Source of the DNA: a bacterium
Lineage (GTDB): Bacteria; Zixibacteria; MSB-5A5; CAIYYT01
Reading direction: 5' to 3'
Assembly: GCA_016708315.1 (NCBI GenBank)
Contig: JADJGC010000008.1
Coordinates: 31,699-95,698 of the forward strand
Length of the DNA stretch: 64,000 nucleotides
The translations under genes were made by a program, and so were the position numbers. Under the pieces are notes generated by a model that made no database searches, was not told the DNA's origin, and saw only the letters and a list, made by a program, of their open reading frames with translations. Shown here one piece after another: positions 1 through 64,000 of the stretch; position 1 is the first letter of the stretch; each line of letters opens with the position of its first letter.

Positions 1-230
1 CTTGGTCTTGAGCTGCGACGCTTTGACAAAAGGATTCACGCCTTTTGTGTTTGGCCGGGTTCGCGCTACGCAATGGTTCGCCCACGGAAATGAAGTTCGA
101 TTATTTCAAGTCAAAACGAGGAAAGTCCTCTTGGCTTAAATCACAGTTCAGCTGATAGAAAGCGACGGCTGCCTCTGTGTTTCAAATGGTGCGAACCATT
201 GGTCGTACTGCTTCAGGAAGGATTGCATGG

Positions 231-1136
231 TCAGATCCATAAGCACCTGCCGGAAGGCTTCCTTGTTGGGACGAGGCTCAGGGATGGTACCCAGGACAAT
301 GTCACCCTGACGACCGGTATCCAGGTCCGTGGCTTGAAGATTGACGTGAGCCTGGCTCCAATCGGCGGCTTTTGCCCCGCGTCCTTTTTGACTTCCAAGT
401 CGAGTGCCGCCAGGGCGTCGAGTTTGTCAGGATTCGTCAGTCCTTCGCGAAGCTTCTCGTAATACTGCCCCAACGTCACCGGCCCGATGCCGCCGATTGG
501 CTTGATCCCATCGGAATCATCGCCCGTGCAGGCGAGGAAGACCGCCATGTCCGGGCCCGTCAATCTTGCATTTGTTGGAAGGAATCCCTGTTTCAGATGT
601 GCATCAATATTCGCGGCGGTTACCAGCTGCCTCTTTTGCGGGTTGTAATGACTGACGTTAGTCTTCACGAGTTGGAGCAGGTCTTTGTCGTAGGAGACAA
701 TTACCGCTGGGTTGCGGCTCGATTGAACTGCTTTGGCAATGAGGTCTTCCGCCTCCATGCCGGGGAATTCGTCGCGAGCGCCGATCACGGCAATTCCGAG
801 GTGCGGCAGGCATTGCGCCAGCCGATGAAACTGTTGGCGCAGATAAGGTGACCCAGTCTTCCGCTTGTAGGTGGGCAGGAGTTCGGCGCGAAATCCATCC
901 CGTGACGAATCCGCGAAGGCGATGACGCGGGCGGGCCGCTGCTTTGCCAGCGTGCTCAGTTGGTTGAACGTCCCCACGAGACCCCATGTGGGTTCTCCCG
1001 TTACTCTGGAAGTAACCTGGCGTGGATCCAGACCGCGAGGGCCCGGCATGTATGCCAGCCGGTGAAGGAAACCGGTCAGGTCAATATAACAAGTGCTGCC
1101 GGGCGGCAGCAGCGGAAGCCCATGCGCAATCTTCAT
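231..1136 (-). CDS. 5'-3' exonuclease / flap endonuclease (PIN + H3TH), stand-alone (phage/Pol I N-domain-like)
   Basis: Motifs IDLTGFLHRLAY, AFADSSRDGFRAELLPTYKRKTG, YDKDLLQLV, GIKPIGGIGPVTLG match the Pol I 5'-3' exo / FEN family; ends TGA at 231-233. Confidence 0.8.
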   Translation of the reverse strand: MKIAHGLPLLPPGSTCYIDLTGFLHRLAYMPGPRGLDPRQVTSRVTGEPTWGLVGTFNQLSTLAKQRPARVIAFADSSRDGFRAELLPTYKRKTGSPYLRQQFHRLAQCLPHLGIAVIGARDEFPGMEAEDLIAKAVQSSRNPAVIVSYDKDLLQLVKTNVSHYNPQKRQLVTAANIDAHLKQGFLPTNARLTGPDMAVFLACTGDDSDGIKPIGGIGPVTLGQYYEKLREGLTNPDKLDALAALDLEVKKDAGQKPPIGARLTSIFKPRTWIPVVRVTLSWVPSLSLVPTRKPSGRCLWI

Positions 1137-1386
1137 CTCCCCATTCTAAGATCGCCGGGCCACGGTCGCTGGGTTGGCGCGCCCTGTCGGTGGATGTTAC
1201 GTCTGTGTCGCTTTCCTTCGTTTGCCAATGAAGAGCCTTTGTAGGAATTATGGGAAGCAATCGCGCCGGTGCGCGGGCAGGATCGCGCCGCAGAATGTTC
1301 CCGCCAAGAATGAAGTTGAATGCGTGCTTTCGCCTTCTTGCGCGGCTCACTTTGGTCACTTGCCGGCGTGATGATGCGGGCGTGAC

Positions 1387-2046
1387 TCAGGGCTCTTCCT
1401 CTTCCATTTCCGGCACATCGCCCTGCGCAAGGTTGCTCTCCACGACGTTGGCCGGAACGCCGGATGCTTTGGCTTGGGCGACGAGTTGCTCCAGCTTCGC
1501 CTTGCCCTCCACGCACGCCTTTTCCGGGTCACCGATTCCGAAGACTTGCTGCGATAGCAAAAGCTTCTGAACCTGACGATCCCAACCTGCCGTCGGGTCG
1601 GGTTGGATGTGCCGGAGAGCTTCGGCCGTCACTTGGATGTCTCGCAAAACCTGCCGCTGTTCGGCTGTGGGCGCAAAGATACCCGGGTTGTTGGACGCCG
1701 GTGTCACGCCGCCGGGATCTTGAGCCAAACATGCGCTCTGAGTGTTGTTCACGGTCGGGTTCTTTATGTCCTTGTCCGCCGGATTGAGTTCCTGAAGATA
1801 CCACGCTCCTTCGGCGAGAAAGAAATTCTGGATGTGGTCGCCGACATCCGCGCTGATGCCCGTGATTTGGTCATCCTGATAGGTGAACGCGTTGGCCAGA
1901 TGCTCCCGTCCCTGGTCATACAGGGCCACCACGTCTTCCCTGGTGTAAACTTCGACCAGCACGAACGGCTCTGTGATTTCCGCGAGTGGCTGGCCGGATT
2001 GGTTGTAGCGGAACGTCCCGCCGTGGGTGACGATTTTCAGTTGCAT
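1387..2046 (-). CDS. hypothetical protein (acidic C-terminus)
   Basis: 219-aa ORF, codon usage consistent with neighbours; no recognisable motif. Confidence 0.45.
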   Translation of the reverse strand: MQLKIVTHGGTFRYNQSGQPLAEITEPFVLVEVYTREDVVALYDQGREHLANAFTYQDDQITGISADVGDHIQNFFLAEGAWYLQELNPADKDIKNPTVNNTQSACLAQDPGGVTPASNNPGIFAPTAEQRQVLRDIQVTAEALRHIQPDPTAGWDRQVQKLLLSQQVFGIGDPEKACVEGKAKLEQLVAQAKASGVPANVVESNLAQGDVPEMEEEEP

Positions 2047-2083
2047 AAATTTCTCTCCATTCTAGGGCTCTTGAGTTGTCCTG

Positions 2084-3238
2084 CTATTTGAGTTGGACGA
2101 GCGTTTCCTTCAGACCGGGAACACCGGTGATGTTCCTGGCCAGCGCGGGTTGTTCTTTGAGCGCTTGCGCCACCAGATCGGAGGCTTTTGCAGTCAGGCG
2201 CTTCAGGAAGACGGCTGCCTGCGCCGGCTCCAATTCCGGCAGATGCTTGAGAATCATCAATAGCCTCGGCTTTTCTGGACGAGCTTCGAAGACCTGCACC
2301 CAGCTGCGGACCTTTCCGATGACAGGCCCAGCTTCCTGCAACTCTTCTTGCGCCGCTTCTTGCAGGTAATGCAACAAGGTGCGCTGGGTGCCGTCGCGAA
2401 AGGTGGCATTCTCGTAGCCAATGGTGCCCGACAAGTGATGGAGCAGTTGGCTCCACAACTCGCTCTTGGGTTCCATGCGCGCGAGTTGTGTCTCGGTGTA
2501 TCCCTTCAAGATGTCATTGGCATAATCCCACGTGCGCGGCGTCGCGTAAGGCTGAACGGCTTCAACCATTTCTTTGGTGAAATAACACAACCGATCCGGG
2601 TTGCTGGCGATGAAACCCCGGATACCGGGATTGATGTGGCTGCCCCAATTCAGCCACTCGAGATGATTGAAGGTGAGTTCATGCAGGTTAACCCGGGAGA
2701 TGATGGGGCTGGGAATGGGGTGAACGGCCTCGGAATCCTTCGGCCGGTTTCCAGCGAGCACGATGCGATTTTGTTTCGGAAAATTGTAGCTGCCGGTGAT
2801 GCATCGTTTTTGAGTCGCCTGAAAGATCGGCACCTGGGTGCTGGGCGGCACCGTGTTGAACTCGTCGAAGAAAAACACCCACAGCTCGGGATCGTCGGTA
2901 GCGGGAAATTCAAAGTTGTGCGCGTAGTAGGTGACGAGCCCGCTGGTGTTGTCCTTGATCCGATCCGGGTGAACCTTTCTCAATTCCTCCAGAGCAATGA
3001 CGCGCGGGATCCCTTTGAGTTCACTCGCATCGTAGCACGACAGCGGAATCACGCACAGGTTGGCTTTCAATTCCCGACAGACGTCCTCGACCAGGGCCGT
3101 TTTGCCGACTCCCGGCGGTCCGATGAAGCAGGTCGGCAGATCGATGTCCTTGTGCATATTCTGAAGCAGAATGCGCCGGCCAATTGCGTAGCCGATCGCC
3201 CGCTCCGGGAACAAAGGTTCTGCCAGGTTCTTTTGCAT
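2084..3238 (-). CDS. AAA+ ATPase (AAA_5 / MoxR-dynein-like)
   Basis: Walker A GPPGVGKT, Walker B FFFDEFN, second-region LAGNRPKD. Confidence 0.75.
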   Translation of the reverse strand: MQKNLAEPLFPERAIGYAIGRRILLQNMHKDIDLPTCFIGPPGVGKTALVEDVCRELKANLCVIPLSCYDASELKGIPRVIALEELRKVHPDRIKDNTSGLVTYYAHNFEFPATDDPELWVFFFDEFNTVPPSTQVPIFQATQKRCITGSYNFPKQNRIVLAGNRPKDSEAVHPIPSPIISRVNLHELTFNHLEWLNWGSHINPGIRGFIASNPDRLCYFTKEMVEAVQPYATPRTWDYANDILKGYTETQLARMEPKSELWSQLLHHLSGTIGYENATFRDGTQRTLLHYLQEAAQEELQEAGPVIGKVRSWVQVFEARPEKPRLLMILKHLPELEPAQAAVFLKRLTAKASDLVAQALKEQPALARNITGVPGLKETLVQLK

Positions 3239-3264
3239 CGTTTTCAGGTCGGAAGGAATTCGGT

Positions 3265-4359
3265 TCAGTGCAGGCGGCGTGGCATGGCCAGATACATGCA
3301 GTTGTGGCCTTGAAACACCAACGGTGATTGCGGCCCTTGGAGATCGAATCTTACCTGGGCGTCGGTGCTCGCCTCGAGCGCTTCGGCGATGTAGCGCGGT
3401 GCGAATACGGTCGTGCAGGTTTCCCCCTGATAGTCCATCTCCAGCGACTCGTGAAACTTGCAGGTGGTCTGGGCCTGGATCACCAGCCGGCGCCCCTCAA
3501 AATGCAGATCGACCGTGCCCTCCTTTTCCTCCACTGCGGCGCTGGCGCGCTTCAATGCCTGCAACAACGCCTCCCGCGAGATGCTGTTTTCCCGCTGCAG
3601 CGGCCGGATGAATTTGTGGTAGTTGGGGTAGCTCCCTTCGACCTGCGAAAAGATGAGCCGGTAGCGCCCGTTGGTGACCGTTTCAAAGTCAAAGCTGACC
3701 TGGCGCTCTCCTACCGTGCAAGTGACTTCGCTCTTCCAGGTCAAATGCGAGGCGAGCAACTTGGCGATGGCGCTGGGGATGATGCATTGCAAGTTCGGGT
3801 CGGAGGGTGGTGTGGTCGGCGTGAATTCCACCAGCGCCAGGCGTCGGCTGTCGGTGGCCACGACGCGTCCCTGTCCGTCCGGAAAGTGCAGGTAACAGCC
3901 GCACAAGACATGTCGTTCGTCGTCCACGGCGGCGGCGAAGACGGTTCGGCGCAACGCCATGCACAGAGTGGCTTGATCCACCTTGAACGAGTTCCCGGTG
4001 GGCGCGGGCACATTTGGAAAATCGTTTGGTGGCAGCTCGGGCAGAGCCAGCTCGATGTTTTCCGTCGTGAAGTTGAAATGCTTGCCCGAAGTGGATTGGG
4101 CGTGAAGTTCCCGGCCCTGAAGCGTCTTGGCAAATGCGAGCAGCTTGCGCGCTGGCACGAGCGCCACTCCCTCCTCGCCTTCGGCAGGAAAGGAACATTG
4201 CACCTGATTGCTGGCGTCAGTGCCGGTGAGCGTGAGCACCCCACTCTTGAGTTCGATGAGCACGTGTGTCGCCGCAGGCAAAGGGGTGCGGGCCGGGATG
4301 ATGCCTTCGACAACCTCCAGCGCTTTCTGGAATTCTTTGGCGACCGTGTTGAACTTCAT
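3265..4359 (-). CDS. dnaN: DNA polymerase III beta subunit (sliding clamp)
   Basis: 364 aa; N-terminus MKF..V..ARTPLP..HVLIELKSGVLTLTGTDASNQV and ATDSRRLA are typical of DnaN. Confidence 0.85.
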   Translation of the reverse strand: MKFNTVAKEFQKALEVVEGIIPARTPLPAATHVLIELKSGVLTLTGTDASNQVQCSFPAEGEEGVALVPARKLLAFAKTLQGRELHAQSTSGKHFNFTTENIELALPELPPNDFPNVPAPTGNSFKVDQATLCMALRRTVFAAAVDDERHVLCGCYLHFPDGQGRVVATDSRRLALVEFTPTTPPSDPNLQCIIPSAIAKLLASHLTWKSEVTCTVGERQVSFDFETVTNGRYRLIFSQVEGSYPNYHKFIRPLQRENSISREALLQALKRASAAVEEKEGTVDLHFEGRRLVIQAQTTCKFHESLEMDYQGETCTTVFAPRYIAEALEASTDAQVRFDLQGPQSPLVFQGHNCMYLAMPRRLH

Positions 4360-4527
4360 GTCGTTTTAGGTGTTTGGCGCAGTTGTGCTCATTCGAACGC
4401 GAACGTGAGATTTTCCCGGCTGTTCTGAAAGGGAGCCGGGCATCTGGCCGAGGCAGATCTCGACCGCTTGTCGGGCTTGAGGACCTCGCCGTTGCCAAAG
4501 GAGAGGCCAAAATCCAGCTCGAGATTC

Positions 4528-7500
4528 TCACCGTTGGCTCGAGGCCGCACGCAAGCCGATGTAGAATTCGTGAACTGGGCCGGGACAGCCGCGCGCGGCG
4601 AACTCGGCCTGGTAATCGACGTTGTTAGCCTCAGCGGGCCGCGCCTCGGCCAGCAGCGTCTGCATCAATTCCAGTTCGCGCATCTTCTGGGTTTCAGCCA
4701 GTTCCACCAATTCTTCGTTCGTGCGCTGGGTGACGTTGCCGCTGACCAGCTCCACGTTGGCGTTGTTGCGGCGCAGAGCCATTTGGAGCATGGCTTCGTC
4801 GATGCTGGCGCGGCTTGGGTGTTGCGTGACCATATAGGTCACATCCACCGTTGCGGCTCTCTGCTTGGGCCGGGCAATGCGCCCTTCCAGTTGTTGCAGC
4901 GGATAGAAGACGTACTCGGCCTCGACCACGATGAGGGCGGACGCTTTGACCAGATTGTTCAAGCTCTCGTTGATGAGCGGCGTCCGGGTTAGAAAGATGG
5001 GCTTGCGTGAGCGCACATAATGCTGGTCGATCCACTCGCGGCGTTTGTGCGGCTGGGCGGGACGCTTCTCATCCAGCTTGACGAAATCGAAATCCGCCGC
5101 GGTGAACATCTGCACCAGGAGCTCGTAAGTCTTCTGTTGTTTGCAGGCCACGATGACGTTGCGTCCGGTGACCACCATTTCCTGCAACAAAGTGATGAGT
5201 TGTTTAACCTTGGCCTTGAGCGCGACGGCCTGAAGCTCGGCCATCTGGGTGAACCAATCGCGACGTTGAGTGAGACTGAACACCGGTTTGTCGGCGACAA
5301 AGGTCTGCTTCATCGCACTCAGGACATCCTCGTACTCGTCGAGAATGTCGCCCTCCAAAGGGATCGCCAGGAAATGCCGGCGCACATCCGGAATCTTCAA
5401 CCCCATGCTCCGGCTGGTGGCGTGGAGTTGGGCTTGATGGAGATACTTCCACAGCTTCGGCGCGTTGGCGGGTTCAGGCATTTCCTGCTTGTTGCGGCGC
5501 GTGGCGATTCTGTTGCCCTTCGGGTCGTGGATGGCATCGCGCGTCACGCGGAAAGTGACGTGCTGTTCGATGAACTCGTTCTGCTGGTCGTAGGCGTAGG
5601 GGAATTCGGGTGAGTTATAGCCCCACGACAGCGTGAAGATCTGCCACATCTCCGCCGGGGTTCGGCGCAGCAGCGTGCCTGACAAGAGAAAAGTCCTCCG
5701 CGTGTGGATGGATCTGACGGCCTCATAAACCTTGGACTCGCCAGTCAATGAGTGGGCTTCGTCGCAAATTTTCGTGTCGAACAGATTCTTGATGAGCCGA
5801 TACGCCGGGAACTGCAACGCGCTGCGGAATCCCTGGTCGCCTCGGCGCGGCTTCTCCTCGTCGCCCAGTGCCGCCAGCAGGTCGGCCACCTCTGGTGCGA
5901 CTTCTCCGGGCGATTCGTCCTCGACCCGCCGGTAACTTCTGGCCAGGTAACCACACACGCGACAATGACCGTGCCGGGAGAACGTGCCGAATTCGCGCAG
6001 ACCGACGGCGGCCTTGCCGCGTTTGACGTACTCGACGACCTGTTCGCGAATGGCTTTGCGGGTCGCACAGCTCAATTGAATCCATTTCCGCGTCTTGCTG
6101 ACGTTGAAGAATTTTTGAGCGGCCAGTTCCAGGCAGCGCGGGCACTCCTGCACGTGCTGGTGGAAATGGAAGGGAACTCGTTTGACCTCGCCCGTGATGA
6201 CGTTCTGTTCTCTCAGTTTGAGGATCTGCTCCTTGACTTGCCGCTCGGCGTTTTCGCGCGTGCAAATCAGGGTGTGAACGCGTTCGTTGGCGTTGTCCTG
6301 CTCTTTAACGTCCACGGGATACGGATCGAAGGTCTGATTGGCCAGCCCGCCGATGGTGAGGAATTCCTGGGAGAGTACATAGAACCTGGTTCGTTCCGGC
6401 TCCACGCCACGGTTGACCTCCGCCTGCAGTTTACGAATGCAGGCAGCGCTGTGGATGTGCGTGACGTCCAGGCCGAGTTCATCGCGCAGTTCCTTGATGA
6501 TCTCGCCCAGAATCTTGCTCTTGGCGATGAAGGCCACGCGCCGCGCCCCGGCGGCGATGGCGGCGTAAGCGGCGAGACGGGTTTTGCCTGAACCCACGTG
6601 GTGAGTCAGCACCACGCCGCGTTTCAAAGACGCCAGGCCAGCGTGCAACATCTGGACGTCGGTGAGTTGAGCCTTGAGTTGGCTCAAGCACTGAATGCGC
6701 GCCTTCAACTGCTCCGGGTAGGCTTCCGAGAGAGTCTTGATTTCTGGAGGCGGAAACACGCGCAACACCTGGGCGAGGTTCGGGTCTTTGCTCGTGATGT
6801 GGATGCGGCGTCCGTACAGTGCCTTCAACCGTTGTTTGAGCTCGTCCACTTTGCCCGGATTGCCCATCGCGGCGGCCTGCTGGATTTGGCGGGTCAGATC
6901 ATATTCATCGGCCGTGATGACCTTGTAAGTGTTGCCGGTCTGCTGACTGTAAGCATGGATATCCGCCGGCTTAAGCTCGCTCGTCATCGCCAGCGCGGTG
7001 TAGGTGCAGTGCAGGCTCATGTTCCGGCGGGTAAGCCTGGCTTGGTCTTCCTGTCCCTCCTCGGCTTCCAGGAGTTGCGCCTCCGGCAACTCGATCACCT
7101 CGCTATGCTGGATCGGATACACGTAGTATTTTTTGCCCCGGATGAAAGCCCGGACCTTTTTGTTTCGGATGGTGAAGAACACATCCTCTTGGGCGCAGTA
7201 GTAACCGGGCTTGTAATAGGCCAGCAACTGGTCGCCCGTCGGCTTGATCATCGGCACAGTCTGCTGCCGGTAGAAGTCGGCCTGCTTTTCCATCCGACGC
7301 CGGCTCTCGTCACTGTCGGGAAATTCCAATCCAAGCAAACGATGCAGCGCGACGGTTTCTTCGTAGCCGATGGCAGAGGCGAGCAGCGGGTTGCGGACGG
7401 CGGTGTAAAGAGATGTCTCCCGCATTTCCACCGGGTTGTAAACCATCAGCTCCGGCATGAGCTTCAGAAAGAAACCGGCCATCTCACTGATCTGCGGAAC

Positions 7501-7914
7501 GCCGCTCGATGGAACTGAGACTTGTTTCTGCTCCTCAAGGTTGAACTGCGTGTCGAGATACTGGAGCGGGATGATCTCGCACTGGCTGGGAGCAACGGCC
7601 AGTTCGCTCTTTAAGCTCTCGTGCAAGTCAGACTGTTGGAAGTTGACGTGAATCTTGTCGATCACGTCGTCGCTGCTGAAGACATGATGCGGGCTGCTGT
7701 AGTAATCGGTCTCGTGTTCCAGCGAGCATCGGCCGCCGACGTTCAAGAAATAGACGTAATCACGGTTCTTGTGGCGCAGCGTGAAGCTGCCCAAGTGTCC
7801 CGGGACTGGCTTGGGGCTGACGATCAACGGCCGGAAACGCTGATCGAACATGGCAAGCGCCTCCTGGGGCTGATCCGTCAGCACGAGAACGTGAGCGGGC
7901 AGGCTCAAAGTCAC
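4528..7914 (-). CDS. SNF2-family helicase with about 430-aa unknown N-terminal domain and Cys-rich insert
   Basis: GSGKT Walker A, DEAHSL box, LLLSGTLL (SNF2 motif), helicase-C block (FLTRTPL...VVEAEYVFYPLQQLEGRIARPKQ); CPRC...HCRVCGY zinc-finger-like insert. Confidence 0.8.
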   Translation of the reverse strand: MTLSLPAHVLVLTDQPQEALAMFDQRFRPLIVSPKPVPGHLGSFTLRHKNRDYVYFLNVGGRCSLEHETDYYSSPHHVFSSDDVIDKIHVNFQQSDLHESLKSELAVAPSQCEIIPLQYLDTQFNLEEQKQVSVPSSGVPQISEMAGFFLKLMPELMVYNPVEMRETSLYTAVRNPLLASAIGYEETVALHRLLGLEFPDSDESRRRMEKQADFYRQQTVPMIKPTGDQLLAYYKPGYYCAQEDVFFTIRNKKVRAFIRGKKYYVYPIQHSEVIELPEAQLLEAEEGQEDQARLTRRNMSLHCTYTALAMTSELKPADIHAYSQQTGNTYKVITADEYDLTRQIQQAAAMGNPGKVDELKQRLKALYGRRIHITSKDPNLAQVLRVFPPPEIKTLSEAYPEQLKARIQCLSQLKAQLTDVQMLHAGLASLKRGVVLTHHVGSGKTRLAAYAAIAAGARRVAFIAKSKILGEIIKELRDELGLDVTHIHSAACIRKLQAEVNRGVEPERTRFYVLSQEFLTIGGLANQTFDPYPVDVKEQDNANERVHTLICTRENAERQVKEQILKLREQNVITGEVKRVPFHFHQHVQECPRCLELAAQKFFNVSKTRKWIQLSCATRKAIREQVVEYVKRGKAAVGLREFGTFSRHGHCRVCGYLARSYRRVEDESPGEVAPEVADLLAALGDEEKPRRGDQGFRSALQFPAYRLIKNLFDTKICDEAHSLTGESKVYEAVRSIHTRRTFLLSGTLLRRTPAEMWQIFTLSWGYNSPEFPYAYDQQNEFIEQHVTFRVTRDAIHDPKGNRIATRRNKQEMPEPANAPKLWKYLHQAQLHATSRSMGLKIPDVRRHFLAIPLEGDILDEYEDVLSAMKQTFVADKPVFSLTQRRDWFTQMAELQAVALKAKVKQLITLLQEMVVTGRNVIVACKQQKTYELLVQMFTAADFDFVKLDEKRPAQPHKRREWIDQHYVRSRKPIFLTRTPLINESLNNLVKASALIVVEAEYVFYPLQQLEGRIARPKQRAATVDVTYMVTQHPSRASIDEAMLQMALRRNNANVELVSGNVTQRTNEELVELAETQKMRELELMQTLLAEARPAEANNVDYQAEFAARGCPGPVHEFYIGLRAASSQR

Positions 7915-8270
7915 CAGACAGTTTTCGAGGAGTTCCCGGTAACTGGCGCAGTTGTCGCCGACCGCCTGAATATTCGAGATCCAGTAACGGCTGTGCGTAT
8001 CGGCAGCGACAGCCTGCTCTCGGCTCAGGTAAAGGGGATTGAGGTGACAGCGCCGGTGTAAGCCTTGTGCAGCGTATCAACGTTGGTGTACTTCCCGAGG
8101 CAGATCGCCAGCGAGAGGTTGGGACGGATTTTGCGGTAAAGCCGGACGATGAGCGAAACCCATTCCTGATCGGAGACGATGGTCCGCTTCTCCGGTTTCC
8201 TGGTTTTGTCCGGCTGGCAAGCGGGTGTGAGAGCGGGCAGAAGCGGCGGCTCAAGTAACTCTTCCATGCG

Positions 8271-8783
8271 TCAATTTTGTGTGGCCGCCTTCAAGAGGCG
8301 CTTGAGGACCTCGGGGGCAGGCTCGGCGATGACGCGGTAGCTTTTGTTTTCCGGGTTGAACTGGTCGGATTCCACCTCGCACCAGTCTTTCAGCAAGTCC
8401 GGCTGCTCCAGGATCAGTTCCTTGATCTTGAGCGTGTCCGCGTAAGTGAGTTGTTCACCGCTTTTGCGCACCAGCCAGAGCGCCAGCAAGCCGGCGCCCA
8501 TCGTCGGCACCAGGCTGGGGAAGAGCAGTTCGTTTGCTTGGTCGATCCCGCTGTCCATCGCGTGCCGGAGCAGTTTCCTGTCTCCATAAGCGGCGTGGCG
8601 GCCCTCGTGTCCAAGCAGGTCGTAACCCTGAACGGGCATCGGCTTTTCGCCGGTCTGGATCCGGACGAGGGCGAAGCTGGGTCGAGTCAGCGTGCCGTGC
8701 CAGTTGACACCCAGGAATTGCTGGTTGCGGGCCGCGTTGCTCACGATGACCCGGTTCCTCTGCTGCGGAAGAGCGCGGATCAT
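8271..8783 (-). CDS. hypothetical protein
   Basis: 170-aa ORF immediately downstream of the VWA gene (4-nt gap), same strand. Confidence 0.45.
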   Translation of the reverse strand: MIRALPQQRNRVIVSNAARNQQFLGVNWHGTLTRPSFALVRIQTGEKPMPVQGYDLLGHEGRHAAYGDRKLLRHAMDSGIDQANELLFPSLVPTMGAGLLALWLVRKSGEQLTYADTLKIKELILEQPDLLKDWCEVESDQFNPENKSYRVIAEPAPEVLKRLLKAATQN

Positions 8784-8786
8784 GGA

Positions 8787-10154
8787 TCAGAGATAAATGA
8801 CGGTGCCAGGAATGGAGAGGCCGGCGACCGCGCCCATGTTGCACTGCTTGGTAGTGGTAACCCACACGAAGTCGGCCGGGACGGAGTCGGGGAATGATCC
8901 TGCCAGATCGGTGAAAACGACGGTCAGGTCGCATCGATACTTGCTGTTTCCGCCCGGAGGCGGGCCACCGTTGGACAGCATTTCCTGGATGTTCGCGGCG
9001 ATGCAGCGAAAATCCGTGCCGCCTCCGCCGACGATCGCGAGCTCATTGAGGTTCTGGACCGGATCCCCCTCTTCGGTCACTTCAATGCGGCTCAGGATGG
9101 AAGTGTCAAAACAACTGATGCCGTAGGTCATCTTCTTCTTCCGCTTGGCGAAGAAGTCACGGAAGACCTTCATGCAGTCGCCGATGTCCCCGGCCGAGAT
9201 GCTGCCCGAGCAATCGATGAACAATTCGATGTGCCCGGTCTTCTCTTCGATCGGATCGGCCTTCTTGGGAGCAAAATAGTCGTTGGCCAGTTTCTTGTTG
9301 TGGTAAAGCGCCAGGTCGTCGGCGACGGGATACTTCGAGCGCAGACAGTCCATGATGGCCTCGCTCGCGTCGCGCGGAGGATTGGCCTTGAAATAGAGCA
9401 GCCGTATGCCGTTCATTCCTTCGCTGCCGAAATCGTTGGTCTTCATGAATTCGGCCACCCAATCGTTGATCATCTCCTGGGCGAAGGTTTCATGAACCTG
9501 CGGCGAAAAATCCTGCAGGTTCGCCACGCGTCCATTCAAATCCGTGAGTTCCAAGAGCGGCGTGCCCGTCAGCTCGGCGGATTGAAGTGCGCCCTGTTCC
9601 AACAACGTCAATGCTTCCTCTGCGATCTTGGGACCGGCTGGCAAGGCGGCCAGCGGTTTGAAGACATAACCGTGCTGTTCCCAGTGGGGCGAGTTGGCCG
9701 GCTGCTTGACCCCCAGCGACCGCATGTGATGCGCCACGGCTTGAGTGAAAGCCAGGTTGAGCATGGTCTGCTGATCCGGCGCCGCCTTGAGGTAACGCGT
9801 CTGGTAACCGAGCGCGAAATAGCTGGTGTGAAAGAGAACCAACCAGAACGCCGCCCTGTTCTTTTCGTCCTCGCTGATTGGCGCGGCATCAATGGCCTGC
9901 ACCACGCGCGTGTTGAGGCGCAATGTGTCCGACCAGATGAAACTCTGCTGGTCCAGTTCGATCTTCAGGTGGCGTTCAAAGATATTGCAGAAGGGACGGA
10001 GCAGCGGGTGATCGCGGTGCGCTTGAAACGCCTTGGCCAGGCGTGAATCCAGAGGCGAAAGCAAACCGCCAAGAGTCTGGCTGACAGCGCGCTGCGTGGC
10101 GGCGACATTCGCGTCATTCAGCGAGCGCGAGGTCAAGGGGGTGGTTGTGTTCAT
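8787..10154 (-). CDS. VWA-like domain protein (DUF2201/ViaA-like), likely partner class of MoxR-type ATPases
   Basis: C-terminal IELFIDCSGSISAGD (MIDAS-like DxSxS) ... VVFTDLAG; start moved to MNTTTPLTS (ATG at 10154) from ORF 8787..10271. Confidence 0.6.
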   Translation of the reverse strand: MNTTTPLTSRSLNDANVAATQRAVSQTLGGLLSPLDSRLAKAFQAHRDHPLLRPFCNIFERHLKIELDQQSFIWSDTLRLNTRVVQAIDAAPISEDEKNRAAFWLVLFHTSYFALGYQTRYLKAAPDQQTMLNLAFTQAVAHHMRSLGVKQPANSPHWEQHGYVFKPLAALPAGPKIAEEALTLLEQGALQSAELTGTPLLELTDLNGRVANLQDFSPQVHETFAQEMINDWVAEFMKTNDFGSEGMNGIRLLYFKANPPRDASEAIMDCLRSKYPVADDLALYHNKKLANDYFAPKKADPIEEKTGHIELFIDCSGSISAGDIGDCMKVFRDFFAKRKKKMTYGISCFDTSILSRIEVTEEGDPVQNLNELAIVGGGGTDFRCIAANIQEMLSNGGPPPGGNSKYRCDLTVVFTDLAGSFPDSVPADFVWVTTTKQCNMGAVAGLSIPGTVIYL

Positions 10155-10442
10155 GCTTTGTTGTTTGATGGGCAACTCGGGGTTGCGTGCGTGGCTTTTC
10201 GTTTGGCGGCCAACACGCATACGATGCCGACCTGCTTTCCATCGCCACCCCCGTTCAGCTCTCGCACTCATCCATCGAAAATGGGCCTGGGATCAAACGC
10301 CACAGGGTGCGCCGCCCTAAAATGGAACTGTCGGCCGTCCTGCAAGCGACGGACATAAGCTCCCCTGTCGGGAGGAGATGCGCTGGTGTAAACGTTGCCC
10401 GGTGCGGATGTCGGAAGCCTTTGGTCGGCGACGCACAACAAA

Positions 10443-10799
10443 ATGAAACTGCAGAAATTCCGCAACAGAAAGGCCAAGGGTTTCACCCTGGTGGAACTGA
10501 TCGCTGTCGTCAGCGTAATCCTCATCCTCGTGGCGATCGTCGTGCCCCGCATCGGCGATTTGCGCGGCAAAGCGGCTGACGCCCGCGCGCAATCGAACGT
10601 GAAGATCGTTCAGGGCGCGATCGAACGGGCCGCCGTGGAGGGCGCCCTCACGGCCGCCAACGCGACGGATCAGGCAGCCATCTACAGTGTGCTGACCACG
10701 GCCACCAATGGCATGTCCGGCGCTCCGTATCTGTCCGAAATGCCGAGTCCGGCGCCTACGATCAGCGGGGCGTTCCCCAACCTGAGCGTCGGTCAGTAA
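10443..10799 (+). CDS. prepilin-type N-terminal cleavage/methylation domain protein (pseudopilin)
   Basis: MKLQKFRNRKAKGFTLVELIAVVSVILILVAIVVP class III signal; terminator downstream. Confidence 0.75.
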   Translation: MKLQKFRNRKAKGFTLVELIAVVSVILILVAIVVPRIGDLRGKAADARAQSNVKIVQGAIERAAVEGALTAANATDQAAIYSVLTTATNGMSGAPYLSEMPSPAPTISGAFPNLSVGQ

Positions 10800-10823
10800 C
10801 GTGTCTGGCGTGCCCCACCAAGC

Positions 10824-10856
10824 CCCGGCAGCCGAACTGCCGGGGTCTTTCTGTTG
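10824..10856 (+). terminator. rho-independent terminator
   Basis: ccccggcag-ccgaa-ctgccgggg stem-loop followed by tctttctgtt, 25 nt after the pseudopilin stop. Confidence 0.5.
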
Positions 10857-10893
10857 CAGCATGCAGCGTGGAATCCTGAACCTAAAATGGAGT

Positions 10894-11232
10894 ATGAAAA
10901 GGTCCGCTCAACGTGCGTTCACGGTAATTGAGATTCTGGCTGTCGTAACCGTGATCGTCATTCTGGCGGCCATCATCATTCCGCGGGTGGTGATTCTGCG
11001 TCAGCAATCAACGCAAGAGCGAAACAATTTCAACGCGCGCCAGATCGCCAATGCGATCGAGCGGTTCCAATTGGAAGGAGGAAATGTGACCAACGTTTCC
11101 TCGGTTGAATCGGTCGTGAATCAGTTGATCGACCGGCAGACGCTCTGTCCGTCGGAGAAACTGACCTCGCGTCAAATCACGATGATCAGCACCAACGGTT
11201 ACCTTTTCTTCTACGGAACCTACGACGATTGA
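10894..11232 (+). CDS. prepilin-type pseudopilin
   Basis: MKRSAQRAFTVIEILAVVTVIVILAAIIIP. Confidence 0.75.
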   Translation: MKRSAQRAFTVIEILAVVTVIVILAAIIIPRVVILRQQSTQERNNFNARQIANAIERFQLEGGNVTNVSSVESVVNQLIDRQTLCPSEKLTSRQITMISTNGYLFFYGTYDD

Positions 11233-11239
11233 TCGACGT

Positions 11240-11686
11240 TCATCTGTTCCATCCGGCAACGCACCTGACTCCCGCCACCAGGCAACCTTCGGGCGTGAGA
11301 AGCTTGTGCTTTTCGACCAGTTCCTTGCCCATTCCCGTAATCTTCCATTGGCCACGCGGGTCCTTGAAAACGAACCCACCGCGGTAGAGTTGGGTGAACA
11401 ACTCAGCGCTCACTCTTTTGCCTTGAAGGATGGACTCGAGTGCGGCCGCAAGTGTTGAGCCGCCGGCAAGGGATGGCAGCAGCCGGCAAGGGATGGTCGC
11501 GTCCGGTTCATCCGGAGGAAGGATTTCTCGATTTCGATTGCGATGTTCATCGGTCGGCGGATCGGATCGTCTCCTCCTGTCCTTTTGTTCCCGGACTAAA
11601 CGTTGAGCAGCCTCCAATCGCTGCCGAATCTTTTCGGGGTTCTCAGTCGGCTCGGCGGAATGCCGTCGGGAAAACCACTTCCACAT
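11240..11686 (-). CDS. hypothetical protein
   Basis: 148-aa ORF downstream of the sigma-factor gene. Confidence 0.4.
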   Translation of the reverse strand: MWKWFSRRHSAEPTENPEKIRQRLEAAQRLVREQKDRRRRSDPPTDEHRNRNREILPPDEPDATIPCRLLPSLAGGSTLAAALESILQGKRVSAELFTQLYRGGFVFKDPRGQWKITGMGKELVEKHKLLTPEGCLVAGVRCVAGWNR

Positions 11687-11732
11687 GACGCCGAGTGGTT
11701 GATTTTGGCGAAGCCTTTTGCCCGATTCAGGA

Positions 11733-13073
11733 TCAGGTTGCCAGGAACCGGACCTTCTCGCTCTGGATGGCGGGATCGGACCGCATCTTGGCGATGGCCC
11801 TGGCCTCGATCTGTCGGACCCGCTCGCGCGTGAGTTTCAGGCTGGCGGCGACCTCTTCGATGGTTTTGGTAAGACCCCTGGCCAGTCCGTACCGAAGCCG
11901 GAGCACCTGTTTTTCGTTTGGCGCCAGACCGCCGAGCAGTTGGCCGATGGCCTGCCGTAAGGTCTCGCTTTCGTCGAGCGTGATCCCTTCGTCGCCGACC
12001 AGCTCCTGCTCGAACGTCTCCTCCTCCCTCCCGTGGACCGGCTGTTGAAGACTGCAAATCTGGCGGAGAGACAATGCGGCCTCAACGTTGTTCCGGGCAG
12101 TCTTCAGTTGTTTGGCCAAGTCCTCCGAGGTCGGTTCGGGTTTTCCCTCTGCCGAGGCTGCATCGCGGAGCTTCTGGATCTCGCGCAACATCTCATGCAG
12201 GGCGGGCGGGAATCGTATCACGTGGCCCTGGGTCATCAGAGCGCGCATGATGCTTTCTTTGATCCAACAAACGGCGTAGGTCGAGAGATTGAACCCCTTC
12301 TCCGGGTCGAAGCGCTCGATGCCTTTCATCAAGCCGAGGTTGCCCTCCTGAACCAGGTCCTCAAGTGTCAGGCTCCGGTTCTGGAATTTCTTGGCGATAT
12401 GAATCACCAGCTTCAGATTGCACTCAGCCAGTGTGGCGAACAGGGAGTCGGCGTTTTCGGCGTGCGGTCGGAGTTGCCGGATATGGTGAGCAAGCTCATT
12501 GATTCGCAAGCCGCTGATCGTTTCGAGTTGCTTGGCCGCGCCGGCCCAGCGTTCGAGTTCCGCCGCGGACTGACGCTGGGTTGAGATGACGCGGCTGATC
12601 CAGGGGCGCTGCGGGAGATCCGCGAACCGGCGAATGAGGTCGCGGCTCCAGGCGAGGATAAGTTTGGGTTGAATGCACCAGTCCGCCAGTCTCGGGTTCT
12701 TCAACGAAGCCTTCTCTTGCAGGTTCTTGAAGAAGAGAAAGCGGTCGGTCGGCCGGCTCGCTTGTTGGGTTCCTTTCTCGTTATGTGCCAGAAAGAAATT
12801 CGTCAATCTCTCGCCATTCAGAAGTTCCTCCAGAACCTGGGTCAGAAAGAAGACCTTGCCGGGAATTCGATCCAGGATGTCGCGGCAAGCGATCACTTCG
12901 CGATGATAGTCCCGGGCCAGTTCAATCTGCTGCTTGGGCGCAATCCTGGGACAGTTCTGGAGTGAAGCAAAGTAGGCATCCAAGGCACTCCCGCCCGACG
13001 GAGGGCATTGTTCAAAATCGTCGGCCTCGCGGAGGATTTGCTCGGTGTCGAGGATGTCGAATTCAACGCGCAC
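11733..13073 (-). CDS. RNA polymerase sigma-70 family factor (RpoD-like, regions 1.2-4)
   Basis: Region 2 LVQEGNLGLMKGIERFDPEKGFNLSTYAVCWIKESI; region 4 TIEEVAASLKLTRERVRQIEARAIAKMR. Confidence 0.85.
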   Translation of the reverse strand: MRVEFDILDTEQILREADDFEQCPPSGGSALDAYFASLQNCPRIAPKQQIELARDYHREVIACRDILDRIPGKVFFLTQVLEELLNGERLTNFFLAHNEKGTQQASRPTDRFLFFKNLQEKASLKNPRLADWCIQPKLILAWSRDLIRRFADLPQRPWISRVISTQRQSAAELERWAGAAKQLETISGLRINELAHHIRQLRPHAENADSLFATLAECNLKLVIHIAKKFQNRSLTLEDLVQEGNLGLMKGIERFDPEKGFNLSTYAVCWIKESIMRALMTQGHVIRFPPALHEMLREIQKLRDAASAEGKPEPTSEDLAKQLKTARNNVEAALSLRQICSLQQPVHGREEETFEQELVGDEGITLDESETLRQAIGQLLGGLAPNEKQVLRLRYGLARGLTKTIEEVAASLKLTRERVRQIEARAIAKMRSDPAIQSEKVRFLAT

Positions 13074-13075
13074 AA

Positions 13076-13678
13076 CTATTCCACATTCTGCGGCGCCGCT
13101 GACGCTTCGGCCAGCCGGCGCAGCACTTTGTCCTGGTTCTTCAATACGGCGATGATGTTGGTCAGCCGCGCTTCGTTCTTCTCCTGAAACGCCTTCAATT
13201 CCTGTTCGGCCTCAGTCTGTTTGGCCACCAAGGCCCGGTGCGCCTCGGAAAGGCGGGTTTCCAGCGCGGGAATCTTCTGCATTTCATCATTGAAACTCCT
13301 CCGCAGCGCTTCCTCGGCGGCCCTCAGTTTGTTGGCCGTCACTTCGAGACTCGCGACTTCGGTGGAAAGATCCTTCGGGATTTTGAGGGAGCCCACTTCC
13401 TCCAATGCGGCTTGAGCAGTGGCCCGCGTTTGCGTCAACTGCGTTTGAAGGAGGGCGACACGGACATGCAGACGATGCCCGTAAATTCCGGCACCGCTGG
13501 CGACGACCATGGCCAGGCCGGCAACCAATAGCAACAACCCGCTCGCTCTTTGAAAGGTTTTGCGGTCTTCTTGCGGGGACTCGGCTCGTATCGCTGCCGA
13601 GGTTTCGGCGCTCGACGGCGGCGGAGTGGGCGGCATTGGTTCCGGAGGCTCGATTCCTCCAATACGGGGTCCATTCAT
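13076..13678 (-). CDS. membrane-anchored coiled-coil protein
   Basis: Pro-rich N-terminus, one TM (LLLLVAGLAMVVASGAGIY), then heptad-rich region. Confidence 0.5.
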   Translation of the reverse strand: MNGPRIGGIEPPEPMPPTPPPSSAETSAAIRAESPQEDRKTFQRASGLLLLVAGLAMVVASGAGIYGHRLHVRVALLQTQLTQTRATAQAALEEVGSLKIPKDLSTEVASLEVTANKLRAAEEALRRSFNDEMQKIPALETRLSEAHRALVAKQTEAEQELKAFQEKNEARLTNIIAVLKNQDKVLRRLAEASAAPQNVE

Positions 13679-13682
13679 AGCT

Positions 13683-15029
13683 TCACTTCAATTGCTCCAG
13701 GAGCCGGGCGTTTTGTTTGAGTTCATCCACAACGAGTGGTCTCGATGGCTCCCTTCCTGGCTCCGGTTTGGTCTCTTTCGAAGTCTCGGATACGGGATGT
13801 GTGTTCTTCGTTTCCGGTTCAATTCCTGCCTTCAGCGCGGTCGTATATTCCTCCTCTGCGCGCTCGACCGCCGTTTTGGCTGCTTCCTCGTCGATCTTGA
13901 ACTTCGTGAGATTATCGCCGGATTCCTGCAAGTCTTTGAGCAGCCGGGTTTGCTCGGCCTTTGCCTTCGCCAGCTTGGTCTCTGCTTCAGATGGTGCGAT
14001 GTCTTCGATCGCTCCCTCGCGTTCCAGCATCGTACGGCGCTTCTGTTCCAGTTGCCGGATTTCCAATGAATTCGTCGCCGCCTTTTGCGATAGGTCGTGG
14101 ACCCGATTCTCGGTTTCGATTCGCCGGGCAATGATCTGGTTGGCCTGCTCGGTGCGAAGATCGAGGGCCTGCTTTCTGGCATGCACCAAGGCCTTGTCAG
14201 TCCACGAACTCTTTCGGACCAGGAAGCTTGAATTGGCTTCCGCTGAGAGTGTGGATTCCTGGTCGGGCTGGCTGTCTTCGATCTTCAATTTGCCTTCCGG
14301 AATCCTGGGTTCGTTGTGGTCGTCGAGGATCGTCGCCGTGATGAAGATGGTCAGATAATTGACGTCCTTTTTGTCCTGCTCGTTGCGGAACAGTTTCCCG
14401 AGGCCGGGAATATCGCCCAAATAGGGCACCTTGTTCCGGCTCTTGCTGGACGTGGAAGTTCGCAAGCCGGCGATGACCACGGTGTCTCCGCTGTCCAGGG
14501 TGAACTCGCCGTTGAACGCGCGGCCCGAGGTCTGCGGCACCTGCCGCGGTGGAGTGCCTTGGGTGCCGGAGGAAACGGTGACGAACTGGTCGAGTTGACT
14601 GACGCTGATCGCGGTGCCCAGTTTGAGACGAACGCCGTCCTGGATGCGCGGCAGGATGTTGATCGTGGTGCCGACGTTTACGAACGAGGTGTTGTCGTAT
14701 CCGACGCCGGACCCGCCAGCGGAGTAGCCGGCCGCAACGGAACTGCCCGAGATGTAGGGAATCTGTTGCGTCGCCGCAAAGGCGACCTCCCGGCCGTTGG
14801 CGGTAATGGTCGAGGGTTGGGCAACCGTCTCGCCTTTCTGATCGTTCACGAAGAAATTGACGGTGGCGGAGATGTCGTTGCGCAGAACGATGGAACTCAT
14901 CGGATTCCCGAAGGAGGATGCGAGCTGACGGAAGCTGCTCATGGCGCCGAACGAATTGGTGCGCTGCCTGCGGACGTTCCCGGCGGCACCAAACCAAAAG
15001 TGAGTCCGGGCGAAAGCATGCTGGCCCAA
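13683..15029 (-). CDS. secretin (GspD/PilQ family), C-terminal secretin-domain fragment; gene split by frameshift
   Basis: VPYLGDIPGLGKLFRN...LTIFITATIL secretin signature; overlaps the upstream fragment in another frame. Confidence 0.8.
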   Translation of the reverse strand: MGQHAFARTHFWFGAAGNVRRQRTNSFGAMSSFRQLASSFGNPMSSIVLRNDISATVNFFVNDQKGETVAQPSTITANGREVAFAATQQIPYISGSSVAAGYSAGGSGVGYDNTSFVNVGTTINILPRIQDGVRLKLGTAISVSQLDQFVTVSSGTQGTPPRQVPQTSGRAFNGEFTLDSGDTVVIAGLRTSTSSKSRNKVPYLGDIPGLGKLFRNEQDKKDVNYLTIFITATILDDHNEPRIPEGKLKIEDSQPDQESTLSAEANSSFLVRKSSWTDKALVHARKQALDLRTEQANQIIARRIETENRVHDLSQKAATNSLEIRQLEQKRRTMLEREGAIEDIAPSEAETKLAKAKAEQTRLLKDLQESGDNLTKFKIDEEAAKTAVERAEEEYTTALKAGIEPETKNTHPVSETSKETKPEPGREPSRPLVVDELKQNARLLEQLK

Positions 15030-15919
15030 TCCACCCCCATCCGGCTCATCGGATTCGAAGTGGTGGCGAAAATGCGGACGTCGATGCGGATATTGGGGTT
15101 CCGCATATTGGCGATTTCCAGATACTTCGCGACGCGGTCCGCCGCCTGACGGGTGCCATAAAGCAGCACTTGTTGTTTTTCTTCGTAGTACCAGACCTTG
15201 CTGCTTTTCTCGTCACCCACGTTGGCCACCTTCTCCAGCAGCGATTCGATTTCCCCATATTTGCCCCCGTTCTCCACAGTGAGCGATCCGGCGCTGGCCG
15301 AAACGGCGTTGCCCGCACCAGAATAGCCGGCGCCGCCACCCGTCGGCGCGCTCTGAGCCCCGCCTTTGAACCGATCGATGAAGTTGTCTTTCAACTTGAA
15401 TTTGTAGAAGGCGACCTGGTTCGTGTATTTGCGGACGGTGTAAAGTCCAGTGTCGGCGTCGTAGAGTTCCAGGCCGCGATGTTTCAGGAGGAACTCCATC
15501 AAATCCCTCGGCTTGGGCTGGGCCATTTGCAGGGTGATCTCCTCGTCTGGAATCTGGTCGGCTTCCGGTTCCAGATAGTTCAGGCCGGACGAACGGGCCA
15601 GCAACTTGAAGACAGATCGCAACGGAACACCTTCGATGGCCAGATAGGGGGCGTCATTCGTTTCGGGGGCGACGGAGAGGATCGGGCTATTGGTTCCCGC
15701 CGGTTCAAACAAGCCCATGAGCCGAACCTGGGTGTCGGTTGTGAAGGGCAGGCCCGGCTTGTCCGCGCGATTTGTTGCAGCGGCTGTCATGTCGACGGCG
15801 GCTGTCTTGTCCGGGTCCGGCCGGGTTTCGGTATTTGTTTGCGCCGTGAGCGCCGTGCCCATCAGGCACCAGCAAAGGGTCATTGCTCGCAGACCGGCTT
15901 GCATTCGGAATCTCATCAC
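14939..15919 (-). CDS. secretin N-terminal fragment (signal peptide, N-domains, start of secretin domain)
   Basis: Signal peptide, VPLRSVFKLLARSSGLNYL N-domain motif, IRIDVRIFATTSNP...GVDW; ends TGA at 14939-14941 inside overlap. Confidence 0.75.
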   Translation of the reverse strand: MMRFRMQAGLRAMTLCWCLMGTALTAQTNTETRPDPDKTAAVDMTAAATNRADKPGLPFTTDTQVRLMGLFEPAGTNSPILSVAPETNDAPYLAIEGVPLRSVFKLLARSSGLNYLEPEADQIPDEEITLQMAQPKPRDLMEFLLKHRGLELYDADTGLYTVRKYTNQVAFYKFKLKDNFIDRFKGGAQSAPTGGGAGYSGAGNAVSASAGSLTVENGGKYGEIESLLEKVANVGDEKSSKVWYYEEKQQVLLYGTRQAADRVAKYLEIANMRNPNIRIDVRIFATTSNPMSRMGVDWASMLSPGLTFGLVPPGTSAGSAPIRSAP

Positions 15920-15963
15920 ATCTCCATTCTAAGGCGCTCAGGATGCGCCTGGTCGTTCCACTT

Positions 15964-17904
15964 TTATTTGAAGTCCTCTGCCTGAAAATCGAGAAACAGT
16001 TTCTGGGCGTCTTTGAGGTCCACCTGGCCTTCGTTGACCAGTTCCATGGCCTGCGCCATGATCGGTCTGAAGGCAGAATGTTGCTCGGCGTGCCGCACAA
16101 TCTCCGCGTGAGTCTGTCCCTTGAGCAGGAGTTCCCGCATGCCGGCGTCCACGGGAATGATTTCGGTGATGATTCTGCGGCCGGTGTAACCTTTGTGGCA
16201 GTTGCGGCAGCCGATGGTGTTGGCATGGTAAATCGCCGGATTCAATCGCACGCCGCTTTGCTTCTCGATGCGCACCATCTCCAGTTCGGTGGGCCGGCGG
16301 CTCTTGCGGCAGACCGGACACAGGCGCGGGATCAGGCGCTGGGCCAGAATCAGGCGCACCGCATCGGCGATCTGGTGCGCTTCCACATCCAAAGCCTGCA
16401 ACCGGTCGAACGTCCCGCTCGCCGAGTTCGTGTGCAGTGTCGTTAGAACCAAATGACCCGTATTGGCGGCCTGAACGGCGATCTGCGCCACTTCCCGGTC
16501 GCGGATTTCGCCCAGGAGAATGACGTGGGGCGCCTGGCGCAGGAGCGCGCGCAGGCCGCGGGCGAATGTCAACCCGATGACCTCGTTCACCTGCGTCTGG
16601 CTGATGCCGGGGATGTAAGTCTCGATCGGATCTTCGAGGCTGCACACGTTCAGCCGTTCGCGGTCCATCTCCTGGATGGCAGAGTACAACGTCGTTGTCT
16701 TGCCGGACCCGGTCGGGCCGGTGACGATCATAATGCCATTCACCATGCTGAGGGCCTTGCGCATGAGCTGAAGATGCCCCGGGTGCATGCCCAGCTTGTC
16801 GAGGTTGGGAAAGCGAATGGTGGCACTCAGCAGCCGTAGCGTGATTTTCTCTTCCTGACTGTCCAGCACCGGCATGGTCGCGGCCCGGATTTCCACGGGC
16901 GTGCCCCGGATGCTGAGGGTGATCTTGCCGTCCTGGGGCAGGCGCTTCTCGGTGATGTTCATGCCGGCGCGCACCTTGAGATGCAGCACGATATTGGTTC
17001 CGTACTGTTTGGGCATCCCGTCGAAGAATGTCGTGTTGATGCCGTCAATGGTGAAGCGTATCCGGTAATCGTTGATTTGCGGCTCGACCAGAATGTCGGA
17101 GGCGCCACGCTTGTAGGCGGCGAAGATCGCCGCCTCGGCAATCAGCTTGACCTTGACGTTCTTCGGATCGAGTTGCTCGTCGGTGAATTGGGCGGGGTCA
17201 ATGCTGTCAGCGAGGCTGTCGGGAATAACGTCGTCCTGCTTGATGAACTTGGACAACTGGATCGTCTTGTTAACCTGTTCCTCAAGGAAGCGATTGTAGT
17301 CCCGTGGCAGGACCGGGATCAGTTGCACGGCCAACCCCTGGCGGCGGATTTGCTCGGACACGGTCTCGACGCTGTTGAAACGGTCCCAGTTGAGCACGTA
17401 TCCCAACTGCATCAATCGATGGTTCTCAAACAGGATGACCGCTTCCACTGCCTTCAACGTTGCGGCACTTACGCGCTTGGACTCCTGCGGCACGTCGACG
17501 ATGTCCAATCCAATGCAGGACTCGCCTTTGATTTTGCGGGAGAACCAGTATTCCCATTCCGGCGAAACGTCGTCAAAGCTGTCGGTTGCTTTGATCTTCT
17601 CGAGAGCATTGCGATCTTCCTCCGTCAGTGCGTTGTGTGTCATCTGCCACTCGGCCCATTCCCTCGGCACTGATGGGGGCGGCTTGGAGTCCGCTGAGTA
17701 GGCTTTTGCCGATGGGCCGGCGTAGCGTTGGTCCCACGCTTCCGCCAGTTTCTGAAATGCACTCCAGGTGCAGAGGACCATCTGAAGGTTCTCCTTGTGG
17801 AAACACGCCGGCAGCGGCACGTGTGGATCGTAATGTGCCAGCAGAATTCCTGGTCCTTGCGTCATCACCGGCACGTGTCCGTTTTGCTCCCGTTGAAACC
17901 CCAA
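15964..17904 (-). CDS. type II secretion / type IV pilus assembly ATPase (GspE/PilB)
   Basis: GspE_N domain, Walker A MIVTGPTGSGKTTTLYS, Asp/His boxes, C-terminal CxxC...CxxC. Confidence 0.9.
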   Translation of the reverse strand: MGFQREQNGHVPVMTQGPGILLAHYDPHVPLPACFHKENLQMVLCTWSAFQKLAEAWDQRYAGPSAKAYSADSKPPPSVPREWAEWQMTHNALTEEDRNALEKIKATDSFDDVSPEWEYWFSRKIKGESCIGLDIVDVPQESKRVSAATLKAVEAVILFENHRLMQLGYVLNWDRFNSVETVSEQIRRQGLAVQLIPVLPRDYNRFLEEQVNKTIQLSKFIKQDDVIPDSLADSIDPAQFTDEQLDPKNVKVKLIAEAAIFAAYKRGASDILVEPQINDYRIRFTIDGINTTFFDGMPKQYGTNIVLHLKVRAGMNITEKRLPQDGKITLSIRGTPVEIRAATMPVLDSQEEKITLRLLSATIRFPNLDKLGMHPGHLQLMRKALSMVNGIMIVTGPTGSGKTTTLYSAIQEMDRERLNVCSLEDPIETYIPGISQTQVNEVIGLTFARGLRALLRQAPHVILLGEIRDREVAQIAVQAANTGHLVLTTLHTNSASGTFDRLQALDVEAHQIADAVRLILAQRLIPRLCPVCRKSRRPTELEMVRIEKQSGVRLNPAIYHANTIGCRNCHKGYTGRRIITEIIPVDAGMRELLLKGQTHAEIVRHAEQHSAFRPIMAQAMELVNEGQVDLKDAQKLFLDFQAEDFK

Positions 17905-17976
17905 TGCCTGGCAACGGGCGAACAGTGTCGGGGAAGCCGTGACGTGGACGTTGGTTAGAAACGACAGTTCCAGAAC

Positions 17977-18183
17977 CTAGGCAATGAATCCGGTCAGGTC
18001 CTCCTCGCCGAGAAAATTTTCGTCGCTGGACCGGATGGTATTCGAGGTGAGAAACTCGAAGAGATTTGGAACTGGCTCCTCAAAACGCAGGAGATGCTCC
18101 TGGGCAAACCGATCAAGGAGTTGTTGCAGCCCTGGCGTGACAATCAGCGCGGATGCTTCGGAGACGGTCTCGGAGCCTGTCAT
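17977..18183 (-). CDS. small acidic hypothetical protein
   Basis: 68-aa ORF in otherwise empty 545-bp gap. Confidence 0.25.
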   Translation of the reverse strand: MTGSETVSEASALIVTPGLQQLLDRFAQEHLLRFEEPVPNLFEFLTSNTIRSSDENFLGEEDLTGFIA

Positions 18184-18449
18184 CTTTTAATTATAGGCTC
18201 GTGGAAGACAAGAGGCGGAATCGTCGCGGTGGCGCCTTCCCGGCTCTATAATTCATTGGGATGAATCCGAGAATCGATCTCAGCCCTAAAGAGGTCGAGA
18301 GACTCCCCCGCGGAGTGCATCCCTGCCGCGAATACCGCGTGTTCGACCACAAACACGACCAATAGGTCCTCTACCGGGAATTTCTGTACGAAACGGCGCA
18401 CGGCATAGCGCACATCATCCTGGCACCCGGGCGAAACCTGCAGCAAGGC

Positions 18450-19739
18450 ATGGCGGCGGCCGATCGACTCCTGAAGGGCTGCTCCACAAACACGCTTCTC
18501 GAAACCGGGGTTTACGGGATTGTGAACTCCGTTCGGAACCACGAAGAAGCTTGTTCCGGGTCTCCGCTGGTGCTGGCCGTGGCGCGTTCCGGTGTCCATA
18601 CAGAATGGTCGTCGGAGCGTATGCTTGAAATCCTTTCCGGGGATGGCCAAACGCGGCCTTCTCGCCTGCACCGGAGCATGGTCAACCGACCTGCGCTCAT
18701 GTTCCGCTATCAACCTTTTGCGGAACGAGGCTATTTGCGGATCAAGCCAGGTTACGTTCCTCCCGAAGTTAAGTTGAAATACGCCGCACCGGTAGGGTGC
18801 GCCAGCAACGAACTGTTCTTGGCCGGGAAGATCGCCAATCGTTGGTCGGACGCCTTCTATCAGTCGGTCTTGACCAACGTGGATTACAATCTTTGGATCA
18901 CGGACGATGAAAAGAGCGCAATGTGCTTGTCGCTGCTGCCGCTGCTGCTGGGTCTGAAGATGGATGTAATTGGCATTCCTGGAAACTGGTCAAGAGGCAG
19001 CCACCGGGAGATGGACATTTGGAAGCTCGCGACTGAACTCGAGGCCTATCGCTTTATGACAGCGGAGGGCGCTCGCCGGCGGGTGGGGATTGTTTTCCGC
19101 CAGAATAGCTGGCTTGATGCTGAGTCGGTGGATGCACTTCTCCGTTTGTGCAAAACCTTGCGGGAGGCAGGGGCATCGGTTTTCGTCGCAGTCGTTCCAT
19201 CTGAAGCTCGGCAGGAGGGCATCGACCATTTCTTTGCGAAACATTGCGTTCGCGGAAACGTGCTCGCCTTCGGGCCAATGCTCGATCTGTTAAGCCGCTC
19301 AGTCTATCTGGACGGCGATTACGAGGTCAGCCATCCCGCCCCCGATGTGTCCTGCCGTCTGAAATCACTCGGCGAACGGGCGGAGGTGTTTTATGAGGTT
19401 CAAGAGAAGCTCAGAGACAAACCATTCACCGAGTTGCCTCCACGTGTTATCGACCGGGTGGTTTCCGAAATCGGACACTTGGCGACCGGCGAAGAGGGAG
19501 GAGACAGCTTCCGTCATGAATTTTGCGCCTTATCTTTGGAAGATCAGGCATCGCGGTGGGCGGACTGGATGGCTCAGAACCCTTTTCAAACAAAACTGGA
19601 TCGTGAACTGGACTCATTTATCCCGCCCGTATTTCGCGACCGGGGATCGATTGCCGCCCGGTTCTGCTTCGAAGACGCAGCGAACAATCGCCTGCCGCTG
19701 GAAACGTCAAGACAAGCCGGGAACGGCCCGTCCAAATAA
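18450..19739 (+). CDS. hypothetical protein (only long plus-strand gene in this half)
   Basis: 429-aa ORF, protein-like composition, moderate GC3; start uncertain. Confidence 0.45.
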   Translation: MAAADRLLKGCSTNTLLETGVYGIVNSVRNHEEACSGSPLVLAVARSGVHTEWSSERMLEILSGDGQTRPSRLHRSMVNRPALMFRYQPFAERGYLRIKPGYVPPEVKLKYAAPVGCASNELFLAGKIANRWSDAFYQSVLTNVDYNLWITDDEKSAMCLSLLPLLLGLKMDVIGIPGNWSRGSHREMDIWKLATELEAYRFMTAEGARRRVGIVFRQNSWLDAESVDALLRLCKTLREAGASVFVAVVPSEARQEGIDHFFAKHCVRGNVLAFGPMLDLLSRSVYLDGDYEVSHPAPDVSCRLKSLGERAEVFYEVQEKLRDKPFTELPPRVIDRVVSEIGHLATGEEGGDSFRHEFCALSLEDQASRWADWMAQNPFQTKLDRELDSFIPPVFRDRGSIAARFCFEDAANNRLPLETSRQAGNGPSK

Positions 19740-19758
19740 ATCTCCAACAAGATGCCGC

Positions 19759-20187
19759 TCATGCGGCCTTCGGTTCCGAGTGCATCTCGATGCGTTCAGC
19801 GAGCAGTTCGGCCGTTTCATACCAGGGAAAACAGAAGCACGCATCGCCGCTGAACACGATCTGGCCGTGCTTGTCTTTATAGCCGTACGCGCCCCAGCGA
19901 TCCACAAACTCGCACCATTCCGGGCGCTCACCCTGGACAATCTCGCGGAACAGATCTTTGTAGAGGTCGAGGATGTTCGGCAGATTTTCCGGCTCAGCGT
20001 GTTCGTGGTAGTCAGCCCAGTCTTGCCGGCGCGCTCGCGCGCCAAACCGCCGCCGGATTTCAGGGTCGGTGTCAGCCAGATTTCTCATCCGGCAGATCGC
20101 GCGTCTGGCCTTGCGTCCGTAGCACACATCTGCGCCGTGGTAGATGGCGATGGGCGCGACGAGATTGAAGAGCTGTGGTGTGGTCAT
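19759..20187 (-). CDS. hypothetical protein
   Basis: Last gene of a four-gene operon that is partly translationally coupled (ATGA stop/start overlap at 20779-20782; genes 2-5 nt apart elsewhere); start at MTTPQLF (ATG 20187). Confidence 0.5.
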   Translation of the reverse strand: MTTPQLFNLVAPIAIYHGADVCYGRKARRAICRMRNLADTDPEIRRRFGARARRQDWADYHEHAEPENLPNILDLYKDLFREIVQGERPEWCEFVDRWGAYGYKDKHGQIVFSGDACFCFPWYETAELLAERIEMHSEPKAA

Positions 20188-20191
20188 ACGA

Positions 20192-20782
20192 TCACGCCAA
20201 TTGGAGCGGTTGCTCGTTCGCGGTTTCGATGACGCGGTACGCGTTCTGCCCCCGAATTTTGGCGCGCTTGATTCCACCTTTGGCAAACAGGCGATAGAGC
20301 CTTTGTCGTTCGTGGTCGCGTCCCTGGTGGTAAGTGTGCCCGATGACCTGGCACAAATCCCAAAGGCGCTCGGGCGGCAGCGATGAACACAATGCGCGCC
20401 ACTCCGTGTGGCCGGCATCGAGGTAAACGTAGATGCCGCCTCCGTCCTTTCGAATGATCACGTGTCGCCCTGCATGACCGTTCACGGCGTAAATTCCATA
20501 GCGGTAACTGTCGCCGGTCCATTTCGTCGCGCTGTTGAAGGAGCACGGACGTCCTTCGCCGAACAATCCTGCGCCGAGAAAGTCGAGCGCAGCCACCTCG
20601 ACGATCACGTACTCGCCCATCACAATGCCGGTGTGTCCGATGACCCAGGCTTTGAGTCGTTCGGGCGCGGCGGGCGTTCGGTCGCTTCCCGTGTGCTCGC
20701 TCTTGTACCAGTAGAGCCGGGCGGCATCGTCGCTGTGCCAGCCGCAGACTGCGCCGCCCATTTCGTAGGGGATCAATTTCAT
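20192..20782 (-). CDS. hypothetical protein
   Basis: 196 aa; start overlaps upstream stop (ATGA). Confidence 0.5.
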   Translation of the reverse strand: MKLIPYEMGGAVCGWHSDDAARLYWYKSEHTGSDRTPAAPERLKAWVIGHTGIVMGEYVIVEVAALDFLGAGLFGEGRPCSFNSATKWTGDSYRYGIYAVNGHAGRHVIIRKDGGGIYVYLDAGHTEWRALCSSLPPERLWDLCQVIGHTYHQGRDHERQRLYRLFAKGGIKRAKIRGQNAYRVIETANEQPLQLA

Positions 20783-21099
20783 TCAATGAATTCGTAGGTG
20801 AGTATTTTCTTACCGTCCCGGTAGATGACGGCTTTGCCATCCTCGACGGCAAAATCCTTTGCCTTCGGATAATCCAGCCACGACCAGCGTTGTGGACCGG
20901 CCGGTTTGTCCGTCATGTGTTGGCGGTCGAACGCTACCGAGTTGGTCTGCACCCTGGCGACAATTCGTTCCTCCGGTGGCGGAGTCGGTATCACCGTGTT
21001 GCCGACGTTGCCGCGAATGACCAATCGCGGCATGTGAAATGTGACTCGGAGTTTCACGCCGGCGACCAGCCGGCGCTTGAAATCGGCAAGCGTTTTCAT
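20779..21099 (-). CDS. hypothetical protein
   Basis: Start at MKTLADFKRR (ATG 21099). Confidence 0.45.
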   Translation of the reverse strand: MKTLADFKRRLVAGVKLRVTFHMPRLVIRGNVGNTVIPTPPPEERIVARVQTNSVAFDRQHMTDKPAGPQRWSWLDYPKAKDFAVEDGKAVIYRDGKKILTYEFIE

Positions 21100-21101
21100 C
21101 T

Positions 21102-21602
21102 TCAGAAGCCGTAACGGGTGTAAGCCTCGTGCGAGTACTTGAGTTTCACGAAATCCGGATGGCGATCCCACTGACAGGCACCGCGGCGATCCTCGATGCA
21201 TTCGAAGACGCCGCTTTTCCAGATGAGAAACCATTCACCGTGACAGAGGATGCGGATGCAGGCCCGGTCGCCGTCGAATCGCGTCGCTTTGGTGACGTAA
21301 CCGCACGCTTCGCTCACCTTTACCAAGTGTTCGTAGGCTTGCGTGACCGTCCACCGAGCGTTGACCTCAGCTTCTCCCTGGCCGGAAATCACGATGTTGC
21401 GCTTGCCTTCGACCTGCAATTGGTGCTCGCGCTCCATTGCCTCGCCGAATGTGGCGCGCTGGTGGTTGCGGTAGAGGTACGGTTTGCCACTCGGCCATGG
21501 ACCGGATTTGTCAGTCAGACAGCCGTCGCACTTTTCATGCGTGGCCAGATAAAGACACGTCTCGCAACTGATCGGGACTTTTTCTTTGAGGTCGTCAGCC
21601 AT
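21102..21602 (-). CDS. Cys-rich hypothetical protein
   Basis: Start at MADDLKEK (ATG 21602); CETC...CDGC and further Cys/His. Confidence 0.45.
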   Translation of the reverse strand: MADDLKEKVPISCETCLYLATHEKCDGCLTDKSGPWPSGKPYLYRNHQRATFGEAMEREHQLQVEGKRNIVISGQGEAEVNARWTVTQAYEHLVKVSEACGYVTKATRFDGDRACIRILCHGEWFLIWKSGVFECIEDRRGACQWDRHPDFVKLKYSHEAYTRYGF

Positions 21603-21621
21603 AAACAGTCGTCGGCCGAGT

Positions 21622-22230
21622 TCAGGAAGCGGTGGTTTTCTCAGAATCGCCCGGAGCGTAGTTTTCCGTGGACACAATGGCAGCCTCGGCCAACCCACCA
21701 CTCGATCCTTTGTTATCCAATTCGATGACCGCCGAGGTCGTGTTCCGCCAACCCGGCTGGTGATCGATGATCAGACATTGTTCGATGCCGTAATGACTGA
21801 TGTTCTCCTTGAGCTTGTCGAAGAACGGCATCAGCAAATCTAGGTTGGCCTCGTCGATGTGCGTGCTGGGTTCGTCCAGGATCAACACATGAACGCGCGG
21901 GAGAATCATTCGTTGCAGCGCAATGCGGAACGCGATGCCCACCAGACTGGAATAACCGCCCCCGAGTGCCAGCGCCGAACTGGCCTGGGTATTCCGATCC
22001 TCCACCAGGATCTCCAAGTCCGCGCCCAAGTGCAGCTTGACCGGCAATTCCATCTCAGTGAGCAGAAGATTGGTTTGGTTGAGCGCCTCATGAAAAAAGC
22101 TGGTGAGAAACTTCAGCGGCCCGTTGTCGTAAGAGAGAAATTTGCTGACGGCCTCCAGATCGGTCACATTTCGCGTCTGCTGGTCGAAACTTTCCTTGTG
22201 TGCGCGCAATTCGTTCAATTGCTGGCGCAA
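21622..22230 (-). CDS. sbcC: SbcC/Rad50-like ATPase C-terminal fragment (signature motif + Walker B); frame open upstream to 22404
   Basis: LGGGYSSLVGIAFRIALQ (ABC signature), VLILDEPSTHID (Walker B/D-loop); the same frame reads coiled-coil sequence upstream to a stop at 22405-22407. Confidence 0.7.
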   Translation of the reverse strand: MRQQLNELRAHKESFDQQTRNVTDLEAVSKFLSYDNGPLKFLTSFFHEALNQTNLLLTEMELPVKLHLGADLEILVEDRNTQASSALALGGGYSSLVGIAFRIALQRMILPRVHVLILDEPSTHIDEANLDLLMPFFDKLKENISHYGIEQCLIIDHQPGWRNTTSAVIELDNKGSSGGLAEAAIVSTENYAPGDSEKTTAS

Positions 22231-22319
22231 CTGGCCGCCTTGTTGTTGGAGCAGTTCCGTCTCCGCGCGTAACTGCTGAATTTGGCCGATCGCCTTTGAA
22301 GTTCGGCAATCCTTTCTTT

Positions 22320-24386
22320 CTAGAATGATCCCCAGACGAGACTCGTGAGTTTCTGGCTGGCGGAAGCGATCCCGCTCTTCAGAGCTTCCACGTTGCGGAG
22401 TTTCTCAAAGCGGTTGGTCCAGTCGCCGCTCGCCTTTTGAAACGCGTCCTGTGCCTGATTCAACTCTTCTTCCTGACCCCGGCAAAGCTCAGTGTAATCG
22501 GTGTCGTTTCGGTAATCCTCCGGTTTGGCTTTGAGGCCGTGTTCCAACTCGCCGAGCTGCCCTTGGATCATCTCGGCTTGCTGTTTGAGCCGGGCGCGTT
22601 TCCTGGCATTTTCGTGCGCTGTCGTCTGCTTCCCCAGCAGTTCGCGTATTCGCACGCTTCCCTGTTCGATTTCATGGGCCAGTCGAGCGTCTTCGGCCGC
22701 ACGCCCTTGCTCTGCCGGTGACTCGGATACGATTTTCTCGCGCAGAGCATTTGCCTCCTTAGTCGGCGGAGTCAGGGCCGCTGTGACCTTCTGGTAGCCC
22801 GCGAGCACAATCTGAATCTGGCCATCCTCACTTTCCGGAAGTTGGAAAGCCGCCATCTGGGCGTTCAACTCCCGGCGCTTCCCGGCGCAGGCCGTTTCGT
22901 CTTGTTGAATCTGCTGGCGCAGTTTCGGAATTTCCGTTTGAGCCTGAGTCCATCGTTGGTACTCCGCCGCGGCTTGCGGGGATTTCTTCAGGTCGGCTTG
23001 CAGCTCTTTCGCCAACGCGTTGAGTTCGTCGCGGCGCTGAACCAGGGCAGGCTTTTCCCAGGCACGCTGGCAGAGCGGACATTGTTCCGTGGCAACGGTG
23101 GCGTGGCGATGAAGGCTGACGAGTTCCTGCAGCTTTGCCTCACTGGCCTTGCATGCCTTTAGCACTGCTGGCGACGGAGGCCGAACCTGCTCATACTGCG
23201 CCAGTCGTTCCTTCTGCTGGCTCAAGGCATGTTCCTGTGCCAGGAGTTGATGACTTGCGGTGTGAAGCTGGGATATATGGTCGAGCGTCAGCCGGTACCA
23301 ATTCGGGCTGTGTTTGAGTTCCGAGACGGTCTTCTGACTTTCGACGATGATTTTCTCCAGCTTCCCGAGTTCGCTGCGGAGTTGTTCCAGCGCCTGGCGA
23401 GCGCGGGCGATTTCATTCCTGCGATTGATCTTTTTCTGGAGCGTGTCGCTGCTCTCCTGAATCTGTTCAGTGTAATTGGTGCTGTCCTCTGGTGTTCCCG
23501 CCAACTCCTCTTGCGTGCGGCTCAGTTCTCGCCGCGCTTTCTCGACTTTTTGATGCTGCAGAGCAATCTGACTTCGCGCCAGTGCCGCACGAATGGTTTG
23601 AATCCGTTTTTGCAGCTCATCCAAATCCGGCAGCGGTTGCGAGATCCCTGCCTGTGTCTGGGCGAGTTTTCCCTGCTTGGCGGTGAGTTCTTTTTCGGCG
23701 CTCTCACGGAGCGTTTTGATCTCCTGGAGGCTGTTGAGTTCGCGTTGCAACTCCTCCGCTGGCGGCAAGGCCGCAGCGGTGACCTTCTTCTCTTCGGTCC
23801 GCCTTTCAAGCTGCTGCAGTTTGCCTTCGACATCGTGCATCAGTGGACTTGGGTCGAGGACGGTCGGGTAAGCGCGAACGAATTTATTGAGGGTTGCCTG
23901 CTTTTGCAGGAATCCTTTGAACCCGCAAATCTCAATGAACTTGGTCAGCCGCTCCTTGCCGCGCTCTTTGAGGAGACTGGCGATTTGTCCCTGGGGCGCG
24001 ATGAACAATTCCAGGAGGGTTTCCTGGCGACCGAACCATTCCTGAAGCTGCCTTTGGATTTCGTCCGCGTTGGTCAGCGTTTTGTCCGCGAATTCCAGCT
24101 TGGCTCGGGTTTGGCGCGGCTTGATCTCTCGCGAAATGGTGAACTGCGTCCGCTCGTGGGTCAGAGCCGTGAGTCGCAGAGATGCCTGCTTCGCTCCGTA
24201 CTGGATCGCCGATGCATCGCCGAATTCGCTCCGTCCCAAGGCGAGCACCCGGCCGATTGCCCGGACGAGGTTGCTCTTGCCGGAATTGTTTGGCCCGCTC
24301 AACAGGATGATCGGTTCGTCCGGGAACGTCAGGTCCAACCGCGAATGCTGACACCAATGCTGCAATTCAAGTCGGAGGAGTTTCAT
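22320..24386 (-). CDS. sbcC: SbcC/Rad50-like ATPase N-terminal part (Walker A, coiled coil, zinc hook); split from C-terminal part by frameshift
   Basis: GPNNSGKS Walker A, long coiled coil with CPLCQR zinc hook; ends TAG 22320-22322 while the C-terminal domain continues in another frame. Confidence 0.8.
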   Translation of the reverse strand: MKLLRLELQHWCQHSRLDLTFPDEPIILLSGPNNSGKSNLVRAIGRVLALGRSEFGDASAIQYGAKQASLRLTALTHERTQFTISREIKPRQTRAKLEFADKTLTNADEIQRQLQEWFGRQETLLELFIAPQGQIASLLKERGKERLTKFIEICGFKGFLQKQATLNKFVRAYPTVLDPSPLMHDVEGKLQQLERRTEEKKVTAAALPPAEELQRELNSLQEIKTLRESAEKELTAKQGKLAQTQAGISQPLPDLDELQKRIQTIRAALARSQIALQHQKVEKARRELSRTQEELAGTPEDSTNYTEQIQESSDTLQKKINRRNEIARARQALEQLRSELGKLEKIIVESQKTVSELKHSPNWYRLTLDHISQLHTASHQLLAQEHALSQQKERLAQYEQVRPPSPAVLKACKASEAKLQELVSLHRHATVATEQCPLCQRAWEKPALVQRRDELNALAKELQADLKKSPQAAAEYQRWTQAQTEIPKLRQQIQQDETACAGKRRELNAQMAAFQLPESEDGQIQIVLAGYQKVTAALTPPTKEANALREKIVSESPAEQGRAAEDARLAHEIEQGSVRIRELLGKQTTAHENARKRARLKQQAEMIQGQLGELEHGLKAKPEDYRNDTDYTELCRGQEEELNQAQDAFQKASGDWTNRFEKLRNVEALKSGIASASQKLTSLVWGSF

Positions 24387-25498
24387 GCGGGCTTTTCGGG
24401 GAGCGCCAGCAACCCGGACAAAGTTTGGTCAAAAGGGTCTTGCGTGAGAACCACGGCGAGGAGTTGGAGTTGGCGTTCGGTGAGTTCCTTCTGTGCAATC
24501 TCCAAAATGTCGGCTTCCTTCATGTCTTGCAGCGGCTTGGCCATGCCTCGCGACAGGGGCACTTCGGAAAACACGAGAAGTTTCTCGCGCCAGCGAGGCA
24601 AATGTGGTTTGAGATTCGCGCGAAGCCTTTCGGGATAGTGCAACGCGAGTATTCCTCCCGGATGTTTCTCAACCCACTGATCCACGGATTGAACAGCCAG
24701 TTCGGCGTCCTCTTCCGGGCTGATCACCCGTTTCAAGTAAGGCCGGTTCGGCAGGTCGACGGTTTCCCAATTCTTTCCATGCTCCCGGCCAGGATAAAAT
24801 CGGAGATACTTTTTGACCGGGTCGTAACGTCCGCCGAAGCGATCACTGACGATGTTGCCTTCGGAGATTTCTGTCATCTCAGTCGAGCCGCCGTACACGA
24901 ACCAGTTATTCCCGACTGGATCGTGAAAATCGGTGTACGTGTGCAGATTCCCCATAAACACCGTGCAGTTCTTCAACCCCAGCCCCCTCAATTCCTCGGC
25001 GCTGAAATCGTACTCTGGCTCGGGCACGTGAATCGCCCAAGCCATCAGCTCCAAGAGCCGGCCATGCAGGAAAAGGCAGCGAGTGTTCTCCGGCAACTGC
25101 TTGATTTTCTCGTAGAGCGTTTCCCGCGGTTGAAACGAAAGAAATGCCGCGGCGATTTCGCCGAGGTTTACAATCCGGCCGTTGGCGTTGATTTCAGGGC
25201 CGACGGTGTCCAGCCACGAGGCGTCGCTGCCGTCGTGGTTGCCGTCAATCGCCAGGAATGCCTTTCCAGCGTTGCGGAGTCGTTGAGCGATGTTCTGGAG
25301 TTGGATCTGATATTTCGGCAGCAGGCTCTTCCTGTGAAACGTGTCGCCGGTAAGGATGACTGCCAGGCACTTTGGATTCGTGCAACCTTCCCGTAGAATC
25401 GCTTCGATGCACTGTTGATTGTCCTGGTGGCGAATCGGCAAACCGTATTGCGCGCGCTCCAAGTGGAGGTCGCCCGTCACGATGTAGTACCGATCCAC
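24383..25498 (-). CDS. sbcD: SbcD/Mre11-family nuclease
   Basis: Metallophosphoesterase motifs TGDLHLE, GDTFH, DGNHDG, LHGRL; 4-nt overlap with sbcC. Confidence 0.85.
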   Translation of the reverse strand: MDRYYIVTGDLHLERAQYGLPIRHQDNQQCIEAILREGCTNPKCLAVILTGDTFHRKSLLPKYQIQLQNIAQRLRNAGKAFLAIDGNHDGSDASWLDTVGPEINANGRIVNLGEIAAAFLSFQPRETLYEKIKQLPENTRCLFLHGRLLELMAWAIHVPEPEYDFSAEELRGLGLKNCTVFMGNLHTYTDFHDPVGNNWFVYGGSTEMTEISEGNIVSDRFGGRYDPVKKYLRFYPGREHGKNWETVDLPNRPYLKRVISPEEDAELAVQSVDQWVEKHPGGILALHYPERLRANLKPHLPRWREKLLVFSEVPLSRGMAKPLQDMKEADILEIAQKELTERQLQLLAVVLTQDPFDQTLSGLLALPEKPA

Positions 25499-25624
25499 GA
25501 TGATGAGTTTGGCGCTGTTCGAGCCATAACCGTCGACCGGAGAGGAAGCAGATTGCGGGCGTTAAGAATTGAAACACCGTATTAAGCGGGAACGCGAAAC
25601 CAGAGGGAGGAGTTCCGCCTTGCG

Positions 25625-26479
25625 CTACGACTTGTTGCCTGGCGATTTTGCTGGCGCGTTCAACTCGATCCTTTTGGATGCCCCATTCACCGCCGGAATG
25701 GCTGGCTTCTGGTCTGGCTGGGCCGGCGTTGCGGGCGACTTGTCAAGTGGCGCCGGAGTCGTCGTGTCCGGTTTGGCGGGGGTGCTCCTGCCTCTTGGCC
25801 GCGAGAAGGTCCTTGGCGCATTGGCTTCCGTGCTGATTCTTTCCCCGGCTTTGGTGATGCGCACATGCAGGTCCTTGAGAGAATCCTGGATTTCAAATGG
25901 CCGCAATTCCTCCTCTTTGATCGGGTAGGTCGCGTTGTCAGGGATGAAGATTGCCAGTGTCTGGCTGTTGGTCTGGATAGTGCCCATGAACCAAAGCTGC
26001 TCGCTGCCGAGCGCAATCGAACTCTCTTCTATCTGCTCCTCGGTGGTGACCGTCTGCTCGTCAAGTTTCTCGGGCAGCGCGCGGAGGACATACACGTCTT
26101 TCGTGATTTTTGTCTCCAACTTACTGCCTTGAACGTGCGCTCCTTCTGTGGTCTTGGTGATGAAGGCGTAGGTCTGCAAAAATCCATGCTCGTCCGACAT
26201 TTTGCTGAACCCGAGCACTTGCATCTGTTCCACGCGCTCAGGAGCGTAGGCGGGGGTGTCATTCGCCTCGAAACGGAATGGATTTCTCGCGCTGGCCCAT
26301 TCGGTCTTCAACTCCGCGCCTTTCAGAATGGGAGTTTCGTCGGTTGTGGTGGCCTTCGCTGTTTGTGCGTTGCGACTCGCGCTCGCCTCGTTGGGAGTTG
26401 AAGCCAGCATTATATCTTGCGCAGCGACGAGTGCGGGCGCCAGCAGCAGTGCGAGCGCAGTTGGAATGGAGTTTTTCAT
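25625..26479 (-). CDS. secreted Pro/Thr-rich protein, possible PilP-like pilus assembly protein
   Basis: Signal peptide MKNSIPTALALLLAPALVAAQ; position after PilMNO-like genes. Confidence 0.4.
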   Translation of the reverse strand: MKNSIPTALALLLAPALVAAQDIMLASTPNEASASRNAQTAKATTTDETPILKGAELKTEWASARNPFRFEANDTPAYAPERVEQMQVLGFSKMSDEHGFLQTYAFITKTTEGAHVQGSKLETKITKDVYVLRALPEKLDEQTVTTEEQIEESSIALGSEQLWFMGTIQTNSQTLAIFIPDNATYPIKEEELRPFEIQDSLKDLHVRITKAGERISTEANAPRTFSRPRGRSTPAKPDTTTPAPLDKSPATPAQPDQKPAIPAVNGASKRIELNAPAKSPGNKS

Positions 26480-26991
26480 CTGCTTTGCATTTGAGGCAAA
26501 CGCACGGTCAGGGTGGCGACAACATCCTCATCCGGTTTGTTGGGGCTGGGCTTCATGACCAACGAACTGAGTTCGACGAATTGGAATGTGTTCCACAGGT
26601 CGGTCAGCAACTGGCCGAGCGTGTTGTATTGCGCGACAAAGCTGAAGCTGGTCTCCTTGGAATCGAGCTGGACCGTCCGGAAGCTGTAGATGGAGTACTT
26701 GCCATTGTTGATGAGGCCCTGGATCGAGTCCAAACCGGTTTGGTCGATGTTCCTTTGAAATATCTCGTTGGCTTTCTGTTTCTCCGGCATGTTCTGGAAC
26801 TCTCCGAGCTTCGACTGCAAGCCCGCCTTTTCGGCGAGCAACTCGTCCTTGTGCCTGATAATGCGTCCCCATTTGCCGGAGAGCGGCTTCAGGATGTGCG
26901 ATCCAGCAACCCAAGGCGCAATGGCGACGAGCGCCAGAAACAAGATCGCTGCCATGGCAGCCAGTTGAGCTCGAATGCCGTTGGATTTCAT
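26476..26991 (-). CDS. PilO-like pilus assembly protein
   Basis: Single N-terminal TM then coiled coil; 4-nt overlaps on both sides. Confidence 0.5.
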   Translation of the reverse strand: MKSNGIRAQLAAMAAILFLALVAIAPWVAGSHILKPLSGKWGRIIRHKDELLAEKAGLQSKLGEFQNMPEKQKANEIFQRNIDQTGLDSIQGLINNGKYSIYSFRTVQLDSKETSFSFVAQYNTLGQLLTDLWNTFQFVELSSLVMKPSPNKPDEDVVATLTVRLPQMQSR

Positions 26992-27575
26992 TGCTTCTTG
27001 AGTTGTATCGCGAACGCGGTGTACTCGTTCTTGGGATTGGGCCTCTGGTTGGCCGGCAATTCCTGGTATTTGGGTGTTTCCTCGCCAGCCTGAATGATTT
27101 GATAATCCGACGGCGGCGCGGGGTTCTGCACGACGCCGTCCGCGATGGCTTTTTCGAGTGCCAGACGCACGTTCACCCGGTCGTTCGCCTGCTGCAACGT
27201 GATGTAATGCGCGCGTTGCGCGCGGCCTACCAGAGCGGGCAGCCAGCCCAGCAGTGGACCTGGCCGCGGGACGGTTCGTTGCCGGTATTTGAATTGTTCG
27301 TAATTGTTCTGGGTGCGCCGGTTCTCCATGAGCTGCTCGTTCAACGTGGCGATCTCGCGCGTGGTTGTTTCCGAGATGCGCAAGGCCTGCACCTTCAACT
27401 GGTAGAGTTTGAAAAAGGCGTAACCCTCTTTTAATAGCAGCCCCATCCCGAACAGGGTGCAGACATAGAGAAGGATGAAGAGGTACTTCATCCAGCCCGG
27501 AAGCCGGAGAAGGGGCGCGTCCGGCTCGGGCTGGAGGTCGATGATGACGGGCAGTTTCAGATTACGCGGATTCAT
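26988..27575 (-). CDS. PilN-like pilus assembly protein
   Basis: One TM (YLFILLYVCTLFGMGLLL) followed by coiled coil; operon position. Confidence 0.5.
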   Translation of the reverse strand: MNPRNLKLPVIIDLQPEPDAPLLRLPGWMKYLFILLYVCTLFGMGLLLKEGYAFFKLYQLKVQALRISETTTREIATLNEQLMENRRTQNNYEQFKYRQRTVPRPGPLLGWLPALVGRAQRAHYITLQQANDRVNVRLALEKAIADGVVQNPAPPSDYQIIQAGEETPKYQELPANQRPNPKNEYTAFAIQLKKQ

Positions 27576-28525
27576 GCTTGGATTTGCGAGTGAGACTCGC
27601 GAATGATTCCCAAGTCAGGTTCGGGATAAGGCTGCACCTGGCTTTCGATGTGGTCGCTCGCCCACGCCAAGGGCTTGGTGTTTCTTTGAATGCTCTCCAA
27701 ACCACCGAAGGCCGGATCCTGGCGGTCGTGATAGACGTAAATGTTGGCGACCTCGGAAGCCGCCTTGCCGGAGACGATCTGCAGGGTGGTGTCAATTTCC
27801 TTGCTCAAGGCGTTGAGAGTGGGTCTGGTCCCAGTACCGCCGCGCTGCGTTTCGGCAATCAGACGGCTGCGGACGGTGACGATTTCGCCCTTGTGCCAGC
27901 CCATGAAAACGATGAGCTTCTGGGTGTAATAAACGAGGACGCCGGGATTGTCCCAATCCAGCGGCAGGGTGGAGACGTAAGCCAGCACGGCCGTTGGATA
28001 ATGGAAGACGCTCACCACCTCGTAACCCCAGTGGCGAAACTTCTCGATGGGCTGGGCGATTCGTTCCTTCTCGACCGCATTCAGGCAGACTCGCCCTCCC
28101 GCTTGGGACAGAAAATACTTCATCTGCTTCTCGAAGGTCCGGCCAACCTCCGCCTCCAGATTGGTGGCAAACGCGCGCTCAACTTCGCGAAGTTTGTGAT
28201 CGGCAGGGTAGATTTTGATGTTGGAGAACGGCGTGTTGATGCCCAGAAGCAGGTATTTTGCCCCGGCGGTTTCGTTGAGCATCTCGCCGACCCACGTTGT
28301 ATCCATTTCGGCGGTTTGAAAGTTTTCGCAGAAAGCGGCGTGTGGCTGGCCAAGATGCAGCTTTTTGTTTTTCAGACGCGCCTTTGCGTATTTGATGTGC
28401 TGATGGCCCAGGATCACGACGGTAAATTCGTGGCCGCCAACCTTTCGGCTGAAGTGAGTCAAGGGATCGTCGCTGCGAGCGATGAACGCCTTAAAAGAAA
28501 GAATGCTGCAGATGCTGTTGATCAT
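27572..28525 (-). CDS. PilM-like (actin-like ATPase fold) pilus assembly protein
   Basis: 317 aa, first gene of four overlapping genes, size and position typical of PilM. Confidence 0.5.
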   Translation of the reverse strand: MINSICSILSFKAFIARSDDPLTHFSRKVGGHEFTVVILGHQHIKYAKARLKNKKLHLGQPHAAFCENFQTAEMDTTWVGEMLNETAGAKYLLLGINTPFSNIKIYPADHKLREVERAFATNLEAEVGRTFEKQMKYFLSQAGGRVCLNAVEKERIAQPIEKFRHWGYEVVSVFHYPTAVLAYVSTLPLDWDNPGVLVYYTQKLIVFMGWHKGEIVTVRSRLIAETQRGGTGTRPTLNALSKEIDTTLQIVSGKAASEVANIYVYHDRQDPAFGGLESIQRNTKPLAWASDHIESQVQPYPEPDLGIIRESHSQIQA

Positions 28526-28530
28526 GGTGG

Positions 28531-29619
28531 TTACGTTCCGAGGGCGATGATCTCCTTTTTGACTTCGCCGTCGATTTGGCCCTGGCGATGGAGAATCTCC
28601 GCGGCCTTCTGCCAGTTTTGCATGCCGAAGTCGTTGTGGCCTGATTCGATGGCGCGGCGCACCCCTTGCAGGTCTCTCTGTTTGATGTAGGAGGCCACGC
28701 TGTCATTTGTCAGCAGAATCTCGCGTGCGGCCACCCGTCCTCCCTCCCGGCCTTTGACCAGGATTTGGCACAGGATGGCCTTGAGGCTGGTCGAGAGCAC
28801 GTTCCAGACGCTGGGCTGTTCGGCGGACGGAAACAGGTTGACGAACCGTTCAATCGACTGTGCCGCGTTGGACGTGTGCAGGGTGCCGAAGACAACATGT
28901 CCGGATTCGGAGGCCCGCAAGGCGATGTCGGCCGTTTCGTGATCGCGAATCTCGCCGACGAGAATCGTGTCGGGGTTCTGGCGCAGAGCCGCCCGCAACC
29001 CGAAGGCAAATGTGTTTACCGAAATGCCGACTTCGCGTTGAGAGATGTCGGAGCGTCCGTGCTTCAGGATGTACTCGACCGGCTGCTCGAGGGTGATGAT
29101 GTGTTCGCGAAAAGTGTCGGCGCGATGCTGGAGGAGCGCGGCCAGTGTGGTTGACTTTCCCTGACCTGTCTTGCCACAGACCAACACCAAACCCTGTTTG
29201 AACGCTTCAACGGTCTGCACGGTGCGCGCATCCAGTTGAATTTCATCCGGGGTGGGAATGTGATCGTTCAACGGCCGCAACGCGATTCGTGCCGTCTGCC
29301 GCAAGGCCTCGGGATCGAGAACACGATAAAAATTGAACCGGTAACGTTTCTTGTGGCAAGTGAGGGCGCCGTCCACCGATCCTTCCGGGTAGATTTCCAT
29401 CCGGGTGATGGAGCCCTTGATCACCGTCTCGCCGGCTTGGTTCAAAAAGGCGACGAGCGCGTTTTCGTCCGGCGCGATGATGGAGGTGGGACAGACTTCG
29501 CCGTTCGCGCGAACATGGATGGTTTTCCCGGCGCAGACATAAATGTCGCTGACCTTGCGCTCGACTAGTTGGTTGAGCACACCGGCCAATTGCTCGGGAC
29601 TCTGAATCTGATCTGCCAT
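28531..29619 (-). CDS. pilT: twitching-motility / retraction ATPase PilT family
   Basis: Walker A GLVLVCGKTGQGKSTT, Asp box, His box (GHVVFGTLHT), PilT C-terminal region; start at MADQIQ (ATG 29619). Confidence 0.9.
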   Translation of the reverse strand: MADQIQSPEQLAGVLNQLVERKVSDIYVCAGKTIHVRANGEVCPTSIIAPDENALVAFLNQAGETVIKGSITRMEIYPEGSVDGALTCHKKRYRFNFYRVLDPEALRQTARIALRPLNDHIPTPDEIQLDARTVQTVEAFKQGLVLVCGKTGQGKSTTLAALLQHRADTFREHIITLEQPVEYILKHGRSDISQREVGISVNTFAFGLRAALRQNPDTILVGEIRDHETADIALRASESGHVVFGTLHTSNAAQSIERFVNLFPSAEQPSVWNVLSTSLKAILCQILVKGREGGRVAAREILLTNDSVASYIKQRDLQGVRRAIESGHNDFGMQNWQKAAEILHRQGQIDGEVKKEIIALGT

Positions 29620-29626
29620 CGTTCCA

Positions 29627-30343
29627 TTATAGTGACCTCTGCGACTTCTGTTGCAGCAGGCGATGGATTTCCCCGGCCAGAACATTCATCAGACGGGTCA
29701 CGTCTTCCGGTGTGAGTAGCGGCTCGTTTGCCTTCTGCGGGGCGTTACCTGGGGCGAGGGGCGCGGTCGCCTTCGGGAGATCAGCGCTTTTGGTTCCAGG
29801 CGGCATCACGATTGGCGTTGCGTCAGCGTGCCCGCGCAATGTTGGGATCGAAGTCGATGATAGAGGAATGGCGGCCTTGGCAGGCGATGGTTTTAGCACG
29901 TAGCCGGCCGACACAGTGTCTTTCTGCTCAGCCGGCTTCACCCTGTTCAGCAACTCCCTCAGACACGCCGGGCTGGCCAGCACGAACTTGACCTGGGAAC
30001 ATGGCTGGAAGTAACCGAGCAAAACCTCGGCGGTAATGGGGTCCCAAGGACAACTGCTGATGACGACGAGCGTTTCCCCGCGCCGGGCCAGGGGAACAAT
30101 TTGATAATCCCGAAGGGCATCGGTTTCGAGTTCTGCCGCAAGAGGGCGGCAGTCGGAAAGCAAGGCATCGGTCAGGTCTTCGGTTTCGATGATTGGAACG
30201 CCCAGCACATAGGCCAGCGCGGCCATAAACTCGGCCTCGTTGACACTCTGTTTATCCAGGGTGGCAGGGCTCGCGCCGCGCCGCTCGGCGATGGCTTGAT
30301 ACACGTCGGCCAGAGTCTGATTTGGAATGTCGGCGGCGTTCAT
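29627..30343 (-). CDS. stand-alone GspE-N / MshEN-like domain protein
   Basis: GVPIIETEDL...YQIVPLARRGETLVVISSCPWD resembles the N-terminal domain of T2SS-E ATPases; Pro/Ala-rich C-terminus. Confidence 0.55.
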   Translation of the reverse strand: MNAADIPNQTLADVYQAIAERRGASPATLDKQSVNEAEFMAALAYVLGVPIIETEDLTDALLSDCRPLAAELETDALRDYQIVPLARRGETLVVISSCPWDPITAEVLLGYFQPCSQVKFVLASPACLRELLNRVKPAEQKDTVSAGYVLKPSPAKAAIPLSSTSIPTLRGHADATPIVMPPGTKSADLPKATAPLAPGNAPQKANEPLLTPEDVTRLMNVLAGEIHRLLQQKSQRSL

Positions 30344-30345
30344 CG

Positions 30346-30822
30346 CTAGGCGAATTGCAGGAGGGCTTTTCGGATGCGTTCCGGCTCACTCAGGACGACG
30401 ATTGGAAAGGGAGGCTTACGACTGGCGAGCTTCTGCCAGATGGCGGTTGGGCCTTCTCCGTCATACTGGTTGCAACCGCAAAGCACGAGCAAGGTTTCGC
30501 TGGCTTTGATCGGCACGAGGAAATGCTTGAAGCAGATCGCCTTGATTTCCTGGTTGGCGCGCAGGTGCGGCGCGAGTTCCGGCAGGGGCCAATAGGAGAT
30601 TCGGCTGGTTTTGAGAACGTGATAGAAGATGGCTTCGGCGCGTGCCGGCGTTCCGGCCAGTTCCATGCAGAACAACAGCATCGGTGTGATGGGGCGTTGC
30701 GCCGCCGCGTCCTGTTGTGTCCTGTGGTCGTACTCGGACGCCAATGTTTCTTTGGTGGCCTCGGTCGCCAGATTGAAGCAGGCAATCAATTCCATGAATT
30801 GTTTGCGCGATGGTGTGTTCAT
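30346..30822 (-). CDS. hypothetical protein, possibly second degenerate GspE-N-like domain
   Basis: KHFLVPIKASETLLVLCGCNQYDGEG resembles the same fold signature; 3-nt gap to upstream gene. Confidence 0.4.
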   Translation of the reverse strand: MNTPSRKQFMELIACFNLATEATKETLASEYDHRTQQDAAAQRPITPMLLFCMELAGTPARAEAIFYHVLKTSRISYWPLPELAPHLRANQEIKAICFKHFLVPIKASETLLVLCGCNQYDGEGPTAIWQKLASRKPPFPIVVLSEPERIRKALLQFA

Positions 30823-30907
30823 CTTGCGTAATCCTTAAACGTAACGCTCCAACAGCCATTTTCGGAGTTGGCCTCGCTTGGTCCGACAGCGTTGTGGTCG
30901 CCTCCTT

Positions 30908-31705
30908 TCATTCCAGGGCCTTCAAGGCAGCAGCGACTTCCTCATGGATTTCTCCTTTCCGTGCGAGCTCATCCAGGCAGCTGTTCCAATCGATGCCTCC
31001 TCCGGCGCTGATCAGCTCCCGAATTCTCACGGGCGGCACACTTTGGTTGTTGAGATGATAGAGCAGTTGCGCGAGGTCCTTGGTTCGGAATAGCACTTCG
31101 TAACCCAGGACCCGCCGTGGGTCCTGCTCCGTTGCGTTCCTGGCTGGGATCAGGTTTTGCGCGACGATACACAGAAGGTTGTTGGCAAGCATCTGCGCCA
31201 CCAAACGAGAATCGGTTCCGGCCTGGGCCAGAATGCGATCAATGGCCTGGTACGCGGAGGACGCGTGCATGGTGCCGATGATCAAATGGCCGGTTTCGGC
31301 GGCGGTGATGACCGTGCGCATGGTTTCCGCATCGCGGATTTCGCCAATGGCAATGACCTCCGGTTTCATGCGCAGCGCATCCATCAGCCCTTTGGAATAA
31401 CTGGCGCAGTCGACCCCAACGCTGCGCTGAGTCACCATCGAGTAGGCGGACTGCTGCTTGTGCAAACGGGGAGCAAACAGAAACTCGACCGGATCCTCAA
31501 GCGTCACCACGTGGTAGGGGTTCGCGTCGATCAGATGCTGGATGACGGCAGCCAAAGTGGTGGACTTGCCGGCGCCGGTGGGGCCGGTGATCAGGATCAG
31601 TCCCTTGGTTTGTTGCAGCGTCTGGACGAGTTTGTCGTAGTGTTTTTGCTGGAGACCAAGCTTGTCCAGGTCAAGCAGGTTTCGATCAAGCACCCGGACG
31701 GTCAA
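30908..31705 (-). CDS. PilT-family ATPase, ATPase domain (TTG start directly after in-frame TAG)
   Basis: LILITGPTGAGKSTT Walker A, Asp/His boxes. Confidence 0.8.
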   Translation of the reverse strand: MTVRVLDRNLLDLDKLGLQQKHYDKLVQTLQQTKGLILITGPTGAGKSTTLAAVIQHLIDANPYHVVTLEDPVEFLFAPRLHKQQSAYSMVTQRSVGVDCASYSKGLMDALRMKPEVIAIGEIRDAETMRTVITAAETGHLIIGTMHASSAYQAIDRILAQAGTDSRLVAQMLANNLLCIVAQNLIPARNATEQDPRRVLGYEVLFRTKDLAQLLYHLNNQSVPPVRIRELISAGGGIDWNSCLDELARKGEIHEEVAAALKALE

Positions 31706-32092
31706 CTACGGCCCGCTCAAGGTGCTGACCAGGATGGCGCGGTAGCGGCATTCTCTTTGGATCTGGTCGAGCGCCGAGGAGAGGGTGCCGGAGAAATGAT
31801 ATGACTCCTTGTTGGCAATACAGTTCCTGGCTTCTTCAAAGCGTGAATTGAGCAGGAACTGGAGGACCACGTCCATTTTGTCCTGGTCGATCACGGGCGC
31901 TCCAGTCACTTCGGTGAAAAAGCCCTGGCGGCGGATAAACGGTTTGCGGCCCAGGGCGATGTAGTAGTCGTTGACGTCCGACGTGATGACCAGATTGAGG
32001 ATGCCGCGGGCCTGGTCTGCGGCCTGATCCACCTCAAGGTTTCTGGGGAGCATGGTGATCATGGTTGTGGTTTGCAGGTGCGGGCTTGCCAA
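31706..32092 (-). CDS. PilT N-terminal domain, separated from ATPase domain by an in-frame TAG (31706-31708)
   Basis: SDVNDYYIALGRKPFIRRQGFFTEV resembles the PilT N-domain; same reading frame as 30908..31705. Confidence 0.5.
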   Translation of the reverse strand: MASPHLQTTTMITMLPRNLEVDQAADQARGILNLVITSDVNDYYIALGRKPFIRRQGFFTEVTGAPVIDQDKMDVVLQFLLNSRFEEARNCIANKESYHFSGTLSSALDQIQRECRYRAILVSTLSGP

Positions 32093-32294
32093 CGGGTGTC
32101 GCTGTCTTGGGTTTCTCCACCAGGATCGGGATGCCTACAACCGTGGTGCGTCCGTCCGCCAGGTACACCGTTACTCGCTTGTGGCCGATCGCGACCAGAT
32201 CCATGCTGCGTTTCTTCCCGTCCCACAGTTTGACGGGCTCGGCCCGCACGATGGGCGCAGCCAAAAGCACAGCGAGGCAGATCAGAGTTTTCAT
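32034..32294 (-). CDS. small secreted protein
   Basis: Signal peptide MKTLICLAVLLAAPIVRAEP, His-rich tail. Confidence 0.35.
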   Translation of the reverse strand: MKTLICLAVLLAAPIVRAEPVKLWDGKKRSMDLVAIGHKRVTVYLADGRTTVVGIPILVEKPKTATPVGKPAPANHNHDHHAPQKP

Positions 32295-32485
32295 AATTCG
32301 TTCAGCACCGCTCGCAACTTCTCCCGATAATCCTCCTGCACCTTTGGGTCGGGGCGAAACGCGTTGGTGACGGCCAAACCGAAGACGGCAATCACGCGCC
32401 CGCTGCCGTCAATCACCTCTTCGCCGATGAGTTGGTTTGTCAGCGGCCGGACGAGGAAGGTCTTGCCCAGCGACCCCGTTTCCAC
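32291..32485 (-). CDS. fragment 3 of the same disrupted gene
   Basis: As above. Confidence 0.3.
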   Translation of the reverse strand: METGSLGKTFLVRPLTNQLIGEEVIDGSGRVIAVFGLAVTNAFRPDPKVQEDYREKLRAVLNEL

Positions 32486-32649
32486 GCTTCTGTCACCAGC
32501 CCGACGGCGTCGCGCGCGGCGACATTGTAGAGGCGGAAGCGGCCGACGCGAATCTGGTGGAACACCTGCATCGGCGTTCCTTCATAATTGATTTCAATGT
32601 TTGCAGCTTCCATTGGACATCCGGGAACTGAGATAAGCGAAGAAGGCAT
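32440..32649 (-). CDS. fragment 2 of the same disrupted gene
   Basis: Overlaps end of 32594..33598 and start of 32291..32485 in different frames. Confidence 0.3.
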   Translation of the reverse strand: MPSSLISVPGCPMEAANIEINYEGTPMQVFHQIRVGRFRLYNVAARDAVGLVTEAWKRGRWARPSSSGR

Positions 32650-33598
32650 TCAGGAGTTGCTTGAGATCGGCAGGCAAAGCTCCGTACTGCATGCGCGCGT
32701 AACCACTCGGCTCGTTCTGAACCTGCTCGTCAGTGCATAATCCCTGTTCAGTGATTCGGATGCGCAACGGCAGATACGTGATCTCGCGGGTCTTGCCGGA
32801 GATGTAGAGATTTTTTCGCGAACGGCGGATCGGCACGACCACCTCGCCGCATTGGACCTGTTGGAGATGGCGAATAAGGTTCGCCTCGGCTTTGTTACGG
32901 TGGATGGACCGGGCGACCTCGATGGGCCGGGCTTGTCCGTAAAGGGCGGTTTCCAATCCCTGGACGGTTCGGTGCAGGAGATACATTCGAACCTGTGGCG
33001 TCGTATGCACCTGCATGTAGGGCTGGCCTTGAGACTGTGACGGGCTGATGAAAAGTCGCTGGTCGGTGACCCGGATTTCTACCGCTCCCTTCGCCGTTTG
33101 CAGGTCGAGCGTGTCCAGCTCGGGATATTGTGCCAACAGTTGCTGATATTTTTGCTGAAGCGTTTCGAGATGGCGGAACATTCCGTAACTCCCCGGCTCG
33201 GTGCGCAAGCCGGCCACGTCATCCAACGTCGAGTTCAGGATCTCCGGTGACGACGGTAATTGCGGACTCTCTAATCGCGCTCCGTGCGATTCCTCGACTG
33301 GTATTAGGGTTAGTATGTGGGCTGCTCCTTGCTGAAGACGCTCTTCGTCGAGGCACTGCAAAGTTTGCATGAGGTTGTAAATGTGGTAAGCGGGCGCTCC
33401 ATGCAGATCGGTGACACGTGGACATCCATATAGGGCTACGCCACAGAGATTGCTTTTGGCGAGCTGAGGAATCCCGTCGGACACCGCCACGGTGACGATC
33501 TGATTGCCAAAAATAAATTGGGTCGGCTCGAGGTCAGGATTTTCGTCGAGCAGTCTTTGCAGTTCCGTTCGGAGGCGCTGTTCGATATCAGCACTCAT
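32594..33598 (-). CDS. hypothetical protein, N-terminal 334 aa of a gene apparently split into three frames
   Basis: Long ORF; two shorter ORFs follow in the other two frames with overlapping ends. Confidence 0.5.
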   Translation of the reverse strand: MSADIEQRLRTELQRLLDENPDLEPTQFIFGNQIVTVAVSDGIPQLAKSNLCGVALYGCPRVTDLHGAPAYHIYNLMQTLQCLDEERLQQGAAHILTLIPVEESHGARLESPQLPSSPEILNSTLDDVAGLRTEPGSYGMFRHLETLQQKYQQLLAQYPELDTLDLQTAKGAVEIRVTDQRLFISPSQSQGQPYMQVHTTPQVRMYLLHRTVQGLETALYGQARPIEVARSIHRNKAEANLIRHLQQVQCGEVVVPIRRSRKNLYISGKTREITYLPLRIRITEQGLCTDEQVQNEPSGYARMQYGALPADLKQLLNAFFAYLSSRMSNGSCKH

Positions 33599-33602
33599 AA
33601 TT

Positions 33603-34409
33603 TCAGTTTAGTGCGCGTGCGGTTCGGCGCGTACTCCCTTGCAAAGATTCCTCAACCAGCTTCTCCACGTCCCTGACGCCATAAGGCGGGAGGGCCACCA
33701 CGTTGGTGTGCAGCCGATGGTCATGATAGTTGAACACGACGTAAGTACCCGGTTCGGTGGGAGTGCAGTAAATCGCCTGGGTGGGTCGTTGGAGGTAGAG
33801 ATCAAACGGGACGCGGGCATCGGACAATTGCATCCGTGGAGGCCATCCAAAGCGGTTGGTCAAATTTCGCAACTCAAGGATGATCCGGTCTGTTTCTTCA
33901 AAGGGCTTGGGGCTGGAAAAGGAAGCCATCTGCGCAACCTGATAGCGCCGGTAGACTTCCTGCCAGAAATTCTCCCTCACCGTGAGTTGAGCACCCTGGT
34001 CGGAGCCCCGGGACGACGCCAGCACGACGCTGTTGATTTGGCCCTCGGAATCCTCAACCAGGATGAACAGGTCGAACCAGGGATTATAGAGCACGTCTGG
34101 CTGAACCGGCAAGGATCCCATGACGAGGTACGGCACGAAGACAGGTGAATAGAGACTTTGAATCTCATGTAGCAGTTGCAGTCCATGCGGGGTAAACGCC
34201 TCTTCAGGCGGGTGGTAAAGACTCAGGATTTCGTGGCGATAGAGCCTTTGCGCGGCCTTGCTGTATGCCGACTTGAGCTGTTGGCTGGTTAGCGTTGTCG
34301 GGGCGGGCCACAGCCAAATGAACAGGATCAATGCAGCGAGGACGGCGCTTATCGCCATCAGGATTCGCCACGCCCATTTTTTTATTCTTCCAGGTGATTT
34401 GTAGCGCAT
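33603..34409 (-). CDS. membrane-anchored hypothetical protein
   Basis: N-terminal TM (ILMAISAVLAALILFIWLW). Confidence 0.5.
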   Translation of the reverse strand: MRYKSPGRIKKWAWRILMAISAVLAALILFIWLWPAPTTLTSQQLKSAYSKAAQRLYRHEILSLYHPPEEAFTPHGLQLLHEIQSLYSPVFVPYLVMGSLPVQPDVLYNPWFDLFILVEDSEGQINSVVLASSRGSDQGAQLTVRENFWQEVYRRYQVAQMASFSSPKPFEETDRIILELRNLTNRFGWPPRMQLSDARVPFDLYLQRPTQAIYCTPTEPGTYVVFNYHDHRLHTNVVALPPYGVRDVEKLVEESLQGSTRRTARALN

Positions 34410-35143
34410 TGGATTGTTGGTTGTTCGTCCAGGACTTGCGGAGCAGCCAGATCGAGACGAAAGCTCAGGTCATAGCCCATGCGAATCATCAGTTCGCGGA
34501 TTTCCGCGGGGTTGATATGAGGTGACATCTGATGTTGAAGGATCAATTTCATCAGCCTCCCGCTGATCCGCGCATTCTCCTGGTCGCGCGCGAGCCGGTC
34601 CGGATTGGCCGGGACCAAAGGCCAATTCTCCGCGCTGCCAAACTGGTCGCGAATCCAAAGCAGCTCCTGCAGATAGCCGGGCGGGACCGACGCGTTTGGT
34701 TTCCGCTCCGACAGATGGTTCAAATAGCAGAGATGTTGCAGCGCCTGGCTGACGGGCGAGGTCAACCTCAAAGGGTTCTTTTCCCACCTCCGCAAGATCA
34801 CCTGCCGGGCTTCCTTGAAGCTCTTCTCGATTTTGTCGTGAAAGATGCCGCGCAGACAGAGATTGATGCGCCAGTCCTCACAAATGTTGTAGAGGATGAA
34901 CCGATAATCGTCGGCTTCGAGAAAGTGAGTGGCAATCGAATGCAACCCTTCGTGGGCCGCCATGAACGGCCAGCAGGGCGGGCCGAAATCCCGGCTGCCC
35001 TCGCCGACATATAGAATTGACGGAAGCCGGCCGGGCTGTGAGTCCACGCCCCAGGTGTTGAAATCGGGCAAGCTCTGGATCTCCTTCAAATTGTGCTCCG
35101 GGATGAGGCACGCCAGCCGCAGGATTGTGTCGCTCGTGATCAT
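34382..35143 (-). CDS. putative HExxH zinc metallopeptidase
   Basis: AAHEGLHSIATHF; start at MITSDT (ATG 35143). Confidence 0.45.
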   Translation of the reverse strand: MITSDTILRLACLIPEHNLKEIQSLPDFNTWGVDSQPGRLPSILYVGEGSRDFGPPCWPFMAAHEGLHSIATHFLEADDYRFILYNICEDWRINLCLRGIFHDKIEKSFKEARQVILRRWEKNPLRLTSPVSQALQHLCYLNHLSERKPNASVPPGYLQELLWIRDQFGSAENWPLVPANPDRLARDQENARISGRLMKLILQHQMSPHINPAEIRELMIRMGYDLSFRLDLAAPQVLDEQPTIQCATNHLEE

Positions 35144-35160
35144 GCGTTTGACGCTGCGGC

Positions 35161-35943
35161 TTACCTGGAACTCAGGCGCTTCCAGGCGACAGAACCGACG
35201 AGAGCGATGCACACAACGATCCAGGTTATCAAGGAGCGCCGTCCTGGCTTTTTGTCCTGCGCGGGCGGTTGAATGACGCTGGCAGGTGCCGCAGCCTTCG
35301 GAATATCCCTTGCCTGGCTTCGGATGGGAACAGGCGCTTCGATCAGCTTGTAACGCGAGTCCGCCGGAACGACTTTGACTTTGGCTCCACCTTTCTCAGA
35401 AAGGATCATCCGCTTTTGCGGCGGCTCGATGCTCCTGGCGGAAGTTGCGAACGTGTTCTCCGGCGGACGATTCGAGAAGGAACGAATGTGGTTTGCGTGA
35501 CCGACATCGTAGCCGCCAGGAAATGCGCCGCCATGATAGCCCGCTGGCCAGGGATTGGTTCTGGCCGACGGGTTCGCAACGCCCATATTACCAGCGCCGC
35601 TTTGTTCGTACGCAATTGAAATGTTCTGGGGCGAGGCGATCACCAGACTGGCCGCGTGAGCGTATTGTCCGTTGAACCCTCGAAACTCGGCTTCCGGTAC
35701 GGTGACGTTTCCGGGAAAGCCAACCAGCAGTGTCTCCAATGCGGGGCTGCCCTGTCCGACCAGAGGCACTTCGAACTGGCCGATCATGCGTTTGGGAACC
35801 AGGACCGACGTGCTGGGATCGCCAATGCGGCTCAAGTAAACCGTGTCGTACGTCTGGTTATCGACGCGGATACGAACCGAGGCGGCCCCACCGCACGGAA
35901 GGGCAGCGAGGATCGCCGTTGCCCAAAGGCAAAGTGCTCTCAT
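35161..35943 (-). CDS. secreted protein with C-terminal membrane anchor
   Basis: Signal peptide MRALCLWATAILAALPCGGAA; C-terminal TM WIVVCIALVGSVAW. Confidence 0.5.
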   Translation of the reverse strand: MRALCLWATAILAALPCGGAASVRIRVDNQTYDTVYLSRIGDPSTSVLVPKRMIGQFEVPLVGQGSPALETLLVGFPGNVTVPEAEFRGFNGQYAHAASLVIASPQNISIAYEQSGAGNMGVANPSARTNPWPAGYHGGAFPGGYDVGHANHIRSFSNRPPENTFATSARSIEPPQKRMILSEKGGAKVKVVPADSRYKLIEAPVPIRSQARDIPKAAAPASVIQPPAQDKKPGRRSLITWIVVCIALVGSVAWKRLSSR

Positions 35944-36048
35944 GTACCATTCTAGTTCACCGGCTTCCATCACCATCCGGTGACATTGATGATGCGAAGA
36001 TGTTTTTCTCCGGGTATTCGGCGCGCGTTGGAGCCTCTGCGAATTAAA

Positions 36049-36564
36049 ATGGGTTGTATGGGCTTTTTGTGTAGGCGAGTGAGGCCAAGTAAGGGTTTCA
36101 CCCTGATCGAAGTTGTTTCCGTCGTGGCGGTGATCTTCATCCTCGCCGGCGTGATAACGATTCGTTTGGGCGACCTCCGCTCCTCAGCCCTGGCTGCGTC
36201 AGCCCGCGCTTTGGAGAAAGAGTTCGCCAACGGGGTTGAGCAGTTAACCTCCGGTGGGACTGGTTTGGAGCCATTCCAGACGGTGGCAGCCAGCGGTGTG
36301 TTGGTGTCGCAGAGTGCGTCGGACCCTGAATTCATGTCCCTGCAAACCGCCAGCTACCGGCTCTCCGCTCCTGCGGACGTGAACCTGTCGCGTGTCGTTG
36401 GCGCCGTGAGCCAATTGAACACGATGCTTTCCGCTCGCGGGTTCGGTGTGGTCAAGGGAAACGTCAGTCAGGAAATGCTGAGCGCCTTCAACGCGGATCT
36501 GGTTGTGGTCCGGGACTCGGGTAACTCAATTCGCGGAGTGTATCTGAAATTCTCGAAATCATGA
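36049..36564 (+). CDS. prepilin-type pseudopilin
   Basis: KGFTLIEVVSVVAVIFILAGVI. Confidence 0.7.
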   Translation: MGCMGFLCRRVRPSKGFTLIEVVSVVAVIFILAGVITIRLGDLRSSALAASARALEKEFANGVEQLTSGGTGLEPFQTVAASGVLVSQSASDPEFMSLQTASYRLSAPADVNLSRVVGAVSQLNTMLSARGFGVVKGNVSQEMLSAFNADLVVVRDSGNSIRGVYLKFSKS

Positions 36565-36899
36565 AATCCCGCGCAGGTTTTACCCTGGTTGAGTTGGTGG
36601 GAGCGCTGGCCATCATCAGCATTCTTGTGGGGATGGTTCTGGTAACGACCGGCAATTCTCGGGACCGGGCTTTGCAGACGCGCATTTCGGTTGACCTGGA
36701 AGCCATCAACGCCGCCAAAGGTTTTTGGGTTCTGGATCACAACGGCGCGGCATTTCCGACTGATGAATCCGGGCGGTTCAACGCGATCCGCAAATATCTG
36801 GAAGTGAACCGCAGCTTTTCCTCCCTGGCGGATTATCAACCGCCGGGGGTCAGCTATTCGATCAACGGCATTGGAGTACCGCCTTCACACGCACCGTAA
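36561..36899 (+). CDS. prepilin-type pseudopilin
   Basis: MKSRAGFTLVELVGALAIISILVGMVL; 4-nt overlap with upstream gene. Confidence 0.75.
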   Translation: MKSRAGFTLVELVGALAIISILVGMVLVTTGNSRDRALQTRISVDLEAINAAKGFWVLDHNGAAFPTDESGRFNAIRKYLEVNRSFSSLADYQPPGVSYSINGIGVPPSHAP

Positions 36900-36900
36900 C

Positions 36901-37275
36901 ATGAAACCGACGTCACGCATGCGGGGTTTTTCGCTGATTGAGGTAGTGGCGGTGATGGCGCTGCTGCTGCTGATCATGGGGCTTGGATTGTGGGGACTGG
37001 GCGGTTCTCGTGGACGGCAGTTGCGCGAGAAAGTGGTCCTGGATCTGGCTCGGATTGACTCCGCGAAAGCAACCTGGCGCGCCGATCACCCACAGGCAGC
37101 ATTCCCGGACGATGAGGCCGCGCGCTTTGACGCCCTCCCGGTCCTATCTGGTCGCAAGGTGCCACCCTGCCTCTTTGCAGCCGAACACGAATCTGGCCGG
37201 AATGGTTGTGTACGCGATCAGTGCGGAGACGAATGCGGCCAGCGCTCGAAATCTCTCTTCCTCACAACAGTTTGA
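36901..37275 (+). CDS. prepilin-type pseudopilin
   Basis: MKPTSRMRGFSLIEVVAVMALLLLIMGL. Confidence 0.7.
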   Translation: MKPTSRMRGFSLIEVVAVMALLLLIMGLGLWGLGGSRGRQLREKVVLDLARIDSAKATWRADHPQAAFPDDEAARFDALPVLSGRKVPPCLFAAEHESGRNGCVRDQCGDECGQRSKSLFLTTV

Positions 37276-37354
37276 TCGTTCCTCAGGCGAGTGGATTCCT
37301 TGAGCGACCGGCGGAACCTTGACTTCCTTCCGCCTCCCACCCTAACTGTCCGCG

Positions 37355-37858
37355 ATGAATACCTCGCTCGCCAACCTATCCGCTCAACAACTCAGGCGTG
37401 CTGCGGCGATCAAAGATCAGATCGAGTCGCTGGAGAAGGAGCTCCAGCGAATCTTCGGCGCTGCCGCAACGGCTGAAAAACCTCAAGCCCCTCGGAAGAA
37501 AAGGCGCCGCATGAGCGCAGCCGGTCGCGCCAGAATCTCCGCGGCCGCCAAGGCCCGTTGGGCGAAAATCAATGCTGCGAAGAAAAATAGCGCCCTTTGG
37601 GCCCCCCCCCGGGGGCCGACACCCGTCCCCTCCGGAAAATCTTGCCTCAACACGACCAGGCGCTATGAGAGCCGCTTTATCTGCCGTTGCGCTGATTGTG
37701 GCAACAACGATTTCGCAAGCCGGCACGTTGAGGAAGGACTTTTCCCGTCCGCCAGTGCCGGGTCACTGTTGAGCCTCGTTGCCCAGAGGGACACGTTACA
37801 TGCGACGACGTTAAGTACGTCGGAGTTTCCAAAAAGAGTGGGAAGTCAATCACCCTGA
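37355..37858 (+). CDS. small basic hypothetical protein; only the first 85-90 codons look genuine, the remainder likely read-through across a homopolymer
   Basis: MNTSLANLSAQQLRRAAAIKDQIESLEKELQ...KARWAKINAAKK, then the G3C10G5 tract. Confidence 0.25.
   Translation: MNTSLANLSAQQLRRAAAIKDQIESLEKELQRIFGAAATAEKPQAPRKKRRRMSAAGRARISAAAKARWAKINAAKKNSALWAPPRGPTPVPSGKSCLNTTRRYESRFICRCADCGNNDFASRHVEEGLFPSASAGSLLSLVAQRDTLHATTLSTSEFPKRVGSQSP
37598..37616. repeat. G3-C10-G5 homopolymeric palindrome
   Basis: gggcccccccccgggggcc; perfect GC hairpin potential, no U-tract. Confidence 0.8.
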
Positions 37859-38028
37859 CCGGCAAGACCGCTCACACCACTAGCGCGGATGGCGTCACGC
37901 CATCTCGTTTCATGGGCTACACATTCAAGAACGGTGACACGACCTATTTCGTGTCCGAAGGTGGTGAGCTTCGCGTTACTCGTGGCTCGAACGTGATGGT
38001 TCAGGAGCGAGGAATATGGAGGTGGTGA
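37732..38028 (+). CDS. small secreted protein, C-terminal part (no start codon in this frame; putative signal peptide lies in frame of 37638..37772)
   Basis: Frame reads ...VTCDDVKYVGVSKKSGKSITLTGKTAHTTSADGVTPSRFMGYTFKNGDTTYFVSEGGELRVTRGSNV..., protein-like; MRAALSAVALIVATTISQA signal peptide in adjacent frame. Confidence 0.3.
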   Translation, partial: GRTFPVRQCRVTVEPRCPEGHVTCDDVKYVGVSKKSGKSITLTGKTAHTTSADGVTPSRFMGYTFKNGDTTYFVSEGGELRVTRGSNVMVQERGIWRW

Positions 38029-38044
38029 GCCAGCCATGATGAAG

Positions 38045-38641
38045 TCAGTTAAGATTGCGCAGGAAGTTTTTGCGATGCACGCCGGCGATGGGTCCGAATT
38101 TGCGGATGGCCTCGACATGTAACTTGGTGCCGTAGCCGACGTGCTGATCGAATCCATACTGCGGATACTGTGTGTGCAGCTCCCGCATTTGCCGGTCGCG
38201 CCGCACCTTGGCGAAAATCGAAGCGGTGGCGACCGTGATGCTGGTCTCATCGGCGCGTGGTGCGCATAGTCCGGGAAAGGTGTCGTCGGCGATCGTTCCG
38301 TCAATGATGACCCGGTCAAAGTGGGGAAGCTTTTGGAGCGCTTCCTTGAACAGTCGCAGGTTCAATGCGTTCAAGTTGCTTGTCTCCACCTCGGATGCCG
38401 ATGCTTCCGCGTACGCGACGTGCAGCAAGCCTTTGGCGACAAACTCCCGGGTTAGCAAGTCCACCAACTGCTCGCGTTCCGCCGCTGTCAGGGCCTTGCT
38501 GTCGCGAATGTCGCAGGATGGTTCTGCTGCGGAATCGTAGGCGCACGCCGCGACGACAAGGTTAAAGGCGAAGGCGCCGCGGCCAACCTCGTCGCATCCG
38601 GCCACGATGAGTCCCTGCTTGCGACCAAGGTAATCTTCCAT
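38045..38641 (-). CDS. rnhB: ribonuclease HII
   Basis: IVAGCDEVGRGAFAFNLVVAACAY, DSKALTAAEREQL, HRKNF; start at MEDYLGRKQG (ATG 38641). Confidence 0.85.
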   Translation of the reverse strand: MEDYLGRKQGLIVAGCDEVGRGAFAFNLVVAACAYDSAAEPSCDIRDSKALTAAEREQLVDLLTREFVAKGLLHVAYAEASASEVETSNLNALNLRLFKEALQKLPHFDRVIIDGTIADDTFPGLCAPRADETSITVATASIFAKVRRDRQMRELHTQYPQYGFDQHVGYGTKLHVEAIRKFGPIAGVHRKNFLRNLN

Positions 38642-38807
38642 GCTCCAATCGGCCTTCCGCCCTCTCATGCAAAATGGGTTTGGCGGAGATTCTTGCTTCC
38701 CCATACCCCATTCTAGGGCGGTGACTGGCGCGAGCGGGAAGAGCGTTACGTCAGGTTTGAAATCCCGATATGCCATCGCGTCCGGGGAGCGTTCGGATCG
38801 GACAGAT

Positions 38808-39356
38808 TCAGCGCGCGGTTCCGAAGTCGAAATCTTCGCTGCATCCCTTGCAGACGCCTTTGGGCGAGCCAGTGAAGAGGAAAACCATGTCCTGCTTGGG
38901 CTTGGCTTGGGCGCAGCTGGCGCAGTAGGCCATCTCAGGACTCCACACCGGCATGATCCACACCCTCACTTGCTCCAGCGGATGAGTTCCGTGGCGACCT
39001 GGTAATCGGACACCATTCTCAACGACCTGCAGAACATCGGGGTGCCCGTTGACCGCGGCGATCCAGAAGGATTGCGGAGGCGGTGGCTCCTTGAGGCTTC
39101 GAAATGTCTCGCGAACACTGCAACAATTATCTGGTTGCAGCCTCTCGGCAACCTGCTTCAAGCATCGAGAACACTTGAGCATGGTCGGCGTCCACACGGG
39201 AGCGAGCCATTCCTGAACGCAATCGAGAGGTTGTTCATCAACTTCGCCCGGAAACAAGCACGCGTCGGTGTTCGGGGCGACGCGCAGCACGGTGCATTGA
39301 TCATTCACCACCACCAGCCAGCACGAACCAGATTGAAGAACCGCCCTCATATTCAA
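38808..39356 (-). CDS. Cys-rich hypothetical protein with internal duplication
   Basis: PVWTPTMLKCSRCLKQV and PVWSPEMAYCASCAQAK repeated modules. Confidence 0.45.
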   Translation of the reverse strand: MNMRAVLQSGSCWLVVVNDQCTVLRVAPNTDACLFPGEVDEQPLDCVQEWLAPVWTPTMLKCSRCLKQVAERLQPDNCCSVRETFRSLKEPPPPQSFWIAAVNGHPDVLQVVENGVRLPGRHGTHPLEQVRVWIMPVWSPEMAYCASCAQAKPKQDMVFLFTGSPKGVCKGCSEDFDFGTAR

Positions 39357-39408
39357 ATCCCAGTGTCACTCATTCACGCTTAAATTATCGGCCATTTTTC
39401 CGCTGTTT

Positions 39409-41424
39409 TTAAGCAACATTTATTCCAATCGCCAGCTCCGTTTTGTGCGTGCTGACCTGGATTTCGCTTGTCCACTGCGAATATTGCTCGCGAGTCGGCA
39501 ACGGATGGTCGGGATCGTCGAGATGAGTCGCCTTGATGCCGCCGGGCAGACTGCGAATGAAATAGCTGGCGTAGCTGGCGGTGAGAAGTTTCGGGTCCAG
39601 CAGGACGAGAATACCTTTCTGGTTCTCTTCCCGGATGAGCCGCCCCCACCATTGTTTCCAGCGGCGGATCGTTTCCGGGAGCGTGTCGTCCCGGAACGGG
39701 TTGAGCTTTTTGCTTTTCAGATATTCCTGGCGCGCCTCGCGGTAGGGCGTTTGCTGGTCGAAGGGAATCTTGGTGATGATCAGCGCGCGGATGCGAATAT
39801 CCACTCCGGTGCCCATCGCGTGATTGCCCAATATGATGGACCGCGGATCACGATTGAATTTCTCCACGAGTGCCTCGGGACTGGTGTTTCGCTCCTGCGC
39901 GAGCAGCTGGTAGCCTTCGCGCCGGCACCAATCTTTCAGCAACAATTCCGTTTCCTGCAGTTGCTTGTAATTGGTGAAAAGCGCCATGACGCGACCGTCA
40001 GTGAGGTTTGCAATCCGTTCGATCTCTGCGCTTATCGCCGGCGGGTCGCTGATGCCTCTGTCGCGCGGCGGCAGGAACACGCGCATCTGCTTGCGGTAAT
40101 CGAAGGGCGACGGAAAATTTGCCGTGTGCCAGTCGGGAGCGCTGAAAGTCTTCTTCGTTTCCGGAATGGAAGTGCCGATCAGGGTCGCCGAAATGAGTGT
40201 GGTTTGCTGGAAATGGCTCCACAGGCCGGTCAGGACGTCGTGCAGATCGAATGGTTTGAGCTCGAGGTTGATCGCGGTTTGGCCATGGATTCCGGGTGTC
40301 CGGGTCAGGAGCATGACGTAGTTGGGGAGCTGATGTCCCAAGTATGAGCGAAGCGCGTTTTCGGAAAAACCCAGACGGCTTTCAACTTCCCGGTAGTCTT
40401 GAGCGGCTTCGTCGGTGGGCGCTTCTTTGCGCAGAAACGCCGCCATTGCCTTGATTTCCCGGATGGCGGATGCCACTTCCGTGCAGGCAAGGCCGCACGG
40501 ATCGTCAGGCTTGACGATTTGTTGTCCTTCCGGCCCCTCAGCAAGCGAGCGCCGGATGCGTTGCAATCGTTGGGATACGAGATCCAGGCGAGTTCGCAGG
40601 TGCGTTCGATCAAAAGTGTCGCGTCCCAGCATGTTCACCGCGCCCTCAAGCGCCCGCATTGAAACGTCGGCGCTCTCCACTTCCGTCATCCGGCTCAATA
40701 GGATGTGTGCCTCGTCGAGAACAAGAATGGGCTTGGGTTGTTCGGTCTCGCCGGGCACCGGTTTGCCGGTGTGCTTCAGGTTATAGCCGAGCAAATCCGT
40801 GTTCACCACCACGATCCGGGCTTGCTCGGCCAGCTTGCGAGCCTGTCGGCGGTAACAGCCGTGTGAAGATTTGCAGCAGTTTCCTTCCCCATTGATCTGA
40901 GCCCAGGCGGAGTCCGAGATTTTGATCGGCAATTCCTCGCGCCATCCGTGGGCCAGCTTTTCCAGGCGGTCGAAGTTGTCCAACAACTGGTGCAAGTCGG
41001 CTTCGCCCCTGTGCTGAGATCGGAGAGCGGCTCGTTTGAGCCGGTTCAGGCACAGATAATTGTTGGCGCCTTTGAGGATGGCGCTTTCCTTCAACTCGGG
41101 GAACTCCCCGGCGAAGCGCGCCATGTCACGCTCGATCTGGGCTTGCAGGTGTTTAGAGGCAACGGCGATCACAAAACGCTGCTTGGGCGTGCTTCGCAGA
41201 TACAGCGCGATCGGGATGAGATAGGCCAGTGTCTTGCCCGTTCCGGTCGGTGCCTCGATGAGCATGGATTTTTGCTCGTGGATGGCTTTGTTGAACGTCA
41301 AAGCCATTTCCGTCTGGCTCCAGCGAGCACGCCCGCCAAACCGCGTCACGATTGGACCGTCGGGACCGAAAAAACGTTCCAGTTCCGCAGCCGCCCCAAG
41401 GCAGGCTGGCATCTTCAACTTCAT
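39409..41424 (-). CDS. DinG/Rad3-family (DEAD_2) ATP-dependent DNA helicase
   Basis: EAPTGTGKTLAYLIP Walker A, VLDEAH box, Cys cluster CLNRL...CCKSSHGCYRR (Fe-S-like), helicase C-terminal block. Confidence 0.8.
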   Translation of the reverse strand: MKLKMPACLGAAAELERFFGPDGPIVTRFGGRARWSQTEMALTFNKAIHEQKSMLIEAPTGTGKTLAYLIPIALYLRSTPKQRFVIAVASKHLQAQIERDMARFAGEFPELKESAILKGANNYLCLNRLKRAALRSQHRGEADLHQLLDNFDRLEKLAHGWREELPIKISDSAWAQINGEGNCCKSSHGCYRRQARKLAEQARIVVVNTDLLGYNLKHTGKPVPGETEQPKPILVLDEAHILLSRMTEVESADVSMRALEGAVNMLGRDTFDRTHLRTRLDLVSQRLQRIRRSLAEGPEGQQIVKPDDPCGLACTEVASAIREIKAMAAFLRKEAPTDEAAQDYREVESRLGFSENALRSYLGHQLPNYVMLLTRTPGIHGQTAINLELKPFDLHDVLTGLWSHFQQTTLISATLIGTSIPETKKTFSAPDWHTANFPSPFDYRKQMRVFLPPRDRGISDPPAISAEIERIANLTDGRVMALFTNYKQLQETELLLKDWCRREGYQLLAQERNTSPEALVEKFNRDPRSIILGNHAMGTGVDIRIRALIITKIPFDQQTPYREARQEYLKSKKLNPFRDDTLPETIRRWKQWWGRLIREENQKGILVLLDPKLLTASYASYFIRSLPGGIKATHLDDPDHPLPTREQYSQWTSEIQVSTHKTELAIGINVA

Positions 41425-41581
41425 TCGTTTCCTTGTTGGGGTGCCGGCCGTGGGAGATTGGCATCACCCTCCAATTCCACGCGGCGTCAGCTGCGGCAAG
41501 GGCGTAACTGACTTCGGCGGCGCAGACGAGGTGCGGTCTTGGTTGGTCTCCGAAATCTCTCCAACAGCGGCCGGAACCTCC

Positions 41582-42025
41582 TCACTTTGGTTGGGATCTT
41601 TCAAAATGACTACTTGGACTCCACGGCCGCCGTTGCTGCTGGGTTCTGCCGACTGCGGTGCGGCTTGGGTTGCTACGAGAGGCGAAGGTGATTTGCCGGT
41701 CCACCAATGAGGGAGCAACGGGGCTGAGTTTGGATCGATCAAGCAGGTTCTGGAAAATTGTGTCGCGCAACAGTTCTTCGGCTTGTTCGAGTGAGAGATC
41801 GCGATGGGAGGCGATCACTTGCACAAGCTGCTCCATCGTCATCCCGCGGACTCGTTCCCTCAGAATCCTTTTCTCTAGACGCGAGAAACCATCTGGGCTG
41901 CTGATGCGCACGGTTTCCAGCAGGACGCCGCGCTCGGAGGGCGTTTGAGTCTGTTTGTAGAGTTCCAGTAGTTTCTCGACCTGATCCATTTTGGCATTCG
42001 CTTCGCGGTTCAGACGCGAAATCAA
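41582..42025 (-). CDS. hypothetical protein
   Basis: 147-aa ORF. Confidence 0.35.
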   Translation of the reverse strand: MISRLNREANAKMDQVEKLLELYKQTQTPSERGVLLETVRISSPDGFSRLEKRILRERVRGMTMEQLVQVIASHRDLSLEQAEELLRDTIFQNLLDRSKLSPVAPSLVDRQITFASRSNPSRTAVGRTQQQRRPWSPSSHFERSQPK

Positions 42026-42117
42026 TCAATCCGTCATCGGCCCATAACATTATAGGTGAAGCGGAGGCCAGGAGACGCCTTTCAAAGCGTTACAATGGAT
42101 TTAGACGATCATGCGTT

Positions 42118-42567
42118 TTGCGAACAGTTATGCTTGAGGTCGACACGTTTCCGGGGCACGTGCCGGGCTTGCCATCGCAGGCCGTGGCTGCCGGCGATTT
42201 GCTTCCGCCGCGTTTGGGGCGGATGAAAATGTCTTTTGATCGGCTCGCCGTCCGTTCGGCTGCCGAGCAACACATTCAATCGGCTCCCGGAGTTTATGCC
42301 CTCTGGGGCCGTATGAGTGATGGGGACGTCTTGGGGCTTCACCAGGTGCATGACACTTGGCGAATGACGCGGGTTCCTGTTCCTCCCGAAGCGGTCCGAT
42401 TGCTGGACCTGCCTGATGTCATGGAAGCGCGCAATGAATTGTTCTGGGTCGAGATCGCTCCGAACCAGGTTGAGATCCTCCGCAATGGCGAGCGTTTCCC
42501 ACTCTGGCAAGCAGAGTCGCCACTACCAGTGCGCGACTCAACGTCGCCGGATCTTTCGATGGGCTGA
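42118..42567 (+). CDS. hypothetical protein (convergent with the polymerase gene; stop codons abut)
   Basis: 149-aa ORF, GC3 about 68%. Confidence 0.35.
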   Translation: MRTVMLEVDTFPGHVPGLPSQAVAAGDLLPPRLGRMKMSFDRLAVRSAAEQHIQSAPGVYALWGRMSDGDVLGLHQVHDTWRMTRVPVPPEAVRLLDLPDVMEARNELFWVEIAPNQVEILRNGERFPLWQAESPLPVRDSTSPDLSMG

Positions 42568-45500
42568 TCACGGTTTCACTTTGTTCCAGCCATCCAGCCC
42601 CAAGTGTTTGAGCCCCGGGATTTCGATGTCCGGCTGATCGGGATGCGGAACGAATTCATTCACCTCCGGTCCGTTCCACTCGCAGGTAAACTTCATTTCG
42701 ACGCGCAATCTGGGCCGTTGGTTGGAGGGAATCTCCAGCATGATGCGCGGCAGCAACTCCTGCGCAAGACCCACGACCGACCAGTGCACGAGGTAGCGCA
42801 GGGAATCATGCAGGATGTCAATCAAGAGAATCGGCACGTTGGGATTGCGCTGGCGGAACTCGACCCAGTTGGCGCAGGCCTCCATGATGTAAATAGCCAC
42901 GCCGTGTTGAATCTGCCAGTTGGAAGCTTCACGGCGCATGTCCTTCAAGCCACGCAAGAGTTCGCTGTCCCAGCGGTTTTCCTGGCTGAGGATGGCGCGC
43001 ACCAGTGCGGGGTCGAGATAGCGGCGGCGAAATCCAGCGGGACTCACCTGGTAGCCATAGACGCCCTTGTGGGTGAAATAGGTGCGGCCGGTGGACCCGA
43101 CCTCCTGGGCTATCACCCGGTTCATCTGCGCTTCCAGATAGTCCCAGGCAACACGGTAAAGCTCCCGGTAGGCGTCCTTGATGTGCGACACGTTTTCCGC
43201 CGTGTGAATGACGGGTTGTTTGGCACGGACGGCCTCGCGATTCAGGCTGCGCGCCATCGCTTCATTTCCGCGTTGATAGGGGATGCCGAAGGTGAACGGT
43301 TTGGCTTCGTCGCGGGCGGTCTTGTGGTGCTTCTTGATTTCGGCATCACTCAATTGGCCCAGATGTTCCGGGTCCTTGGCGCGGGCCAGCGACGCATGCG
43401 GGTCGCGCTGCGGATCGTTCATGATCTCGGTCATGTTCGGATCGCCGGAAACCTGCGCCAAGCGCTGCACCTCCGCCGCAGCGTAGTCCAACTCCACCAT
43501 GAACCAGCCGCGCGGTGCCATTTCGAGCCCGCGAATCGAATGCGGCGGAGCTTCGCCGATTATTTTTGAGACATATTCCTCCTCGCCTTTCGGGATGGCG
43601 CTCACGTTGGGCGAAGTTCTGAGCCGATGCGTTTCCAGTGATCCCCAATAGGTGGTGAACAGAATGGACTTCTCCCGGTTGACCGCCATGGAAATCGCCT
43701 TCTGGCGTTTGCCCACGACTTTGGCGTCCTGCGCCTTCTTCCGATCCACCTCGCCCGCGCCGAACAACTCAAGCTGGTCGCGGTCGGCGTCACCTTCAGC
43801 TTCCAGGGCTTCGAGGAATTCTTTGACGCGACTCGTGCCCCAGGAACCGTCCTTGCGGCAGTAATTGTTGGCCAGCGTGGCGATCGAACGGCAGTCGTTC
43901 AGTTTTTCGCACAGAGGATCGGCAGTTGCCAGCATCTCCAGCGTCTCCTGGTTTGTGGAGGCGGTAAGGACCGGGTAATCGCGCTCGGGAATCTGCAAAG
44001 GAAACGGGCACTCACCACTGCCGAGCCGCTTTCTGGTCGCGGCATCGTTGAGGTCGAACACCGCGCTGCCGTGTTGTTGGTGGATCCAATCCAGCAGGGA
44101 TTGCACTTTCGTCTGGTCCGCGCGCTCCAATTTGACGCTCGACTTGAGCAGCGGCTCGGCCGTTGCCCTGAAAAGTATTTCACGGACGGCCCGCATCCAT
44201 TCACGGGCTGGCTTCTCGGTGGTGAACATCGGATACAAGCCGATGCCCTGGGGCGGTTGGTTGAACAGGATTTGACGCAGTTGCGCAGCCGAGGCCGGGT
44301 TCACTTCCGACGTGGTGACGCGGGTCTTGATGTACGCCACGGTATCGGCCAGCAGTATTTCGAGCCGGCTGTCGTACCACTCAATGTTTTCGGAGAGCCG
44401 TTTGAGACTGAACGGATGTCCCACCAGTTCCATCTCGATCAGCGCCCCCATCTGTTTGCGTTTCACCTCGAAGTAAGCGTGTTCCAGGGTCCAGCCCTTG
44501 GTGTAGGTTTCCGGCTCGCGGCGCTTGAGGTCTTCGTCCTGTTGTTTCATGTCCTCCAGCATCACCGGGACGAGTTCGAACGTGCGGCGACCGTCTTTGC
44601 AACCGTACGGCAGCCGAATCTCCGGCGGCACGAGCCCGTAACTGCCTTCTGTGATCCCGCGCGTTTCCCGGTAGCGGGCCACTTCGGCTTTATGGTCTTC
44701 TTTGCCGAGGTAAACTTTGATGAGATCGTCCAACCCCTGCGGCTGGCCTTCGTCGAGCACCTTCGCCAGATCGTAGGTGCAAATGTGCATACGGTCGCGC
44801 AGGTCCACGCCGAACAGGAGCATCTGCAGCACGTCCACCTTCAAAGCGTGCCCGACAATCTTGATCTCCGGCCGGCGCAGGTATTGTTTCAGAATCTCGG
44901 CCAGCTCTTTTTGGCTCCCTTGGAAAACCCAACGCACGTCATCGATGTAAGCGCGGAAAGTGTGGCCAGGCGGCGTCCATTGTTTGAACGCTTCCTCGCT
45001 TGGAAAAATGTAAACCGTGCCCTTGTCATCCGGCAGATCGTACGGATTGCGCAGCACCGGCTCGTGCCGGCCTTCACGGACGCGAATGTTGAGCGTCCGG
45101 CTGCGGGTGGCCAGGATGATGTCGAGAATCTGATAATCGGTGATGTCGTGCCCGACGAATTCGGTATCCAGCGAGAACACTTCCTCGCGATCATCCTGGA
45201 TTTCCTGCAGATGCTTTTGAAGTTCGTCCAGGCTGTCGAGGCAGTGGCTCGGTGGATCGGGCTTGGTGTCGTTGGTTTGGTTGAACCAGTTCTTGAGGGC
45301 ACCGCGCAGCGTCCGTTCCCAGGATTTGATCCACTCCGGGTTGCCCAGCAGACTGACTGGCTGCGTGGCGCAGATGAGATAGCTCTGATACTGATCGAGC
45401 GGGATAAGCTGGCCCTGCAACTCCGTGACGGTAGCGCCATCGAGATGTCCGGCCAGATGCGTCACCACGTTGGCGCCAAAACTGATGATGAGCTGGGGCT

Positions 45501-45996
45501 TGTGGTCCTGAATCAAGCGCTCGATGAACTGGAACCCGTACCGCTCCTGCCCGAGATTAACGCGGGTCTTGGGCGGGACATACCACGGCACCAGATTGGC
45601 GTGCATGCAACGACGCCAGTTCAGCCCGAGCTTCTGCAGGACGTGCGCGGTCAGCAGTGTGTAGGCTTCGCCGGTCATCACTCCGACAAACTCGCCGGGG
45701 TGCTTCTCCATTTTGCGCATTTCATGGAAGGAAGGATGGTGGGCGACCACCAGCACACGATTCCAGTCCGCCGGGCAATGGAACGGAAACCAGCATTCCT
45801 TTTGCTGGGTCGCGCGTTTGCCGGCCAGCGACCCTGTGAACTCTTGAAAGGGCGGACCGCCGTCGGTCAGTTGACGATATTGCCTTTCGGGAAACGGCGC
45901 CGGTTCCGCGACGAAGAGAGTCAGTTGGTCATCCGCTTTGGCGCGGCTTGCCAAAGCGGGGTTGCTGCCGTTGCAGTTGGACGCGCCATCATGCAC
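42568..45996 (-). CDS. polA: family-A DNA polymerase with 3'-5' exonuclease domain and N-terminal UDG-like domain (no 5'-3' exo domain)
   Basis: FSLDTEFVG (Exo I), LDYAAAEVQRLA (motif A), KTARDEAKPFTFGIPYQRG (motif B), ILLIDILHDSL (motif C); N-terminal ECWFPFHCP...VVAHHPSF reminiscent of family 4/5 UDG. Confidence 0.9.
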   Translation of the reverse strand: MHDGASNCNGSNPALASRAKADDQLTLFVAEPAPFPERQYRQLTDGGPPFQEFTGSLAGKRATQQKECWFPFHCPADWNRVLVVAHHPSFHEMRKMEKHPGEFVGVMTGEAYTLLTAHVLQKLGLNWRRCMHANLVPWYVPPKTRVNLGQERYGFQFIERLIQDHKPQLIISFGANVVTHLAGHLDGATVTELQGQLIPLDQYQSYLICATQPVSLLGNPEWIKSWERTLRGALKNWFNQTNDTKPDPPSHCLDSLDELQKHLQEIQDDREEVFSLDTEFVGHDITDYQILDIILATRSRTLNIRVREGRHEPVLRNPYDLPDDKGTVYIFPSEEAFKQWTPPGHTFRAYIDDVRWVFQGSQKELAEILKQYLRRPEIKIVGHALKVDVLQMLLFGVDLRDRMHICTYDLAKVLDEGQPQGLDDLIKVYLGKEDHKAEVARYRETRGITEGSYGLVPPEIRLPYGCKDGRRTFELVPVMLEDMKQQDEDLKRREPETYTKGWTLEHAYFEVKRKQMGALIEMELVGHPFSLKRLSENIEWYDSRLEILLADTVAYIKTRVTTSEVNPASAAQLRQILFNQPPQGIGLYPMFTTEKPAREWMRAVREILFRATAEPLLKSSVKLERADQTKVQSLLDWIHQQHGSAVFDLNDAATRKRLGSGECPFPLQIPERDYPVLTASTNQETLEMLATADPLCEKLNDCRSIATLANNYCRKDGSWGTSRVKEFLEALEAEGDADRDQLELFGAGEVDRKKAQDAKVVGKRQKAISMAVNREKSILFTTYWGSLETHRLRTSPNVSAIPKGEEEYVSKIIGEAPPHSIRGLEMAPRGWFMVELDYAAAEVQRLAQVSGDPNMTEIMNDPQRDPHASLARAKDPEHLGQLSDAEIKKHHKTARDEAKPFTFGIPYQRGNEAMARSLNREAVRAKQPVIHTAENVSHIKDAYRELYRVAWDYLEAQMNRVIAQEVGSTGRTYFTHKGVYGYQVSPAGFRRRYLDPALVRAILSQENRWDSELLRGLKDMRREASNWQIQHGVAIYIMEACANWVEFRQRNPNVPILLIDILHDSLRYLVHWSVVGLAQELLPRIMLEIPSNQRPRLRVEMKFTCEWNGPEVNEFVPHPDQPDIEIPGLKHLGLDGWNKVKP

Positions 45997-46011
45997 CGAA
46001 TTGTGTTTGGT

Positions 46012-46470
46012 TCAGAACTGGAGGTTCGACGACAGCAGATCGGCTTCCCTCCGGTTCTGGCGGAGACGGCACACGTTGGCCCGGATTTGCTCCAACTCTT
46101 CGGGCGAGAATGGTTGCTCCGGATTTTTGGCCGATTCGACTTCGCCGCGATAGACCGCCTCGATGATCAGGAAATGGGACTGCCGGCGTTTACCGGGGTG
46201 GTAGGACCGCGGCCGGAATACTTGCGTCAGCCAATGCTGGATGAAGCCGGGGGCGCGGCCGATTTTGATCAGAATGAGTGTCATCGTCAGCGCCACGAGC
46301 CACAGGGCGATGTGCCAAATCGGGATGTTGACAGGCATGAAACTGGAGATGCCCAGCGGACCGAGAAAACCGATGACCATGATCACGAACAGGTCGAACA
46401 CCTCCAGGTAATAGAGAAAGCGGATTGGCGCATTGATCTTGCGATTGTAGGGGATGATCCGGCAGTGCAT
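46012..46470 (-). CDS. small membrane protein (2 TM), possibly a T4SS component
   Basis: Two hydrophobic helices; directly downstream of the VirB4-like gene. Confidence 0.45.
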   Translation of the reverse strand: MHCRIIPYNRKINAPIRFLYYLEVFDLFVIMVIGFLGPLGISSFMPVNIPIWHIALWLVALTMTLILIKIGRAPGFIQHWLTQVFRPRSYHPGKRRQSHFLIIEAVYRGEVESAKNPEQPFSPEELEQIRANVCRLRQNRREADLLSSNLQF

Positions 46471-46505
46471 TTGGCGGCAGCGTGATTATCGGTTCGCGAT
46501 CCGGT

Positions 46506-47756
46506 TCAAGCTTTGACTCCTTTGGGGTAACGCTTGGCGAATTCGATGAGTGCATCGGTGAGCGTCAGGCCCGAGCCCACTAGCTTTTCGAACTCGAGTT
46601 TGTCAGCCGGCCGCGTAGTGGTGGTCGCATAAAGCAGGGGCGGCATTGTCAGTTCAAGAATCAAGCGCCGCGTCCCCTGCGTGCGCCGCTGGATCATGTA
46701 GCATTGGGAGAACTGTCCGGGTTCGGTCACGAGGCGCATCGCCAGCAGATCGCCTTCGTGCCCTTGAATGTAACGGACGGTTTCCTCAGCCACGTTGGTG
46801 GATAACTTGAACAGGAAAAACGTGCTGATCGAATCGCGAATGGCCTCGCTGTTTTTCAAGCTGCCCCATTCCGTAATGCCTTGCGAGATGAACATGAGGG
46901 CGATGCCGTATTTGCGGTACGTGCGCGCGGCCTCTTCAAGGAATTTCGCGCAGATGGGTGAGGACATCAGGTTCCAGCCTTCGTCGATGAAGAAGATTTT
47001 GTCCTGGGCGGCAAACTCGCGCGTCATGGTCTGGGCGAAGCGGATCGCGACCATCATCGTCACGGGACCGACGTCGCGGTCGTCTTTGCGCCGGGTGAAG
47101 TCGAACACGGTGAAGGGATTCCTCGCCGTCACCATGCTGGTTCCGTCAAAGAGATTTCCATAGCTGCCGCCTTTGCACCAAATGCGCAGCCGGTTGCCCA
47201 GCGACTTGGCGTTGGGTGAACTCTGGTTGGCGAGAATCTTTTGTACATCGCTCAATATGACTTCCTCGCCGCGCGCCACCTTGGCCTGATACGCCTGGCG
47301 GATGCACTCGGTGAGCAGCATCCGGTCTTCCTTGGGGAGTTGGTCCTGGTCGTTTTCGATCACCATGCGCTCGACGAGCAGCGCGTTTTGAATGATCTCC
47401 TCTTCGCCGGGAATGCTGCCGGGCGGCGCATAGAGGAAGTTCATCCGGTTGCGGTCGTTGTCCAAATCCATCGTGAGATAATTGCCGCCCAGGACGTGGC
47501 AGAGCTTGTAGTAAGAGCCGCCAATGTCGATGCCGACGCAGCGCGCGCCACCAGCCATTTTCTGCAAAAGAATCAGGTTGGTCGCTACGGATTTGCCCGA
47601 ACCCGATGACCCCGCGATCATCATATTGAAGTTGTTCAGATTAGTGAAGTCATGGGGCGCAAAATTGTACATTGTGCCATGTCTCGTATGGAATAGGCAC
47701 GAAGGTGGGGCTTCGGTTCCGTCGGGCAAATACAGTGCGGGCAGCAAGGTCGCCAA
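46506..47756 (-). CDS. VirB4/TrbE/TraC-family conjugative ATPase, C-terminal ATPase part; gene split by frameshift
   Basis: MMIAGSSGSGKS Walker A, IWCKGGSYGNLFDG, FFIDEGWNLM Walker B, RKYGIALMFISQ. Confidence 0.8.
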   Translation of the reverse strand: MATLLPALYLPDGTEAPPSCLFHTRHGTMYNFAPHDFTNLNNFNMMIAGSSGSGKSVATNLILLQKMAGGARCVGIDIGGSYYKLCHVLGGNYLTMDLDNDRNRMNFLYAPPGSIPGEEEIIQNALLVERMVIENDQDQLPKEDRMLLTECIRQAYQAKVARGEEVILSDVQKILANQSSPNAKSLGNRLRIWCKGGSYGNLFDGTSMVTARNPFTVFDFTRRKDDRDVGPVTMMVAIRFAQTMTREFAAQDKIFFIDEGWNLMSSPICAKFLEEAARTYRKYGIALMFISQGITEWGSLKNSEAIRDSISTFFLFKLSTNVAEETVRYIQGHEGDLLAMRLVTEPGQFSQCYMIQRRTQGTRRLILELTMPPLLYATTTTRPADKLEFEKLVGSGLTLTDALIEFAKRYPKGVKA

Positions 47757-49047
47757 CCTGGCTCGAAGAATAGGCGTGATCGCGGTAGCGATCCTTGTCG
47801 CTCAAGTATCCCGGGGTGGTCTTGAGAAAATACGGGGCAATCGGCGTGGTCTCGTGGATCCAGGTCATGCCCTCGTTCTGCTGCCCGAATTGGCGCTGTT
47901 CCAGCACCAGATTATTGAGCGCATCCAGGTCGGCGGCCCAGAGATGAATTGAGTGTGCGGCGGTCCAAGGGCGGTCCTTGCCCGTGGCTAGTTCGTCAAT
48001 TTCCGCTTCAATCTCTTCCAACGTTCGGCGCAGCTCGGGTTGTTTCTCCACGCGGCCCAGCACCTGAAGGCGCCGATTTTTGAGCCGGCGCAGCCGCCTG
48101 CCAATGTCGCTGCTGCGCGCCTCCACGCTGAATGCGCCAGAGACAAAACCCGGCGCCAGCATCTGCGGCAGCAACATGCCAAACTGCAACTGTGTGGGCG
48201 GCTCGTGAAGAAACAAAATCCGCCGGTAAAGGCCGTCCATTTGAATCCAACCCTGCCGCGGGTTCACTTCCATCTGGCCATGGACGAAATAGGATGTGGC
48301 CGGCTTCGGTTCAATCGGAGCGTAAGGCGGCGGCCGCACGCCTTGTGAGTACGACTTCGGGTTGTACCACCAGTAAAGCGTCTCGACGATGTCTTCGGAG
48401 GGCAGGAGTCTCGACTCGATGCCAGCGGCCTTCAGGATGGCCTGAGCCTGCTGCGCCTGTTTGGAGAGCAGGTTGACGGCGGTGTTCCACTCTTCCTCCG
48501 TCAGGTTCGCAGCCTCGGCCATCGAGAGTTCAAGGCTGTCGCGCAGGAAATGGGTCACGCGACTCAACCAGTTTTCCTTGGGACTCAATTTGCGATGCCG
48601 CTTGATGCGCTCGGAGAATTCCACGATCGGCTCGACGCCGACGAAGAGGTAGCAGGCGTACCGGCGCAACTGGTTGGTGGCGACTTTCTCCTGGTAGTGC
48701 TGGCCGATGTCCTGCTTGAACTGCGCCAGCAGGGGATTGCCTTTGGGCGTCGTCGACAAGTAGTCATCCAGCAATTTGCCGTATTGATTGTGGCAGATGG
48801 TGATGAACTGGAGCCGGGTTTCTGTGTCGCCCATCACGGCCAACTGGTTGAGCATGCTGCTGAAAGCGTTGTGCAGTTCATCCGCCTGCGCGCTCGAAAC
48901 AAAGAGGGTGTCCGGATACTGCACCCGCAACCCGACCGCCAACGACATGTCCTGAGCAACGATGACGTGGTTGTCTATCCAGGCGATGGGAATTTCTTCA
49001 TCGAGACAAACCCCGGAAAGACGGTTGATCCGCTCGTAATCCAGCAT
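47650..49047 (-). CDS. VirB4/TrbE-family ATPase, N-terminal part
   Basis: 465 aa with CagE/TrbE/VirB4 N-region character; overlaps the C-terminal part by 107 nt in another frame. Confidence 0.7.
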   Translation of the reverse strand: MLDYERINRLSGVCLDEEIPIAWIDNHVIVAQDMSLAVGLRVQYPDTLFVSSAQADELHNAFSSMLNQLAVMGDTETRLQFITICHNQYGKLLDDYLSTTPKGNPLLAQFKQDIGQHYQEKVATNQLRRYACYLFVGVEPIVEFSERIKRHRKLSPKENWLSRVTHFLRDSLELSMAEAANLTEEEWNTAVNLLSKQAQQAQAILKAAGIESRLLPSEDIVETLYWWYNPKSYSQGVRPPPYAPIEPKPATSYFVHGQMEVNPRQGWIQMDGLYRRILFLHEPPTQLQFGMLLPQMLAPGFVSGAFSVEARSSDIGRRLRRLKNRRLQVLGRVEKQPELRRTLEEIEAEIDELATGKDRPWTAAHSIHLWAADLDALNNLVLEQRQFGQQNEGMTWIHETTPIAPYFLKTTPGYLSDKDRYRDHAYSSSQVGDLAARTVFARRNRSPTFVPIPYETWHNVQFCAP

Positions 49048-49092
49048 GCCCCAGTATAAGGCCGTCCGTCTCGGCTTTCGCGAAGAGCCGAC

Positions 49093-49359
49093 TTATTGTT
49101 CGGAGACAAATCGCTTGAGCTTCGGGTCGTCCGTGGGATCGCCGGAAAAGACGGTCTCGCCGTCCACACTGACCGTGAAATGTCCCTGGTCGATGTTGAT
49201 GTAGGCCTCCTTGCCGTTGCTGTGCGCGTAATAGTAGTCCACGCCGCATCTCGTATCAGGCCCGTTCTGAGATTTCCAAGCCTTGGCGCGTGTGCCCGTG
49301 AGGACGGCCAAAAGCCCATTGAAATCATAGGTCACGACTTGGCAGGCGGGTTTATTCAT
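49093..49359 (-). CDS. hypothetical protein
   Basis: 88-aa ORF between the trbC remnant/terminator and virB4. Confidence 0.4.
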   Translation of the reverse strand: MNKPACQVVTYDFNGLLAVLTGTRAKAWKSQNGPDTRCGVDYYYAHSNGKEAYINIDQGHFTVSVDGETVFSGDPTDDPKLKRFVSEQ

Positions 49360-49424
49360 GCGCGTTCGTTTGGCGATTAACTCTTAGACCAGCGGCTGCA
49401 ATCGTAATCTCCTCCAACCTTTCG

Positions 49425-49453
49425 ACAACAAAAAAGCCCCGGCTGTCCGGGGC
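49425..49453 (-). terminator. rho-independent terminator downstream of the trbC 3' remnant
   Basis: Minus strand: gccccgg-acag-ccggggc followed by ttttttgttg. Confidence 0.5.
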
Positions 49454-49479
49454 TCTCGCAATTGCATCCTGCCGCGATC

Positions 49480-49615
49480 TCACTGAGCCGCCCATGCGAG
49501 TATGACCTCGATTATTTTTGGCACGAGAAACAGGCAAACCGCGCCACCGAGGTTCTTACCCATCGCTTCCATGTCTCCGTTTTTGAATTTGATGGCGGCG
49601 ACGCCCATAAACAAG
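49480..49615 (-). repeat. direct repeat copy 1: truncated 3' end of trbC/virB2 pilin gene (about 49 codons, upstream stop in frame)
   Basis: Translates to FAATPLFMGVAAIKFKNGDMEAMGKNLGGAVCLFLVPKIIEVILAWAAQ*, 80-95% nt identity to 62649..62787. Confidence 0.7.
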
Positions 49616-49997
49616 GGTGTTGCGGCAAATTACCTGTTTTCTGGCGAAACAGCTCATTTTCTGGATTTCAGCCGCGCACTCCGCCGACCAATATGATGTT
49701 GGGATCCGAGCTGAGAGCGCTGCGAGTCTTACCAGTCGCGAGGAAACGCCGGGCCGGATAGATGGATAGCGCGCGACGTGTAAGAGGGAAACTCCCCGAT
49801 GCGGGGTTGTTGGCCGCAGGAGGCGAGGGTCGGAATCGCCCAGCGAGGGGAGCTGTTCCGAAACCCGCCTAAACCATTCAGCAGCGGTCACTTCTCTAAA
49901 TGCTGCACTGGTAAGGAGATTATCACTTTCCGGTGATTGAATCAAGCGAACAAAGCGTGACGGACACCAACAATTTGCAACAAGAGCGAACACCTTT

Positions 49998-50033
49998 AGT
50001 GCCCGTTTTGATGCCCGTTTCAGTGCCCGTTTT
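49998..50033. repeat. 3 x 12-bp tandem repeat (agtgcccgtttt / gatgcccgtttc / agtgcccgtttt)
   Basis: Read directly in the roughly 540-bp non-coding tract between the repeat copy and the island. Confidence 0.6.
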
Positions 50034-50154
50034 CGGTTCGGCAATCTGGTCTGCCGGCTGCCCGGACAGGACGAAAATCCGAAGGGGAGAATTTTCGGGT
50101 GGAGCGGCCTGGTCCGGGTCCTGTGATAATCTGGCGGCGCGGTGGATCGAAACC

Positions 50155-52281
50155 TCAATCTGCTGCGAGCATTTTTTTGCAGTGCGGGCATTCAGGGATC
50201 CGGGCCAGAAACGGAGCTGAGGTGGGCGGTAACAAAGGCGCGCACATGTCCGCGCCGAACATGTGCACGGGGTCAAACTTCTCTGGCGTGGCAATCGCGG
50301 CCGAATCGTGTGGAATTATAAAAGCATAATCCCGGTGACAATCACCGCATTTTCGACGGCCCCATTCGGAATCACAGTCCCGGCAGGTCATCATGGCGGC
50401 GTCTTCCTGCTGGTCCACGGAAGTTGATTGGCAGCATGGACAAGATTGGAGGACCTGGAGTCGGTCGCGCACATTAACAAGGCGCTCAAAAATCCCGCTT
50501 ACAACCCTGAGGGTTGCTTCTTCTTTTTGCTCCTGTGCGTTAATCTCCTTTTTTTGAAGGTTTACAGCGGCAAGCAAACGACGGTTATCCCGAACACGGT
50601 GCTCCTCCCGCTTAAGATTTTCCCGTGCGGAATAGGTTTGTTCCAATTGGCGCTTTGCTCTGGTAGCCCGCATTTGCGCTTCTGCGATCAAGGAGTCATC
50701 GGGCGGCACGGAAAATAGAAAATCCTGTTCCACCATGTGGATGCCGTGGCGGTGTGACAATTCGTGCCACACGTCTGCCCAGCCGTTCATTGGCACGCGG
50801 ACCGGAAGACTTGGCCAATCCAGTTCAGCGATCACCCAGCGAATGATACGCGCCACCAATTCGGTGGAGTCAATTTTCAGGGGCGATACTTCCACCCAAA
50901 CCATGTTGTCCGAAAACAAGGCCGAGGACCGAAGTCGTTTGAACTTTTCCACCACTGGATCCGACCAGTCAGCGGCAGTAGCACCAGAATCATCCACGCT
51001 CACGATCAACACTGGATGGCTTTGTTTTTTCATTTCGAGGAAAGTCTGGAAGGCAACATCGACCTGTTTTTCAGATTGCGCTCGCCAGCAGGTGTATAAC
51101 CCAACGATATGCAATTGTGGTTTTCCGTGGCATTCCAAAAGAAGTGAGTAATCGTTCTGGACCAGCAGCGTCCACTGGCGGGCCAAGCTTATTCGCTTTC
51201 CGAGCGCAATGGGTTGATTCGTGTTTTCGGTCGGAATCAGTCCGAGTTGCCGGCACGCGCGGATGGTCAGCAACACCGTGAATAGATTCCAATCCGAACA
51301 CGCCCGCCTTCGATTTGCGGCGCGCTCGGCAGGGGTAGGCGGCTTAACCGAGGCCACGCGTTCCCACATGTGCCACAAATGAAAAGCCTGGCGATAGTGG
51401 GCATCACTTTGAAAGACGTTCGTTGAATGCAATGGACTCTCGACCGCGGCGAAGTGCGGCATCTGCTTGAAGAGAAACGTATCGGCCAGTGCCAGCAGGC
51501 GCGCGCGGGCGGTTTCCAGGTCATGAATGAGTTGGGCGAGACGGTCGCGGCTCGGATGGCTTGAAAAAGCCTCACCCCATAAAATGAAAAGCCGGTCTCG
51601 ACGGAAGCGCGTGCCTTGTGCTGCCTCCGAATGTTCACTTGCTTCATCCAGGGCCTGCAAGATTTGCTGTAATTTCTGGAGTCGTGGATGGAGGACGCCC
51701 AAAATCCGTTTGCGGAGAGTAGCTACGGCGCGGTTTTCATAAATGTCCCATTGGTCTCGCCTTGATTCCGCAAGAATGCGCCTGGGGCGAACCCCAAGGA
51801 AGGTCCGGGTTTGCCAATCCTCCGAGTGGGCGGCGAGCGTCGCCACGGCGCGATGGGAGACCCGTCGCGCACGCCCCACTTCCTCCCGAATTTCCTCAAT
51901 CGTCAGATGACCTCGTGGATTGTGGCTGAGCGTTTCCACATGCGGCAGCGCCTGAATCAAAGCCTGCTCATAGTCGCGCAGGTCCAAGTCTGAGGTGATC
52001 GTTGGGTCCAGCGGAACCAAGCGCGGCCAAGGTTGCAGTTTCCCACCCCAAAGCGGCTCGATCCTGGCGGCGAGATTTCGCAAGCTTTGACAAAGCGTTT
52101 CAGTTGGCTCGCTGCCGGAATCGGGGCGCTCCAAATCCCGCTCCGTTCCCGGCCAAACGTGTCCGTTCCGGACAGATTGCCAAAGCCCCAAGAACGGCAA
52201 TGACTCAGGGGTTGAGCAAGACTGTCCCGTAATCCGGTTGCGCCAGAGTGTTTCCATCAATCGATCAGGTTGCGCCCCCAT
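50155..52281 (-). CDS. McrC-like partner of the McrB-like GTPase (candidate nuclease subunit); Cys-rich C-terminus
   Basis: 708 aa, start overlaps upstream McrB-like gene (operon order mcrB-mcrC); C-terminal CPCC...CRDC...CGDC...CPHC zinc-ribbon-like cluster; PD-(D/E)xK motif not confidently identified by eye. Confidence 0.5.
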   Translation of the reverse strand: MGAQPDRLMETLWRNRITGQSCSTPESLPFLGLWQSVRNGHVWPGTERDLERPDSGSEPTETLCQSLRNLAARIEPLWGGKLQPWPRLVPLDPTITSDLDLRDYEQALIQALPHVETLSHNPRGHLTIEEIREEVGRARRVSHRAVATLAAHSEDWQTRTFLGVRPRRILAESRRDQWDIYENRAVATLRKRILGVLHPRLQKLQQILQALDEASEHSEAAQGTRFRRDRLFILWGEAFSSHPSRDRLAQLIHDLETARARLLALADTFLFKQMPHFAAVESPLHSTNVFQSDAHYRQAFHLWHMWERVASVKPPTPAERAANRRRACSDWNLFTVLLTIRACRQLGLIPTENTNQPIALGKRISLARQWTLLVQNDYSLLLECHGKPQLHIVGLYTCWRAQSEKQVDVAFQTFLEMKKQSHPVLIVSVDDSGATAADWSDPVVEKFKRLRSSALFSDNMVWVEVSPLKIDSTELVARIIRWVIAELDWPSLPVRVPMNGWADVWHELSHRHGIHMVEQDFLFSVPPDDSLIAEAQMRATRAKRQLEQTYSARENLKREEHRVRDNRRLLAAVNLQKKEINAQEQKEEATLRVVSGIFERLVNVRDRLQVLQSCPCCQSTSVDQQEDAAMMTCRDCDSEWGRRKCGDCHRDYAFIIPHDSAAIATPEKFDPVHMFGADMCAPLLPPTSAPFLARIPECPHCKKMLAAD

Positions 52282-54646
52282 TCAAGCGTTTGATTTCCCG
52301 TTCCAGCAACTCGTAACATTTTACCGGTTGGTTAGGCTTATCAAAATTATCCCATTCCTGGATCAAATGGGTTTGGAACTCTTCGAGTTGTTTCGCCCCG
52401 AGATCAAACCTGCCGCGCAGCTTGCGAAGCAATTTGGTCGCAAGGATATGATCTGTGGCTTCACCCAGAGTGCCGCCGGCTTCAATAATAACCGGCACAA
52501 ACCGATTCATCTGGCTTTCGAGCCGATTGCCCCAGCCTAAACCCAGTTTGGCGAGCTGATGAGTGAGTGACTTATCCAAAAAGTTCTTGGCTCGGATAGC
52601 GGCATCCTTATGTGTGTTTACCGCCCGATTAAAGGCTCCATCGATTGCGTCCTGTGTGATCGGGACCGGCGAGTTAAGCGGTCTGGGCACGAAGGCCTCG
52701 GGGTGTCTCGGAAACTCCATCACATGGGAGCGGTCATAGGTTTTGTCGGCGAAATCCTTGGTGGTTTCGTCATGATTGGCCGTGCCGATGAACCAGACGT
52801 TGCGCGGAATGCGCAACCAGCGGGCTTCCTCGAGCAGCTGCGGAGCACCATCAATCCTGGACGTCAGCAGACTGACACGCTGCTTCTCCGGGATTTGTTC
52901 GAGTGCCGACAGGAAATCCGCAAAGTAGTGCTCCGGATGCGATAGATTCATTTCGTCCAAGACAATGAAAAACGGAACGTTCCGGTAGTGAGGCTGTTGG
53001 GCACGATACAGAGCCTGGAGAAACTCCGACTCATAATAACGTTTCTCGAATGCGTTGTAATAGCCCAACAAGTCGTTCCGGTCGCGCCAGCCAGATTGGA
53101 CTTCGACGATAGCCGAGGTGGCGCCGATGGCCCGGGCAAATTCGCGGGGGAGGCTAGTTTTACCAGTGCCGCTGATGCCTTGGAGCAAATGAAGCCGACT
53201 GGTGGCCAGACCGGCAAGAAATGCGCGCACGTCCTTGTCCCGGTAATAAAGTTTTTTCTCGCCTATCCGATTCCGAATCTCGTCCACCAAGTCTTTGAGC
53301 GGCGGCAGTTTCTCGAGCACCCTTGCCGGGGGTGTTTGAAGAGTCGCATCGCCATCCATCTCGATAAGGCTAGGGAAAACGCATTGAGCCTTCGACTTGT
53401 CAACTAGTTCCCCAAGCTCGCGGCGCAAATCCTCGACACAGGAACGTAGGGCGCGTTCGCGGCTATCCCAAGCTGCTTTCTGGTCTCTCAAATTTTGCAT
53501 TTCAGCAACGCCGATGGATAATTTGCTCATCTGGGACTGCAACGATTGGTTATCTTGGAGCAACCGTGCCAAATCCGAATGCAGAGTCTCATTCTCGCTT
53601 TCCAAGCCGATGAGTCGGGCAATCTGATCATCTGCAGGTTTACGGGCCAGTTCCGCCACCAACTTTCCGTGCCGCTCCTGCAACGTGGTCAGTTCAGACA
53701 GCAATTCTTCCCGTGTTTTTCCGGCGGCAACGCGTTCGGTTTCCTCGTAGCGGCTAATCTGCTCGGCAAGCTGTTTGCACCGGGCCAAAGCACTCTGCAA
53801 ACGGCTTTCCCGATCGGTAACCGCTTCCCGGACTTTTTCCTCAATTCTTGAGACCCAGTTGGTCTTAAGTTCTTCCGCCTCCTGCTTGGCCCACTCGGCT
53901 TCACGCTTGGATCGAGCCACTGCCTGTTTTTCCAACTGAAGTTGCTGTCTGCCTTCCTCCACGCCGACCAACTCGCGTTCCCGAATCTGGCGAAGCTCAG
54001 TTTCATATTTCTTTATGCCATCGAGATAACTCTGATGATGCTCGGCAATCTGCTTTGCCAAGGCCTTGGCTTCTTCATCAAGTTTTGCGAGTGCCTGACG
54101 ACGTTGTTGCAAAAATCCAGACTCGGCGTCGATCTCTCGTTCCTTTAGTTTTTCCTCTGACTGGATGATGTCTCTTTCCCGACGGTCCAACCCCGATTTG
54201 CGGTCATCCAATTCGCGCTGGGTCTTGCGCTGTTCATCCTTTTGCTGGCGTAGTTCCTCCTCACGCTTCTGAACCTGTGCGTTATGTTCATGGGCTTCGG
54301 CTTCCCGATTTTTGGCTTGTGCCTCTGCGGCCTCCATGCGGCTTTGGGAACGCTCAAATAGTTGCCGAGCTTCGTGAGCCACTTTCCATAGATTTAGCGG
54401 ATCAATTTCCGACGCGACGGGGGCCAGTGGCGGCATGGGCGGATTGTTGAGATCCTCCTCGGTCAGAAGGTTGGTCGCCTGATTCGAAATTACAGTGATC
54501 TGCGCCACAACTTCCGCAGGAGTGGATGGGCCAGCGGGATTGACAGGTGATGCCGAGGTTCCGGCATTCGCCACCGCCGGCTGCATATTTTGCCGTCTGT
54601 TATTGCGATCTTTTTTGCTCATAGTTTTGAGGCTTTGTCGTTGCAA
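52265..54646 (-). CDS. McrB-like AAA+ GTPase (AAA_5) with about 450-aa N-terminal coiled-coil domain
   Basis: GISGTGKTS Walker A, FFIVLDEMNLSHPE (McrB DEMN Walker B), GTAN...DRS signature; N-terminal half is E/R/K/Q-rich heptad sequence. Confidence 0.8.
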   Translation of the reverse strand: MQRQSLKTMSKKDRNNRRQNMQPAVANAGTSASPVNPAGPSTPAEVVAQITVISNQATNLLTEEDLNNPPMPPLAPVASEIDPLNLWKVAHEARQLFERSQSRMEAAEAQAKNREAEAHEHNAQVQKREEELRQQKDEQRKTQRELDDRKSGLDRRERDIIQSEEKLKEREIDAESGFLQQRRQALAKLDEEAKALAKQIAEHHQSYLDGIKKYETELRQIRERELVGVEEGRQQLQLEKQAVARSKREAEWAKQEAEELKTNWVSRIEEKVREAVTDRESRLQSALARCKQLAEQISRYEETERVAAGKTREELLSELTTLQERHGKLVAELARKPADDQIARLIGLESENETLHSDLARLLQDNQSLQSQMSKLSIGVAEMQNLRDQKAAWDSRERALRSCVEDLRRELGELVDKSKAQCVFPSLIEMDGDATLQTPPARVLEKLPPLKDLVDEIRNRIGEKKLYYRDKDVRAFLAGLATSRLHLLQGISGTGKTSLPREFARAIGATSAIVEVQSGWRDRNDLLGYYNAFEKRYYESEFLQALYRAQQPHYRNVPFFIVLDEMNLSHPEHYFADFLSALEQIPEKQRVSLLTSRIDGAPQLLEEARWLRIPRNVWFIGTANHDETTKDFADKTYDRSHVMEFPRHPEAFVPRPLNSPVPITQDAIDGAFNRAVNTHKDAAIRAKNFLDKSLTHQLAKLGLGWGNRLESQMNRFVPVIIEAGGTLGEATDHILATKLLRKLRGRFDLGAKQLEEFQTHLIQEWDNFDKPNQPVKCYELLEREIKRLNGGAT

Positions 54647-56243
54647 GATTCAGTAGACACCCAGTTGCGTGAATAATCAGCTCCCACATCTCTTCTGCTT
54701 CCGAAATTGAAAAGCGTTTAGGCGAAGGGTTGTGCGAGTCATCATGAGATCCCGCGTTGCCTAGGTCGATTATGCGGGCAAGCTTGCGCAAGAACTCTAC
54801 ATCTTTGGACGCTGCTTTTCTGAGGGGATGGACCGGGTGCAATGATGACGCCAACAAAGTTGCAACCACTGCACTTGGCAATTTGTAAACGTTACCCACA
54901 TCCCGGCATATTCCAATTATGAGGCCTTTGTTTGGCTTTCCGCCCGACTTATCAATCTGAAAAACTCCGGGCAATGGCAGGCGTAATCCAATTGATTGAG
55001 CTATGTGGTCAACGGTTGCCCGGTCAATCGCAACGTCGCCGTTAAGAAGTGCCGGCGCATTACTCAACGATGAAACTCGAGCGATTGACTTCAGCAACGC
55101 TTCAAGCGTCCTTCGACATGATTGCATGACCGAGCCGAGGTCACTCTGAGATTCTCCTTCGGTGGCTCTCGCCAGGGATAAACTTTTGGCCGCTGCCACC
55201 AGGTGCTCAAAAACGGCGGAGGTTGCCTTAATATCGAGGGACAGTCGCGCCACGACCTCGGATTCGGCAATTTTTTGTTGCTGCTCCAACAACTCCTCCA
55301 AGGCCGGAGCATCCTTAATCTGCGCGAATCGCAAAAAATCCCGCTGGGCACCAGCCGCGCCCTCATCGTCTCTAGCTATTCGTTGCAGTTGACGCCACAT
55401 TTTCTCGTCGCACCCAAATCCGAACGGATCACAAATCTGAGGTAGAAATGCGCTCCCTTTGGGCAAGTATCCAAACGTAACCAGCCCGGCTGGCTCGGGC
55501 TGGTCGCTAATCGAAGCGATACGCGCGAGCAATTCAGGTGAATCATCGCCGGCGATTCCCATTATCTCCGATGCATCCAAGCGCATTGATTTTTTCTGTT
55601 CTTCACGACGGCGACACTGCTTTACCGCCCGCAAAATCATGGCGCTGGATGGTTGCACCGGGCTCGCCGGGGCATCGAAGGTCCAAGCAGGAACCTTGCG
55701 TAGCCCCCTTTTTGAATCCAGTGCCAAGTTCAAACGTCCCAGTCCATAGCCTATGGTGGTTTCTTGAAGCTGAAGCTGTTGGCTGAAGTGCGGCCAGAGT
55801 TCGCCGCTCCAGGGGTCTTGGAATACCCAACCGGTGATCAATGTATCTATGATCAATTCTTCTTTTTCAAGGACGTCAAGCCCCTTGGGTGTCGGGCGGA
55901 ATGATTTCTGGTCCACCCAGCCAGAACGGACCAACTCCATGCCGATATTTTCAACCAGGTGAGGATGGAGGTGAAGTTTGGTGGCGATCTCCGCGACCGA
56001 ATATGAATTGCTGCACCACAAACCGAGCACTGCTTTCTGGAGAAGGTTGATGCGTTGGTCTGATGGTGCTGGTGCCACCACCCGCCATGCGGCGCATGGC
56101 CAAACAAGATAGACACGCCCCGTGCGATCATAATCGTGGTGGGCGGCTCGGGGACCGTAATTTAAGACAAGATCCATGGTGTCAGAAAATTGCCCCATGG
56201 CTGCCCCGGCAAAGTTTTTGGAATGCATGGAGGCCGGGGACAT
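54600..56243 (-). CDS. hypothetical island protein (possible wHTH near N-terminus)
   Basis: 547-aa ORF between helicase and McrB-like genes, overlapping both. Confidence 0.5.
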   Translation of the reverse strand: MSPASMHSKNFAGAAMGQFSDTMDLVLNYGPRAAHHDYDRTGRVYLVWPCAAWRVVAPAPSDQRINLLQKAVLGLWCSNSYSVAEIATKLHLHPHLVENIGMELVRSGWVDQKSFRPTPKGLDVLEKEELIIDTLITGWVFQDPWSGELWPHFSQQLQLQETTIGYGLGRLNLALDSKRGLRKVPAWTFDAPASPVQPSSAMILRAVKQCRRREEQKKSMRLDASEIMGIAGDDSPELLARIASISDQPEPAGLVTFGYLPKGSAFLPQICDPFGFGCDEKMWRQLQRIARDDEGAAGAQRDFLRFAQIKDAPALEELLEQQQKIAESEVVARLSLDIKATSAVFEHLVAAAKSLSLARATEGESQSDLGSVMQSCRRTLEALLKSIARVSSLSNAPALLNGDVAIDRATVDHIAQSIGLRLPLPGVFQIDKSGGKPNKGLIIGICRDVGNVYKLPSAVVATLLASSLHPVHPLRKAASKDVEFLRKLARIIDLGNAGSHDDSHNPSPKRFSISEAEEMWELIIHATGCLLNLATTKPQNYEQKRSQ

Positions 56244-57336
56244 ATTGGGAAAATTCGGACGAGGCCATGGCTGAATCTCCGACCGTAATCAATAATCGCT
56301 TTTGGCGACTCATCGCGACACACAGGCGGTTTTCAAGCAATAGATGGCCGAATTTGCGGCGAACACTTTTATCATCGGCGGGTTGAATTCGGTTTGAACG
56401 AGTCAGCGAGAGGATGACAACATCGAATTCCTTGCCTTGAAAGGCATCCACGGTCCCGACGCGAAGACGTTCGCACACTTCGCGTTGAGCGTTGACTGTG
56501 CTGCGCCAGGCATCCGCAATGACCAAATCGTTATCATCCGACAGGGTTGTCAGGTCCACCCGTTGCATTGCGGTCATGATGGCCTTGACCTGCGCGGCAT
56601 AAAAAGAAATGATCCCCACGCTCAACCCGGGAGATTCTTGCAAGATGCGGCGTGTTTCGGCGGCAATCCAATCCGCCTCACAATGCCGAACCCAGCTGTG
56701 GTCGGCGTGTTCCTCTGCACCGTTGTAGATGGGCAGATTCTTCCAAACCGCAAGTTTTCCCTCGTAGCTTCCGCCCAAGCCGTGGGCAAATTGCGGGTTC
56801 AATTCGGCACCATCGGGCGATAGAAACGCCTCACCGTGGTCCTTGTAAAAGGCGTCACTTACAAAAGTGCCCAGCACCGGATGCATCCGGTATTGGGTGT
56901 CCAGCGTGACCCAGCGTTTTATACCGTCTAATTTCTCCAAATCCTTGACGTGGATGAACAGCCGTTCAAACAGGCTCTTACGGATCTGGTCGCGGGTCTC
57001 ATCACGAACAGATTGCTCAAGTTCGCGCTCCACTTCTGGCTCCAAAAGATGGGGCAGTTGCCGGTGATCACCCACCAAAATGATTCGCCGGGCGGCTCGG
57101 CTCAGGGGAATGAGCAAATCAAGGGGATTGGCCCGGGCCGCCTCATCGACAATGACATTCTCAAACTCAAGATCGTCCGAGAGCATTTCCATCATCCGGT
57201 CACTGACCGCCTGCTGACAAGTTGCCGCAAGGACCACCGTGTAATTCTCGACGGTTTTCCGCAACCCGACCGGGTCATTTCGCAGGTCCTGAATCAGTTG
57301 TTCGAGCACCATATCCGGCCCCCTCAGCCGACGCAT
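56182..57336 (-). CDS. Upf1-like SF1 helicase, C-terminal part (motifs II-VI); split from N-terminal part by frameshift
   Basis: IVDEAARANP (motif II), ILVGDHRQLP (III), VDAFQGKEFDVVILSLTRSN (V), CVAMSRQKRLLITVGD (VI). Confidence 0.75.
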   Translation of the reverse strand: MRRLRGPDMVLEQLIQDLRNDPVGLRKTVENYTVVLAATCQQAVSDRMMEMLSDDLEFENVIVDEAARANPLDLLIPLSRAARRIILVGDHRQLPHLLEPEVERELEQSVRDETRDQIRKSLFERLFIHVKDLEKLDGIKRWVTLDTQYRMHPVLGTFVSDAFYKDHGEAFLSPDGAELNPQFAHGLGGSYEGKLAVWKNLPIYNGAEEHADHSWVRHCEADWIAAETRRILQESPGLSVGIISFYAAQVKAIMTAMQRVDLTTLSDDNDLVIADAWRSTVNAQREVCERLRVGTVDAFQGKEFDVVILSLTRSNRIQPADDKSVRRKFGHLLLENRLCVAMSRQKRLLITVGDSAMASSEFSQYVPGLHAFQKLCRGSHGAIF

Positions 57337-59515
57337 TGCGAACGCACTTGTCCAAGGTGGAAATCATCTCATCAAGAACGTTGATGACTTCCGAATTGAC
57401 CAATGGGGTTCGGGAAGGCGGGGTAGATAATTGCAGGGCATCCAACAGCCGATTTTTGACCAATTCCATTGCCGGCAAGAAGTCGGGCGCAGACTCACTA
57501 TCCCAGTCTCTGGCCTTTTCCAAAAGGGCGCGGTCTTCGGCAGTGAGCCAAGAGCCTGATGATAATTGATTGAGAACCCGCCATGCCATCTTCGGCCCGT
57601 CATCGGCGAACGCCTCTTTCTGAATGCGCAGACCACGGACCACCTGGATGGCTGCCTGACACTCGTCGTCCTGACCGGCCACTCCCAGTTTGAGGCGGTC
57701 AGCCACACTGACAATCCGGTCAGACAAATCCGCTGGCAAATGCTCGCCTGCCAACGAACGTAAATCCAACAGCATGCGAGCGGCTTCGGTTTCAGTTCCA
57801 GGAGATTTGACATAGGAGGCATGTCTGATCCGAATTGTTTCCAGCAACTTTCTCAACGGCTTTTTTGGGCTGGCTGCCAAGTCCGCCTCCAAGGCTTCCG
57901 CGATCCGGTTGGTCCAAGCTATCAAGGGCAGACTTTCGGAGTTGTCTCCTCGTCGCCGGCCCACCTTCATCGCCGGAAGGCCGAAAATCTCGGTCATGGC
58001 CGCCGCATTCTCGACCGCATCATGTTGGAAGCTTGTGAGCAACACCTTTTCGAAGTCAGCGTTTTGATCTTTGGCAATTTCAGTAAGGCGCTCGATGATG
58101 GCTGATATGGTGCGGGTCTTGCCGGTGCCGGGTGGCCCTTGAATAACGGCTATATCGGGGGTGTTCAATGCAACCCTGATGGCTTCCACCTGCCGTGGGG
58201 TCGGCGCACCGGAATGAAACCGGGCTTTCGCCGCGCCGGACAACGGTTCGTGCGTCTGCACGCGGCGAACCGGCACTGGCCGGTTTTCAAGCAACAAAGC
58301 CAGTTGTGGAATTGAAGTCTTCCCGCTGGCAATGCGTGAATGCGCCTCGTTTCGGCGTGCCATTCTTTTCAAATCGCCGCGCAAGCTGACATGAATATAA
58401 CCCCGATCTGGTGGCACAACCCCATCTTGGGTATCGGGGCGCAGTCGAATGCTTTGGGTGTCGTTACCAGCCAAAGCGCCACGAAACGCCGGCCGTGATT
58501 CGCGAACCGCTATTTGAAAACTGGGCGTCTCTTCGTCGCCGGCTGGCGTGCTGGTGAGCATATCCGGGACTTCCGCTGATGCCTCCAAATCCTTGTCGGC
58601 GGTGATGCCCTGCCATAGTTGGGAGGGGGTCCATTGGCTATCGGCGGTCAACTGAAAAGACCAGCATCCATCCGGCATTCGATGACAACCATCGTAGCTC
58701 AACCAGCCAAAGCGTTTGGCCTCTTCAACGACACGCCGATGTTCCATCGCCTGGTATTCCAGCCAGACTCCCAAATAACTGCCGGCGGTGCGGACAATCT
58801 GATCGAGTTCCGTTGCCATCCCCTGCCGCATCTTGCCGGCTATGGTCTGATCAACAAATTCAAAGGCCCCTTCGGCAAGAATAACGGGGCGATATTCTTC
58901 CGGTTTGATGGCGGTCTTGGGGCGGGTTAGACGAAATGCCAACCAGCCACCTTCTTTATGCCGTTCGACATCCAGCGCGAATCGGTCACCGAGGATTCGG
59001 AAGGCTTGTTTTTGGCTATGTTGCGAGTCTGGCCGACCAATGATGATTACCCTGGCCAGTCCAGCTGGCGAATTGGGCTGGATGATTAATTTATCGGCGA
59101 GCCAAGCACAGGCGGTTTCGGTTGAGAAACGGCGTGCCTGTTGTCGTCCCATATCGGCCACCAGCTTTTCGTCCACGCCGATTTTTAGCTCAGGAATAGA
59201 AAAGCGTTCCGAGAATTCGTGAATCTGGATGGTCAAAGCGACCAACTGATTGCGGTCAGAGCGCAAACCAACCAACCAACACAACCGGGGAGCATCCTGT
59301 TCAATTGAGCGTTGCAGTTCCCTCCGACTTTTGTGGTCCCTTGCATCAACAACCAATGGTTCGGCTTGGCCCGGAAGAATAAGCGCACACAGGTCGCCAA
59401 CGCGCGTCAGCATCAACTCCCGCCCGTTGGGCGGAATCCGCTCAATTCCGACATCCACCAAGGGGACAACATCAAGCGTCAGAATCTTACCGTGTTGGAG
59501 GTTGGCGATTTCCAT
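57275..59515 (-). CDS. Upf1-like SF1 helicase, N-terminal part (large N-terminal region + Walker A)
   Basis: VIQGPPGTGKTRTISAIIERL; overlaps the C-terminal part by 62 nt in another frame at a C5 run (57319-57323). Confidence 0.75.
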   Translation of the reverse strand: MEIANLQHGKILTLDVVPLVDVGIERIPPNGRELMLTRVGDLCALILPGQAEPLVVDARDHKSRRELQRSIEQDAPRLCWLVGLRSDRNQLVALTIQIHEFSERFSIPELKIGVDEKLVADMGRQQARRFSTETACAWLADKLIIQPNSPAGLARVIIIGRPDSQHSQKQAFRILGDRFALDVERHKEGGWLAFRLTRPKTAIKPEEYRPVILAEGAFEFVDQTIAGKMRQGMATELDQIVRTAGSYLGVWLEYQAMEHRRVVEEAKRFGWLSYDGCHRMPDGCWSFQLTADSQWTPSQLWQGITADKDLEASAEVPDMLTSTPAGDEETPSFQIAVRESRPAFRGALAGNDTQSIRLRPDTQDGVVPPDRGYIHVSLRGDLKRMARRNEAHSRIASGKTSIPQLALLLENRPVPVRRVQTHEPLSGAAKARFHSGAPTPRQVEAIRVALNTPDIAVIQGPPGTGKTRTISAIIERLTEIAKDQNADFEKVLLTSFQHDAVENAAAMTEIFGLPAMKVGRRRGDNSESLPLIAWTNRIAEALEADLAASPKKPLRKLLETIRIRHASYVKSPGTETEAARMLLDLRSLAGEHLPADLSDRIVSVADRLKLGVAGQDDECQAAIQVVRGLRIQKEAFADDGPKMAWRVLNQLSSGSWLTAEDRALLEKARDWDSESAPDFLPAMELVKNRLLDALQLSTPPSRTPLVNSEVINVLDEMISTLDKCVRNASAEGAGYGARTTDSGPAK

Positions 59516-59518
59516 GTG

Positions 59519-60961
59519 TTATGGCATCGGTTTGAAAACGACCGCTCGATGGAGCCTGTCCAGTGGACCAAAGTGCAAATGCCAATGCGGGCTTTGGGAC
59601 GCTATCGGGATTGGTTTTTCGGCGGCGACACCCAGGCTATCAATCGTTTTGTCCTGACCGGTGTGCTTCACCAACAGGAACGATTCCTGAGACAGGTTGC
59701 GCACCCGAATCGAATCAGCCCGGGTGCGAGTGATTTCGACGAGCGGTTGCTCGGTCTGGTCTGATGCATCATCACTGTGAACGTGTCGGCGCAAGATTTG
59801 AACTGATTCTTTAGGTGCCAAAACGATCGTGGCCAAGGAACGACTCTGACTGGTCGAGGTTTTAACGAAGCCGCCTGGTGAAGCTCCGGTGGCAAAAGTA
59901 ATTTCAGGATCCCAAAGATAAACAACCGCCAAGCTTAACTGCGGGCGAGGCTGTCCGCACCACGGGCACTCACGCCTTTGGGGGGCGTAAAATGAAGCCT
60001 GGCAATGCGGACAAGTGATCGTCACGTCGGCCGCCTGACTGAGAGCACTGACCCATTCCCCCAAGCCGGGGCGGGCAAGGCGGTCTTTAAGCCCGTCCTC
60101 GAACATGCGCTTGAAAAGTTTTTTTACCTCCGGGGAAATTACGATGTCTCGGTCAATGCCCCGGGAGGAACGATTTTTCAAATCGGTGGTGTGTTCGATC
60201 CAAGGCATATCACCGCGAAACGCCGCCTCTTCAAGTTCCGGTTCGCCATCGTGGACCAGATTGCCCACGAACGGGTGGACGAGGGTCAGCAATTCAAAGG
60301 CAATCACAGCCAAGGCGAAAGCATCGGTCAAAGTATCCGGCCCCATGTCGCCACGAATCAATTCGGGTGCTCCATATCCAGGGGTAAAAACCCCGGAGGC
60401 GGTAGCATCGCGCTGAACATGTAAATTATCGGCATCAATCAAAAAAGCCCAGGAGTGATTTCCATCGGAGCCAAACAGAATATTCTGCGGTGAGGGATCG
60501 CCGTAAACCAAACCGCGTCCATGCAAGCGGCTGAAGACATCAAAAATGGCCACCAACTTTTGCAACCTTGCCCGCAGTCCCCCAGTGGCCACATACCACG
60601 CGGTCACACTACGACCATCTGCAGGTGGAACCATCATGGCTCGAAGTGATGACATGCCGGCGGCCAATTGCATCAGATAGCCCACATGTGGAGGTCCTAA
60701 TACAGCAATTGGTGAAGCGATGGGCAGTCCAGCCAAGTCCAACCGCTTCACCGCCTGAATGCAACGACGCAGACGCTGCCGCTCACTTTCGCTGACGGAT
60801 CGCAGGAGTTTCACGGCGAGACGGCCTTCCTTGACCTCGAAAACATCCCCTTGACCACCCTGGCCAATCAACTTTGCCAAAGTATAGCGACGGCCTTCGA
60901 GGTCCGTGACCACTTGACCACAGACGGTTGATTGGATGCGGGGTGATGGCATGGCAATCAA
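59519..60961 (-). CDS. Ser/Thr protein kinase with C-terminal zinc ribbon
   Basis: IGQGGQGDVF Gly loop, AVK lysine, LVYGDPSPQNILF catalytic loop, TPGYGAPE; CPHC...CPWC. Confidence 0.8.
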   Translation of the reverse strand: MIAMPSPRIQSTVCGQVVTDLEGRRYTLAKLIGQGGQGDVFEVKEGRLAVKLLRSVSESERQRLRRCIQAVKRLDLAGLPIASPIAVLGPPHVGYLMQLAAGMSSLRAMMVPPADGRSVTAWYVATGGLRARLQKLVAIFDVFSRLHGRGLVYGDPSPQNILFGSDGNHSWAFLIDADNLHVQRDATASGVFTPGYGAPELIRGDMGPDTLTDAFALAVIAFELLTLVHPFVGNLVHDGEPELEEAAFRGDMPWIEHTTDLKNRSSRGIDRDIVISPEVKKLFKRMFEDGLKDRLARPGLGEWVSALSQAADVTITCPHCQASFYAPQRRECPWCGQPRPQLSLAVVYLWDPEITFATGASPGGFVKTSTSQSRSLATIVLAPKESVQILRRHVHSDDASDQTEQPLVEITRTRADSIRVRNLSQESFLLVKHTGQDKTIDSLGVAAEKPIPIASQSPHWHLHFGPLDRLHRAVVFKPMP

Positions 60962-61707
60962 TGACTCAAGATGACGGCAACCGTTTTATCATCGAGATGA
61001 CCTGGCGTTGGCCATTCTCGCAAAGCCCGGCGGAGCGTCGGACCCCTTTCGATACTTGGCTTGCCAGCAATTTCGTTTCGCAACCATTTTATGAACACGT
61101 CCAATTTGTCCGGGCGCAGATCGTCAGCAATTCCGTCGGTCACGAGGACGGCGATCCATGGTTCTTTGGAAAGCGGCAGGCTAACGTGATTCCAGTCGGT
61201 CATCCGGTGGTTCACACCCAGTCCGAGGGTTTCGTTGACAAAATCCCCGGCGGGCCGAGTAGAAAGGCATTGGACCGGTTGTTTTCCCCGTTGGAAAAAG
61301 GCCATGCCGTCGCCCAGCCCCGCATATATTAATCCCGCTTTCGGATGGGCGGCAATTAGATGACAGGTGGTGGCACATTGCTGCGGCGGATGTGGCGCAA
61401 CCGAGAAACGCCATTGCGCTTCAAGCCAGCGACAAACCCATTCCGAGCCGACGTCAGTTGCCTTGGCCCACAACCGAGTGGCTCGAATGGCCGAGGCGCA
61501 TGCGGAGCGCGCTCCGAGTGCGGCAAATGGTTTTGATCCCATGCCGTCCCCGATAGAAATTGCCGCCGCTGGCCCAAACGACCGTCCCCGCCAAACATCC
61601 TCGCAGGGTTTTCCGTTCTTTTTGTGCATAGGGCCACGCACTGATGCCCCAAAAATAATTGGCGCAACAGCGAGCGTAGCACGACCATGCTTAGTAACGG
61701 ATTTCAT
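60958..61707 (-). CDS. PP2C-family Ser/Thr phosphatase
   Basis: CEDVW...SIGDGMG, AGLGDG, VLVTDGIADDL; 4-nt overlap with kinase gene. Confidence 0.8.
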   Translation of the reverse strand: MKSVTKHGRATLAVAPIIFGASVRGPMHKKNGKPCEDVWRGRSFGPAAAISIGDGMGSKPFAALGARSACASAIRATRLWAKATDVGSEWVCRWLEAQWRFSVAPHPPQQCATTCHLIAAHPKAGLIYAGLGDGMAFFQRGKQPVQCLSTRPAGDFVNETLGLGVNHRMTDWNHVSLPLSKEPWIAVLVTDGIADDLRPDKLDVFIKWLRNEIAGKPSIERGPTLRRALREWPTPGHLDDKTVAVILSH

Positions 61708-62365
61708 CTATTTCCAAGGGATCAACCGGGGCAATTTTATCAGGTGTGGCACTCCGACTGCGCACGGTAACGCTCATGGTCACCCACTTGAAAAATTTGT
61801 GAATATCGCGGGCCTGGTGGGCCTGAAACACTTTTGACTCAGGCGCATTGAGGAAACTCTGAAGCATTTGGCCATCGGCGTCCGCACCGATCGCCATGGC
61901 CATACGAGCCGCCTTGGAAGCCCGCGCTGATTCGAGCAACTGTTTCAGGGGCAACTGCCATTCGTCACTCGGCTGCCCGTCTGAAACCAGCACGAGCGTG
62001 GGACGATAAGACCGGGAAGGAACGAGTTTCTTGCCCTCCAACATGACGTGCAGTTGGGTCAGGGTTTGCCCCAACGGGGTGTTGCCCTGAGCAACCAACG
62101 GCTGCCATTTCTTTTTTGCCTCCGCCGCATTCAACAAAGGCAAATGAGCGCGGACATCGCCCCCAAAGGCAATGGCCCCGATTTGGATCATGGCGCGAAC
62201 ATCCGGCTCGGCGGCAAAGGTCGCGAGCATTTCCTCAACGGCCCGATTCAGCGCTTCAATCTTGCCGTTTTCCGCCATGCTCCCGCTGGCGTCGAGGAGA
62301 AGAAAAACAGGGAGAGGGCGGGCTTGATCGACCGTGAACTCCTTGAGTGTGATTTCGTTCTTCAT
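61691..62365 (-). CDS. vWA domain protein (TerY-like)
   Basis: MIDAS LLLDASGSM, LVLVSDGQPSD; start at MKNEITL (ATG 62365). Confidence 0.75.
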   Translation of the reverse strand: MKNEITLKEFTVDQARPLPVFLLLDASGSMAENGKIEALNRAVEEMLATFAAEPDVRAMIQIGAIAFGGDVRAHLPLLNAAEAKKKWQPLVAQGNTPLGQTLTQLHVMLEGKKLVPSRSYRPTLVLVSDGQPSDEWQLPLKQLLESARASKAARMAMAIGADADGQMLQSFLNAPESKVFQAHQARDIHKFFKWVTMSVTVRSRSATPDKIAPVDPLEIDEIRY

Positions 62366-62648
62366 GAACACATGGTAACCAAAACTGTGAGTCAGCCGCA
62401 ACGAGCGAGTCAGCTTGGAAGCGACAGCGGATGTGAAACGCTGTGGAAGTGGGTTCACGGGCTGCGACCGATAGAAAGAGTGTTCCGGCCGCCACGAGCG
62501 GAGCGGGCAGAAAGTGATGAACTACGGGCAAAGCTCGAAGCGTTACCGTCGGCTGACAAAGCGGACGGGGTACCATTCAGCCGACGCATTTATCTCCGCC
62601 GCAGCGGATATTGCGAAGCTTTGTGCCGTGCATCCGTCGCTTCCGGCG

Positions 62649-62787
62649 TTACTGCGCTGCCCAAGCCATGATAACCTCCACGATTTTCGGTACGAGGAAC
62701 AAACAGACAGCGCCGCCGAGGTTCTTGCCCATCGCTTCCATGTCTCCGTTCTTGAATTTGATCGAAGCAATACCCATAAAAATCACT
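62649..62787 (-). repeat. direct repeat copy 2 (intact 3' end of trbC)
   Basis: Aligned by eye to 49480..49615, core about 60 nt about 95% identical. Confidence 0.7.
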
Positions 62788-63029
62788 CCAAGGAGATAGA
62801 AGACGTACAGAGCGTACTTCGCCACGGAACGGAGCGTGGCCGTGAGTCCCGTGCTTTCATTGGCGGCGTCCTGGAAGTCTCCCGTGCCGAGTCCTCCGCC
62901 AATATCCGAAGAGTCGCCCGCCCCGGTGCTCTGGGCCAGGACCAGGCGCGGGCTGCCCAGCAGCGTGAGAACGAACAGGCCCACCATGAGTTTTGCGATC
63001 AGATGTTTCATAACGGTAATCGTTGTCAT
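62649..63029 (-). CDS. TrbC/VirB2-family T4SS pilin
   Basis: Signal peptide + two hydrophobic segments, 126 aa; its 3' end is direct repeat copy 2. Confidence 0.6.
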   Translation of the reverse strand: MTTITVMKHLIAKLMVGLFVLTLLGSPRLVLAQSTGAGDSSDIGGGLGTGDFQDAANESTGLTATLRSVAKYALYVFYLLGVIFMGIASIKFKNGDMEAMGKNLGGAVCLFLVPKIVEVIMAWAAQ

Positions 63030-63120
63030 TTTGTCTCCGGCCCTGTTTGGCTTCGCCGCCAGGCCCGTTTCTCCATTCTAGGTTTCGCCCAGTGGGTCCT
63101 CTACCTGTCGCTCGCTTTTT

Positions 63121-63423
63121 CTATATGTGCCCCTGATCCTGGCCAAAGCGTTCGGGGAAGAATTGGATCAAGATTCGGCACAAGCATCCGAGCGTGCAGT
63201 AACAGGAAAACACGATGAACGCCAGGATGCGGACGGCGGCGCGCAGCTTCGGCGCCTGGGCGATGTCGATGAACTCGGTGATGTAAGGATGCCAGGCGAT
63301 GGCCACGCCGGCCAGAAAGAGCAGGCTTGCGAAAACGCTCAACACGATCGCGTTGATGGATGGAAACGGTCGGGCGAGCCAGTTCATGACGGCAACAAGA
63401 ACGTCTCTCATAGCCTCATCCAC
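63121..63423 (-). CDS. small membrane protein
   Basis: Two or three hydrophobic helices. Confidence 0.4.
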   Translation of the reverse strand: MDEAMRDVLVAVMNWLARPFPSINAIVLSVFASLLFLAGVAIAWHPYITEFIDIAQAPKLRAAVRILAFIVFSCYCTLGCLCRILIQFFPERFGQDQGHI

Positions 63424-63737
63424 TGTTGGGTGGTTGGGTCGTATGCGACCTGGGCGGCAAGATTCGTTGGGTTGATCTGGTAATAATAGTGCCCCTTGGA
63501 CGCGAGTCTGACTTGCAGCTCCAGGACCCGTCCCAACGTGTCGTTCGCCGTCACTGGGAGACCCTCCATATCAGCCAGCGCTTGCATCCGCTGCACGGTT
63601 GCCAATGCGTCGCTCTGGGCAACTGTGCGGGCTTCCTCTCGCATTCCGGAGATTCGCCATGCGCCAACGGCCGCAAGGATGAACACCACGGTCAACACCA
63701 TCACCAATTCGATCAAAGTGAAACCGTCACGTTTCAT
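63408..63737 (-). CDS. prepilin-type pseudopilin
   Basis: MKRDGFTLIELVMVLTVVFILAAV. Confidence 0.7.
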   Translation of the reverse strand: MKRDGFTLIELVMVLTVVFILAAVGAWRISGMREEARTVAQSDALATVQRMQALADMEGLPVTANDTLGRVLELQVRLASKGHYYYQINPTNLAAQVAYDPTTQQWMRL

Positions 63738-64000
63738 TCTGCCTCCTGCGATTGCTGCGCACCGCATGCCACGCCAGACCCGGAGCTCCTGCGATTGCCG
63801 AGGACAATGTCGCTTTCACTGCTGATTTTCCGTCGGTGATGCCCAGCGCCTTGCCAACGGATTTGATCCCGCCCGCCAAAGCGCGTCCAATTGGCGCCGA
63901 CGGAGCATCGACTCCGCCTGATGCGCCGACGGGTGGCGCACCCGCAGCGGCTCCAACTTTACTTGCGCCTCCGGCTGCGCTTCCTGCCGCTCCAGCCCCT

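Follow-up and report, generated by a model that had tools for sequence, protein, structure and literature searches.

Accumulation of pseudogenes is exemplified by Mycobacterium leprae, by recent host-restricted symbionts and by cryptic prophages. Frameshift errors are documented in metagenome-assembled genomes (MAGs) obtained with Nanopore R9.4.1 (Sereika et al. 2022, PMC9262707), and the MAGs of Singleton et al. 2021 are R9.4.1 assemblies made with CANU that received one Illumina Racon polish (PMC8012365).

In this study, a 64-kb stretch of DNA (the window) was aligned to 57 related metagenomic loci and to full-length homologues. The alignments showed that 13 genes carry 15 lesions which break the reading frame or introduce a stop codon; one further change is an in-frame deletion of 3 nt (Table 1). 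The 15 lesions include 3 nonsense substitutions, two multi-nucleotide garbled patches, one 137-nt deletion and approximately 10 single-base indels, and none of them is common to any of the 57 related loci. Broken genes amount to 13 of the 52 in the window and to one among the relatives' 492 gene copies (149,631 aa), a contrast that bears out the statement of an earlier note that the density of disruptions is far above normal. The figure of 13 combines 11 true disruptions from an ORF-integrity comparison, which flagged 12 genes with one of them merely stopping one codon early, and 2 disruptions found by alignment; called gene starts served as the reference in this comparison, stop-to-stop reference ORFs yielding false stops. 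An automated scan found 10 window-unique indel clusters, all 10 in coding sequence (approximately 90% of the window is coding), and 9 of them break the reading frame.

The earlier note had counted seven disruptions. Six of these were recovered (secretin, SbcC, the small secreted protein, VirB4, the island helicase and the TAG in PilT); the count itself was about half of the true number and one gene had been mis-parsed. The supposed gene at 32.3-33.6 kb with two shifts is instead a 107-aa gene with a single -1 shift, lying beside a separate, intact 334-aa gene (32594-33598). Lesions missing from the earlier list were those in the exonuclease, the SNF2-like gene (two), and the pilin-like, 78-aa and 174-aa genes, together with the TAG codons in the PilB-like gene and SbcC. 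Frameshifts were also suspected at the overlapping ORF trios of 33.6-36.2 kb, in the MshEN/T2SSE pair near 29.6 kb, and at 27.6-29.7, 38.0-39.4 and 63.1-63.8 kb; these were rejected, the relatives having separate adjacent genes at these places.

Table 1. Lesions and accessory island in the 64-kb window
Feature	Gene	Position	Strand	Remarks
5'-3' exonuclease, +2 frameshift	~148-1136	369..378	-	Two adjacent runs each one base over (G3>G4, A3>A4)
SNF2-like gene, junction of 137-nt deletion, frame shifted	~4389-8270	4590..4600	-	In C-terminal linker; 1338 aa in relatives
SNF2-like gene, -1 frameshift near N-terminus	~4389-8270	8044..8045	-	C3>C2 on sense strand; extra base in 8/8 relatives spanning the site
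Secretin, -1 frameshift	13683-15919	14962..14970	-	G2>G1, adjoining 3-nt indel; single ORF of 734-755 aa in relatives
PilB-like T2SSE ATPase, in-frame TAG at codon 69	15964-18183	17977..17979	-	GAG in relatives (739 aa)
SbcC, CAG>TAG (22320-22322) and -1 frameshift (22295-22297)	21622-24386	22295..22322	-	-1 is A4>A3
PilT (384 aa), in-frame TAG	30908-32062	31706..31708	-	GAG in 17/17 relatives, including 99.82%-identical L033
107-aa gene, -1 frameshift	32291-32613	32474..32477	-	C5>C4 on + strand; extra base in 15/15 relatives
Pilin-like gene (131/137 aa), garbled patch, net -11 nt, frameshift	36901-37303	37137..37165	+	Same difference from the window in 14/14 relatives
78-aa gene, -1 at penultimate codon	37355-37591	37583..37588	+	Stop lost; ORF continues to 37858
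116-aa secreted protein, net +13 (8 + 5 nt)	~37665-38016	37736..37754	+	Directly past signal peptide; extra bases absent in 4/4 relatives
173/174-aa gene, +1 frameshift	41464-41989	41700..41703	-	Extra base splits a run of four; absent in 13/13 relatives
VirB4, in-frame 3-nt deletion	46506-49047	46734..46736	-	Window only; absent in 13/13 relatives, including 99.79%-identical L056
VirB4, +1 frameshift	46506-49047	47757..47758	-	G>GG on sense strand; 847 aa in relatives; extra base absent from 13 aligned loci
Island MkoA-like SF1 helicase, +1 frameshift	56182-59515	57319..57323	-	C4>C5 run; closest homologue 1110 aa
Accessory island, 13.2 kb		49482..62780	-	Flanked by 130-nt direct repeats; absent from relatives

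At several of these genes the original product can still be traced. The exonuclease has 328 aa in loci L038 and L039; its ORF in the window ends at 231, with the original C-terminus legible in another frame. The same two loci contain the extra 137 nt of the SNF2-like gene, the last 67 aa of which are conserved in another frame of the window, and a short microhomology is present at the deletion junction. Both SbcC lesions and four other substitutions fall inside approximately 45 nt, the TAG belonging to a cluster of 5 substitutions; in relatives nothing interrupts the reading frame, which was called at 921 aa in L007 and spans 936-974 codons from stop to stop in L001-L004. Database matches to VirB4 included 22 full-length homologues of 847-850 aa and three further, shorter fragments, and full-length homologues of the island helicase measure about 1100-1130 aa.

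Two short-read contigs nearly identical to the window cover some of the affected sites. L033 (Logan SRR11674054), 99.82% identical over 6.7 kb, reads GAG at 31708 and has the C5 run at 32474, and L056, 99.79% identical over 3.8 kb, encodes an intact 847-aa VirB4 and lacks the 3-nt deletion. Comparison at approximately 99.8% identity covered 4 of the 16 changes; the others were compared with relatives at 94-98.6% identity, except that for the island helicase the closest relative reaches only about 85% DNA identity. L033 differs from the window at a few further sites, so that its origin from the same population is not provable. The near-identical Logan contigs are inferred to derive from Illumina runs of the presumed source project. 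In this way, public short-read contigs can partly replace read mapping when suspected long-read errors are to be checked.

As to that project, the window proteins were deposited at NCBI as MAG proteins, among them MBK7091821.1 and MBK7091795.1; their locus tag is IPH59_, and their contig, 116,811 bp long, belongs to a 'MAG: bacterium'. The IPH59_ series very probably belongs to a Nanopore R9.4.1 activated-sludge MAG project, an attribution based on accession proximity and the locus-tag series rather than on the record itself. Judging from the accession and locus-tag series, the window record is very probably an R9.4.1 assembly made with CANU, Racon and medaka. The accessions that were traced are neighbours in the MBK7 and MBK8 series; one of them, MBK8002123.1, is from Singleton et al. 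2021, and SRR11674035 is an Illumina run of the same project.

Substitutions were used to date the lesions. Those private to the window were 233 synonymous and 66 nonsynonymous, and relatives gave similar values (L011, 123:28; L001, 102:32). Past the frameshifts, when read in the original frame, private substitutions were also mostly synonymous (16:3 in the C-terminal part of VirB4, 8:2 in that of the secretin and 13:3 in the SNF2-like gene), which rules out long-term decay. The lesions are far younger than the divergence of the strain itself, and selection did not filter them. The youngest substitutions, unique to the window, were 39 nonsynonymous and 25 synonymous, compared with 37% nonsynonymous among the singletons of relatives, a comparison subject to ascertainment and short-timescale effects; about 3 of 65 window-unique coding singletons are nonsense changes, close to the neutral rate. 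The singleton ratio was rejected as a means of telling sequencing error from recent decay, very recent neutral evolution giving the same picture. The ratio of window-unique substitutions to indels, approximately 5:1, would by a rough estimate be within the range expected of real neutral mutation.

Local alignments were read by eye for the sequence context of the lesions. The claim that several indels lie at homopolymers holds in part: 3 of about 10 single-base indels fall in runs of at least 4 bases, which make up approximately 4% of the bases according to run counts in the window, and the remainder lie outside such runs. No shared sequence motif was evident by eye at the indel sites. Among window-unique substitutions, 11 of 74 are located within 1 nt of a CCGG, compared with a background of 5.4% (5.2% in relatives; p = 0.002, a post hoc value that fails correction over all 4-mers), which is suggestive of miscalls at a methylation motif. 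Several lesions look technical, namely the adjacent double homopolymer over-calls, the garbled patches of 30-50 nt with small indels and mismatches, and the odd base inside a run of four.

We consider it likely, with a probability of about 0.72, that all, or at least most, of the lesions are consensus errors left over in a long-read metagenome assembly, rather than true gene decay. Among the observations in its favour, the lesions are private to the record and the genes covered by near-identical short-read contigs are intact there. Short-read polishing would have left part of the long-read consensus errors uncorrected, and the underlying organism or element would most likely possess intact genes for the secretin, PilB, PilT, SbcC, VirB4, the SNF2-like protein, the exonuclease and the helicase. 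The 137-nt deletion is possibly a true structural variant. On the other side stand the three nonsense substitutions and the 137-nt deletion, which are no classic homopolymer errors, and the low share of single-base indels in runs of at least 4 bases (only about 3 of 10). Where the earlier note had set an error-prone assembly against a decaying element, the former is favoured by private lesions that are absent at 99.8% identity and unfiltered, with no older relaxation of selection; the latter is weakened, not refuted. The accompanying warning, that the question be settled before any functional inference, was correct, with the evidence now favouring assembly error.

Alternatively, the lesions could be real, if selection was lost very recently on this copy of the element or on its host lineage; the secretion, conjugation, repair and defence genes would then be young pseudogenes. 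The youngest substitutions, with at most three nonsense changes and a nonsynonymous share near that of unfiltered mutation and above that of the relatives' singletons, would fit such a history, as would the mixture of lesion types (nonsense, +1, -1, a deletion with microhomology, an in-frame -3), the double hits in both SbcC and the SNF2-like gene, and the true disruptions known in relatives. Even so, we regard it as unlikely, though not negligible: no lesion recurs in a relative, contigs at 99.8% identity are free of them, and dN/dS is raised neither along the older stretch of the branch nor past the frameshifts. Independent mutations would, moreover, hardly produce adjacent double homopolymer expansions or garbled patches, the platform behind the record was probably error-prone, and in the window no IS elements were seen in Pfam scans and no large deletions besides that of 137 nt. 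A bolder version, in which the contig captures the very onset of mutational meltdown in one copy of a widespread, large Verrucomicrobiota-associated element, is slightly more doubtful still; if true, secretion, conjugation, repair and defence genes would have received about 15 inactivating hits by the time the copy had diverged by approximately 0.2% from intact relatives.

Two further explanations were weighed against consensus error. The consensus may be a chimera of co-existing strains, the indels then marking places at which divergent haplotypes were merged by polishing; such a chimera would itself be a kind of assembly artefact and no true rival. It draws on clusters of window-unique changes (7794-7801, 18351-18364, 33190-33257, 38120-38122 and 45218-45301) and on the many close strains in public data, but a chimera should bear alleles known elsewhere, and the lesion alleles are found in the window only, mostly within sequence that apart from them is 100% identical to that of the nearest relatives. 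We hold it to be very improbable. Least credible is that the genes function as written, with amber recoding or suppression allowing readthrough of the TAG codons and with programmed frameshifts. All three nonsense codons are indeed TAG (two from GAG, one from CAG), and the change in PolA of L008 is likewise GAG to TAG; however, TAG is the likeliest nonsense codon in a GC3-rich genome in any case, it terminates 4 of the 48 confident window genes, it occurs in frame only three times in 64 kb with GAG at one of these sites in the 99.8%-identical relative, and no tRNA of any kind, suppressors included, is encoded in the window. Programmed frameshift sites would be conserved, and none is kept in any relative, the homologues being single uninterrupted ORFs. 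That the relatives lack the sites effectively refutes this explanation.

The surroundings of the lesions were also examined. Among the genes of the element are those for a PolA, a DnaN and a sigma factor of its own, as well as for VirB4 and a type IV pilus-like apparatus. The accessory island contains, in order, genes for a VWA protein, a PP2C, a Ser/Thr kinase, the MkoA-like helicase, a weakly MkoB-like protein, an AAA_5/PDC-M26A protein and a 700-aa protein. Presence/absence polymorphisms of cassettes were observed at 1276, 37591 and 49611, and these occur among intact relatives too. Genuine breaks do occur in relatives: IS110 has inserted into the DEAD helicase of L055, and PolA of L008 has TAG in place of GAG. 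Megablast of the window against plasmids gave no match, tblastn of PolA against phages gave matches at approximately 25% identity only, and peptide-pattern scans of GTDB representative genomes and IMG/VR with the PilB-like ATPase found no relative.

The result mainly concerns quality control, the lesions being of less biological interest than the conserved backbone of the element. Annotators of the record would wrongly call the secretin, PilB, PilT, VirB4, SbcC and the Mokosh-like helicase pseudogenes, and fragments risk being mistaken for separate proteins; GenBank lists a 746-aa 'AAA family ATPase', which is a helicase fragment, and a 265-aa 'TadA', which is a fragment of PilT. Functional inference is better based on repaired genes, for which the relatives supply gene models.

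Compared with known systems, the window resembles phages that recode amber to Gln in having in-frame TAG within conserved genes. It differs from them in that only three codons are concerned, TAG keeps its role as a terminator, a suppressor tRNA is missing and near-identical relatives have sense codons. With decaying genomes and defunct elements it shares many frameshifts and nonsense changes over unrelated functions, with some genes hit twice; it differs in its unshared lesions, its older substitutions under normal purifying selection, its intact relatives at 99.8% identity and the lack of visible IS insertions or large deletions other than the 137-nt one. From the artefacts of Nanopore R9.4.1 MAGs, with the platform here inferred, it departs in that only about one-third of the single-base indels fall in runs of at least 4 bases and in its three nonsense changes, two garbled patches and 137-nt deletion. 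Like those artefacts, its lesions are mostly single-base indels that split genes whole in relatives, may be enriched at homopolymers, scatter irrespective of gene function at approximately 20 indels per 100 kb, and are absent from near-identical short-read assemblies.

Window genes were checked by pairwise and multiple alignment with 57 related metagenomic loci (L001–L057) and by a tblastn test of gene integrity, for which these relatives supplied the models. Fifteen disrupting lesions were found over 13 genes, every one private to the window (see table). Disruptions are thus present as the earlier note had said, but its count of seven was about half of that obtained here, and its "32.3–33.6 kb gene with two shifts" is the 107-aa gene, which carries a single shift and lies next to a 334-aa gene that is intact. 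Further pairs of overlapping ORFs had been suspected of being frameshifts and were rejected, since all relatives have them as separate genes. Most lesions are probably assembly artefacts in the window consensus (probability approximately 0.7).

Lesions found in window genes, with one non-breaking change (window coordinates)
Gene	Position	Change
5′-3′ exonuclease	369–378	+2: adjacent runs G3>G4 and A3>A4
SNF2-like gene (1338 aa in relatives)	4590–4600 (junction)	137-nt deletion
SNF2-like gene, second lesion	8045	−1
Secretin	14962	−1
PilB-like ATPase (739 aa)	17977–17979	GAG>TAG, codon 69
SbcC, frameshift	22295–22297	−1
SbcC, nonsense	22320–22322	CAG>TAG inside 45-nt cluster
PilT	31706–31708	GAG>TAG
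107-aa gene	32474	−1 (C5>C4)
Pilin-like 131/137-aa gene	37137–37165	patch, net −11
78-aa gene	37588	−1, stop lost
116-aa secreted protein	37736–37750	patch, net +13
174-aa gene	41703	+1
VirB4, non-breaking	46734	in-frame 3-nt deletion
VirB4, frameshift	47757	+1
Island helicase (MkoA-like SF1)	57319	+1 (C4>C5)

The relatives came from a metagenome scan with the PilB-like ATPase (loci at 82–96% protein identity, one on a 411-kb contig), from searches for homologues of PilT, VirB4, and the helicase in repaired form, and from contigs encoding those homologues or small proteins identical to ones in the window. Of the 64 kb, 63.2 kb is covered by at least one of them and 39.2 kb by five or more; several are 97–99.9% identical to the window. 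No near match to the window turned up in plasmid or phage searches, and no relative in pattern scans run on GTDB representatives and on IMG/VR. The backbone genes form a conserved and widespread set, present at 62–99% protein identity on dozens of public contigs, including ones of 341 kb, 385 kb (JACZKP010000076.1, labelled Verrucomicrobia bacterium), and 411 kb. It comprises divergent PolA, DnaN, sigma-70, RNase HII, SbcCD, secretin, PilB/PilT-type ATPases, pilin-like proteins, and VirB4 with TrbI-like neighbours. It may belong to a chromosome or to a giant extrachromosomal element.

The window has a G+C content of 53–60%, and most of its genes lie on the minus strand. Pfam recognised a 5′-3′ exonuclease, DnaN, a sigma-70 factor, and an SNF2-like helicase, together with a secretin, several prepilin-like proteins, an MshEN protein, and three ATPases of the T2SSE family, among them a PilB-like and a PilT-like one. 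SbcC, SbcD, RNase HII, a family A DNA polymerase, a helicase of the DEAD/Helicase_C_2 type, and a VirB4/TraG-type ATPase were also encoded. A block at approximately 50–62 kb, lower in G+C, encodes VWA, PP2C, protein kinase, SF1 helicase, and AAA_5 proteins. A plus-strand ORF at 18450–19739 (429 aa, no Pfam match) is a candidate gene only; compared with L001 it shows several locally compensated frameshifts, such as −1 at 19002 and +1 at 19021. A garbled non-coding patch at 10160–10252, upstream of a 455-aa DUF2201 gene, has three small indels (−1, +2, +1) in about 90 nt, none of them shared by L001, L038, or L039.

The high lesion density pointed out earlier was borne out. With the same reference models, the automatic test found 11 true disruptions among 52 window genes (12 were flagged, one merely having its stop one codon early), and alignment added two more, versus one in 492 gene copies (149,631 aa) of the relatives. 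That copy is the PolA gene of L008 (JGI contig Ga0210602_14085239), with GAG>TAG in frame at 15147–15149 of that contig. The PolA of its sister L009 (99.4% identity) has no TAG, and G<>C transversions are unusually frequent where the pair differ, suggesting errors in the L008 assembly as well. In L055 (JGI P52013CM_1002911, 6672–8761), a DEAD/Helicase_C_2 homologue called at only 243 aa adjoins an IS110-family transposase gene and looks like a genuine IS disruption.

Old decay of the window genes is excluded. Substitutions polarised with outgroups gave 233 synonymous to 66 nonsynonymous changes private to the window, a pattern also seen in L011 (123:28) and L001 (102:32). In the original frame 3′ of the frameshifts, the ratios were 16:3 in the VirB4 C-part, 8:2 in the secretin C-part, and 13:3 in SNF2; purifying selection therefore acted on the broken genes for essentially all of the private divergence (2–3%).

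Genuinely recent inactivation draws support from the 74 window-unique substitutions in well-covered sequence: 39 were nonsynonymous, 25 synonymous, and up to three nonsense (one scored, two in stretches treated as non-coding), more nonsynonymous than the relatives' singletons (approximately 37%, 26–37 kb region). This spectrum is close to unfiltered, as would be expected equally of substitution errors or of very young, unpurged mutations. Neither nonsense substitutions nor the 137-nt deletion, which has short microhomology at its junction, are errors of the classic Nanopore kind, and the deletion is possibly a true variant. Against recent inactivation, lesions are missing wherever near-identical independent sequence exists. 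Three contigs of short-read type are near-identical to the window: L033 (assembled by Logan from SRR11674054; 6,739 bp, 99.82%) has GAG in PilT and C5 at 32474; L056 (3,757 bp, 99.79%) has intact VirB4, with neither the +1 nor the 3-nt deletion; and L042 (1,956 bp, 99.95%) comes from SRR11674054. Several lesion forms are also hard to explain by single mutations, namely two neighbouring homopolymers each one base longer (exonuclease), a foreign base within a run of four (41703), and garbled patches of 30–50 nt in which mismatches accompany four or five small indels, although the flanks are otherwise identical. Recent inactivation is thus considered unlikely.

In genes under selection, the great majority of natural indels have lengths divisible by three. 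All 10 window-unique indel clusters in an automated scan fell in coding sequence and nine broke the frame, so these indels are unfiltered by selection. Window-unique substitutions lay at CCGG ±1 in 11 of 74 cases, about three times the 5.4% background, in a post hoc test that fails correction over all 4-mers; the relatives' singletons were not enriched (5.2%). Such enrichment would be expected of methylation-dependent miscalls. A consensus chimeric between strains, or recoding, is very improbable; recoding and programmed frameshifting are effectively excluded, with TAG ending 4 of 48 genes, no tRNA gene in the window, and the sites conserved in none of the relatives.

The 13.2-kb island at 49482–62780 is not present in L008, L012, L013, L051, and L056. 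It is flanked by 130-nt direct repeats (49482–49611 and 62651–62780, 80% identical), in which the 3′ end of a 120-aa gene is duplicated, and no integrase was found. Its seven genes (VWA, PP2C, Ser/Thr kinase, MkoA-like helicase, weak MkoB-like, AAA_5/PDC-M26A, and a 700-aa protein) share 85% DNA identity with a cassette that adjoins RecC and a PLD-SNF2/MmeI-type island on Verrucomicrobiota MAG contig JBEKOF010000039.1. At this position L010 (1749–9347) encodes PfkB, ORC/CDC6-like, PRTase-CE, Hydrolase_3-like, and HTH proteins, and L048, L050, and L057 have other cargo; the site upstream of VirB4 therefore looks like a variable-island hotspot. Another presence/absence hotspot, 37591–37656, is occupied in many relatives (L007, 2385–4450) by a roughly 2-kb cassette comprising a VanW-domain gene, a SAM methyltransferase, and a 113-aa gene; it is lacking in the window and in L018, L026, and L030, and the window junction contains a C9 run with a G run after it. 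In L038 (17647–19097) and L039 a 360–399 aa gene (about 1.45 kb) separates the exonuclease gene from the 219-aa gene; it is missing from the window at 1275–1280.

GenBank holds the window's protein fragments (MBK7091821.1 and MBK7091795.1 among others, locus tag IPH59_) on a 116,811-bp contig of "MAG: bacterium". MBK8002123.1, an accession close by, is attributed to Singleton et al. 2021 (PMC8012365), whose pipeline used CANU to assemble Nanopore reads, followed by polishing with Racon, two medaka rounds, and a single Illumina Racon round; judging from the accession series, the window record probably comes from this project. SRR11674035 is an Illumina run of the project, and SRR11674054 is therefore very probably another. 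Functional inference on secretion, conjugation, repair, or defence should use repaired models, such as those from L038, L007, L011, and P0146, and the broken window genes should not be treated as pseudogenes. The finding is an ordinary data-quality issue; frameshift errors are well documented in R9.4.1 MAGs, even in those ranked high quality (Sereika et al. 2022, PMC9262707).

Follow-up and report, generated by a model that had tools for sequence, protein, structure and literature searches.

A phage-type replication operon with its own sliding clamp, probably the core of a large mobile element

Introduction

A type IV secretion system and a type IV pilus occur together in some conjugative elements, among them the IncI1 plasmid R64, with its thin pilus, and islands of the PAPI-1/ICEclc type. 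These elements use the polymerases and clamps of their hosts and carry recognisable relaxases and coupling proteins; to our knowledge, conjugative elements normally borrow the replisome of the host. Stand-alone flap endonucleases (FENs) are known from Escherichia coli (Xni/ExoIX) and phage T5 (D15). Some phages (Rhizobium phage 16-3 with p081, and Arthrobacter and Nodularia phages) and plasmids of Bacillus and Streptomyces encode their own three-domain sliding clamp, DnaN, outside the dnaA-dnaN-recF context. A further type of replication module is found in N4-like phages (Schitoviridae) such as Salmonella phage FSL SP-058, where a COG3864 gene comes immediately after that of a MoxR-like ATPase and a UDG-fused PolA is encoded a few kb away; neither a beta clamp nor a stand-alone FEN nor an SNF2 protein is annotated in the 25 kb of this phage that we examined. 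UDG-fused family A polymerases are so far known from phages, N4 and SPO1 among them, with the FSL SP-058 type forming cluster #17 (PMC10201439).

On the side of plasmids, metagenomes have yielded giant elements such as the Inocles of oral Streptococcus (PMC12340149), megaplasmids of more than 300 kb in gut bacteria (PMC12934698) and megaplasmids of Enterobacteriaceae (10.1101/2025.09.30.679422). They are large, come from uncultivated sources and carry cargo and conjugation genes, as does the element described here, and the 0.2-0.6 Mb contigs of its relatives fall into their size range. Their hosts are different, and the likeness is one of general description.

In the following, we analyse a replication operon in a stretch of 64,000 nucleotides of bacterial DNA, referred to as the window. 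Like R64 and the PAPI-1/ICEclc-type islands, the window joins a VirB4/TraC ATPase with a secretin, PilB-like ATPases, prepilins and a prepilin peptidase, but neither a relaxase nor a type IV coupling protein was found among its 49 open reading frames (ORFs) or in the annotated related loci. Since many ORFs match no family, a divergent relaxase or coupling protein may be among them. The FEN is, like Xni/ExoIX and D15, a PIN-like 5' nuclease encoded apart from the polymerase, but its family has a distinctive conserved C-terminal tail. The clamp is only 25-29% identical to the phage and plasmid clamps named above and slightly nearer (~30%) to chromosomal clamps of Verrucomicrobiota and Kiritimatiellia; unlike the former, it lies within a fixed operon, and its polymerase and helicase bear matching terminal peptides. 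Finally, the order differs from that in N4-like phages in that the SNF2 and DnaN genes stand between those of the ATPase and the VWA protein, and the window showed no virion genes.

Results

A conserved minus-strand operon

The operon comprises the following features:

1..39, minus strand: first ~13 codons of an ATP-dependent DNA ligase, identified by locus L005; the remainder lies off the window
148..1136, minus strand: stand-alone flap endonuclease / 5'-3' exonuclease, FEN (Pfam 5_3_exonuc_N)
1137..1386, no strand: intergenic spacer between p219 and FEN (synteny map)
1387..2046, minus strand: p219, conserved, no assigned family (alignment A4)
2084..3238, minus strand: MoxR-like (AAA_5) AAA+ ATPase (Pfam AAA_5, AAA, AAA_3 and AAA_7; PHROGs)
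3265..4359, minus strand: beta sliding clamp DnaN (Pfam, NCBIfam TIGR00663, PDB alignment)
4389..8267, minus strand: SNF2/SF2-type helicase-translocase (Pfam, PHROGs, tblastn with intact orthologues)
8271..8783, minus strand: p170, conserved, no assigned family (conserved position)
8787..10154, minus strand: VWA-like DUF2201 protein (Pfam DUF2201, 1.8e-05; phrog_1314, 1.3e-13)

In the direction of transcription, the order is VWA(DUF2201), p170, SNF2, DnaN, MoxR-like AAA+, p219, FEN and ATP-ligase. Gaps of 3-38 nt separate the genes from VWA to p219, and p170, only 3 nt away from the SNF2 gene on one side and the VWA gene on the other, is translationally coupled to both. This arrangement is not due to chance, because the same order is found in more than 40 independent metagenomic loci, reaching down to DnaN identities of 38-44%. 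Past FEN, the relatives continue with the ligase, p192, p230 and a DUF3854 protein. The original prediction had recognized a module of FEN, AAA+ ATPase, DnaN and SNF2 helicase, and all four are present by Pfam, NCBIfam and PHROGs. The ends that it gave to this module, 231 and 7914, are both frameshift artefacts; the true FEN gene spans 148-1136 and the true SNF2 gene 4389-8267. We attribute the broken frames of several window genes to homopolymer errors of long reads, the alternative being decay; positions 1-4592 are 99.4% identical to the short-read contig L005. A plus-strand ORF at 3328-4428 was rejected as a gene, as it is a shadow of dnaN.

The SNF2 gene encodes ~1290-1340 residues, and its frame is broken at ~8035 and ~4591 in the window, leaving a listed ORF at 4528-7914. 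Its product scores above the Pfam cutoff for ResIII (23.7 vs 22.5) and below it for SNF2-rel_dom (24.3 vs 24.9) and Helicase_C (19.6 vs 23.5); phrog_62 matches at 1e-21, and the best PDB profile is SMARCA5 (E=0.067). The protein is certainly an SF2 motor and probably belongs to SNF2. The protein p219 has no match in Pfam, NCBIfam, PHROGs, PDB or a phage tblastn search. Two domains, a linker of low complexity and an acidic tail at the C-terminus (EMEEEE) make up this protein, which is always encoded between the AAA+ gene and FEN.

The sliding clamp

DnaN has ~365 residues in three tandem clamp domains, with Pfam DNA_pol3_beta, DNA_pol3_beta_2 and DNA_pol3_beta_3 each above cutoff and a TIGR00663 score of 182.5 bits (NCBIfam cutoff 137.65). 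The solved clamps PDB 4tsz and 1mmi align with it from end to end, and the motifs of the peptide pocket (VATD..RLA and MP.RL) are kept as VATDSRRLA and a C-terminal AMPRRL. It belongs to a tight, metagenome-only clade with identities of 49-94%, from which the next step down is to ~30%. There, the nearest cellular clamps are found, namely the dnaA-linked DnaNs of PVC bacteria (Verrucomicrobiota, Kiritimatiellia). A DnaA-type Walker A motif lies ~1.2 kb upstream of dnaN in 33 of the 90 loci examined, all of them from this ~30% PVC group, and in none of the clade's own loci. The clamp had been proposed to lack a dnaA/recF context, and this holds: neither gene adjoins dnaN here or in close relatives, where the neighbours are the SNF2 and MoxR-like ATPase genes.

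A UDG-fused polymerase and putative docking peptides

The polymerase is encoded outside the operon:

42568..45996, minus strand: UDG-like domain, 3'-5' exonuclease and family A polymerase, PolA (Pfam, NCBIfam)

As had been predicted, PolA lacks a 5'-3' exonuclease: its 1142 residues include a 3'-5' exonuclease domain and no 5' nuclease. While the exonuclease and polymerase domains score above the Pfam cutoffs, the protein reaches just 55 bits on the NCBIfam PolI model, against a cutoff of 720. Its UDG region is degenerate and sub-threshold (17 bits; NCBIfam UDG_fam4, 1.5e-4), but the UDG-exonuclease-PolA architecture is clear in seven of eight distant relatives linked by profiles. The clade is small, with ~10 full-length 50%-identity clusters above 350 bits among 1.84 billion proteins. 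The window protein does not cluster with any named phage subfamily; the best phage matches, from N4-like Erwinia phages, show 24-28% identity over 15-34% of the protein.

Within the otherwise variable N-terminal tail of PolA, the hexapeptide DQLTLF (nt 45913-45927) is conserved, with Q24, L27 and F28 being invariant. A peptide of the same LTLF type forms the extreme C-terminus of SNF2 (...RENLTFAFE, followed by the stop codon), and all SNF2 subclades end with (E/Q)NLT[LF].F or ENLTLF. This tetrapeptide class occurs only three times in the 20,191 residues of the window ORFs. Two structure predictions were of too low a confidence to be used (pLDDT 44 and 46). From the conservation of these peptides, we infer that the element's own clamp may be a docking site for both PolA and SNF2.

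The MoxR-like ATPase and its likely VWA/DUF2201 partner

The AAA+ protein is the most conserved of the operon, with a mean column identity of 89% (alignment A3) and invariant GPPGVGKT and FFFDEF motifs. It matches AAA_5 with 30.4 bits (cutoff 22) and phrog_1297 at 1e-39, and is 24-31% identical to the MoxR-like ATPases of N4-like phages. The VWA/DUF2201 protein, which scores just below the Pfam cutoff (25.3 vs 26.4) and probably starts at M40 of an ORF extending to 10271, judging by the N-termini of its orthologues, is likely the partner of this ATPase. The COG3864 gene of phage FSL SP-058 would, by its product label, be a DUF2201/phrog_1314 homologue, so that ATPase and partner seemingly lie side by side in N4-like phages.

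The position of the ATPase gene, which begins 27 nt past dnaN in every relative, raises the question of whether its product could instead load the divergent clamp on its own, as a single-subunit loader. Along with its conservation, a faint match to the clamp-loader family phrog_168 (5e-4) speaks for this, as does an IISRV segment, which we take to resemble the SRC arginine-finger box; moreover, no other loader candidate was seen. However, the best family matches are all of the MoxR/dynein type (AAA_5, AAA_3, AAA_7, phrog_1297), neither DNA_pol3_delta2 nor the RFC families (Rep_fac_C) are matched, and a VWA/DUF2201 partner, as is typical of MoxR systems, shares the operon. We therefore regard a clamp loader as unlikely and favour a chaperone of the MoxR type.

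FEN and the p219-FEN hotspot

The N-terminal PIN-like nuclease domain of FEN is clearly recognized (PF02739, E=4.8e-20, 72 bits, cutoff 34, for the ORF at 231-1136), while the H3TH domain PF01367 is not reported for this ORF, the 3' part of which is frame-shifted. Compared to L005, two extra homopolymer bases at ~373-375 shift the frame; the true protein has 328 residues, and its corrected C-terminal tail reads ...QPSLSIS. Its scores lie far below the cutoffs of all NCBIfam equivalog models (63 vs 305 and 49 vs 261). In L005, a 472-residue DNA_ligase_A_M gene begins 108 nt past FEN.

The spacer between p219 and FEN is a hotspot of insertion in relatives, where between 0.1 and more than 10 kb of cargo lie on the opposite strand. 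This cargo includes KaiC-like, ResIII+PLD+DUF6361 and Hsp70-like genes (Pfam), and signalling and ABC-transporter genes in L003 and L008. FEN resumes past the cargo in L104 and L102 (insertions of 1-10 kb in relatives), but is missing or a remnant beside the module in L003, L008 and L122; it could thus be either non-essential or displaced to the far side of large insertions.

The wider neighbourhood

Further genes of replication, repair and conjugation lie elsewhere in the window:

22320..25498, minus strand: SbcC-like and SbcD-like nuclease pair (Pfam AAA_23 / SMC_N, Metallophos)
38045..38668, also listed as 38045-38776, minus strand: RNase HII (Pfam RNase_HII, 3.2e-25)
39409..41424, minus strand: DinG/XPD-type helicase (Pfam Helicase_C_2, DEAD, ResIII)
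46509..49047, minus strand: TraC/VirB4-family type IV secretion ATPase (TIGR02746, AAA_10, TraC_F_IV)

SbcCD, RNase HII (207-208 residues in orthologues) and DinG had been named as neighbours of the module, and Pfam confirms all of them. The reported co-residence of type IV secretion and type IV pilus genes is likewise real, with TraC/VirB4, a secretin, PilB-like ATPases, pilins and a prepilin peptidase. TraC/VirB4, which has 847 residues in relatives and one frameshift near 47750 here, adjoins PolA in every relative. It matches the F-type TraC model TIGR02746 at 5e-67 with 226 bits, below the equivalog cutoff of 567, and its nearest outgroup sits within a TraU/TraN F-type cluster.

The genes of the window are strongly oriented to one strand, and the element has its own sigma-70 factor and defence cargo. 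PRTRC, RES-Xre and Wadjet genes occur in the neighbourhood or in relatives, a Mokosh-like island is bounded by 130-nt repeats, and insertions in relatives comprise IS21, an integrase, AbiE, a group II intron and a serine recombinase. Two cargo insertion sites were mapped, one of them a recurrent hotspot. A search for a replicative helicase, primase, initiator, Rep protein, origin and Par/partition system identified none, with DUF3854/Toprim-like proteins as weak candidates for the primase.

Discussion

We estimate a probability of roughly 60% that the operon is the replication and lagging-strand-processing core of a large mobile element, of phage type and distinct from the replisome of the host. 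The element family is undescribed; the carrier is of the conjugative type and is binned with uncultured Verrucomicrobiota. The original prediction had contrasted a phage or mobile origin with a chromosome core, and this part stands, given a clamp at ~30% identity, a UDG-fused PolA with 55 bits, phage matches for the AAA+/VWA pair and the hallmarks of mobility. Comparing DnaN with phage and plasmid sequences and PolA with phage sequences gave distant matches, at 25-29% and 24-28% identity, respectively. The further suggestion of a phage-plasmid is not supported. A jumbo phage or phage-plasmid genome with virion genes outside the window would account for the UDG-PolA and the MoxR-like/VWA pair, both phage hallmarks, and for the sigma factor and one-strand orientation, which are common in large phages. 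Yet families of capsid, portal, terminase or tail proteins are absent from the 49 Pfam-scanned and 10 PHROGs-scanned window ORFs, and precomputed Pfam annotation covering ~200 kb of related loci lists none either; two scans of IMG/VR returned no relative, and a TraC-type ATPase with a TraU/TraN F-type outgroup indicates conjugation, making a phage very unlikely. Slightly more improbable still is an ordinary chromosome of a deeply divergent PVC lineage, for which these genes would be the only clamp, PolA, FEN, sigma-70 and pilus genes. The contigs are large, and dnaN, polA, rnhB, dinG, sbcCD, rpoD-like and pilus genes do have normal chromosomal functions, but PolA shows a phage architecture and not that of a divergent PolI, TraC/VirB4 is conserved beside it, and the cargo of defence, toxin-antitoxin, IS and intron genes is dense. 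Moreover, the 64 kb of the window hold no tRNA, rRNA, translation, metabolic or other housekeeping gene and no Rfam family, none is listed in the related flanks, related loci have no tRNA, and the GC content of the element is below that of the single host-like flank.

Closer to our interpretation, but less probable, is a ~100 kb integrative conjugative element, perhaps an old domesticated one, that is replicated passively within Verrucomicrobiota chromosomes and uses its polymerase set only for transfer-associated or repair synthesis. Relatives are found at interior positions of contigs of 204-604 kb, and three belong to MAGs that carry the label Verrucomicrobiota; such a placement would suit a chromosome as well. 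Relatives also contain tyrosine and serine recombinases, and in L003, GC climbs from 0.58 to 0.64 where synteny stops. In L003 and L008, however, synteny stops precisely at the p219-FEN hotspot, which elsewhere houses 1-10 kb of cargo. Because FEN resumes after such cargo in L104 and L102, this stop is not a demonstrated end of the element. Furthermore, none of the borders showed an att site, a tRNA target or an integrase, with flanks of 10 kb read on the large relative contigs, and at least 84 kb are collinear among relatives without a housekeeping gene.

Beyond the mobile core that we favour, a bolder picture is conceivable and put forward only tentatively, as a whole: an undescribed family of giant (0.2-0.6 Mb) conjugative elements would exist outside the chromosomes of uncultured Verrucomicrobiota and encode a clamp-tethered replisome of its own, as hybrids of phage replication and megaplasmid. 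In these, UDG-PolA, SNF2 and FEN would all sit on the element's own clamp via terminal LTLF-type peptides, and an own sigma-70, a type IV pilus, F-type-related secretion and exchangeable defence islands would complete the set. Such elements would replicate themselves and transfer by conjugation.

In the reading that we favour, the division of labour among the replication proteins might be as follows. The element would produce its own beta clamp, on which the UDG-fused PolA and the SNF2 motor would each dock by a terminal LTLF-type peptide; docking would render the polymerase processive. The stand-alone FEN, possibly also clamp-bound via its C-terminal tail, would remove RNA primers and flaps together with RNase HII, and the ATP-dependent ligase encoded just past FEN would seal the nicks. 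Obstacles and hairpins could be handled by DinG and SbcCD. The AAA+ protein, paired with VWA/DUF2201 as in N4-like phages, would most likely be an assembly or remodelling chaperone and not a canonical clamp loader. By sequence, the polymerase and the ATPase/VWA pair are of phage type, while the clamp is nearest to cellular clamps of PVC bacteria.

The locus presents a polymerase type so far described from phages, a private clamp and matching peptides, fixed on an element that also has genes for conjugation and for a pilus. The predicted pairing of the PolA (DQLTLF) and SNF2 (ENLTLF) peptides with the clamp could explain how a PolA-type polymerase becomes processive on a clamp of the bacterial type. 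Should the carrier be only an integrated island, it would still represent a well-defined and widespread family of mobile elements. If it is autonomous, it would constitute a new class of large replicons in a little-known phylum that metagenomes commonly contain, and would show how plasmid-like elements recruit phage replication modules.

An operon of replication genes

The window has a GC content of 58%, and its minus strand carries almost all long open reading frames (ORFs). On this strand lies a tightly spaced operon with the order DUF2201, p170, SNF2, DnaN, AAA+, p219, a 250-nt spacer, FEN and an ATP-dependent ligase, where p170 and p219 stand for conserved proteins without known family. 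The original prediction had described the interval 231-7914 as a phage- or plasmid-style replication module of FEN, AAA+ ATPase, DnaN clamp and SNF2 helicase. Pfam, NCBIfam and PHROGs agree on all four genes, albeit with corrected boundaries, and the SbcCD, RNase HII and DinG genes reported nearby are real as well. The same holds for the split between polymerase and nuclease: the 1142-residue PolA has a 3'-5' exonuclease domain and lacks the 5' nuclease, which is encoded separately as FEN.

Genes of the operon and two further genes of the window
1-39, minus: first codons of the ATP-dependent ligase, 3' of FEN
231-1136, minus: ORF of FEN, a 5'-3' exonuclease (PF02739, 4.8e-20)
2084-3238, minus: AAA+ ATPase (AAA_5; phrog_1297 at 1e-39)
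3265-4359, minus: DnaN, three domains (TIGR00663, 182 bits; cutoff 138)
4528-7914, minus: ORF of the SF2/SNF2-like helicase (ResIII above its cutoff, SNF2-rel_dom slightly below; phrog_62 at 1e-21)
8787-10154, minus: VWA-like DUF2201, first gene of the operon
42568-45996, minus: PolA, a UDG-fused family A polymerase
46509-49047, minus: TraC/VirB4-family ATPase, one frame break at about 47750

Several of these genes are interrupted. Compared with L005, a short-read contig of a related locus that is 99.4% identical to window 1-4592, the FEN frame is shifted by two homopolymer bases at about 373-375, a difference as expected for a long-read assembly; the corrected gene spans 148-1136 and encodes 328 residues. 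Comparison with intact orthologs extends the SNF2 gene to 8267-4389 and places breaks of its frame at about 8035 and 4591, and both limits of the reported interval, 231 and 7914, appear to be assembly artifacts. For TraC, the intact protein of a 96-98% identical relative has 847 residues, and the broken N-terminal fragment is 100% identical to MBK7091815.1 (hypothetical protein IPH59_08850). Having checked the breaks in FEN, SNF2 and TraC against intact near-identical relatives, we read them as sequencing error; they may instead reflect recent decay. Overlapping or adjacent ORFs also mark split long genes at 29627-29685, 57275-57336, 15029-15964 and 22230-22320, and from the order of domains we suspect that an MshEN+T2SSE ATPase, an MkoA helicase, the N-terminus of the secretin and the C-terminus of SbcC are split, too.

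The operon order is kept in contigs retrieved via DnaN, PolA and TraC homologs and in 34 further JGI and NCBI metagenome loci retrieved with an AAA+ alignment. It persists even in a subclade whose DnaN is 38-44% and whose AAA+ protein is 59-63% identical to that of the window. In relatives, the ligase is followed on its 3' side by the conserved proteins p192 and p230 and a DUF3854/Toprim-like protein, and a prepilin peptidase gene often lies between FEN and ligase. Exact look-ups returned no record for the window DnaN and one 9.9-kb contig as the sole match for the AAA+ protein. The related locus L001, part of a 342-kb JGI contig, has a radical SAM gene (14144-15268) between FEN and ligase, near a UDG-type polymerase; this arrangement calls to mind the known UDG/radical-SAM pairs of DNA modification.

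The order is recurrently interrupted at one site, the spacer between p219 and FEN (window 1137-1386), where L003, L008, L098-L108 and L122 carry insertions. The inserted genes differ between relatives (KaiC-like, ResIII+PLD+DUF6361, Hsp70-like, ABC-transporter, sensor-kinase or CheA), and most of them are encoded on the opposite strand (on the same strand in L008). In L003 and L008, synteny stops after p219, the GC content rises, and genes for ABC transporters, sensor kinases and CheA come next. We considered this switch as a junction between element and chromosome, but because the same spacer holds 1-10 kb of opposite-strand cargo in other relatives, behind which FEN resumes, we regard the site as a cargo hotspot and not as a proven border.

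Distance from cellular replisomes

Solved clamps align with the window DnaN from end to end. Its homologs form a clade known only from metagenomes, with identities of 49-94%, after which identity falls to about 30% in the clamps of Verrucomicrobiota, Kiritimatiellia, Lentisphaerae and Planctomycetes. Many of the latter have a DnaA-type Walker A motif about 1.2 kb upstream of DnaN (33 of 90 loci examined); in the clade of the window, no locus has one, in line with the claim that this DnaN lacks a dnaA context. PolA scores 55 bits with the PolI equivalog, against a cutoff of 720. All 24 PolA homologs from a word-indexed search fall inside the clade, and an exhaustive search with an HMM across 1.84 billion representatives yielded about 10 full-length clusters above 350 bits, with ordinary PolI proteins below 155 bits only. 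The distance of DnaN and PolA from their cellular counterparts bears out the proposed phage- or plasmid-style module, as opposed to a chromosomal core, and judged by these similarities the module is most probably not the replisome of the cell itself.

Phage-type components

Distant relatives of PolA share the architecture UDG(PF03167)-exo-PolA, in which JGI labels the first domain as family-4 UDG; residues 81-224 of the window PolA are a degenerate copy of it. UDG-PolA fusions have been described in N4-like phages (cluster #17) and in SPO1, SP-10 and SP-15 (Czernecki et al., 2023; PMC10201439), and N4-like Erwinia phages are among the only phage matches of our PolA. The AAA+ protein, for its part, shares 24-31% identity with MoxR-like ATPases encoded by N4-like phages. 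In one of these, Salmonella phage FSL SP-058, the next gene after that of the MoxR-like ATPase is a COG3864 gene that we take to be a DUF2201 homolog, and a UDG-PolA gene lies 7.7 kb downstream. A canonical clamp loader, the other candidate for the AAA+ protein, is unlikely, as the clamp-loader family phrog_168 reaches just 5e-4 and no delta'/RFC family matches. Given its likeness to the N4-like phage ATPases and the adjacent COG3864 gene in FSL SP-058, its most plausible identity is a MoxR-like ATPase paired with a VWA protein.

By homology, the parts of phage type are PolA and the MoxR/VWA pair, and the clamp is of the type found in Verrucomicrobiota, Planctomycetes and their allies; a stand-alone FEN, RNase HII, the ATP-dependent ligase, two helicases and SbcCD complete the module. 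SNF2 and p219 had no match in phages, and PDB profile searches with AAA+, p219, SNF2 and PolA returned nothing informative. AlphaFold2 models of AAA+ (single sequence; pLDDT 43.7) and PolA (11-sequence alignment; pLDDT 46.1) were too low in confidence for use.

Candidate clients of the clamp

The N-terminal 20 or so residues of PolA vary freely among the aligned sequences and are followed by DQLTLF; this peptide has three invariant residues, Q24, L27 and F28, and reads QFTLF in the most distant member. Similar peptides end the SNF2 proteins, differing by subclade (...QNLTFAFD, ...ENLVLLFDE, ...ENLTLQFDE, ...SLTLFPTEKS and ...ENLTLF); in the window, the C-terminus after frame correction reads ...RENLTFAFE*. 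The terminal peptides of PolA and SNF2 fit QL[SD]LF, the consensus for clamp binding in bacteria as reported by Dalrymple et al. (2001). The tetrapeptide class [LMIF][TSD][LM]F occurs three times in the 20,191 residues of window ORFs, and the window clamp retains the pocket-forming VATD..RLA and the C-terminal MP.RL. The C-terminal tail of FEN is conserved, too (QPSLSIS, QPAFAIN, QPSLAMA, ELAIA), and may represent a weaker form of the motif. We infer that the clamp of the element would tether PolA, the SNF2 motor and perhaps FEN.

A conserved 152-residue protein is encoded between PolA and TraC (46012-46470, minus strand). The EVFDLF at its N-terminus is one of the three LTLF-like matches of the window, and the protein may be another client of the clamp.

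The carrier

The co-residence of type IV secretion and type IV pilus genes had been pointed out before, and the window indeed holds a TraC/VirB4-family ATPase together with a secretin, PilB-like ATPases and prepilins. The TraC gene adjoins PolA in every relative. It scores 226 bits with the TraC-F-type model, its best plasmid matches are TraC genes of conjugative plasmids, and its nearest outgroup is located in an F-type cluster with TraU and TraN. The module is carried by a family of conjugative-type elements. The pilus genes lie at 15964-17904, 28531-30343, 30908-31705, 35980-37275 and 10317-11232 and include three T2SSE-family ATPases (one PilB/GspE-like, 380 bits), at least three N_methyl prepilins and one secretin; no PilC/GspF platform protein was recognized among them, with many neighboring ORFs lacking a family.

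Also encoded in the window is a sigma-70 factor of 446 residues (11733-13073, minus strand) with regions 2, 3 and 4. Against RpoD/RpoS-type models it reaches about 200 bits and stays under every cutoff. The gene is kept upstream of the replication operon, beside the secretin, in L001, L003, L093, L104, L122 and L123. On mobile elements, a primary-like sigma factor is uncommon among plasmids and a more typical feature of large phages.

The elements bear varied cargo. Between PolA and DinG, relatives harbor IS21, tyrosine and serine recombinases, AbiE and a group II intron. In L091 (DnaN 49% identical), a PRTRC-type ubiquitin-like cassette (PRTRC_E, Prok_Ub, Prok-E2_D, ThiF; 14346-17644) directly follows FEN on its 3' side, with RES-Xre and Wadjet JetB/JetC beyond it. 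The window itself contains an island of lower GC content (49612-62648; 13,038 bp) that is missing from the relative L086. It is flanked by 130-nt direct repeats (49482-49611 and 62651-62780; 80% identical), which repeat the 3'-terminal part of a small conserved gene, and comprises Mokosh-like MkoA/MkoB, PDC-M26A and a trio of Ser/Thr kinase, PP2C and VWA genes; no recombinase was recognized within it.

Form of the replicon

Phage-plasmids had been suggested as one form of this replicon, a reading that our data do not support: the genes listed for the window include none for virions, and neither DnaN nor the PolA alignment retrieved a relative from IMG/VR. The window DNA 1-8000 and PolA had no match among plasmids. 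Collinear sequence extends over at least about 84 kb, that is the window plus 10 kb past FEN (L001) and 10 kb past the right end (L086, L090), and in Ga0498944_000190 (JGI; 341,898 bp) a distance of 48 kb separates DnaN from TraC, close to their spacing in the window. Relatives are embedded in contigs of 204, 279, 320, 342, 402, 411 and 604 kb, of which 10-kb flanks were read; three carry the MAG label Verrucomicrobiota and one 'uncultured bacterium'.

These large contigs may be either chromosomes that harbor the element in integrated form (ICE) or giant plasmids. The related flanks do contain cell-type genes for signaling and ABC transport, located at the cargo hotspot. There are no tRNAs in the window and about 20 related flanks, no Rfam families in the window, and no genes for translation or central metabolism listed in it. 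Nor did we recognize a replicative helicase, a primase or an initiator, any origin repeats or partition genes, or a relaxase or coupling protein, with many ORFs lacking a family, and scans for tandem and dispersed repeats gave no iteron-like origin in the operon. The p219 protein, which combines two conserved domains with an acidic tail, had no match anywhere we searched; that it is an SSB-like factor is speculation.

We found no Verrucomicrobiota element of this kind described in the literature. Should the carrier prove to be an autonomous replicon of 0.2-0.6 Mb, or should the docking of the peptides to the clamp be verified, this family would be of greater interest.

Follow-up and report, generated by a model that had tools for sequence, protein, structure and literature searches.

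Does the organism from which this DNA derives possess an intact secretin, or has the only gene for such an outer membrane channel in a pilus-like locus been disrupted by a frameshift? The question is raised by two overlapping open reading frames (ORFs) on the minus strand of the window (the whole stretch of 64,000 nucleotides that was analyzed), which lie in different frames, share 91 nt and were both found as the original prediction had described them. The reading frames and the gene that they would jointly form are the following:

14939..15919, minus strand: ORF1, N-terminal fragment, 326 aa (GenBank IPH59_08660 / MBK7091777.1, annotated with the start MQAGL and 321 aa)
13683..15029, minus strand: ORF2, C-terminal fragment, 448 aa, frame -1 relative to ORF1 (GenBank IPH59_08655 / MBK7091776.1, TTG start at 15029)
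13683..15916, minus strand: whole secretin gene, 744 codons after one G is restored at 14962

The source record is a metagenome-assembled genome (MAG) in GenBank with the locus-tag prefix IPH59, the organism name "bacterium" and a contig of 116,811 bp; the split is already visible in this record, where both secretin halves are listed as hypothetical proteins. Locus tags of the IPxxx type, including IPH59, and MBK7 accessions are presumably those of the Danish activated-sludge Nanopore and Illumina MAG set (PRJNA629478).

The N-terminus of ORF1, which begins with MMRFRMQAGLRAMTLCWCLMGTALTAQT, resembles a Sec signal peptide (as judged by eye), and its C-terminal end reads ..NIRIDVRIFATTSNPMSRMGVDWASMLSPGLTFGLVPPGTSAGSAPIRSAP, followed by the stop codon TGA at 14939-14941; past the lesion described below, ORF1 consists of seven out-of-frame codons (APIRSAP) before this TGA is reached. 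While the signal-peptide-like start of the N-terminal reading frame was thus found as proposed, the N-domains that had been attributed to it were not: Pfam detected no family in ORF1 (0 matches) and accordingly no N-domain, and the NCBIfam GspD profile alone extends back to residue 193 of the secretin. ORF2 harbors the Pfam Secretin domain (PF00263) at residues 62-235, covering the profile positions 4-168 of 169 with an E-value of 8e-33; its score of 113.8 bits against the Pfam cut-off of 27.5 places the protein in the secretin superfamily. ORF2 does not possess a signal peptide of its own, and its first approximately 23 residues stem from upstream gene sequence that is translated out of frame. 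No further ORF among those scanned across the 64-kb window matched PF00263; as had been assumed, it is the only secretin found in the window. In its deposited form, the gene does not encode signal peptide, N-terminal region and whole secretin domain on one polypeptide, as it is split at position 14962.

The joined translations of ORF1 and ORF2 were used as query in a database search. Approximately 50 secretin homologues were retrieved, each of them a single protein of 702-775 aa with a query coverage of 91-100%; they derive from Verrucomicrobiota MAGs and metagenomes, and some of them are labeled CpaC or GspD by JGI. The best match, P0001 (745 aa), showed 98% identity over 100% of the query (E=0), with both halves aligned colinearly. 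An arrangement in which homologous secretins end at this point and a separate second gene encodes the remainder was looked for and did not occur: none of the approximately 50 homologues ends at the stop codon of ORF1 or has the frameshift in common with the window. A chance pair of ORFs can be ruled out, since both halves match the same one-piece proteins colinearly. Restoration of one G results in a 744-aa protein that is aligned without gaps to the intact and independently assembled P0188 (744 aa, 98% identity) and is identical to it at every residue from 250 to 555, including the loop PPGTSAGSGTNSFGAMSSF. Judged from the sequence comparisons, ORF1 and ORF2 together are one secretin gene; the proposal of a single gene split by a frameshift is thus borne out by the one-piece homologues and, as detailed below, by four relatives that are in frame. 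A 352-aa fragment from another assembly (P0175) was considered as a further case of the same frameshift and rejected: it belongs to a different lineage, and its sequence becomes unrelated at a point 10 codons farther downstream.

The lesion was placed by DNA alignments to six relatives (L001, L002, L007, L003, L004, L005). Orthologous gene DNA was available from L001 and L002 (97.2-97.3% nucleotide identity), L007 (96.6%) and L003 (84%), and in all four of these the secretin is in frame at the lesion site. Compared with L001 over 5.2 kb, the window exhibits two gaps only, one of three nucleotides (CCA, at approximately 14970) and one of a single G at 14962, where GCGGCAC of the relatives appears as GCGCAC. 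Three sites in this region have to be distinguished:

14961..14963, minus strand: lesion; the gene strand reads CAGCGCACC versus CAGCGGCACC in all relatives (GG to G, frame -1)
14969..14971, minus strand: in-frame length difference of 3 nt (CCA absent) in a Gly/Ser-rich loop, 8 nt upstream of the lesion
14987-15000, plus strand coordinates: the caccaaaccaaaag stretch, identical in the intact L001, L002 and L007

The original prediction had implied an indel at the caccaaaccaaaag stretch; as this stretch is unchanged in the intact relatives, it is not the indel site, and the alignments place the missing G at 14962, 24 nt downstream of the stretch in the direction of the gene. The absence of CCA is a natural loop-length polymorphism, since intact homologues vary in length at the same loop: the short loop is present in the intact P0188, P0184 and P0019, and the variants at the CCA position in intact homologues include SSAQGSG, TSAGSG, SSVGGG and SSGSS. 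Based on the alignment to the structure of PulD (PDB 6hcg), the break interrupts the secretin domain; it is located in a loop that follows the conserved GVDW strand at a distance of approximately 20 residues.

The position of the break, which spares the beta-strands and affects a variable Gly/Ser loop, together with the ATGA overlap of stop and start at 14939-14942, might suggest that the split is functional, i.e. that a programmed -1 ribosomal frameshift or transcriptional slippage yields the full-length protein, or that two separately synthesized halves assemble into a secretin made of two pieces. These possibilities are effectively excluded: The frameshift is conserved in 0 of the approximately 50 homologues, and the site (GGC AGC GCA CCA) contains neither an X XXY YYZ heptamer nor a long A/T run, so that both hallmarks of programmed frameshifting, a conserved shift and a slippery heptamer or A/T run, are absent from this locus. 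The ATG of the ATGA overlap is the conserved Met codon of the ..GAMS.. motif in the intact relatives. Secretin biogenesis proceeds via Sec; a C-terminal piece that is devoid of a signal peptide could not leave the cytoplasm.

The frameshift in the secretin is not the only disruption of this kind. The ORFs of syntenic relatives (L003-L005, L007, L008, L010-L012) were compared with the window by tblastn, and the DNA was inspected wherever the frame changed. Besides the secretin, at least eight isolated single-base defects were found in conserved genes, namely six 1-nt indels and two GAG to TAG stops:

8031..8046, minus strand: SNF2-like gene (1338 aa in L003), one G missing at approximately 8044 (CACGCTC to CACCTC)
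22293..22296, minus strand: SbcC/SMC-like gene (922 aa in L003), one A missing at approximately 22295 (AAAA to AAA)
32473..32476, minus strand: gene of 107 aa, one base missing at approximately 32475
41703..41705, minus strand: gene of 173 aa, one T inserted at approximately 41704
47757..47759, minus strand: VirB4-like ATPase gene, one G inserted at approximately 47758 (CAGTTGG to CAGGTTGG)
57319..57323, minus strand: Upf1/MkoA-like helicase gene, frame change at a run of five G (exact indel presumed)
15964..18183, minus strand: immediate upstream neighbor of the secretin, a PilB-like T2SSE ATPase gene (739 aa in L003), in-frame TAG at 17977-17979
30908..32053, minus strand: PilT-like T2SSE ATPase gene (381 aa in relatives), in-frame TAG at 31706-31708

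Including the secretin, the 64 kb thus contain seven 1-nt indels and two nonsense substitutions, which corresponds to a density of approximately one defect per 7 kb and affects nine of approximately 62 genes, with exactly one lesion in each affected gene. Several of the defects are positioned at short homopolymers (A4 to A3, the G5 run, G to GG, GG to G); the indels at 8044 and 41704 lie outside homopolymers. The VirB4-like protein has 847 aa in all of its more than 20 homologues, and its N-terminal fragment in the window is deposited as MBK7091815.1 / IPH59_08850. The AAA_11 domain of the Upf1/MkoA-like helicase is divided between two ORFs, and plasmid homologues span the junction in one tblastn piece. 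At the TAG site of the PilB-like ATPase, five relatives have GAG or GAA; GAG or GAA is likewise present in relatives at the TAG site of the PilT-like ATPase.

Several further candidates were discarded. A reassignment of TAG as explanation of the two in-frame TAG codons was rejected, as TAG ends ordinary genes in the window. The overlap of an MshEN ORF (29627..30343) with a T2SSE ORF (28531..29685) does not represent a frameshift, the two being separate genes (of 241 and 362 aa) in relatives, and an apparent frame change near 18233 in comparison with L007 falls into the intergenic leader of the ATPase gene. A kinase ORF and a helicase ORF are parted by a single in-frame TAA (59519-59521), and the PADLOC MkoA profile covers both colinearly; with an ATG 3 nt past the TAA, they are probably two genes, and the site was not counted as a lesion.

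Does the coding sequence itself bear traces of decay? Window-specific codon changes were counted in the repaired secretin by comparison with L001, L002 and L007, with L003 as outgroup. The lineage of the window has acquired 15 synonymous changes and 1 non-synonymous change (P=2e-8 for at most 1 of 16 being non-synonymous under neutrality); nine of these 16 changes precede the lesion in the gene, whereas the other seven follow it, and each of these seven is synonymous in the repaired frame. Pairwise dN/dS ranged from 0.05 to 0.19 on both secretin halves. In the neighboring genes (a sigma factor, a gene of 200 aa and a DUF2201 gene), 11 synonymous and 7 non-synonymous window-specific changes were counted. 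This ratio is similar to that of the relatives themselves; in consequence, the contig exhibits no general excess of substitution noise and no relaxed constraint, and the isolated single-base lesions are its only anomalies. The sigma factor of the IPH59 contig is deposited as MBK7091774.1.

A real and very recent deletion, the main alternative to an assembly error, would make the secretin an ordinary young pseudogene within a conserved island and a defense locus that are in the course of inactivation. The signs expected of a pseudogene, multiple lesions per gene and an elevated dN/dS, were absent from the secretin, a result with which a very recent event is still compatible, and several features of the window point in the direction of such an event. 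Three of the lesions, those at 14962 (secretin), 17977-17979 (PilB-like ATPase) and 31706-31708 (PilT-like ATPase), affect parts of the same machine, so that, if the deletion were real, the pilus-like machine would be dead, with a split secretin and stop codons in both ATPases. Both nonsense changes are G to T substitutions, a common class of real mutations, in a contig whose substitution accuracy otherwise looks normal, and a ratio of seven indels to two nonsense changes fits, by our own estimate, a short period of neutral drift. Nevertheless, we consider a real deletion unlikely: Each broken gene carries a single lesion, selection on the secretin is not relaxed (15 synonymous versus 1 non-synonymous change), and every relative is intact, including four with a nucleotide identity of 96-97%. 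Nine independent events without a second hit in any gene would furthermore need near-simultaneous timing, and the lesions are scattered across unrelated functions (SbcC-like, SNF2-like and VirB4-like proteins, the Mokosh-like helicase and two small genes), as predicted for random error.

The broader version of this explanation holds that all nine lesions are real and that a conserved Verrucomicrobiota island and the adjacent Mokosh-like defense locus have been caught at the onset of decay within a single wastewater or environmental population. Genes for a type IV pilus-like machine and a VirB4-like ATPase are combined in this island with DNA replication and repair genes of its own; inactivation would have struck the secretin and both pilus ATPases nearly at once. 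That this has happened appears rather improbable.

The split is more likely a consensus error than a loss of the gene, given the eight other single-base disruptions in the window and the strong purifying selection on the secretin. From the position of the missing base, the intact relatives, the nearby lesions and the substitution pattern, all of which are directly observed, we infer an error and not a mutation: With a probability of roughly 0.75, the secretin gene is intact in the organism and its split was introduced during assembly, and most likely the split is not a real feature of the organism at all. According to this explanation, one G of the GG pair at 14962 would have been dropped from the consensus of an intact gene of 744 codons, whereupon gene callers would emit two overlapping "hypothetical proteins". 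The most likely cause is an indel left over in the consensus of a long-read or mixed-strain metagenome assembly (the sequencing technology being presumed), and the error would have arisen beside a loop whose length differs between co-occurring strains; indeed, a site 8 nt from a 3-nt strain-level polymorphism is a place where mixed-strain consensus formation or polishing might fail.

The window shows what is expected of consensus error, i.e. many isolated 1-nt indels in conserved ORFs without relaxed selection. For MAGs based on Nanopore reads, it has been documented that indels "cause fragmented gene calls", also when low-coverage short reads had been used for polishing (PMC9262707); the Danish activated-sludge set of Nanopore and Illumina MAGs is described in PMC9765116. 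The similarity to long-read consensus errors comprises the isolated 1-nt indels themselves, several of them in short homopolymers, which split conserved ORFs at approximately 11 per 100 kb, as well as a long MAG contig from which the fragments were deposited as separate hypothetical proteins. The combination of lone one-base lesions, several of them in short homopolymers, a long MAG contig and unrelaxed selection is the known signature of consensus errors that remain in incompletely polished long-read assemblies. There are also differences from this pattern: while indels are the classic error, two of the nine lesions are substitutions that create TAG, and the two indels outside homopolymers (8044 and 41704) likewise count against a consensus error. 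The same is true for the confinement of all nine lesions to one conserved island and the adjacent defense locus: a mobile element in very recent real decay would look similar, and our rate estimates cannot separate it from error.

In view of the at least eight other single-base defects and the strong purifying selection on the terminal branch of the secretin, the proposed non-functionality of the secretin of this locus is doubtful. The main value of the split is that of a data-quality flag: frameshift correction is needed before function is inferred from this contig, and statements such as "no functional secretin or pilus", as well as other inferences on gene content from this MAG, are unsafe as long as the sequence is uncorrected.

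Independently of the split, the intact family is modestly interesting as a Verrucomicrobiota secretin with a long C-terminal extension, encoded in a conserved pilus/VirB4/DNA-processing island. The repaired protein consists of a signal-peptide-like N-terminus, an N-terminal region, the beta-barrel domain and a C-terminal extension of approximately 200 aa that looks like a coiled coil. Among solved structures, the best match is Klebsiella PulD of the GspD/PulD type (PDB 6hcg; E=1.9e-18), whose alignment runs without interruption from residue 267 to residue 562 and takes in the G(V/I)xW strand, the lesion-bearing loop and the VPxLGDIPxxGxLF motif; PilQ and RcpA gave weaker PDB matches than GspD. 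In contrast to this structural similarity, the repaired secretin reaches only 114.1 bits with the GspD model (TIGR02517, cut-off 351), restricted to the profile positions 276-595, no Secretin_N or N0 domain was detected by Pfam, and the C-terminal extension is found where GspD/PulD possess a short S-domain. The differences from PilQ and MshL are of the same kind: the scores were 106.4 versus a cut-off of 250 bits for MshL (TIGR02519) and 90.3 versus 284 bits for PilQ (TIGR02515), and an AMIN domain was not found in the secretin by Pfam. As far as can be told from profile scores, the repaired secretin is a member of the PF00263 superfamily that falls below the cut-offs of all specific NCBIfam models, and it was therefore not assigned to a named subfamily.

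The gene context resembles that of type IV pili, with three T2SSE-family ATPases, an MshEN protein and several N_methyl (pre)pilins. The protein probably forms a GspD/PilQ-like channel in the outer membrane for the type IV pilus-like system encoded next to it, and in the organism the whole secretin would probably serve this type IV pilus or type II secretion-like machinery.

Besides the split secretin gene, the window carried eight single-base gene disruptions when compared with intact relatives, namely six 1-nt indels and two in-frame TAG codons; both nonsense codons resulted from a GAG to TAG change (G to T).

Single-base gene disruptions other than that of the secretin, each relative to intact relatives.
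8044: 1-nt indel, SNF2-like gene
17977-17979: in-frame TAG (GAG to TAG), PilB-like ATPase gene
22295: 1-nt indel, SbcC-like gene
31706-31708: in-frame TAG (GAG to TAG), PilT-like ATPase gene
32475: 1-nt indel, 107-aa gene
41704: 1-nt indel, 173-aa gene
47758: 1-nt indel, VirB4-like ATPase gene
57319-57323: 1-nt indel, MkoA/Upf1-like helicase gene

The secretin family itself is characterized by a conserved, charged and coiled-coil-like C-terminal extension of about 200 aa behind the secretin domain (13683-14330 in the window, about 200 codons), an architecture common to about 50 secretin homologues. N-domains were not found by Pfam, and every specific NCBIfam secretin model scored far below its cut-off for the protein of the window. 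The homologue P0175 from another assembly (Logan contig of 3.9 kb), which belongs to a different lineage, was cut off at 352 aa: its sequence becomes unrelated some 10 codons downstream from the site of the window's secretin lesion, within the same variable loop region, with an insertion, a chimeric contig or another frameshift as candidate causes.

At 28531-30343, the raw ORF for a 238-aa protein with an MshEN domain overlaps that of the 362-aa T2SSE ATPase which follows it. MshEN and ATPase are usually fused; in every relative examined the two were separate genes, so that the split is natural in this lineage. Among the ORFs scanned across the window, neither T2SSF (GspF/PilC platform) nor prepilin peptidase gave a Pfam match, although ATPases, pilins and a secretin are encoded; several conserved ORFs of 250-340 aa at 25.6-35.9 kb lack a Pfam match and could be divergent components that escaped detection.

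These genes lie in a conserved syntenic island (about 230-49400), also found in the relatives' contigs L003, L004, L005, L008, L011 and L012, that combines a type IV pilus/T2SS-like set (three T2SSE ATPases, MshEN, several N_methyl pilins, one secretin) with a VirB4-like ATPase, a sigma-70 factor and DNA replication/repair genes (5'-3' exonuclease, DnaN, PolA-like, DinG-like helicase, RNase HII, SbcCD-like, SNF2-like, DUF3854). The island is carried by Verrucomicrobiota contigs, the longest of them 604 kb, and bins with the labels Anaerolineales and Acidoferrum also contain homologues. A large mobile or DNA-transfer element is one possible interpretation of the island.

The region 52265-60985 is variable, being absent from the syntenic relative L011, and matched models of anti-phage defence: PDC-M26A (E=1.6e-51), MkoB (E=3.8e-9) and MkoA of the Mokosh system (E=6e-68), the MkoA profile covering the protein-kinase ORF and both helicase fragments colinearly. 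PP2C phosphatase and VWA genes come next, at 60958-62521.

Follow-up and report, generated by a model that had tools for sequence, protein, structure and literature searches.

PilT and PilU, the retraction ATPases of type IVa pili (TIGR01420; structures 3JVV, 2EWV, 5FL3, and 6OJX), share a two-domain architecture and fold with the protein described here, together with the Walker A, Asp box, Walker B, and His box motifs, although characterized PilT proteins are only 26–35% identical to it. The homologs of this protein form a distinct clade of 381–393-aa proteins that come from uncultured Verrucomicrobiota-type MAGs. In the stretch of DNA that we analyzed (64,000 nucleotides, hereafter the window), the gene for this ATPase is interrupted by an in-frame TAG codon, and a likeness can be drawn to amber reassignment or suppression, as in TAG-recoded phages and pyrrolysine decoding: apart from its in-frame TAG the gene is intact, and the four premature stops in question are all TAG. 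The window differs from these systems, however, in that the TAG is absent from relatives, TAG is still used as a terminator, no suppressor tRNA lies nearby, and frameshifts occur alongside. Changes in the length of nucleotide runs are the classic signature of long-read consensus error. The split genes that result from residual consensus errors in Nanopore MAGs are matched by the window in two respects, namely, single-base run-length indels and substitutions break ORFs, and the lesions are found in one assembly whereas short-read assemblies of near-identical strains are intact; the window differs in its larger share of substitutions, and the platform, in our case, is only probably a long-read one. 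As detailed below, the TAG is a single-base lesion private to one assembly, most likely an error of sequencing or assembly or at most a very recent private mutation, and is no sign of unusual decoding.

The PilT-like gene belongs to a conserved cluster that also encodes a secretin, a PilB/GspE-like ATPase, a second PilT-like ATPase (362 aa), an MshEN-domain protein, and pseudopilins. The relatives are located on contigs of up to 600 kb that belong to uncultured Verrucomicrobiota-type MAGs. Read on the minus strand, the interrupted region is CTG GTC AGC ACC TTG AGC GGG CCG TAG TTG ACC GTC CGG GTG, and the components of the split gene are as follows.

30908..32062, minus strand: PilT-like (PilT/PilU superfamily) ATPase gene, 384 codons plus a terminal TGA, broken at codon 119
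31709..32062, minus strand: N-terminal fragment of 118 aa, that is, the N-terminal domain minus its last beta-strand (from the structure of an intact ortholog)
31708..31706, minus strand: in-frame TAG at codon 119, a private change compared with nine concordant relatives
31705..31703, minus strand: TTG, the invariant Leu120 codon, adjoining the TAG; start of a 265-aa fragment in the public record
30908..31702, minus strand: remainder after Leu120, comprising the last strand of the N-terminal domain, the linker, and the ATPase domain
31585..31559, minus strand: Walker A motif GPTGAGKST (residues 160–168), read from the sequence; its columns are invariant in alignments of homologs

The TAG is caused by one base, a G>T change on the coding strand that corresponds to C>A at window position 31708. 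Direct reading bore out the statement of the preliminary description that ORFs 31706..32092 and 30908..31705 are in one frame, with the TAG between them and TTG as the next codon. The start of the upstream ORF had, however, been placed at the TTG at 32092, whereas the true start is the ATG at 32062 (MITMLPRN...), which is the same in all relatives. The downstream ORF, 30908..31705, matches the Pfam family T2SSE (E = 5e-43) and contains GPTGAGKST, in agreement with the earlier assignment of an ATPase domain with a Walker A motif to this half, and the upstream ORF, 31706..32092, yielded no Pfam match when searched alone.

We searched for homologs with the conceptual read-through product, in which the stop was replaced by X, and recovered dozens of uninterrupted proteins of 381–393 aa with 53–99% identity, followed by ordinary PilT proteins at ~35%; altogether, more than 40 homologs lack the interruption. 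At the position of the stop, an alignment of 27 homologs contains Glu in 26 sequences and Gln in one, and the next residue, Leu, is invariant; across distant homologs, the residue at codon 119 is E, Q, or A. The AlphaFold2 model of an intact, 99% identical ortholog (P0001; pLDDT 85.9, pTM 0.81) has the two-domain PilT fold, with an N-terminal PAS-like domain and a C-terminal ATPase domain, and without the extra N-terminal domains of PilB/GspE. The top Foldseek matches for this model are PilT4, PilT2, PilT, and PilU, all over the full length (TM 0.72–0.87, and ~0.8 for PilT4, PilT2, and PilT; E ~1e-31). Because dozens of 384-aa homologs can be aligned with the joined product over its entire length and the intact ortholog folds as PilT, the two ORFs are not a chance juxtaposition. 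In the model, codon 119 marks the start of the second strand (117–126) of the last beta-hairpin in the N-terminal domain, followed by a linker (~127–138) and the ATPase domain (from ~139). Thus, the break, initially thought to separate the N-terminal domain from the ATPase domain, is located inside the N-terminal domain.

The Walker A motif (GPTGAGKST), Asp box (TLEDPVEF), Walker B motif (EVIAIGEIRD), and His box (ETGHLIIGTMHA) are conserved or invariant in the homologs, as aligned to PilT structures. Nevertheless, the protein does not reach the curated NCBIfam threshold of TIGR01420 (232.7 bits vs a cut-off of 319.1), and the neighboring PilT-like paralog is likewise below the cut-off (284.8 bits). 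The AIRNLIRE motif of retraction ATPases is not conserved either: the region aligned to '...PAIRNLIRE...' of Pseudomonas aeruginosa PilT reads 'RTKDLAQQLYHLNNQ'. Judged by its sequence, the protein is PilT-like, though not a member of the curated family. A literature search on PilT paralogs in Verrucomicrobia returned nothing relevant.

Intact ORFs orthologous to the PilT-like gene are present at ten loci (L001 and L005–L013). Where the window reads CCG TAG TTG, nine close loci read CCG GAG TTG and the remaining one (L013) reads CCG GAA TTG, so that all encode Glu, and relatives with 98.4–99.9% identity in this gene have a Glu codon; hence, TAG is not conserved at codon 119 in related genomes (0/10 orthologous loci). 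With GAG at the nine close loci, a nonsense mutation or a substitution error, which the preliminary description had listed among its candidates, does account for the interruption. The closest relative, L010, a 6.7-kb contig from a different sample, is identical to the window at 1154 of the 1155 nucleotides of the gene, and the sole difference is the G>T change that makes the TAG. Over 6739 bp, the two sequences differ at 12 sites, of which two disrupt genes in the window, namely, the TAG and the G5>G4 change at 32473.

Both halves of the gene have dN/dS values of 0–0.12 in comparisons with the ten orthologs (Nei-Gojobori method), and the differences between the window gene and those of L006 and L008 include 11 synonymous and no nonsynonymous ones. 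Such strong purifying selection up to the present rules out the decaying paralog that had been proposed for this copy; furthermore, the gene has no other difference from L010, and the lesion is not shared. As had been noted, the second PilT-like gene (28531..29619, 362 aa) is uninterrupted; it is of equal length in all relatives. Two further public assemblies (P0040 and P0049) contain frameshifted copies of the 384-aa PilT-like gene, in which the sequence runs out of frame after residues ~270 and ~240, respectively, which shows that sporadic, one-off disruptions of this gene occur in metagenome data.

The ORFs of the relatives were projected onto the window, with 2 to 9 relatives available per site. 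We identified at least nine gene-breaking single-base lesions in the 64 kb, comprising four premature TAGs and five homopolymer-length frameshifts, in eight genes. Apart from the TAG at codon 119 of the PilT-like gene, these are the following.

8042: 1-nt run-length change in an SNF2-like gene (1338 aa in relatives)
14962: 1-nt run-length change in the secretin gene (745 aa)
17977-17979, minus strand: premature TAG at codon 69 of the PilB/GspE-like ATPase gene (739 aa); GAG in L015 and L016
18363-18365, plus strand: premature TAG at codon 35 of a 492-aa hypothetical gene (18261..19739); TGG in relatives
22320-22322, minus strand: premature TAG at codon 689 of an SbcC/SMC-like gene (921 aa); CAG in relatives
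22294: 1-nt run-length change in the same SbcC-like gene, 28 nt after its TAG
32473 (run 32473-32477): 1-nt run-length change, G5>G4, in a 107-aa gene adjoining the PilT-like gene
57319-57323: 1-nt run-length change, G4>G5, in an SF1 helicase gene (1104 aa)

None of the nine lesions occurs in any close relative, and each of the affected genes is a single ORF in all relatives examined. The four TAGs stand for GAG, GAG, CAG, and TGG of the relatives. After its TAG, the PilB/GspE-like ATPase gene leaves a residual ORF (15964..17904) that restarts at TTG, and the frameshift in the SF1 helicase gene splits the AAA_11 and AAA_12 domains over ORFs 57275..59515 and 56182..57336. Some of the lesions are closely spaced with other private changes: the TAG at 18363-18365 sits among three private G>A changes in 14 nt, and that at 22320-22322 is included in a 32-bp cluster (22294-22325) of five private substitutions and a 1-nt deletion (A4>A3). 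If independent, two lesions within 28 nt in this 2.8-kb gene would have a probability of ~0.02. The five isolated private indels in coding sequence are all run-length changes (G5>G4, A4>A3, C3>C2, GG>G, and G4>G5).

Nonsense changes account for 3 of the 51 private coding substitutions in the window, compared with 0/605 in four relatives over the same columns (Fisher p = 4e-4), and the synonymous share of private substitutions in the window (45%; 45–56% over analyses) is just modestly lower than in the relatives (54–72%). The window is thus a genuine constrained lineage overlaid with disruptive single-base lesions. Under a neutral model built from the window genes and the observed mutation spectrum, 4% of substitutions make stops, and 49% of these stops are TAG. 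A further private stop, a TGA at 21102-21104, is harmless.

The decoding of TAG in the window was assessed from its use as a terminator. The genes that end in TAG at 13076 and 25625 do so in the window and its relatives alike, and a new gene in another frame begins 2 nt after the TAG at 13076 (13073). At 2084-2086 (minus strand), a 384-aa AAA ATPase gene is terminated by TAG in the window and by TAA in L015 and L016. A tabulation of stop codons over the likely genes of the window, as suggested in the preliminary description, gave 37 TGA, 13 TAA, and 8 TAG, with genuine TAG terminators among the latter. Avoidance or loss of TAG as a terminator was therefore not seen; TAG has been retained and, at 2084, gained. 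When TAG, TGA, or TAA was treated as a sense codon, the gain in ORF length held no TAG-specific signal, and genome-wide recoding was rejected on account of this result and of the genuine TAG terminators. No tRNA genes, suppressors included, are found within the window or at 16 related loci. The initial view that amber recoding is unlikely is upheld by the conservation of TAG terminators, the lack of conservation of the lesion, and the co-occurring frameshifts. The example then cited as a genuine stop turned out to be the TAG at 22320-22322, that is, a premature in-frame TAG in the 921-aa SbcC/SMC-like gene, with CAG in relatives.

Exact-sequence look-up showed how the fragments appear in public records. 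The 118-aa fragment is MBK7091796.1 (IPH59_08755), annotated as 'hypothetical protein', and the 265-aa fragment, with Met at the TTG, is MBK7091795.1, annotated as 'Flp pilus assembly complex ATPase component TadA'. A 688-aa SMC fragment is MBK7091786.1, annotated as 'AAA family ATPase'. All three are located on one NCBI MAG contig (116,811 bp) and nowhere else by this look-up, whereas the contigs with full-length 384-aa forms number in the dozens and derive from many samples. In other assemblies, no split copy was detected when either fragment or two neighboring genes were looked up as exact genes. The accession and locus-tag style (MBK70..., IPH59) resembles that of an activated-sludge Nanopore MAG project, to which this MAG may belong. 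In the activated-sludge long-read MAG project, Nanopore reads were assembled with CANU and polished with Racon, twice with medaka (r941 model), and once with Racon using Illumina data (PMC8012365). The same project deposited JADJ-series MAGs, including Verrucomicrobiota at ~8–9x coverage (PMC8012365).

We attribute the TAG, with a probability of roughly 65%, to a residual consensus error that arose in an error-prone MAG assembly, probably one based on long reads. A single-base error would have turned the conserved Glu119 codon GAG into TAG in an intact, strongly constrained gene, and the organism would make one full-length PilT-like protein, with no special decoding involved. The change is private, its background is intact and constrained, other private lesions co-occur with it, and TAG is a normal terminator; we infer that errors, not real mutations, gave rise to the lesions and that a long-read platform was used for the source assembly. 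Support for an error comes from the run-length indels and clustered miscalls that accompany the TAG across many unrelated genes, from the confinement of the fragments to one contig when full-length forms are found on dozens, from the excess of nonsense changes in the window (3/51 vs 0/605), and from the location of two of the four TAGs inside tight clusters of private changes. The main competitor is a genuine, very recent GAG>TAG nonsense mutation that is fixed or dominant in the strain and has created a fresh loss-of-function PilT-like allele, possibly within a broader, recent loss of function that takes in the pilus-like machinery and neighboring genes. We regard such a mutation as possible but unlikely. 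In its favor, one apparatus is hit repeatedly (the secretin at 14962, the PilB/GspE-like ATPase at 17977-79, the PilT-like ATPase, and the small gene at 32473), a pattern that would fit pathway decay after a first hit, and the mutation is in keeping with a frameshift to nonsense ratio of 5:4, which is compatible with neutral mutation input, with the GC->AT bias of the private changes, which resembles that of raw mutations, and with the sporadic frameshifted copies of the PilT-like gene in other assemblies (P0040 and P0049). In addition, several observations count against an error. The TAG in the PilT-like gene is an isolated G>T transversion, outside a homopolymer and without a recognizable methylation-type motif; four nonsense codons are many for random substitution error, given that, at the neutral rate of 4%, they imply ~100 unselected substitutions in ~58 kb; the ratio of substitutions to indels (4 nonsense vs 5 indels) is high for a typical Nanopore consensus; and the private substitutions are partly filtered by selection (45–56% synonymous), so that the sequence is not generally of poor quality. 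However, the TAG is absent from every independent sample that was looked up, the PilT-like gene has a strongly constrained history and no other private change, and genes unrelated to the pilus-like apparatus are also broken (those for the SNF2-like, SbcC-like, SF1 helicase, and 492-aa hypothetical proteins). Moreover, the indels are all run-length changes and some of the lesions are clustered, and real lesions at a density of ~1 per 7 kb would extrapolate to hundreds of broken genes, which is implausible for the genome of a free-living bacterium.

The residual consensus error also has to be set against two further readings. A tolerated or functional TAG, with either read-through by an amber suppressor or a stop followed by reinitiation at the TTG to give two reassembling fragments, is very unlikely. 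The harmful premature stops are TAG in 4/4 cases versus 49% expected (p = 0.058), a bias that is suggestive at most; the TTG directly abuts the TAG; and the variability of codon 119 in distant homologs means that an inserted residue could be tolerated. Against this, the near-identical relatives encode Glu rather than TAG, TAG ends the conserved genes at 13076 and 25625 and has replaced TAA at 2084, no tRNA is encoded in the window or the 16 related loci, and suppression would leave the five frameshifts that occur alongside unrepaired. Reinitiation at the adjacent TTG, one of the candidates in the preliminary description, finds no dedicated restart mark, given that this TTG is an ordinary, invariant Leu120 codon and that a Shine-Dalgarno-like GGAGG is absent upstream of it (31705..31703); the break, furthermore, falls inside a beta-hairpin of the N-terminal domain and off the domain boundary in the AlphaFold2 model. 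A lineage that tolerates in-frame amber codons, where a recently acquired amber-suppressor tRNA encoded elsewhere would keep the PilT-like ATPase and other proteins partly functional, is extremely unlikely. Older Nanopore chemistry is known to produce systematic errors at methylated motifs, and the TAG could accordingly belong to a reproducible class of base-calling artifacts at a DNA methylation motif instead of being a random consensus error. One of the four TAG sites (22322) indeed replaces a CCAGG (Dcm-type) context of the relatives, but the four sites have no motif in common (CCG[G>T]AG, GCC[G>T]AGG, CC[C>T]AGG, and AAT[G>A]GG) and differ in the type of change (two G>T and two transitions), so that the likelihood of such an artifact is close to negligible. 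Strand-coordinated, deamination-like hypermutation was also considered, because plus-strand G>A changes (60) outnumber C>T changes (36), and was set aside given that mixed clusters are common in natural variation and the sequence contexts are heterogeneous.

The case is mainly a caution: in the public record, the two halves of one gene product have entries of their own, one as a 'hypothetical protein' and the other as a 'TadA' ATPase, and the SbcC-like protein likewise loses one third in public annotation. Scans for recoding or for pseudogenes would be misled by this contig. Were the lesions real, the strain would have undergone a recent loss of a pilus-like apparatus and of several genes for DNA metabolism, and amber suppression, if true, would be a rare natural example among Verrucomicrobiota. 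Neither of these outcomes is favored by the evidence.

Nearly all genes in the window are on the minus strand. In addition to the complete pilus-like apparatus and many proteins without a Pfam match, the window encodes proteins of replication and repair (DnaN, PolA, a 5'-3' exonuclease, RNase HII, SbcCD, SNF2, and a DinG-like helicase), a sigma-70 factor, and a TraG-like ATPase. The window may be core chromosome or a large integrated element. A phage or mobile-element origin, considered as a reason for decay, found no support: no relatives of the window were found in IMG/VR, by exact 28-mers or family patterns, and the PHROG matches are generic (DNA polymerase, sigma factor, and helicase).

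Several other segments of the window vary between strains. Compared with L015 and L016, a segment of ~1.45 kb, which carries a gene for a 360–399-aa protein in these relatives, is absent at window position ~1275, and ~135 bp have been lost in frame near the 3' end of the SNF2-like gene (window ~4590). Synteny with close relatives stops at ~49.1–50.2 kb, and the contigs of L001 and L005 end near 50 kb. The block at 50–62 kb encodes two AAA_5 proteins (700 aa and 794 aa), a 535-aa protein, the SF1 helicase, and a Ser/Thr kinase, and is matched only at 75–86% amino acid identity, in other contexts (L019–L024); it looks like a variable, possibly defense-island-like module. At 46506-49047 (minus strand), two ORFs in different frames share 107 nt, one of 465 aa and, following it, a TraG/VirB4-like P-loop ORF of 416 aa, and the tail of the upstream, 465-aa ORF looks non-protein-like; this is probably a further frameshifted gene, of ~850 aa, in a region without covering relatives. 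Finally, a small gene (36871-37275, plus strand) located 3' of the N_methyl pseudopilin genes is hypervariable between strains and includes ~80 bp (37089-37168, plus strand) with 15 private substitutions and many small indels between flanks that are ~99% identical. This gene may encode a diversifying minor-pilin-like protein.
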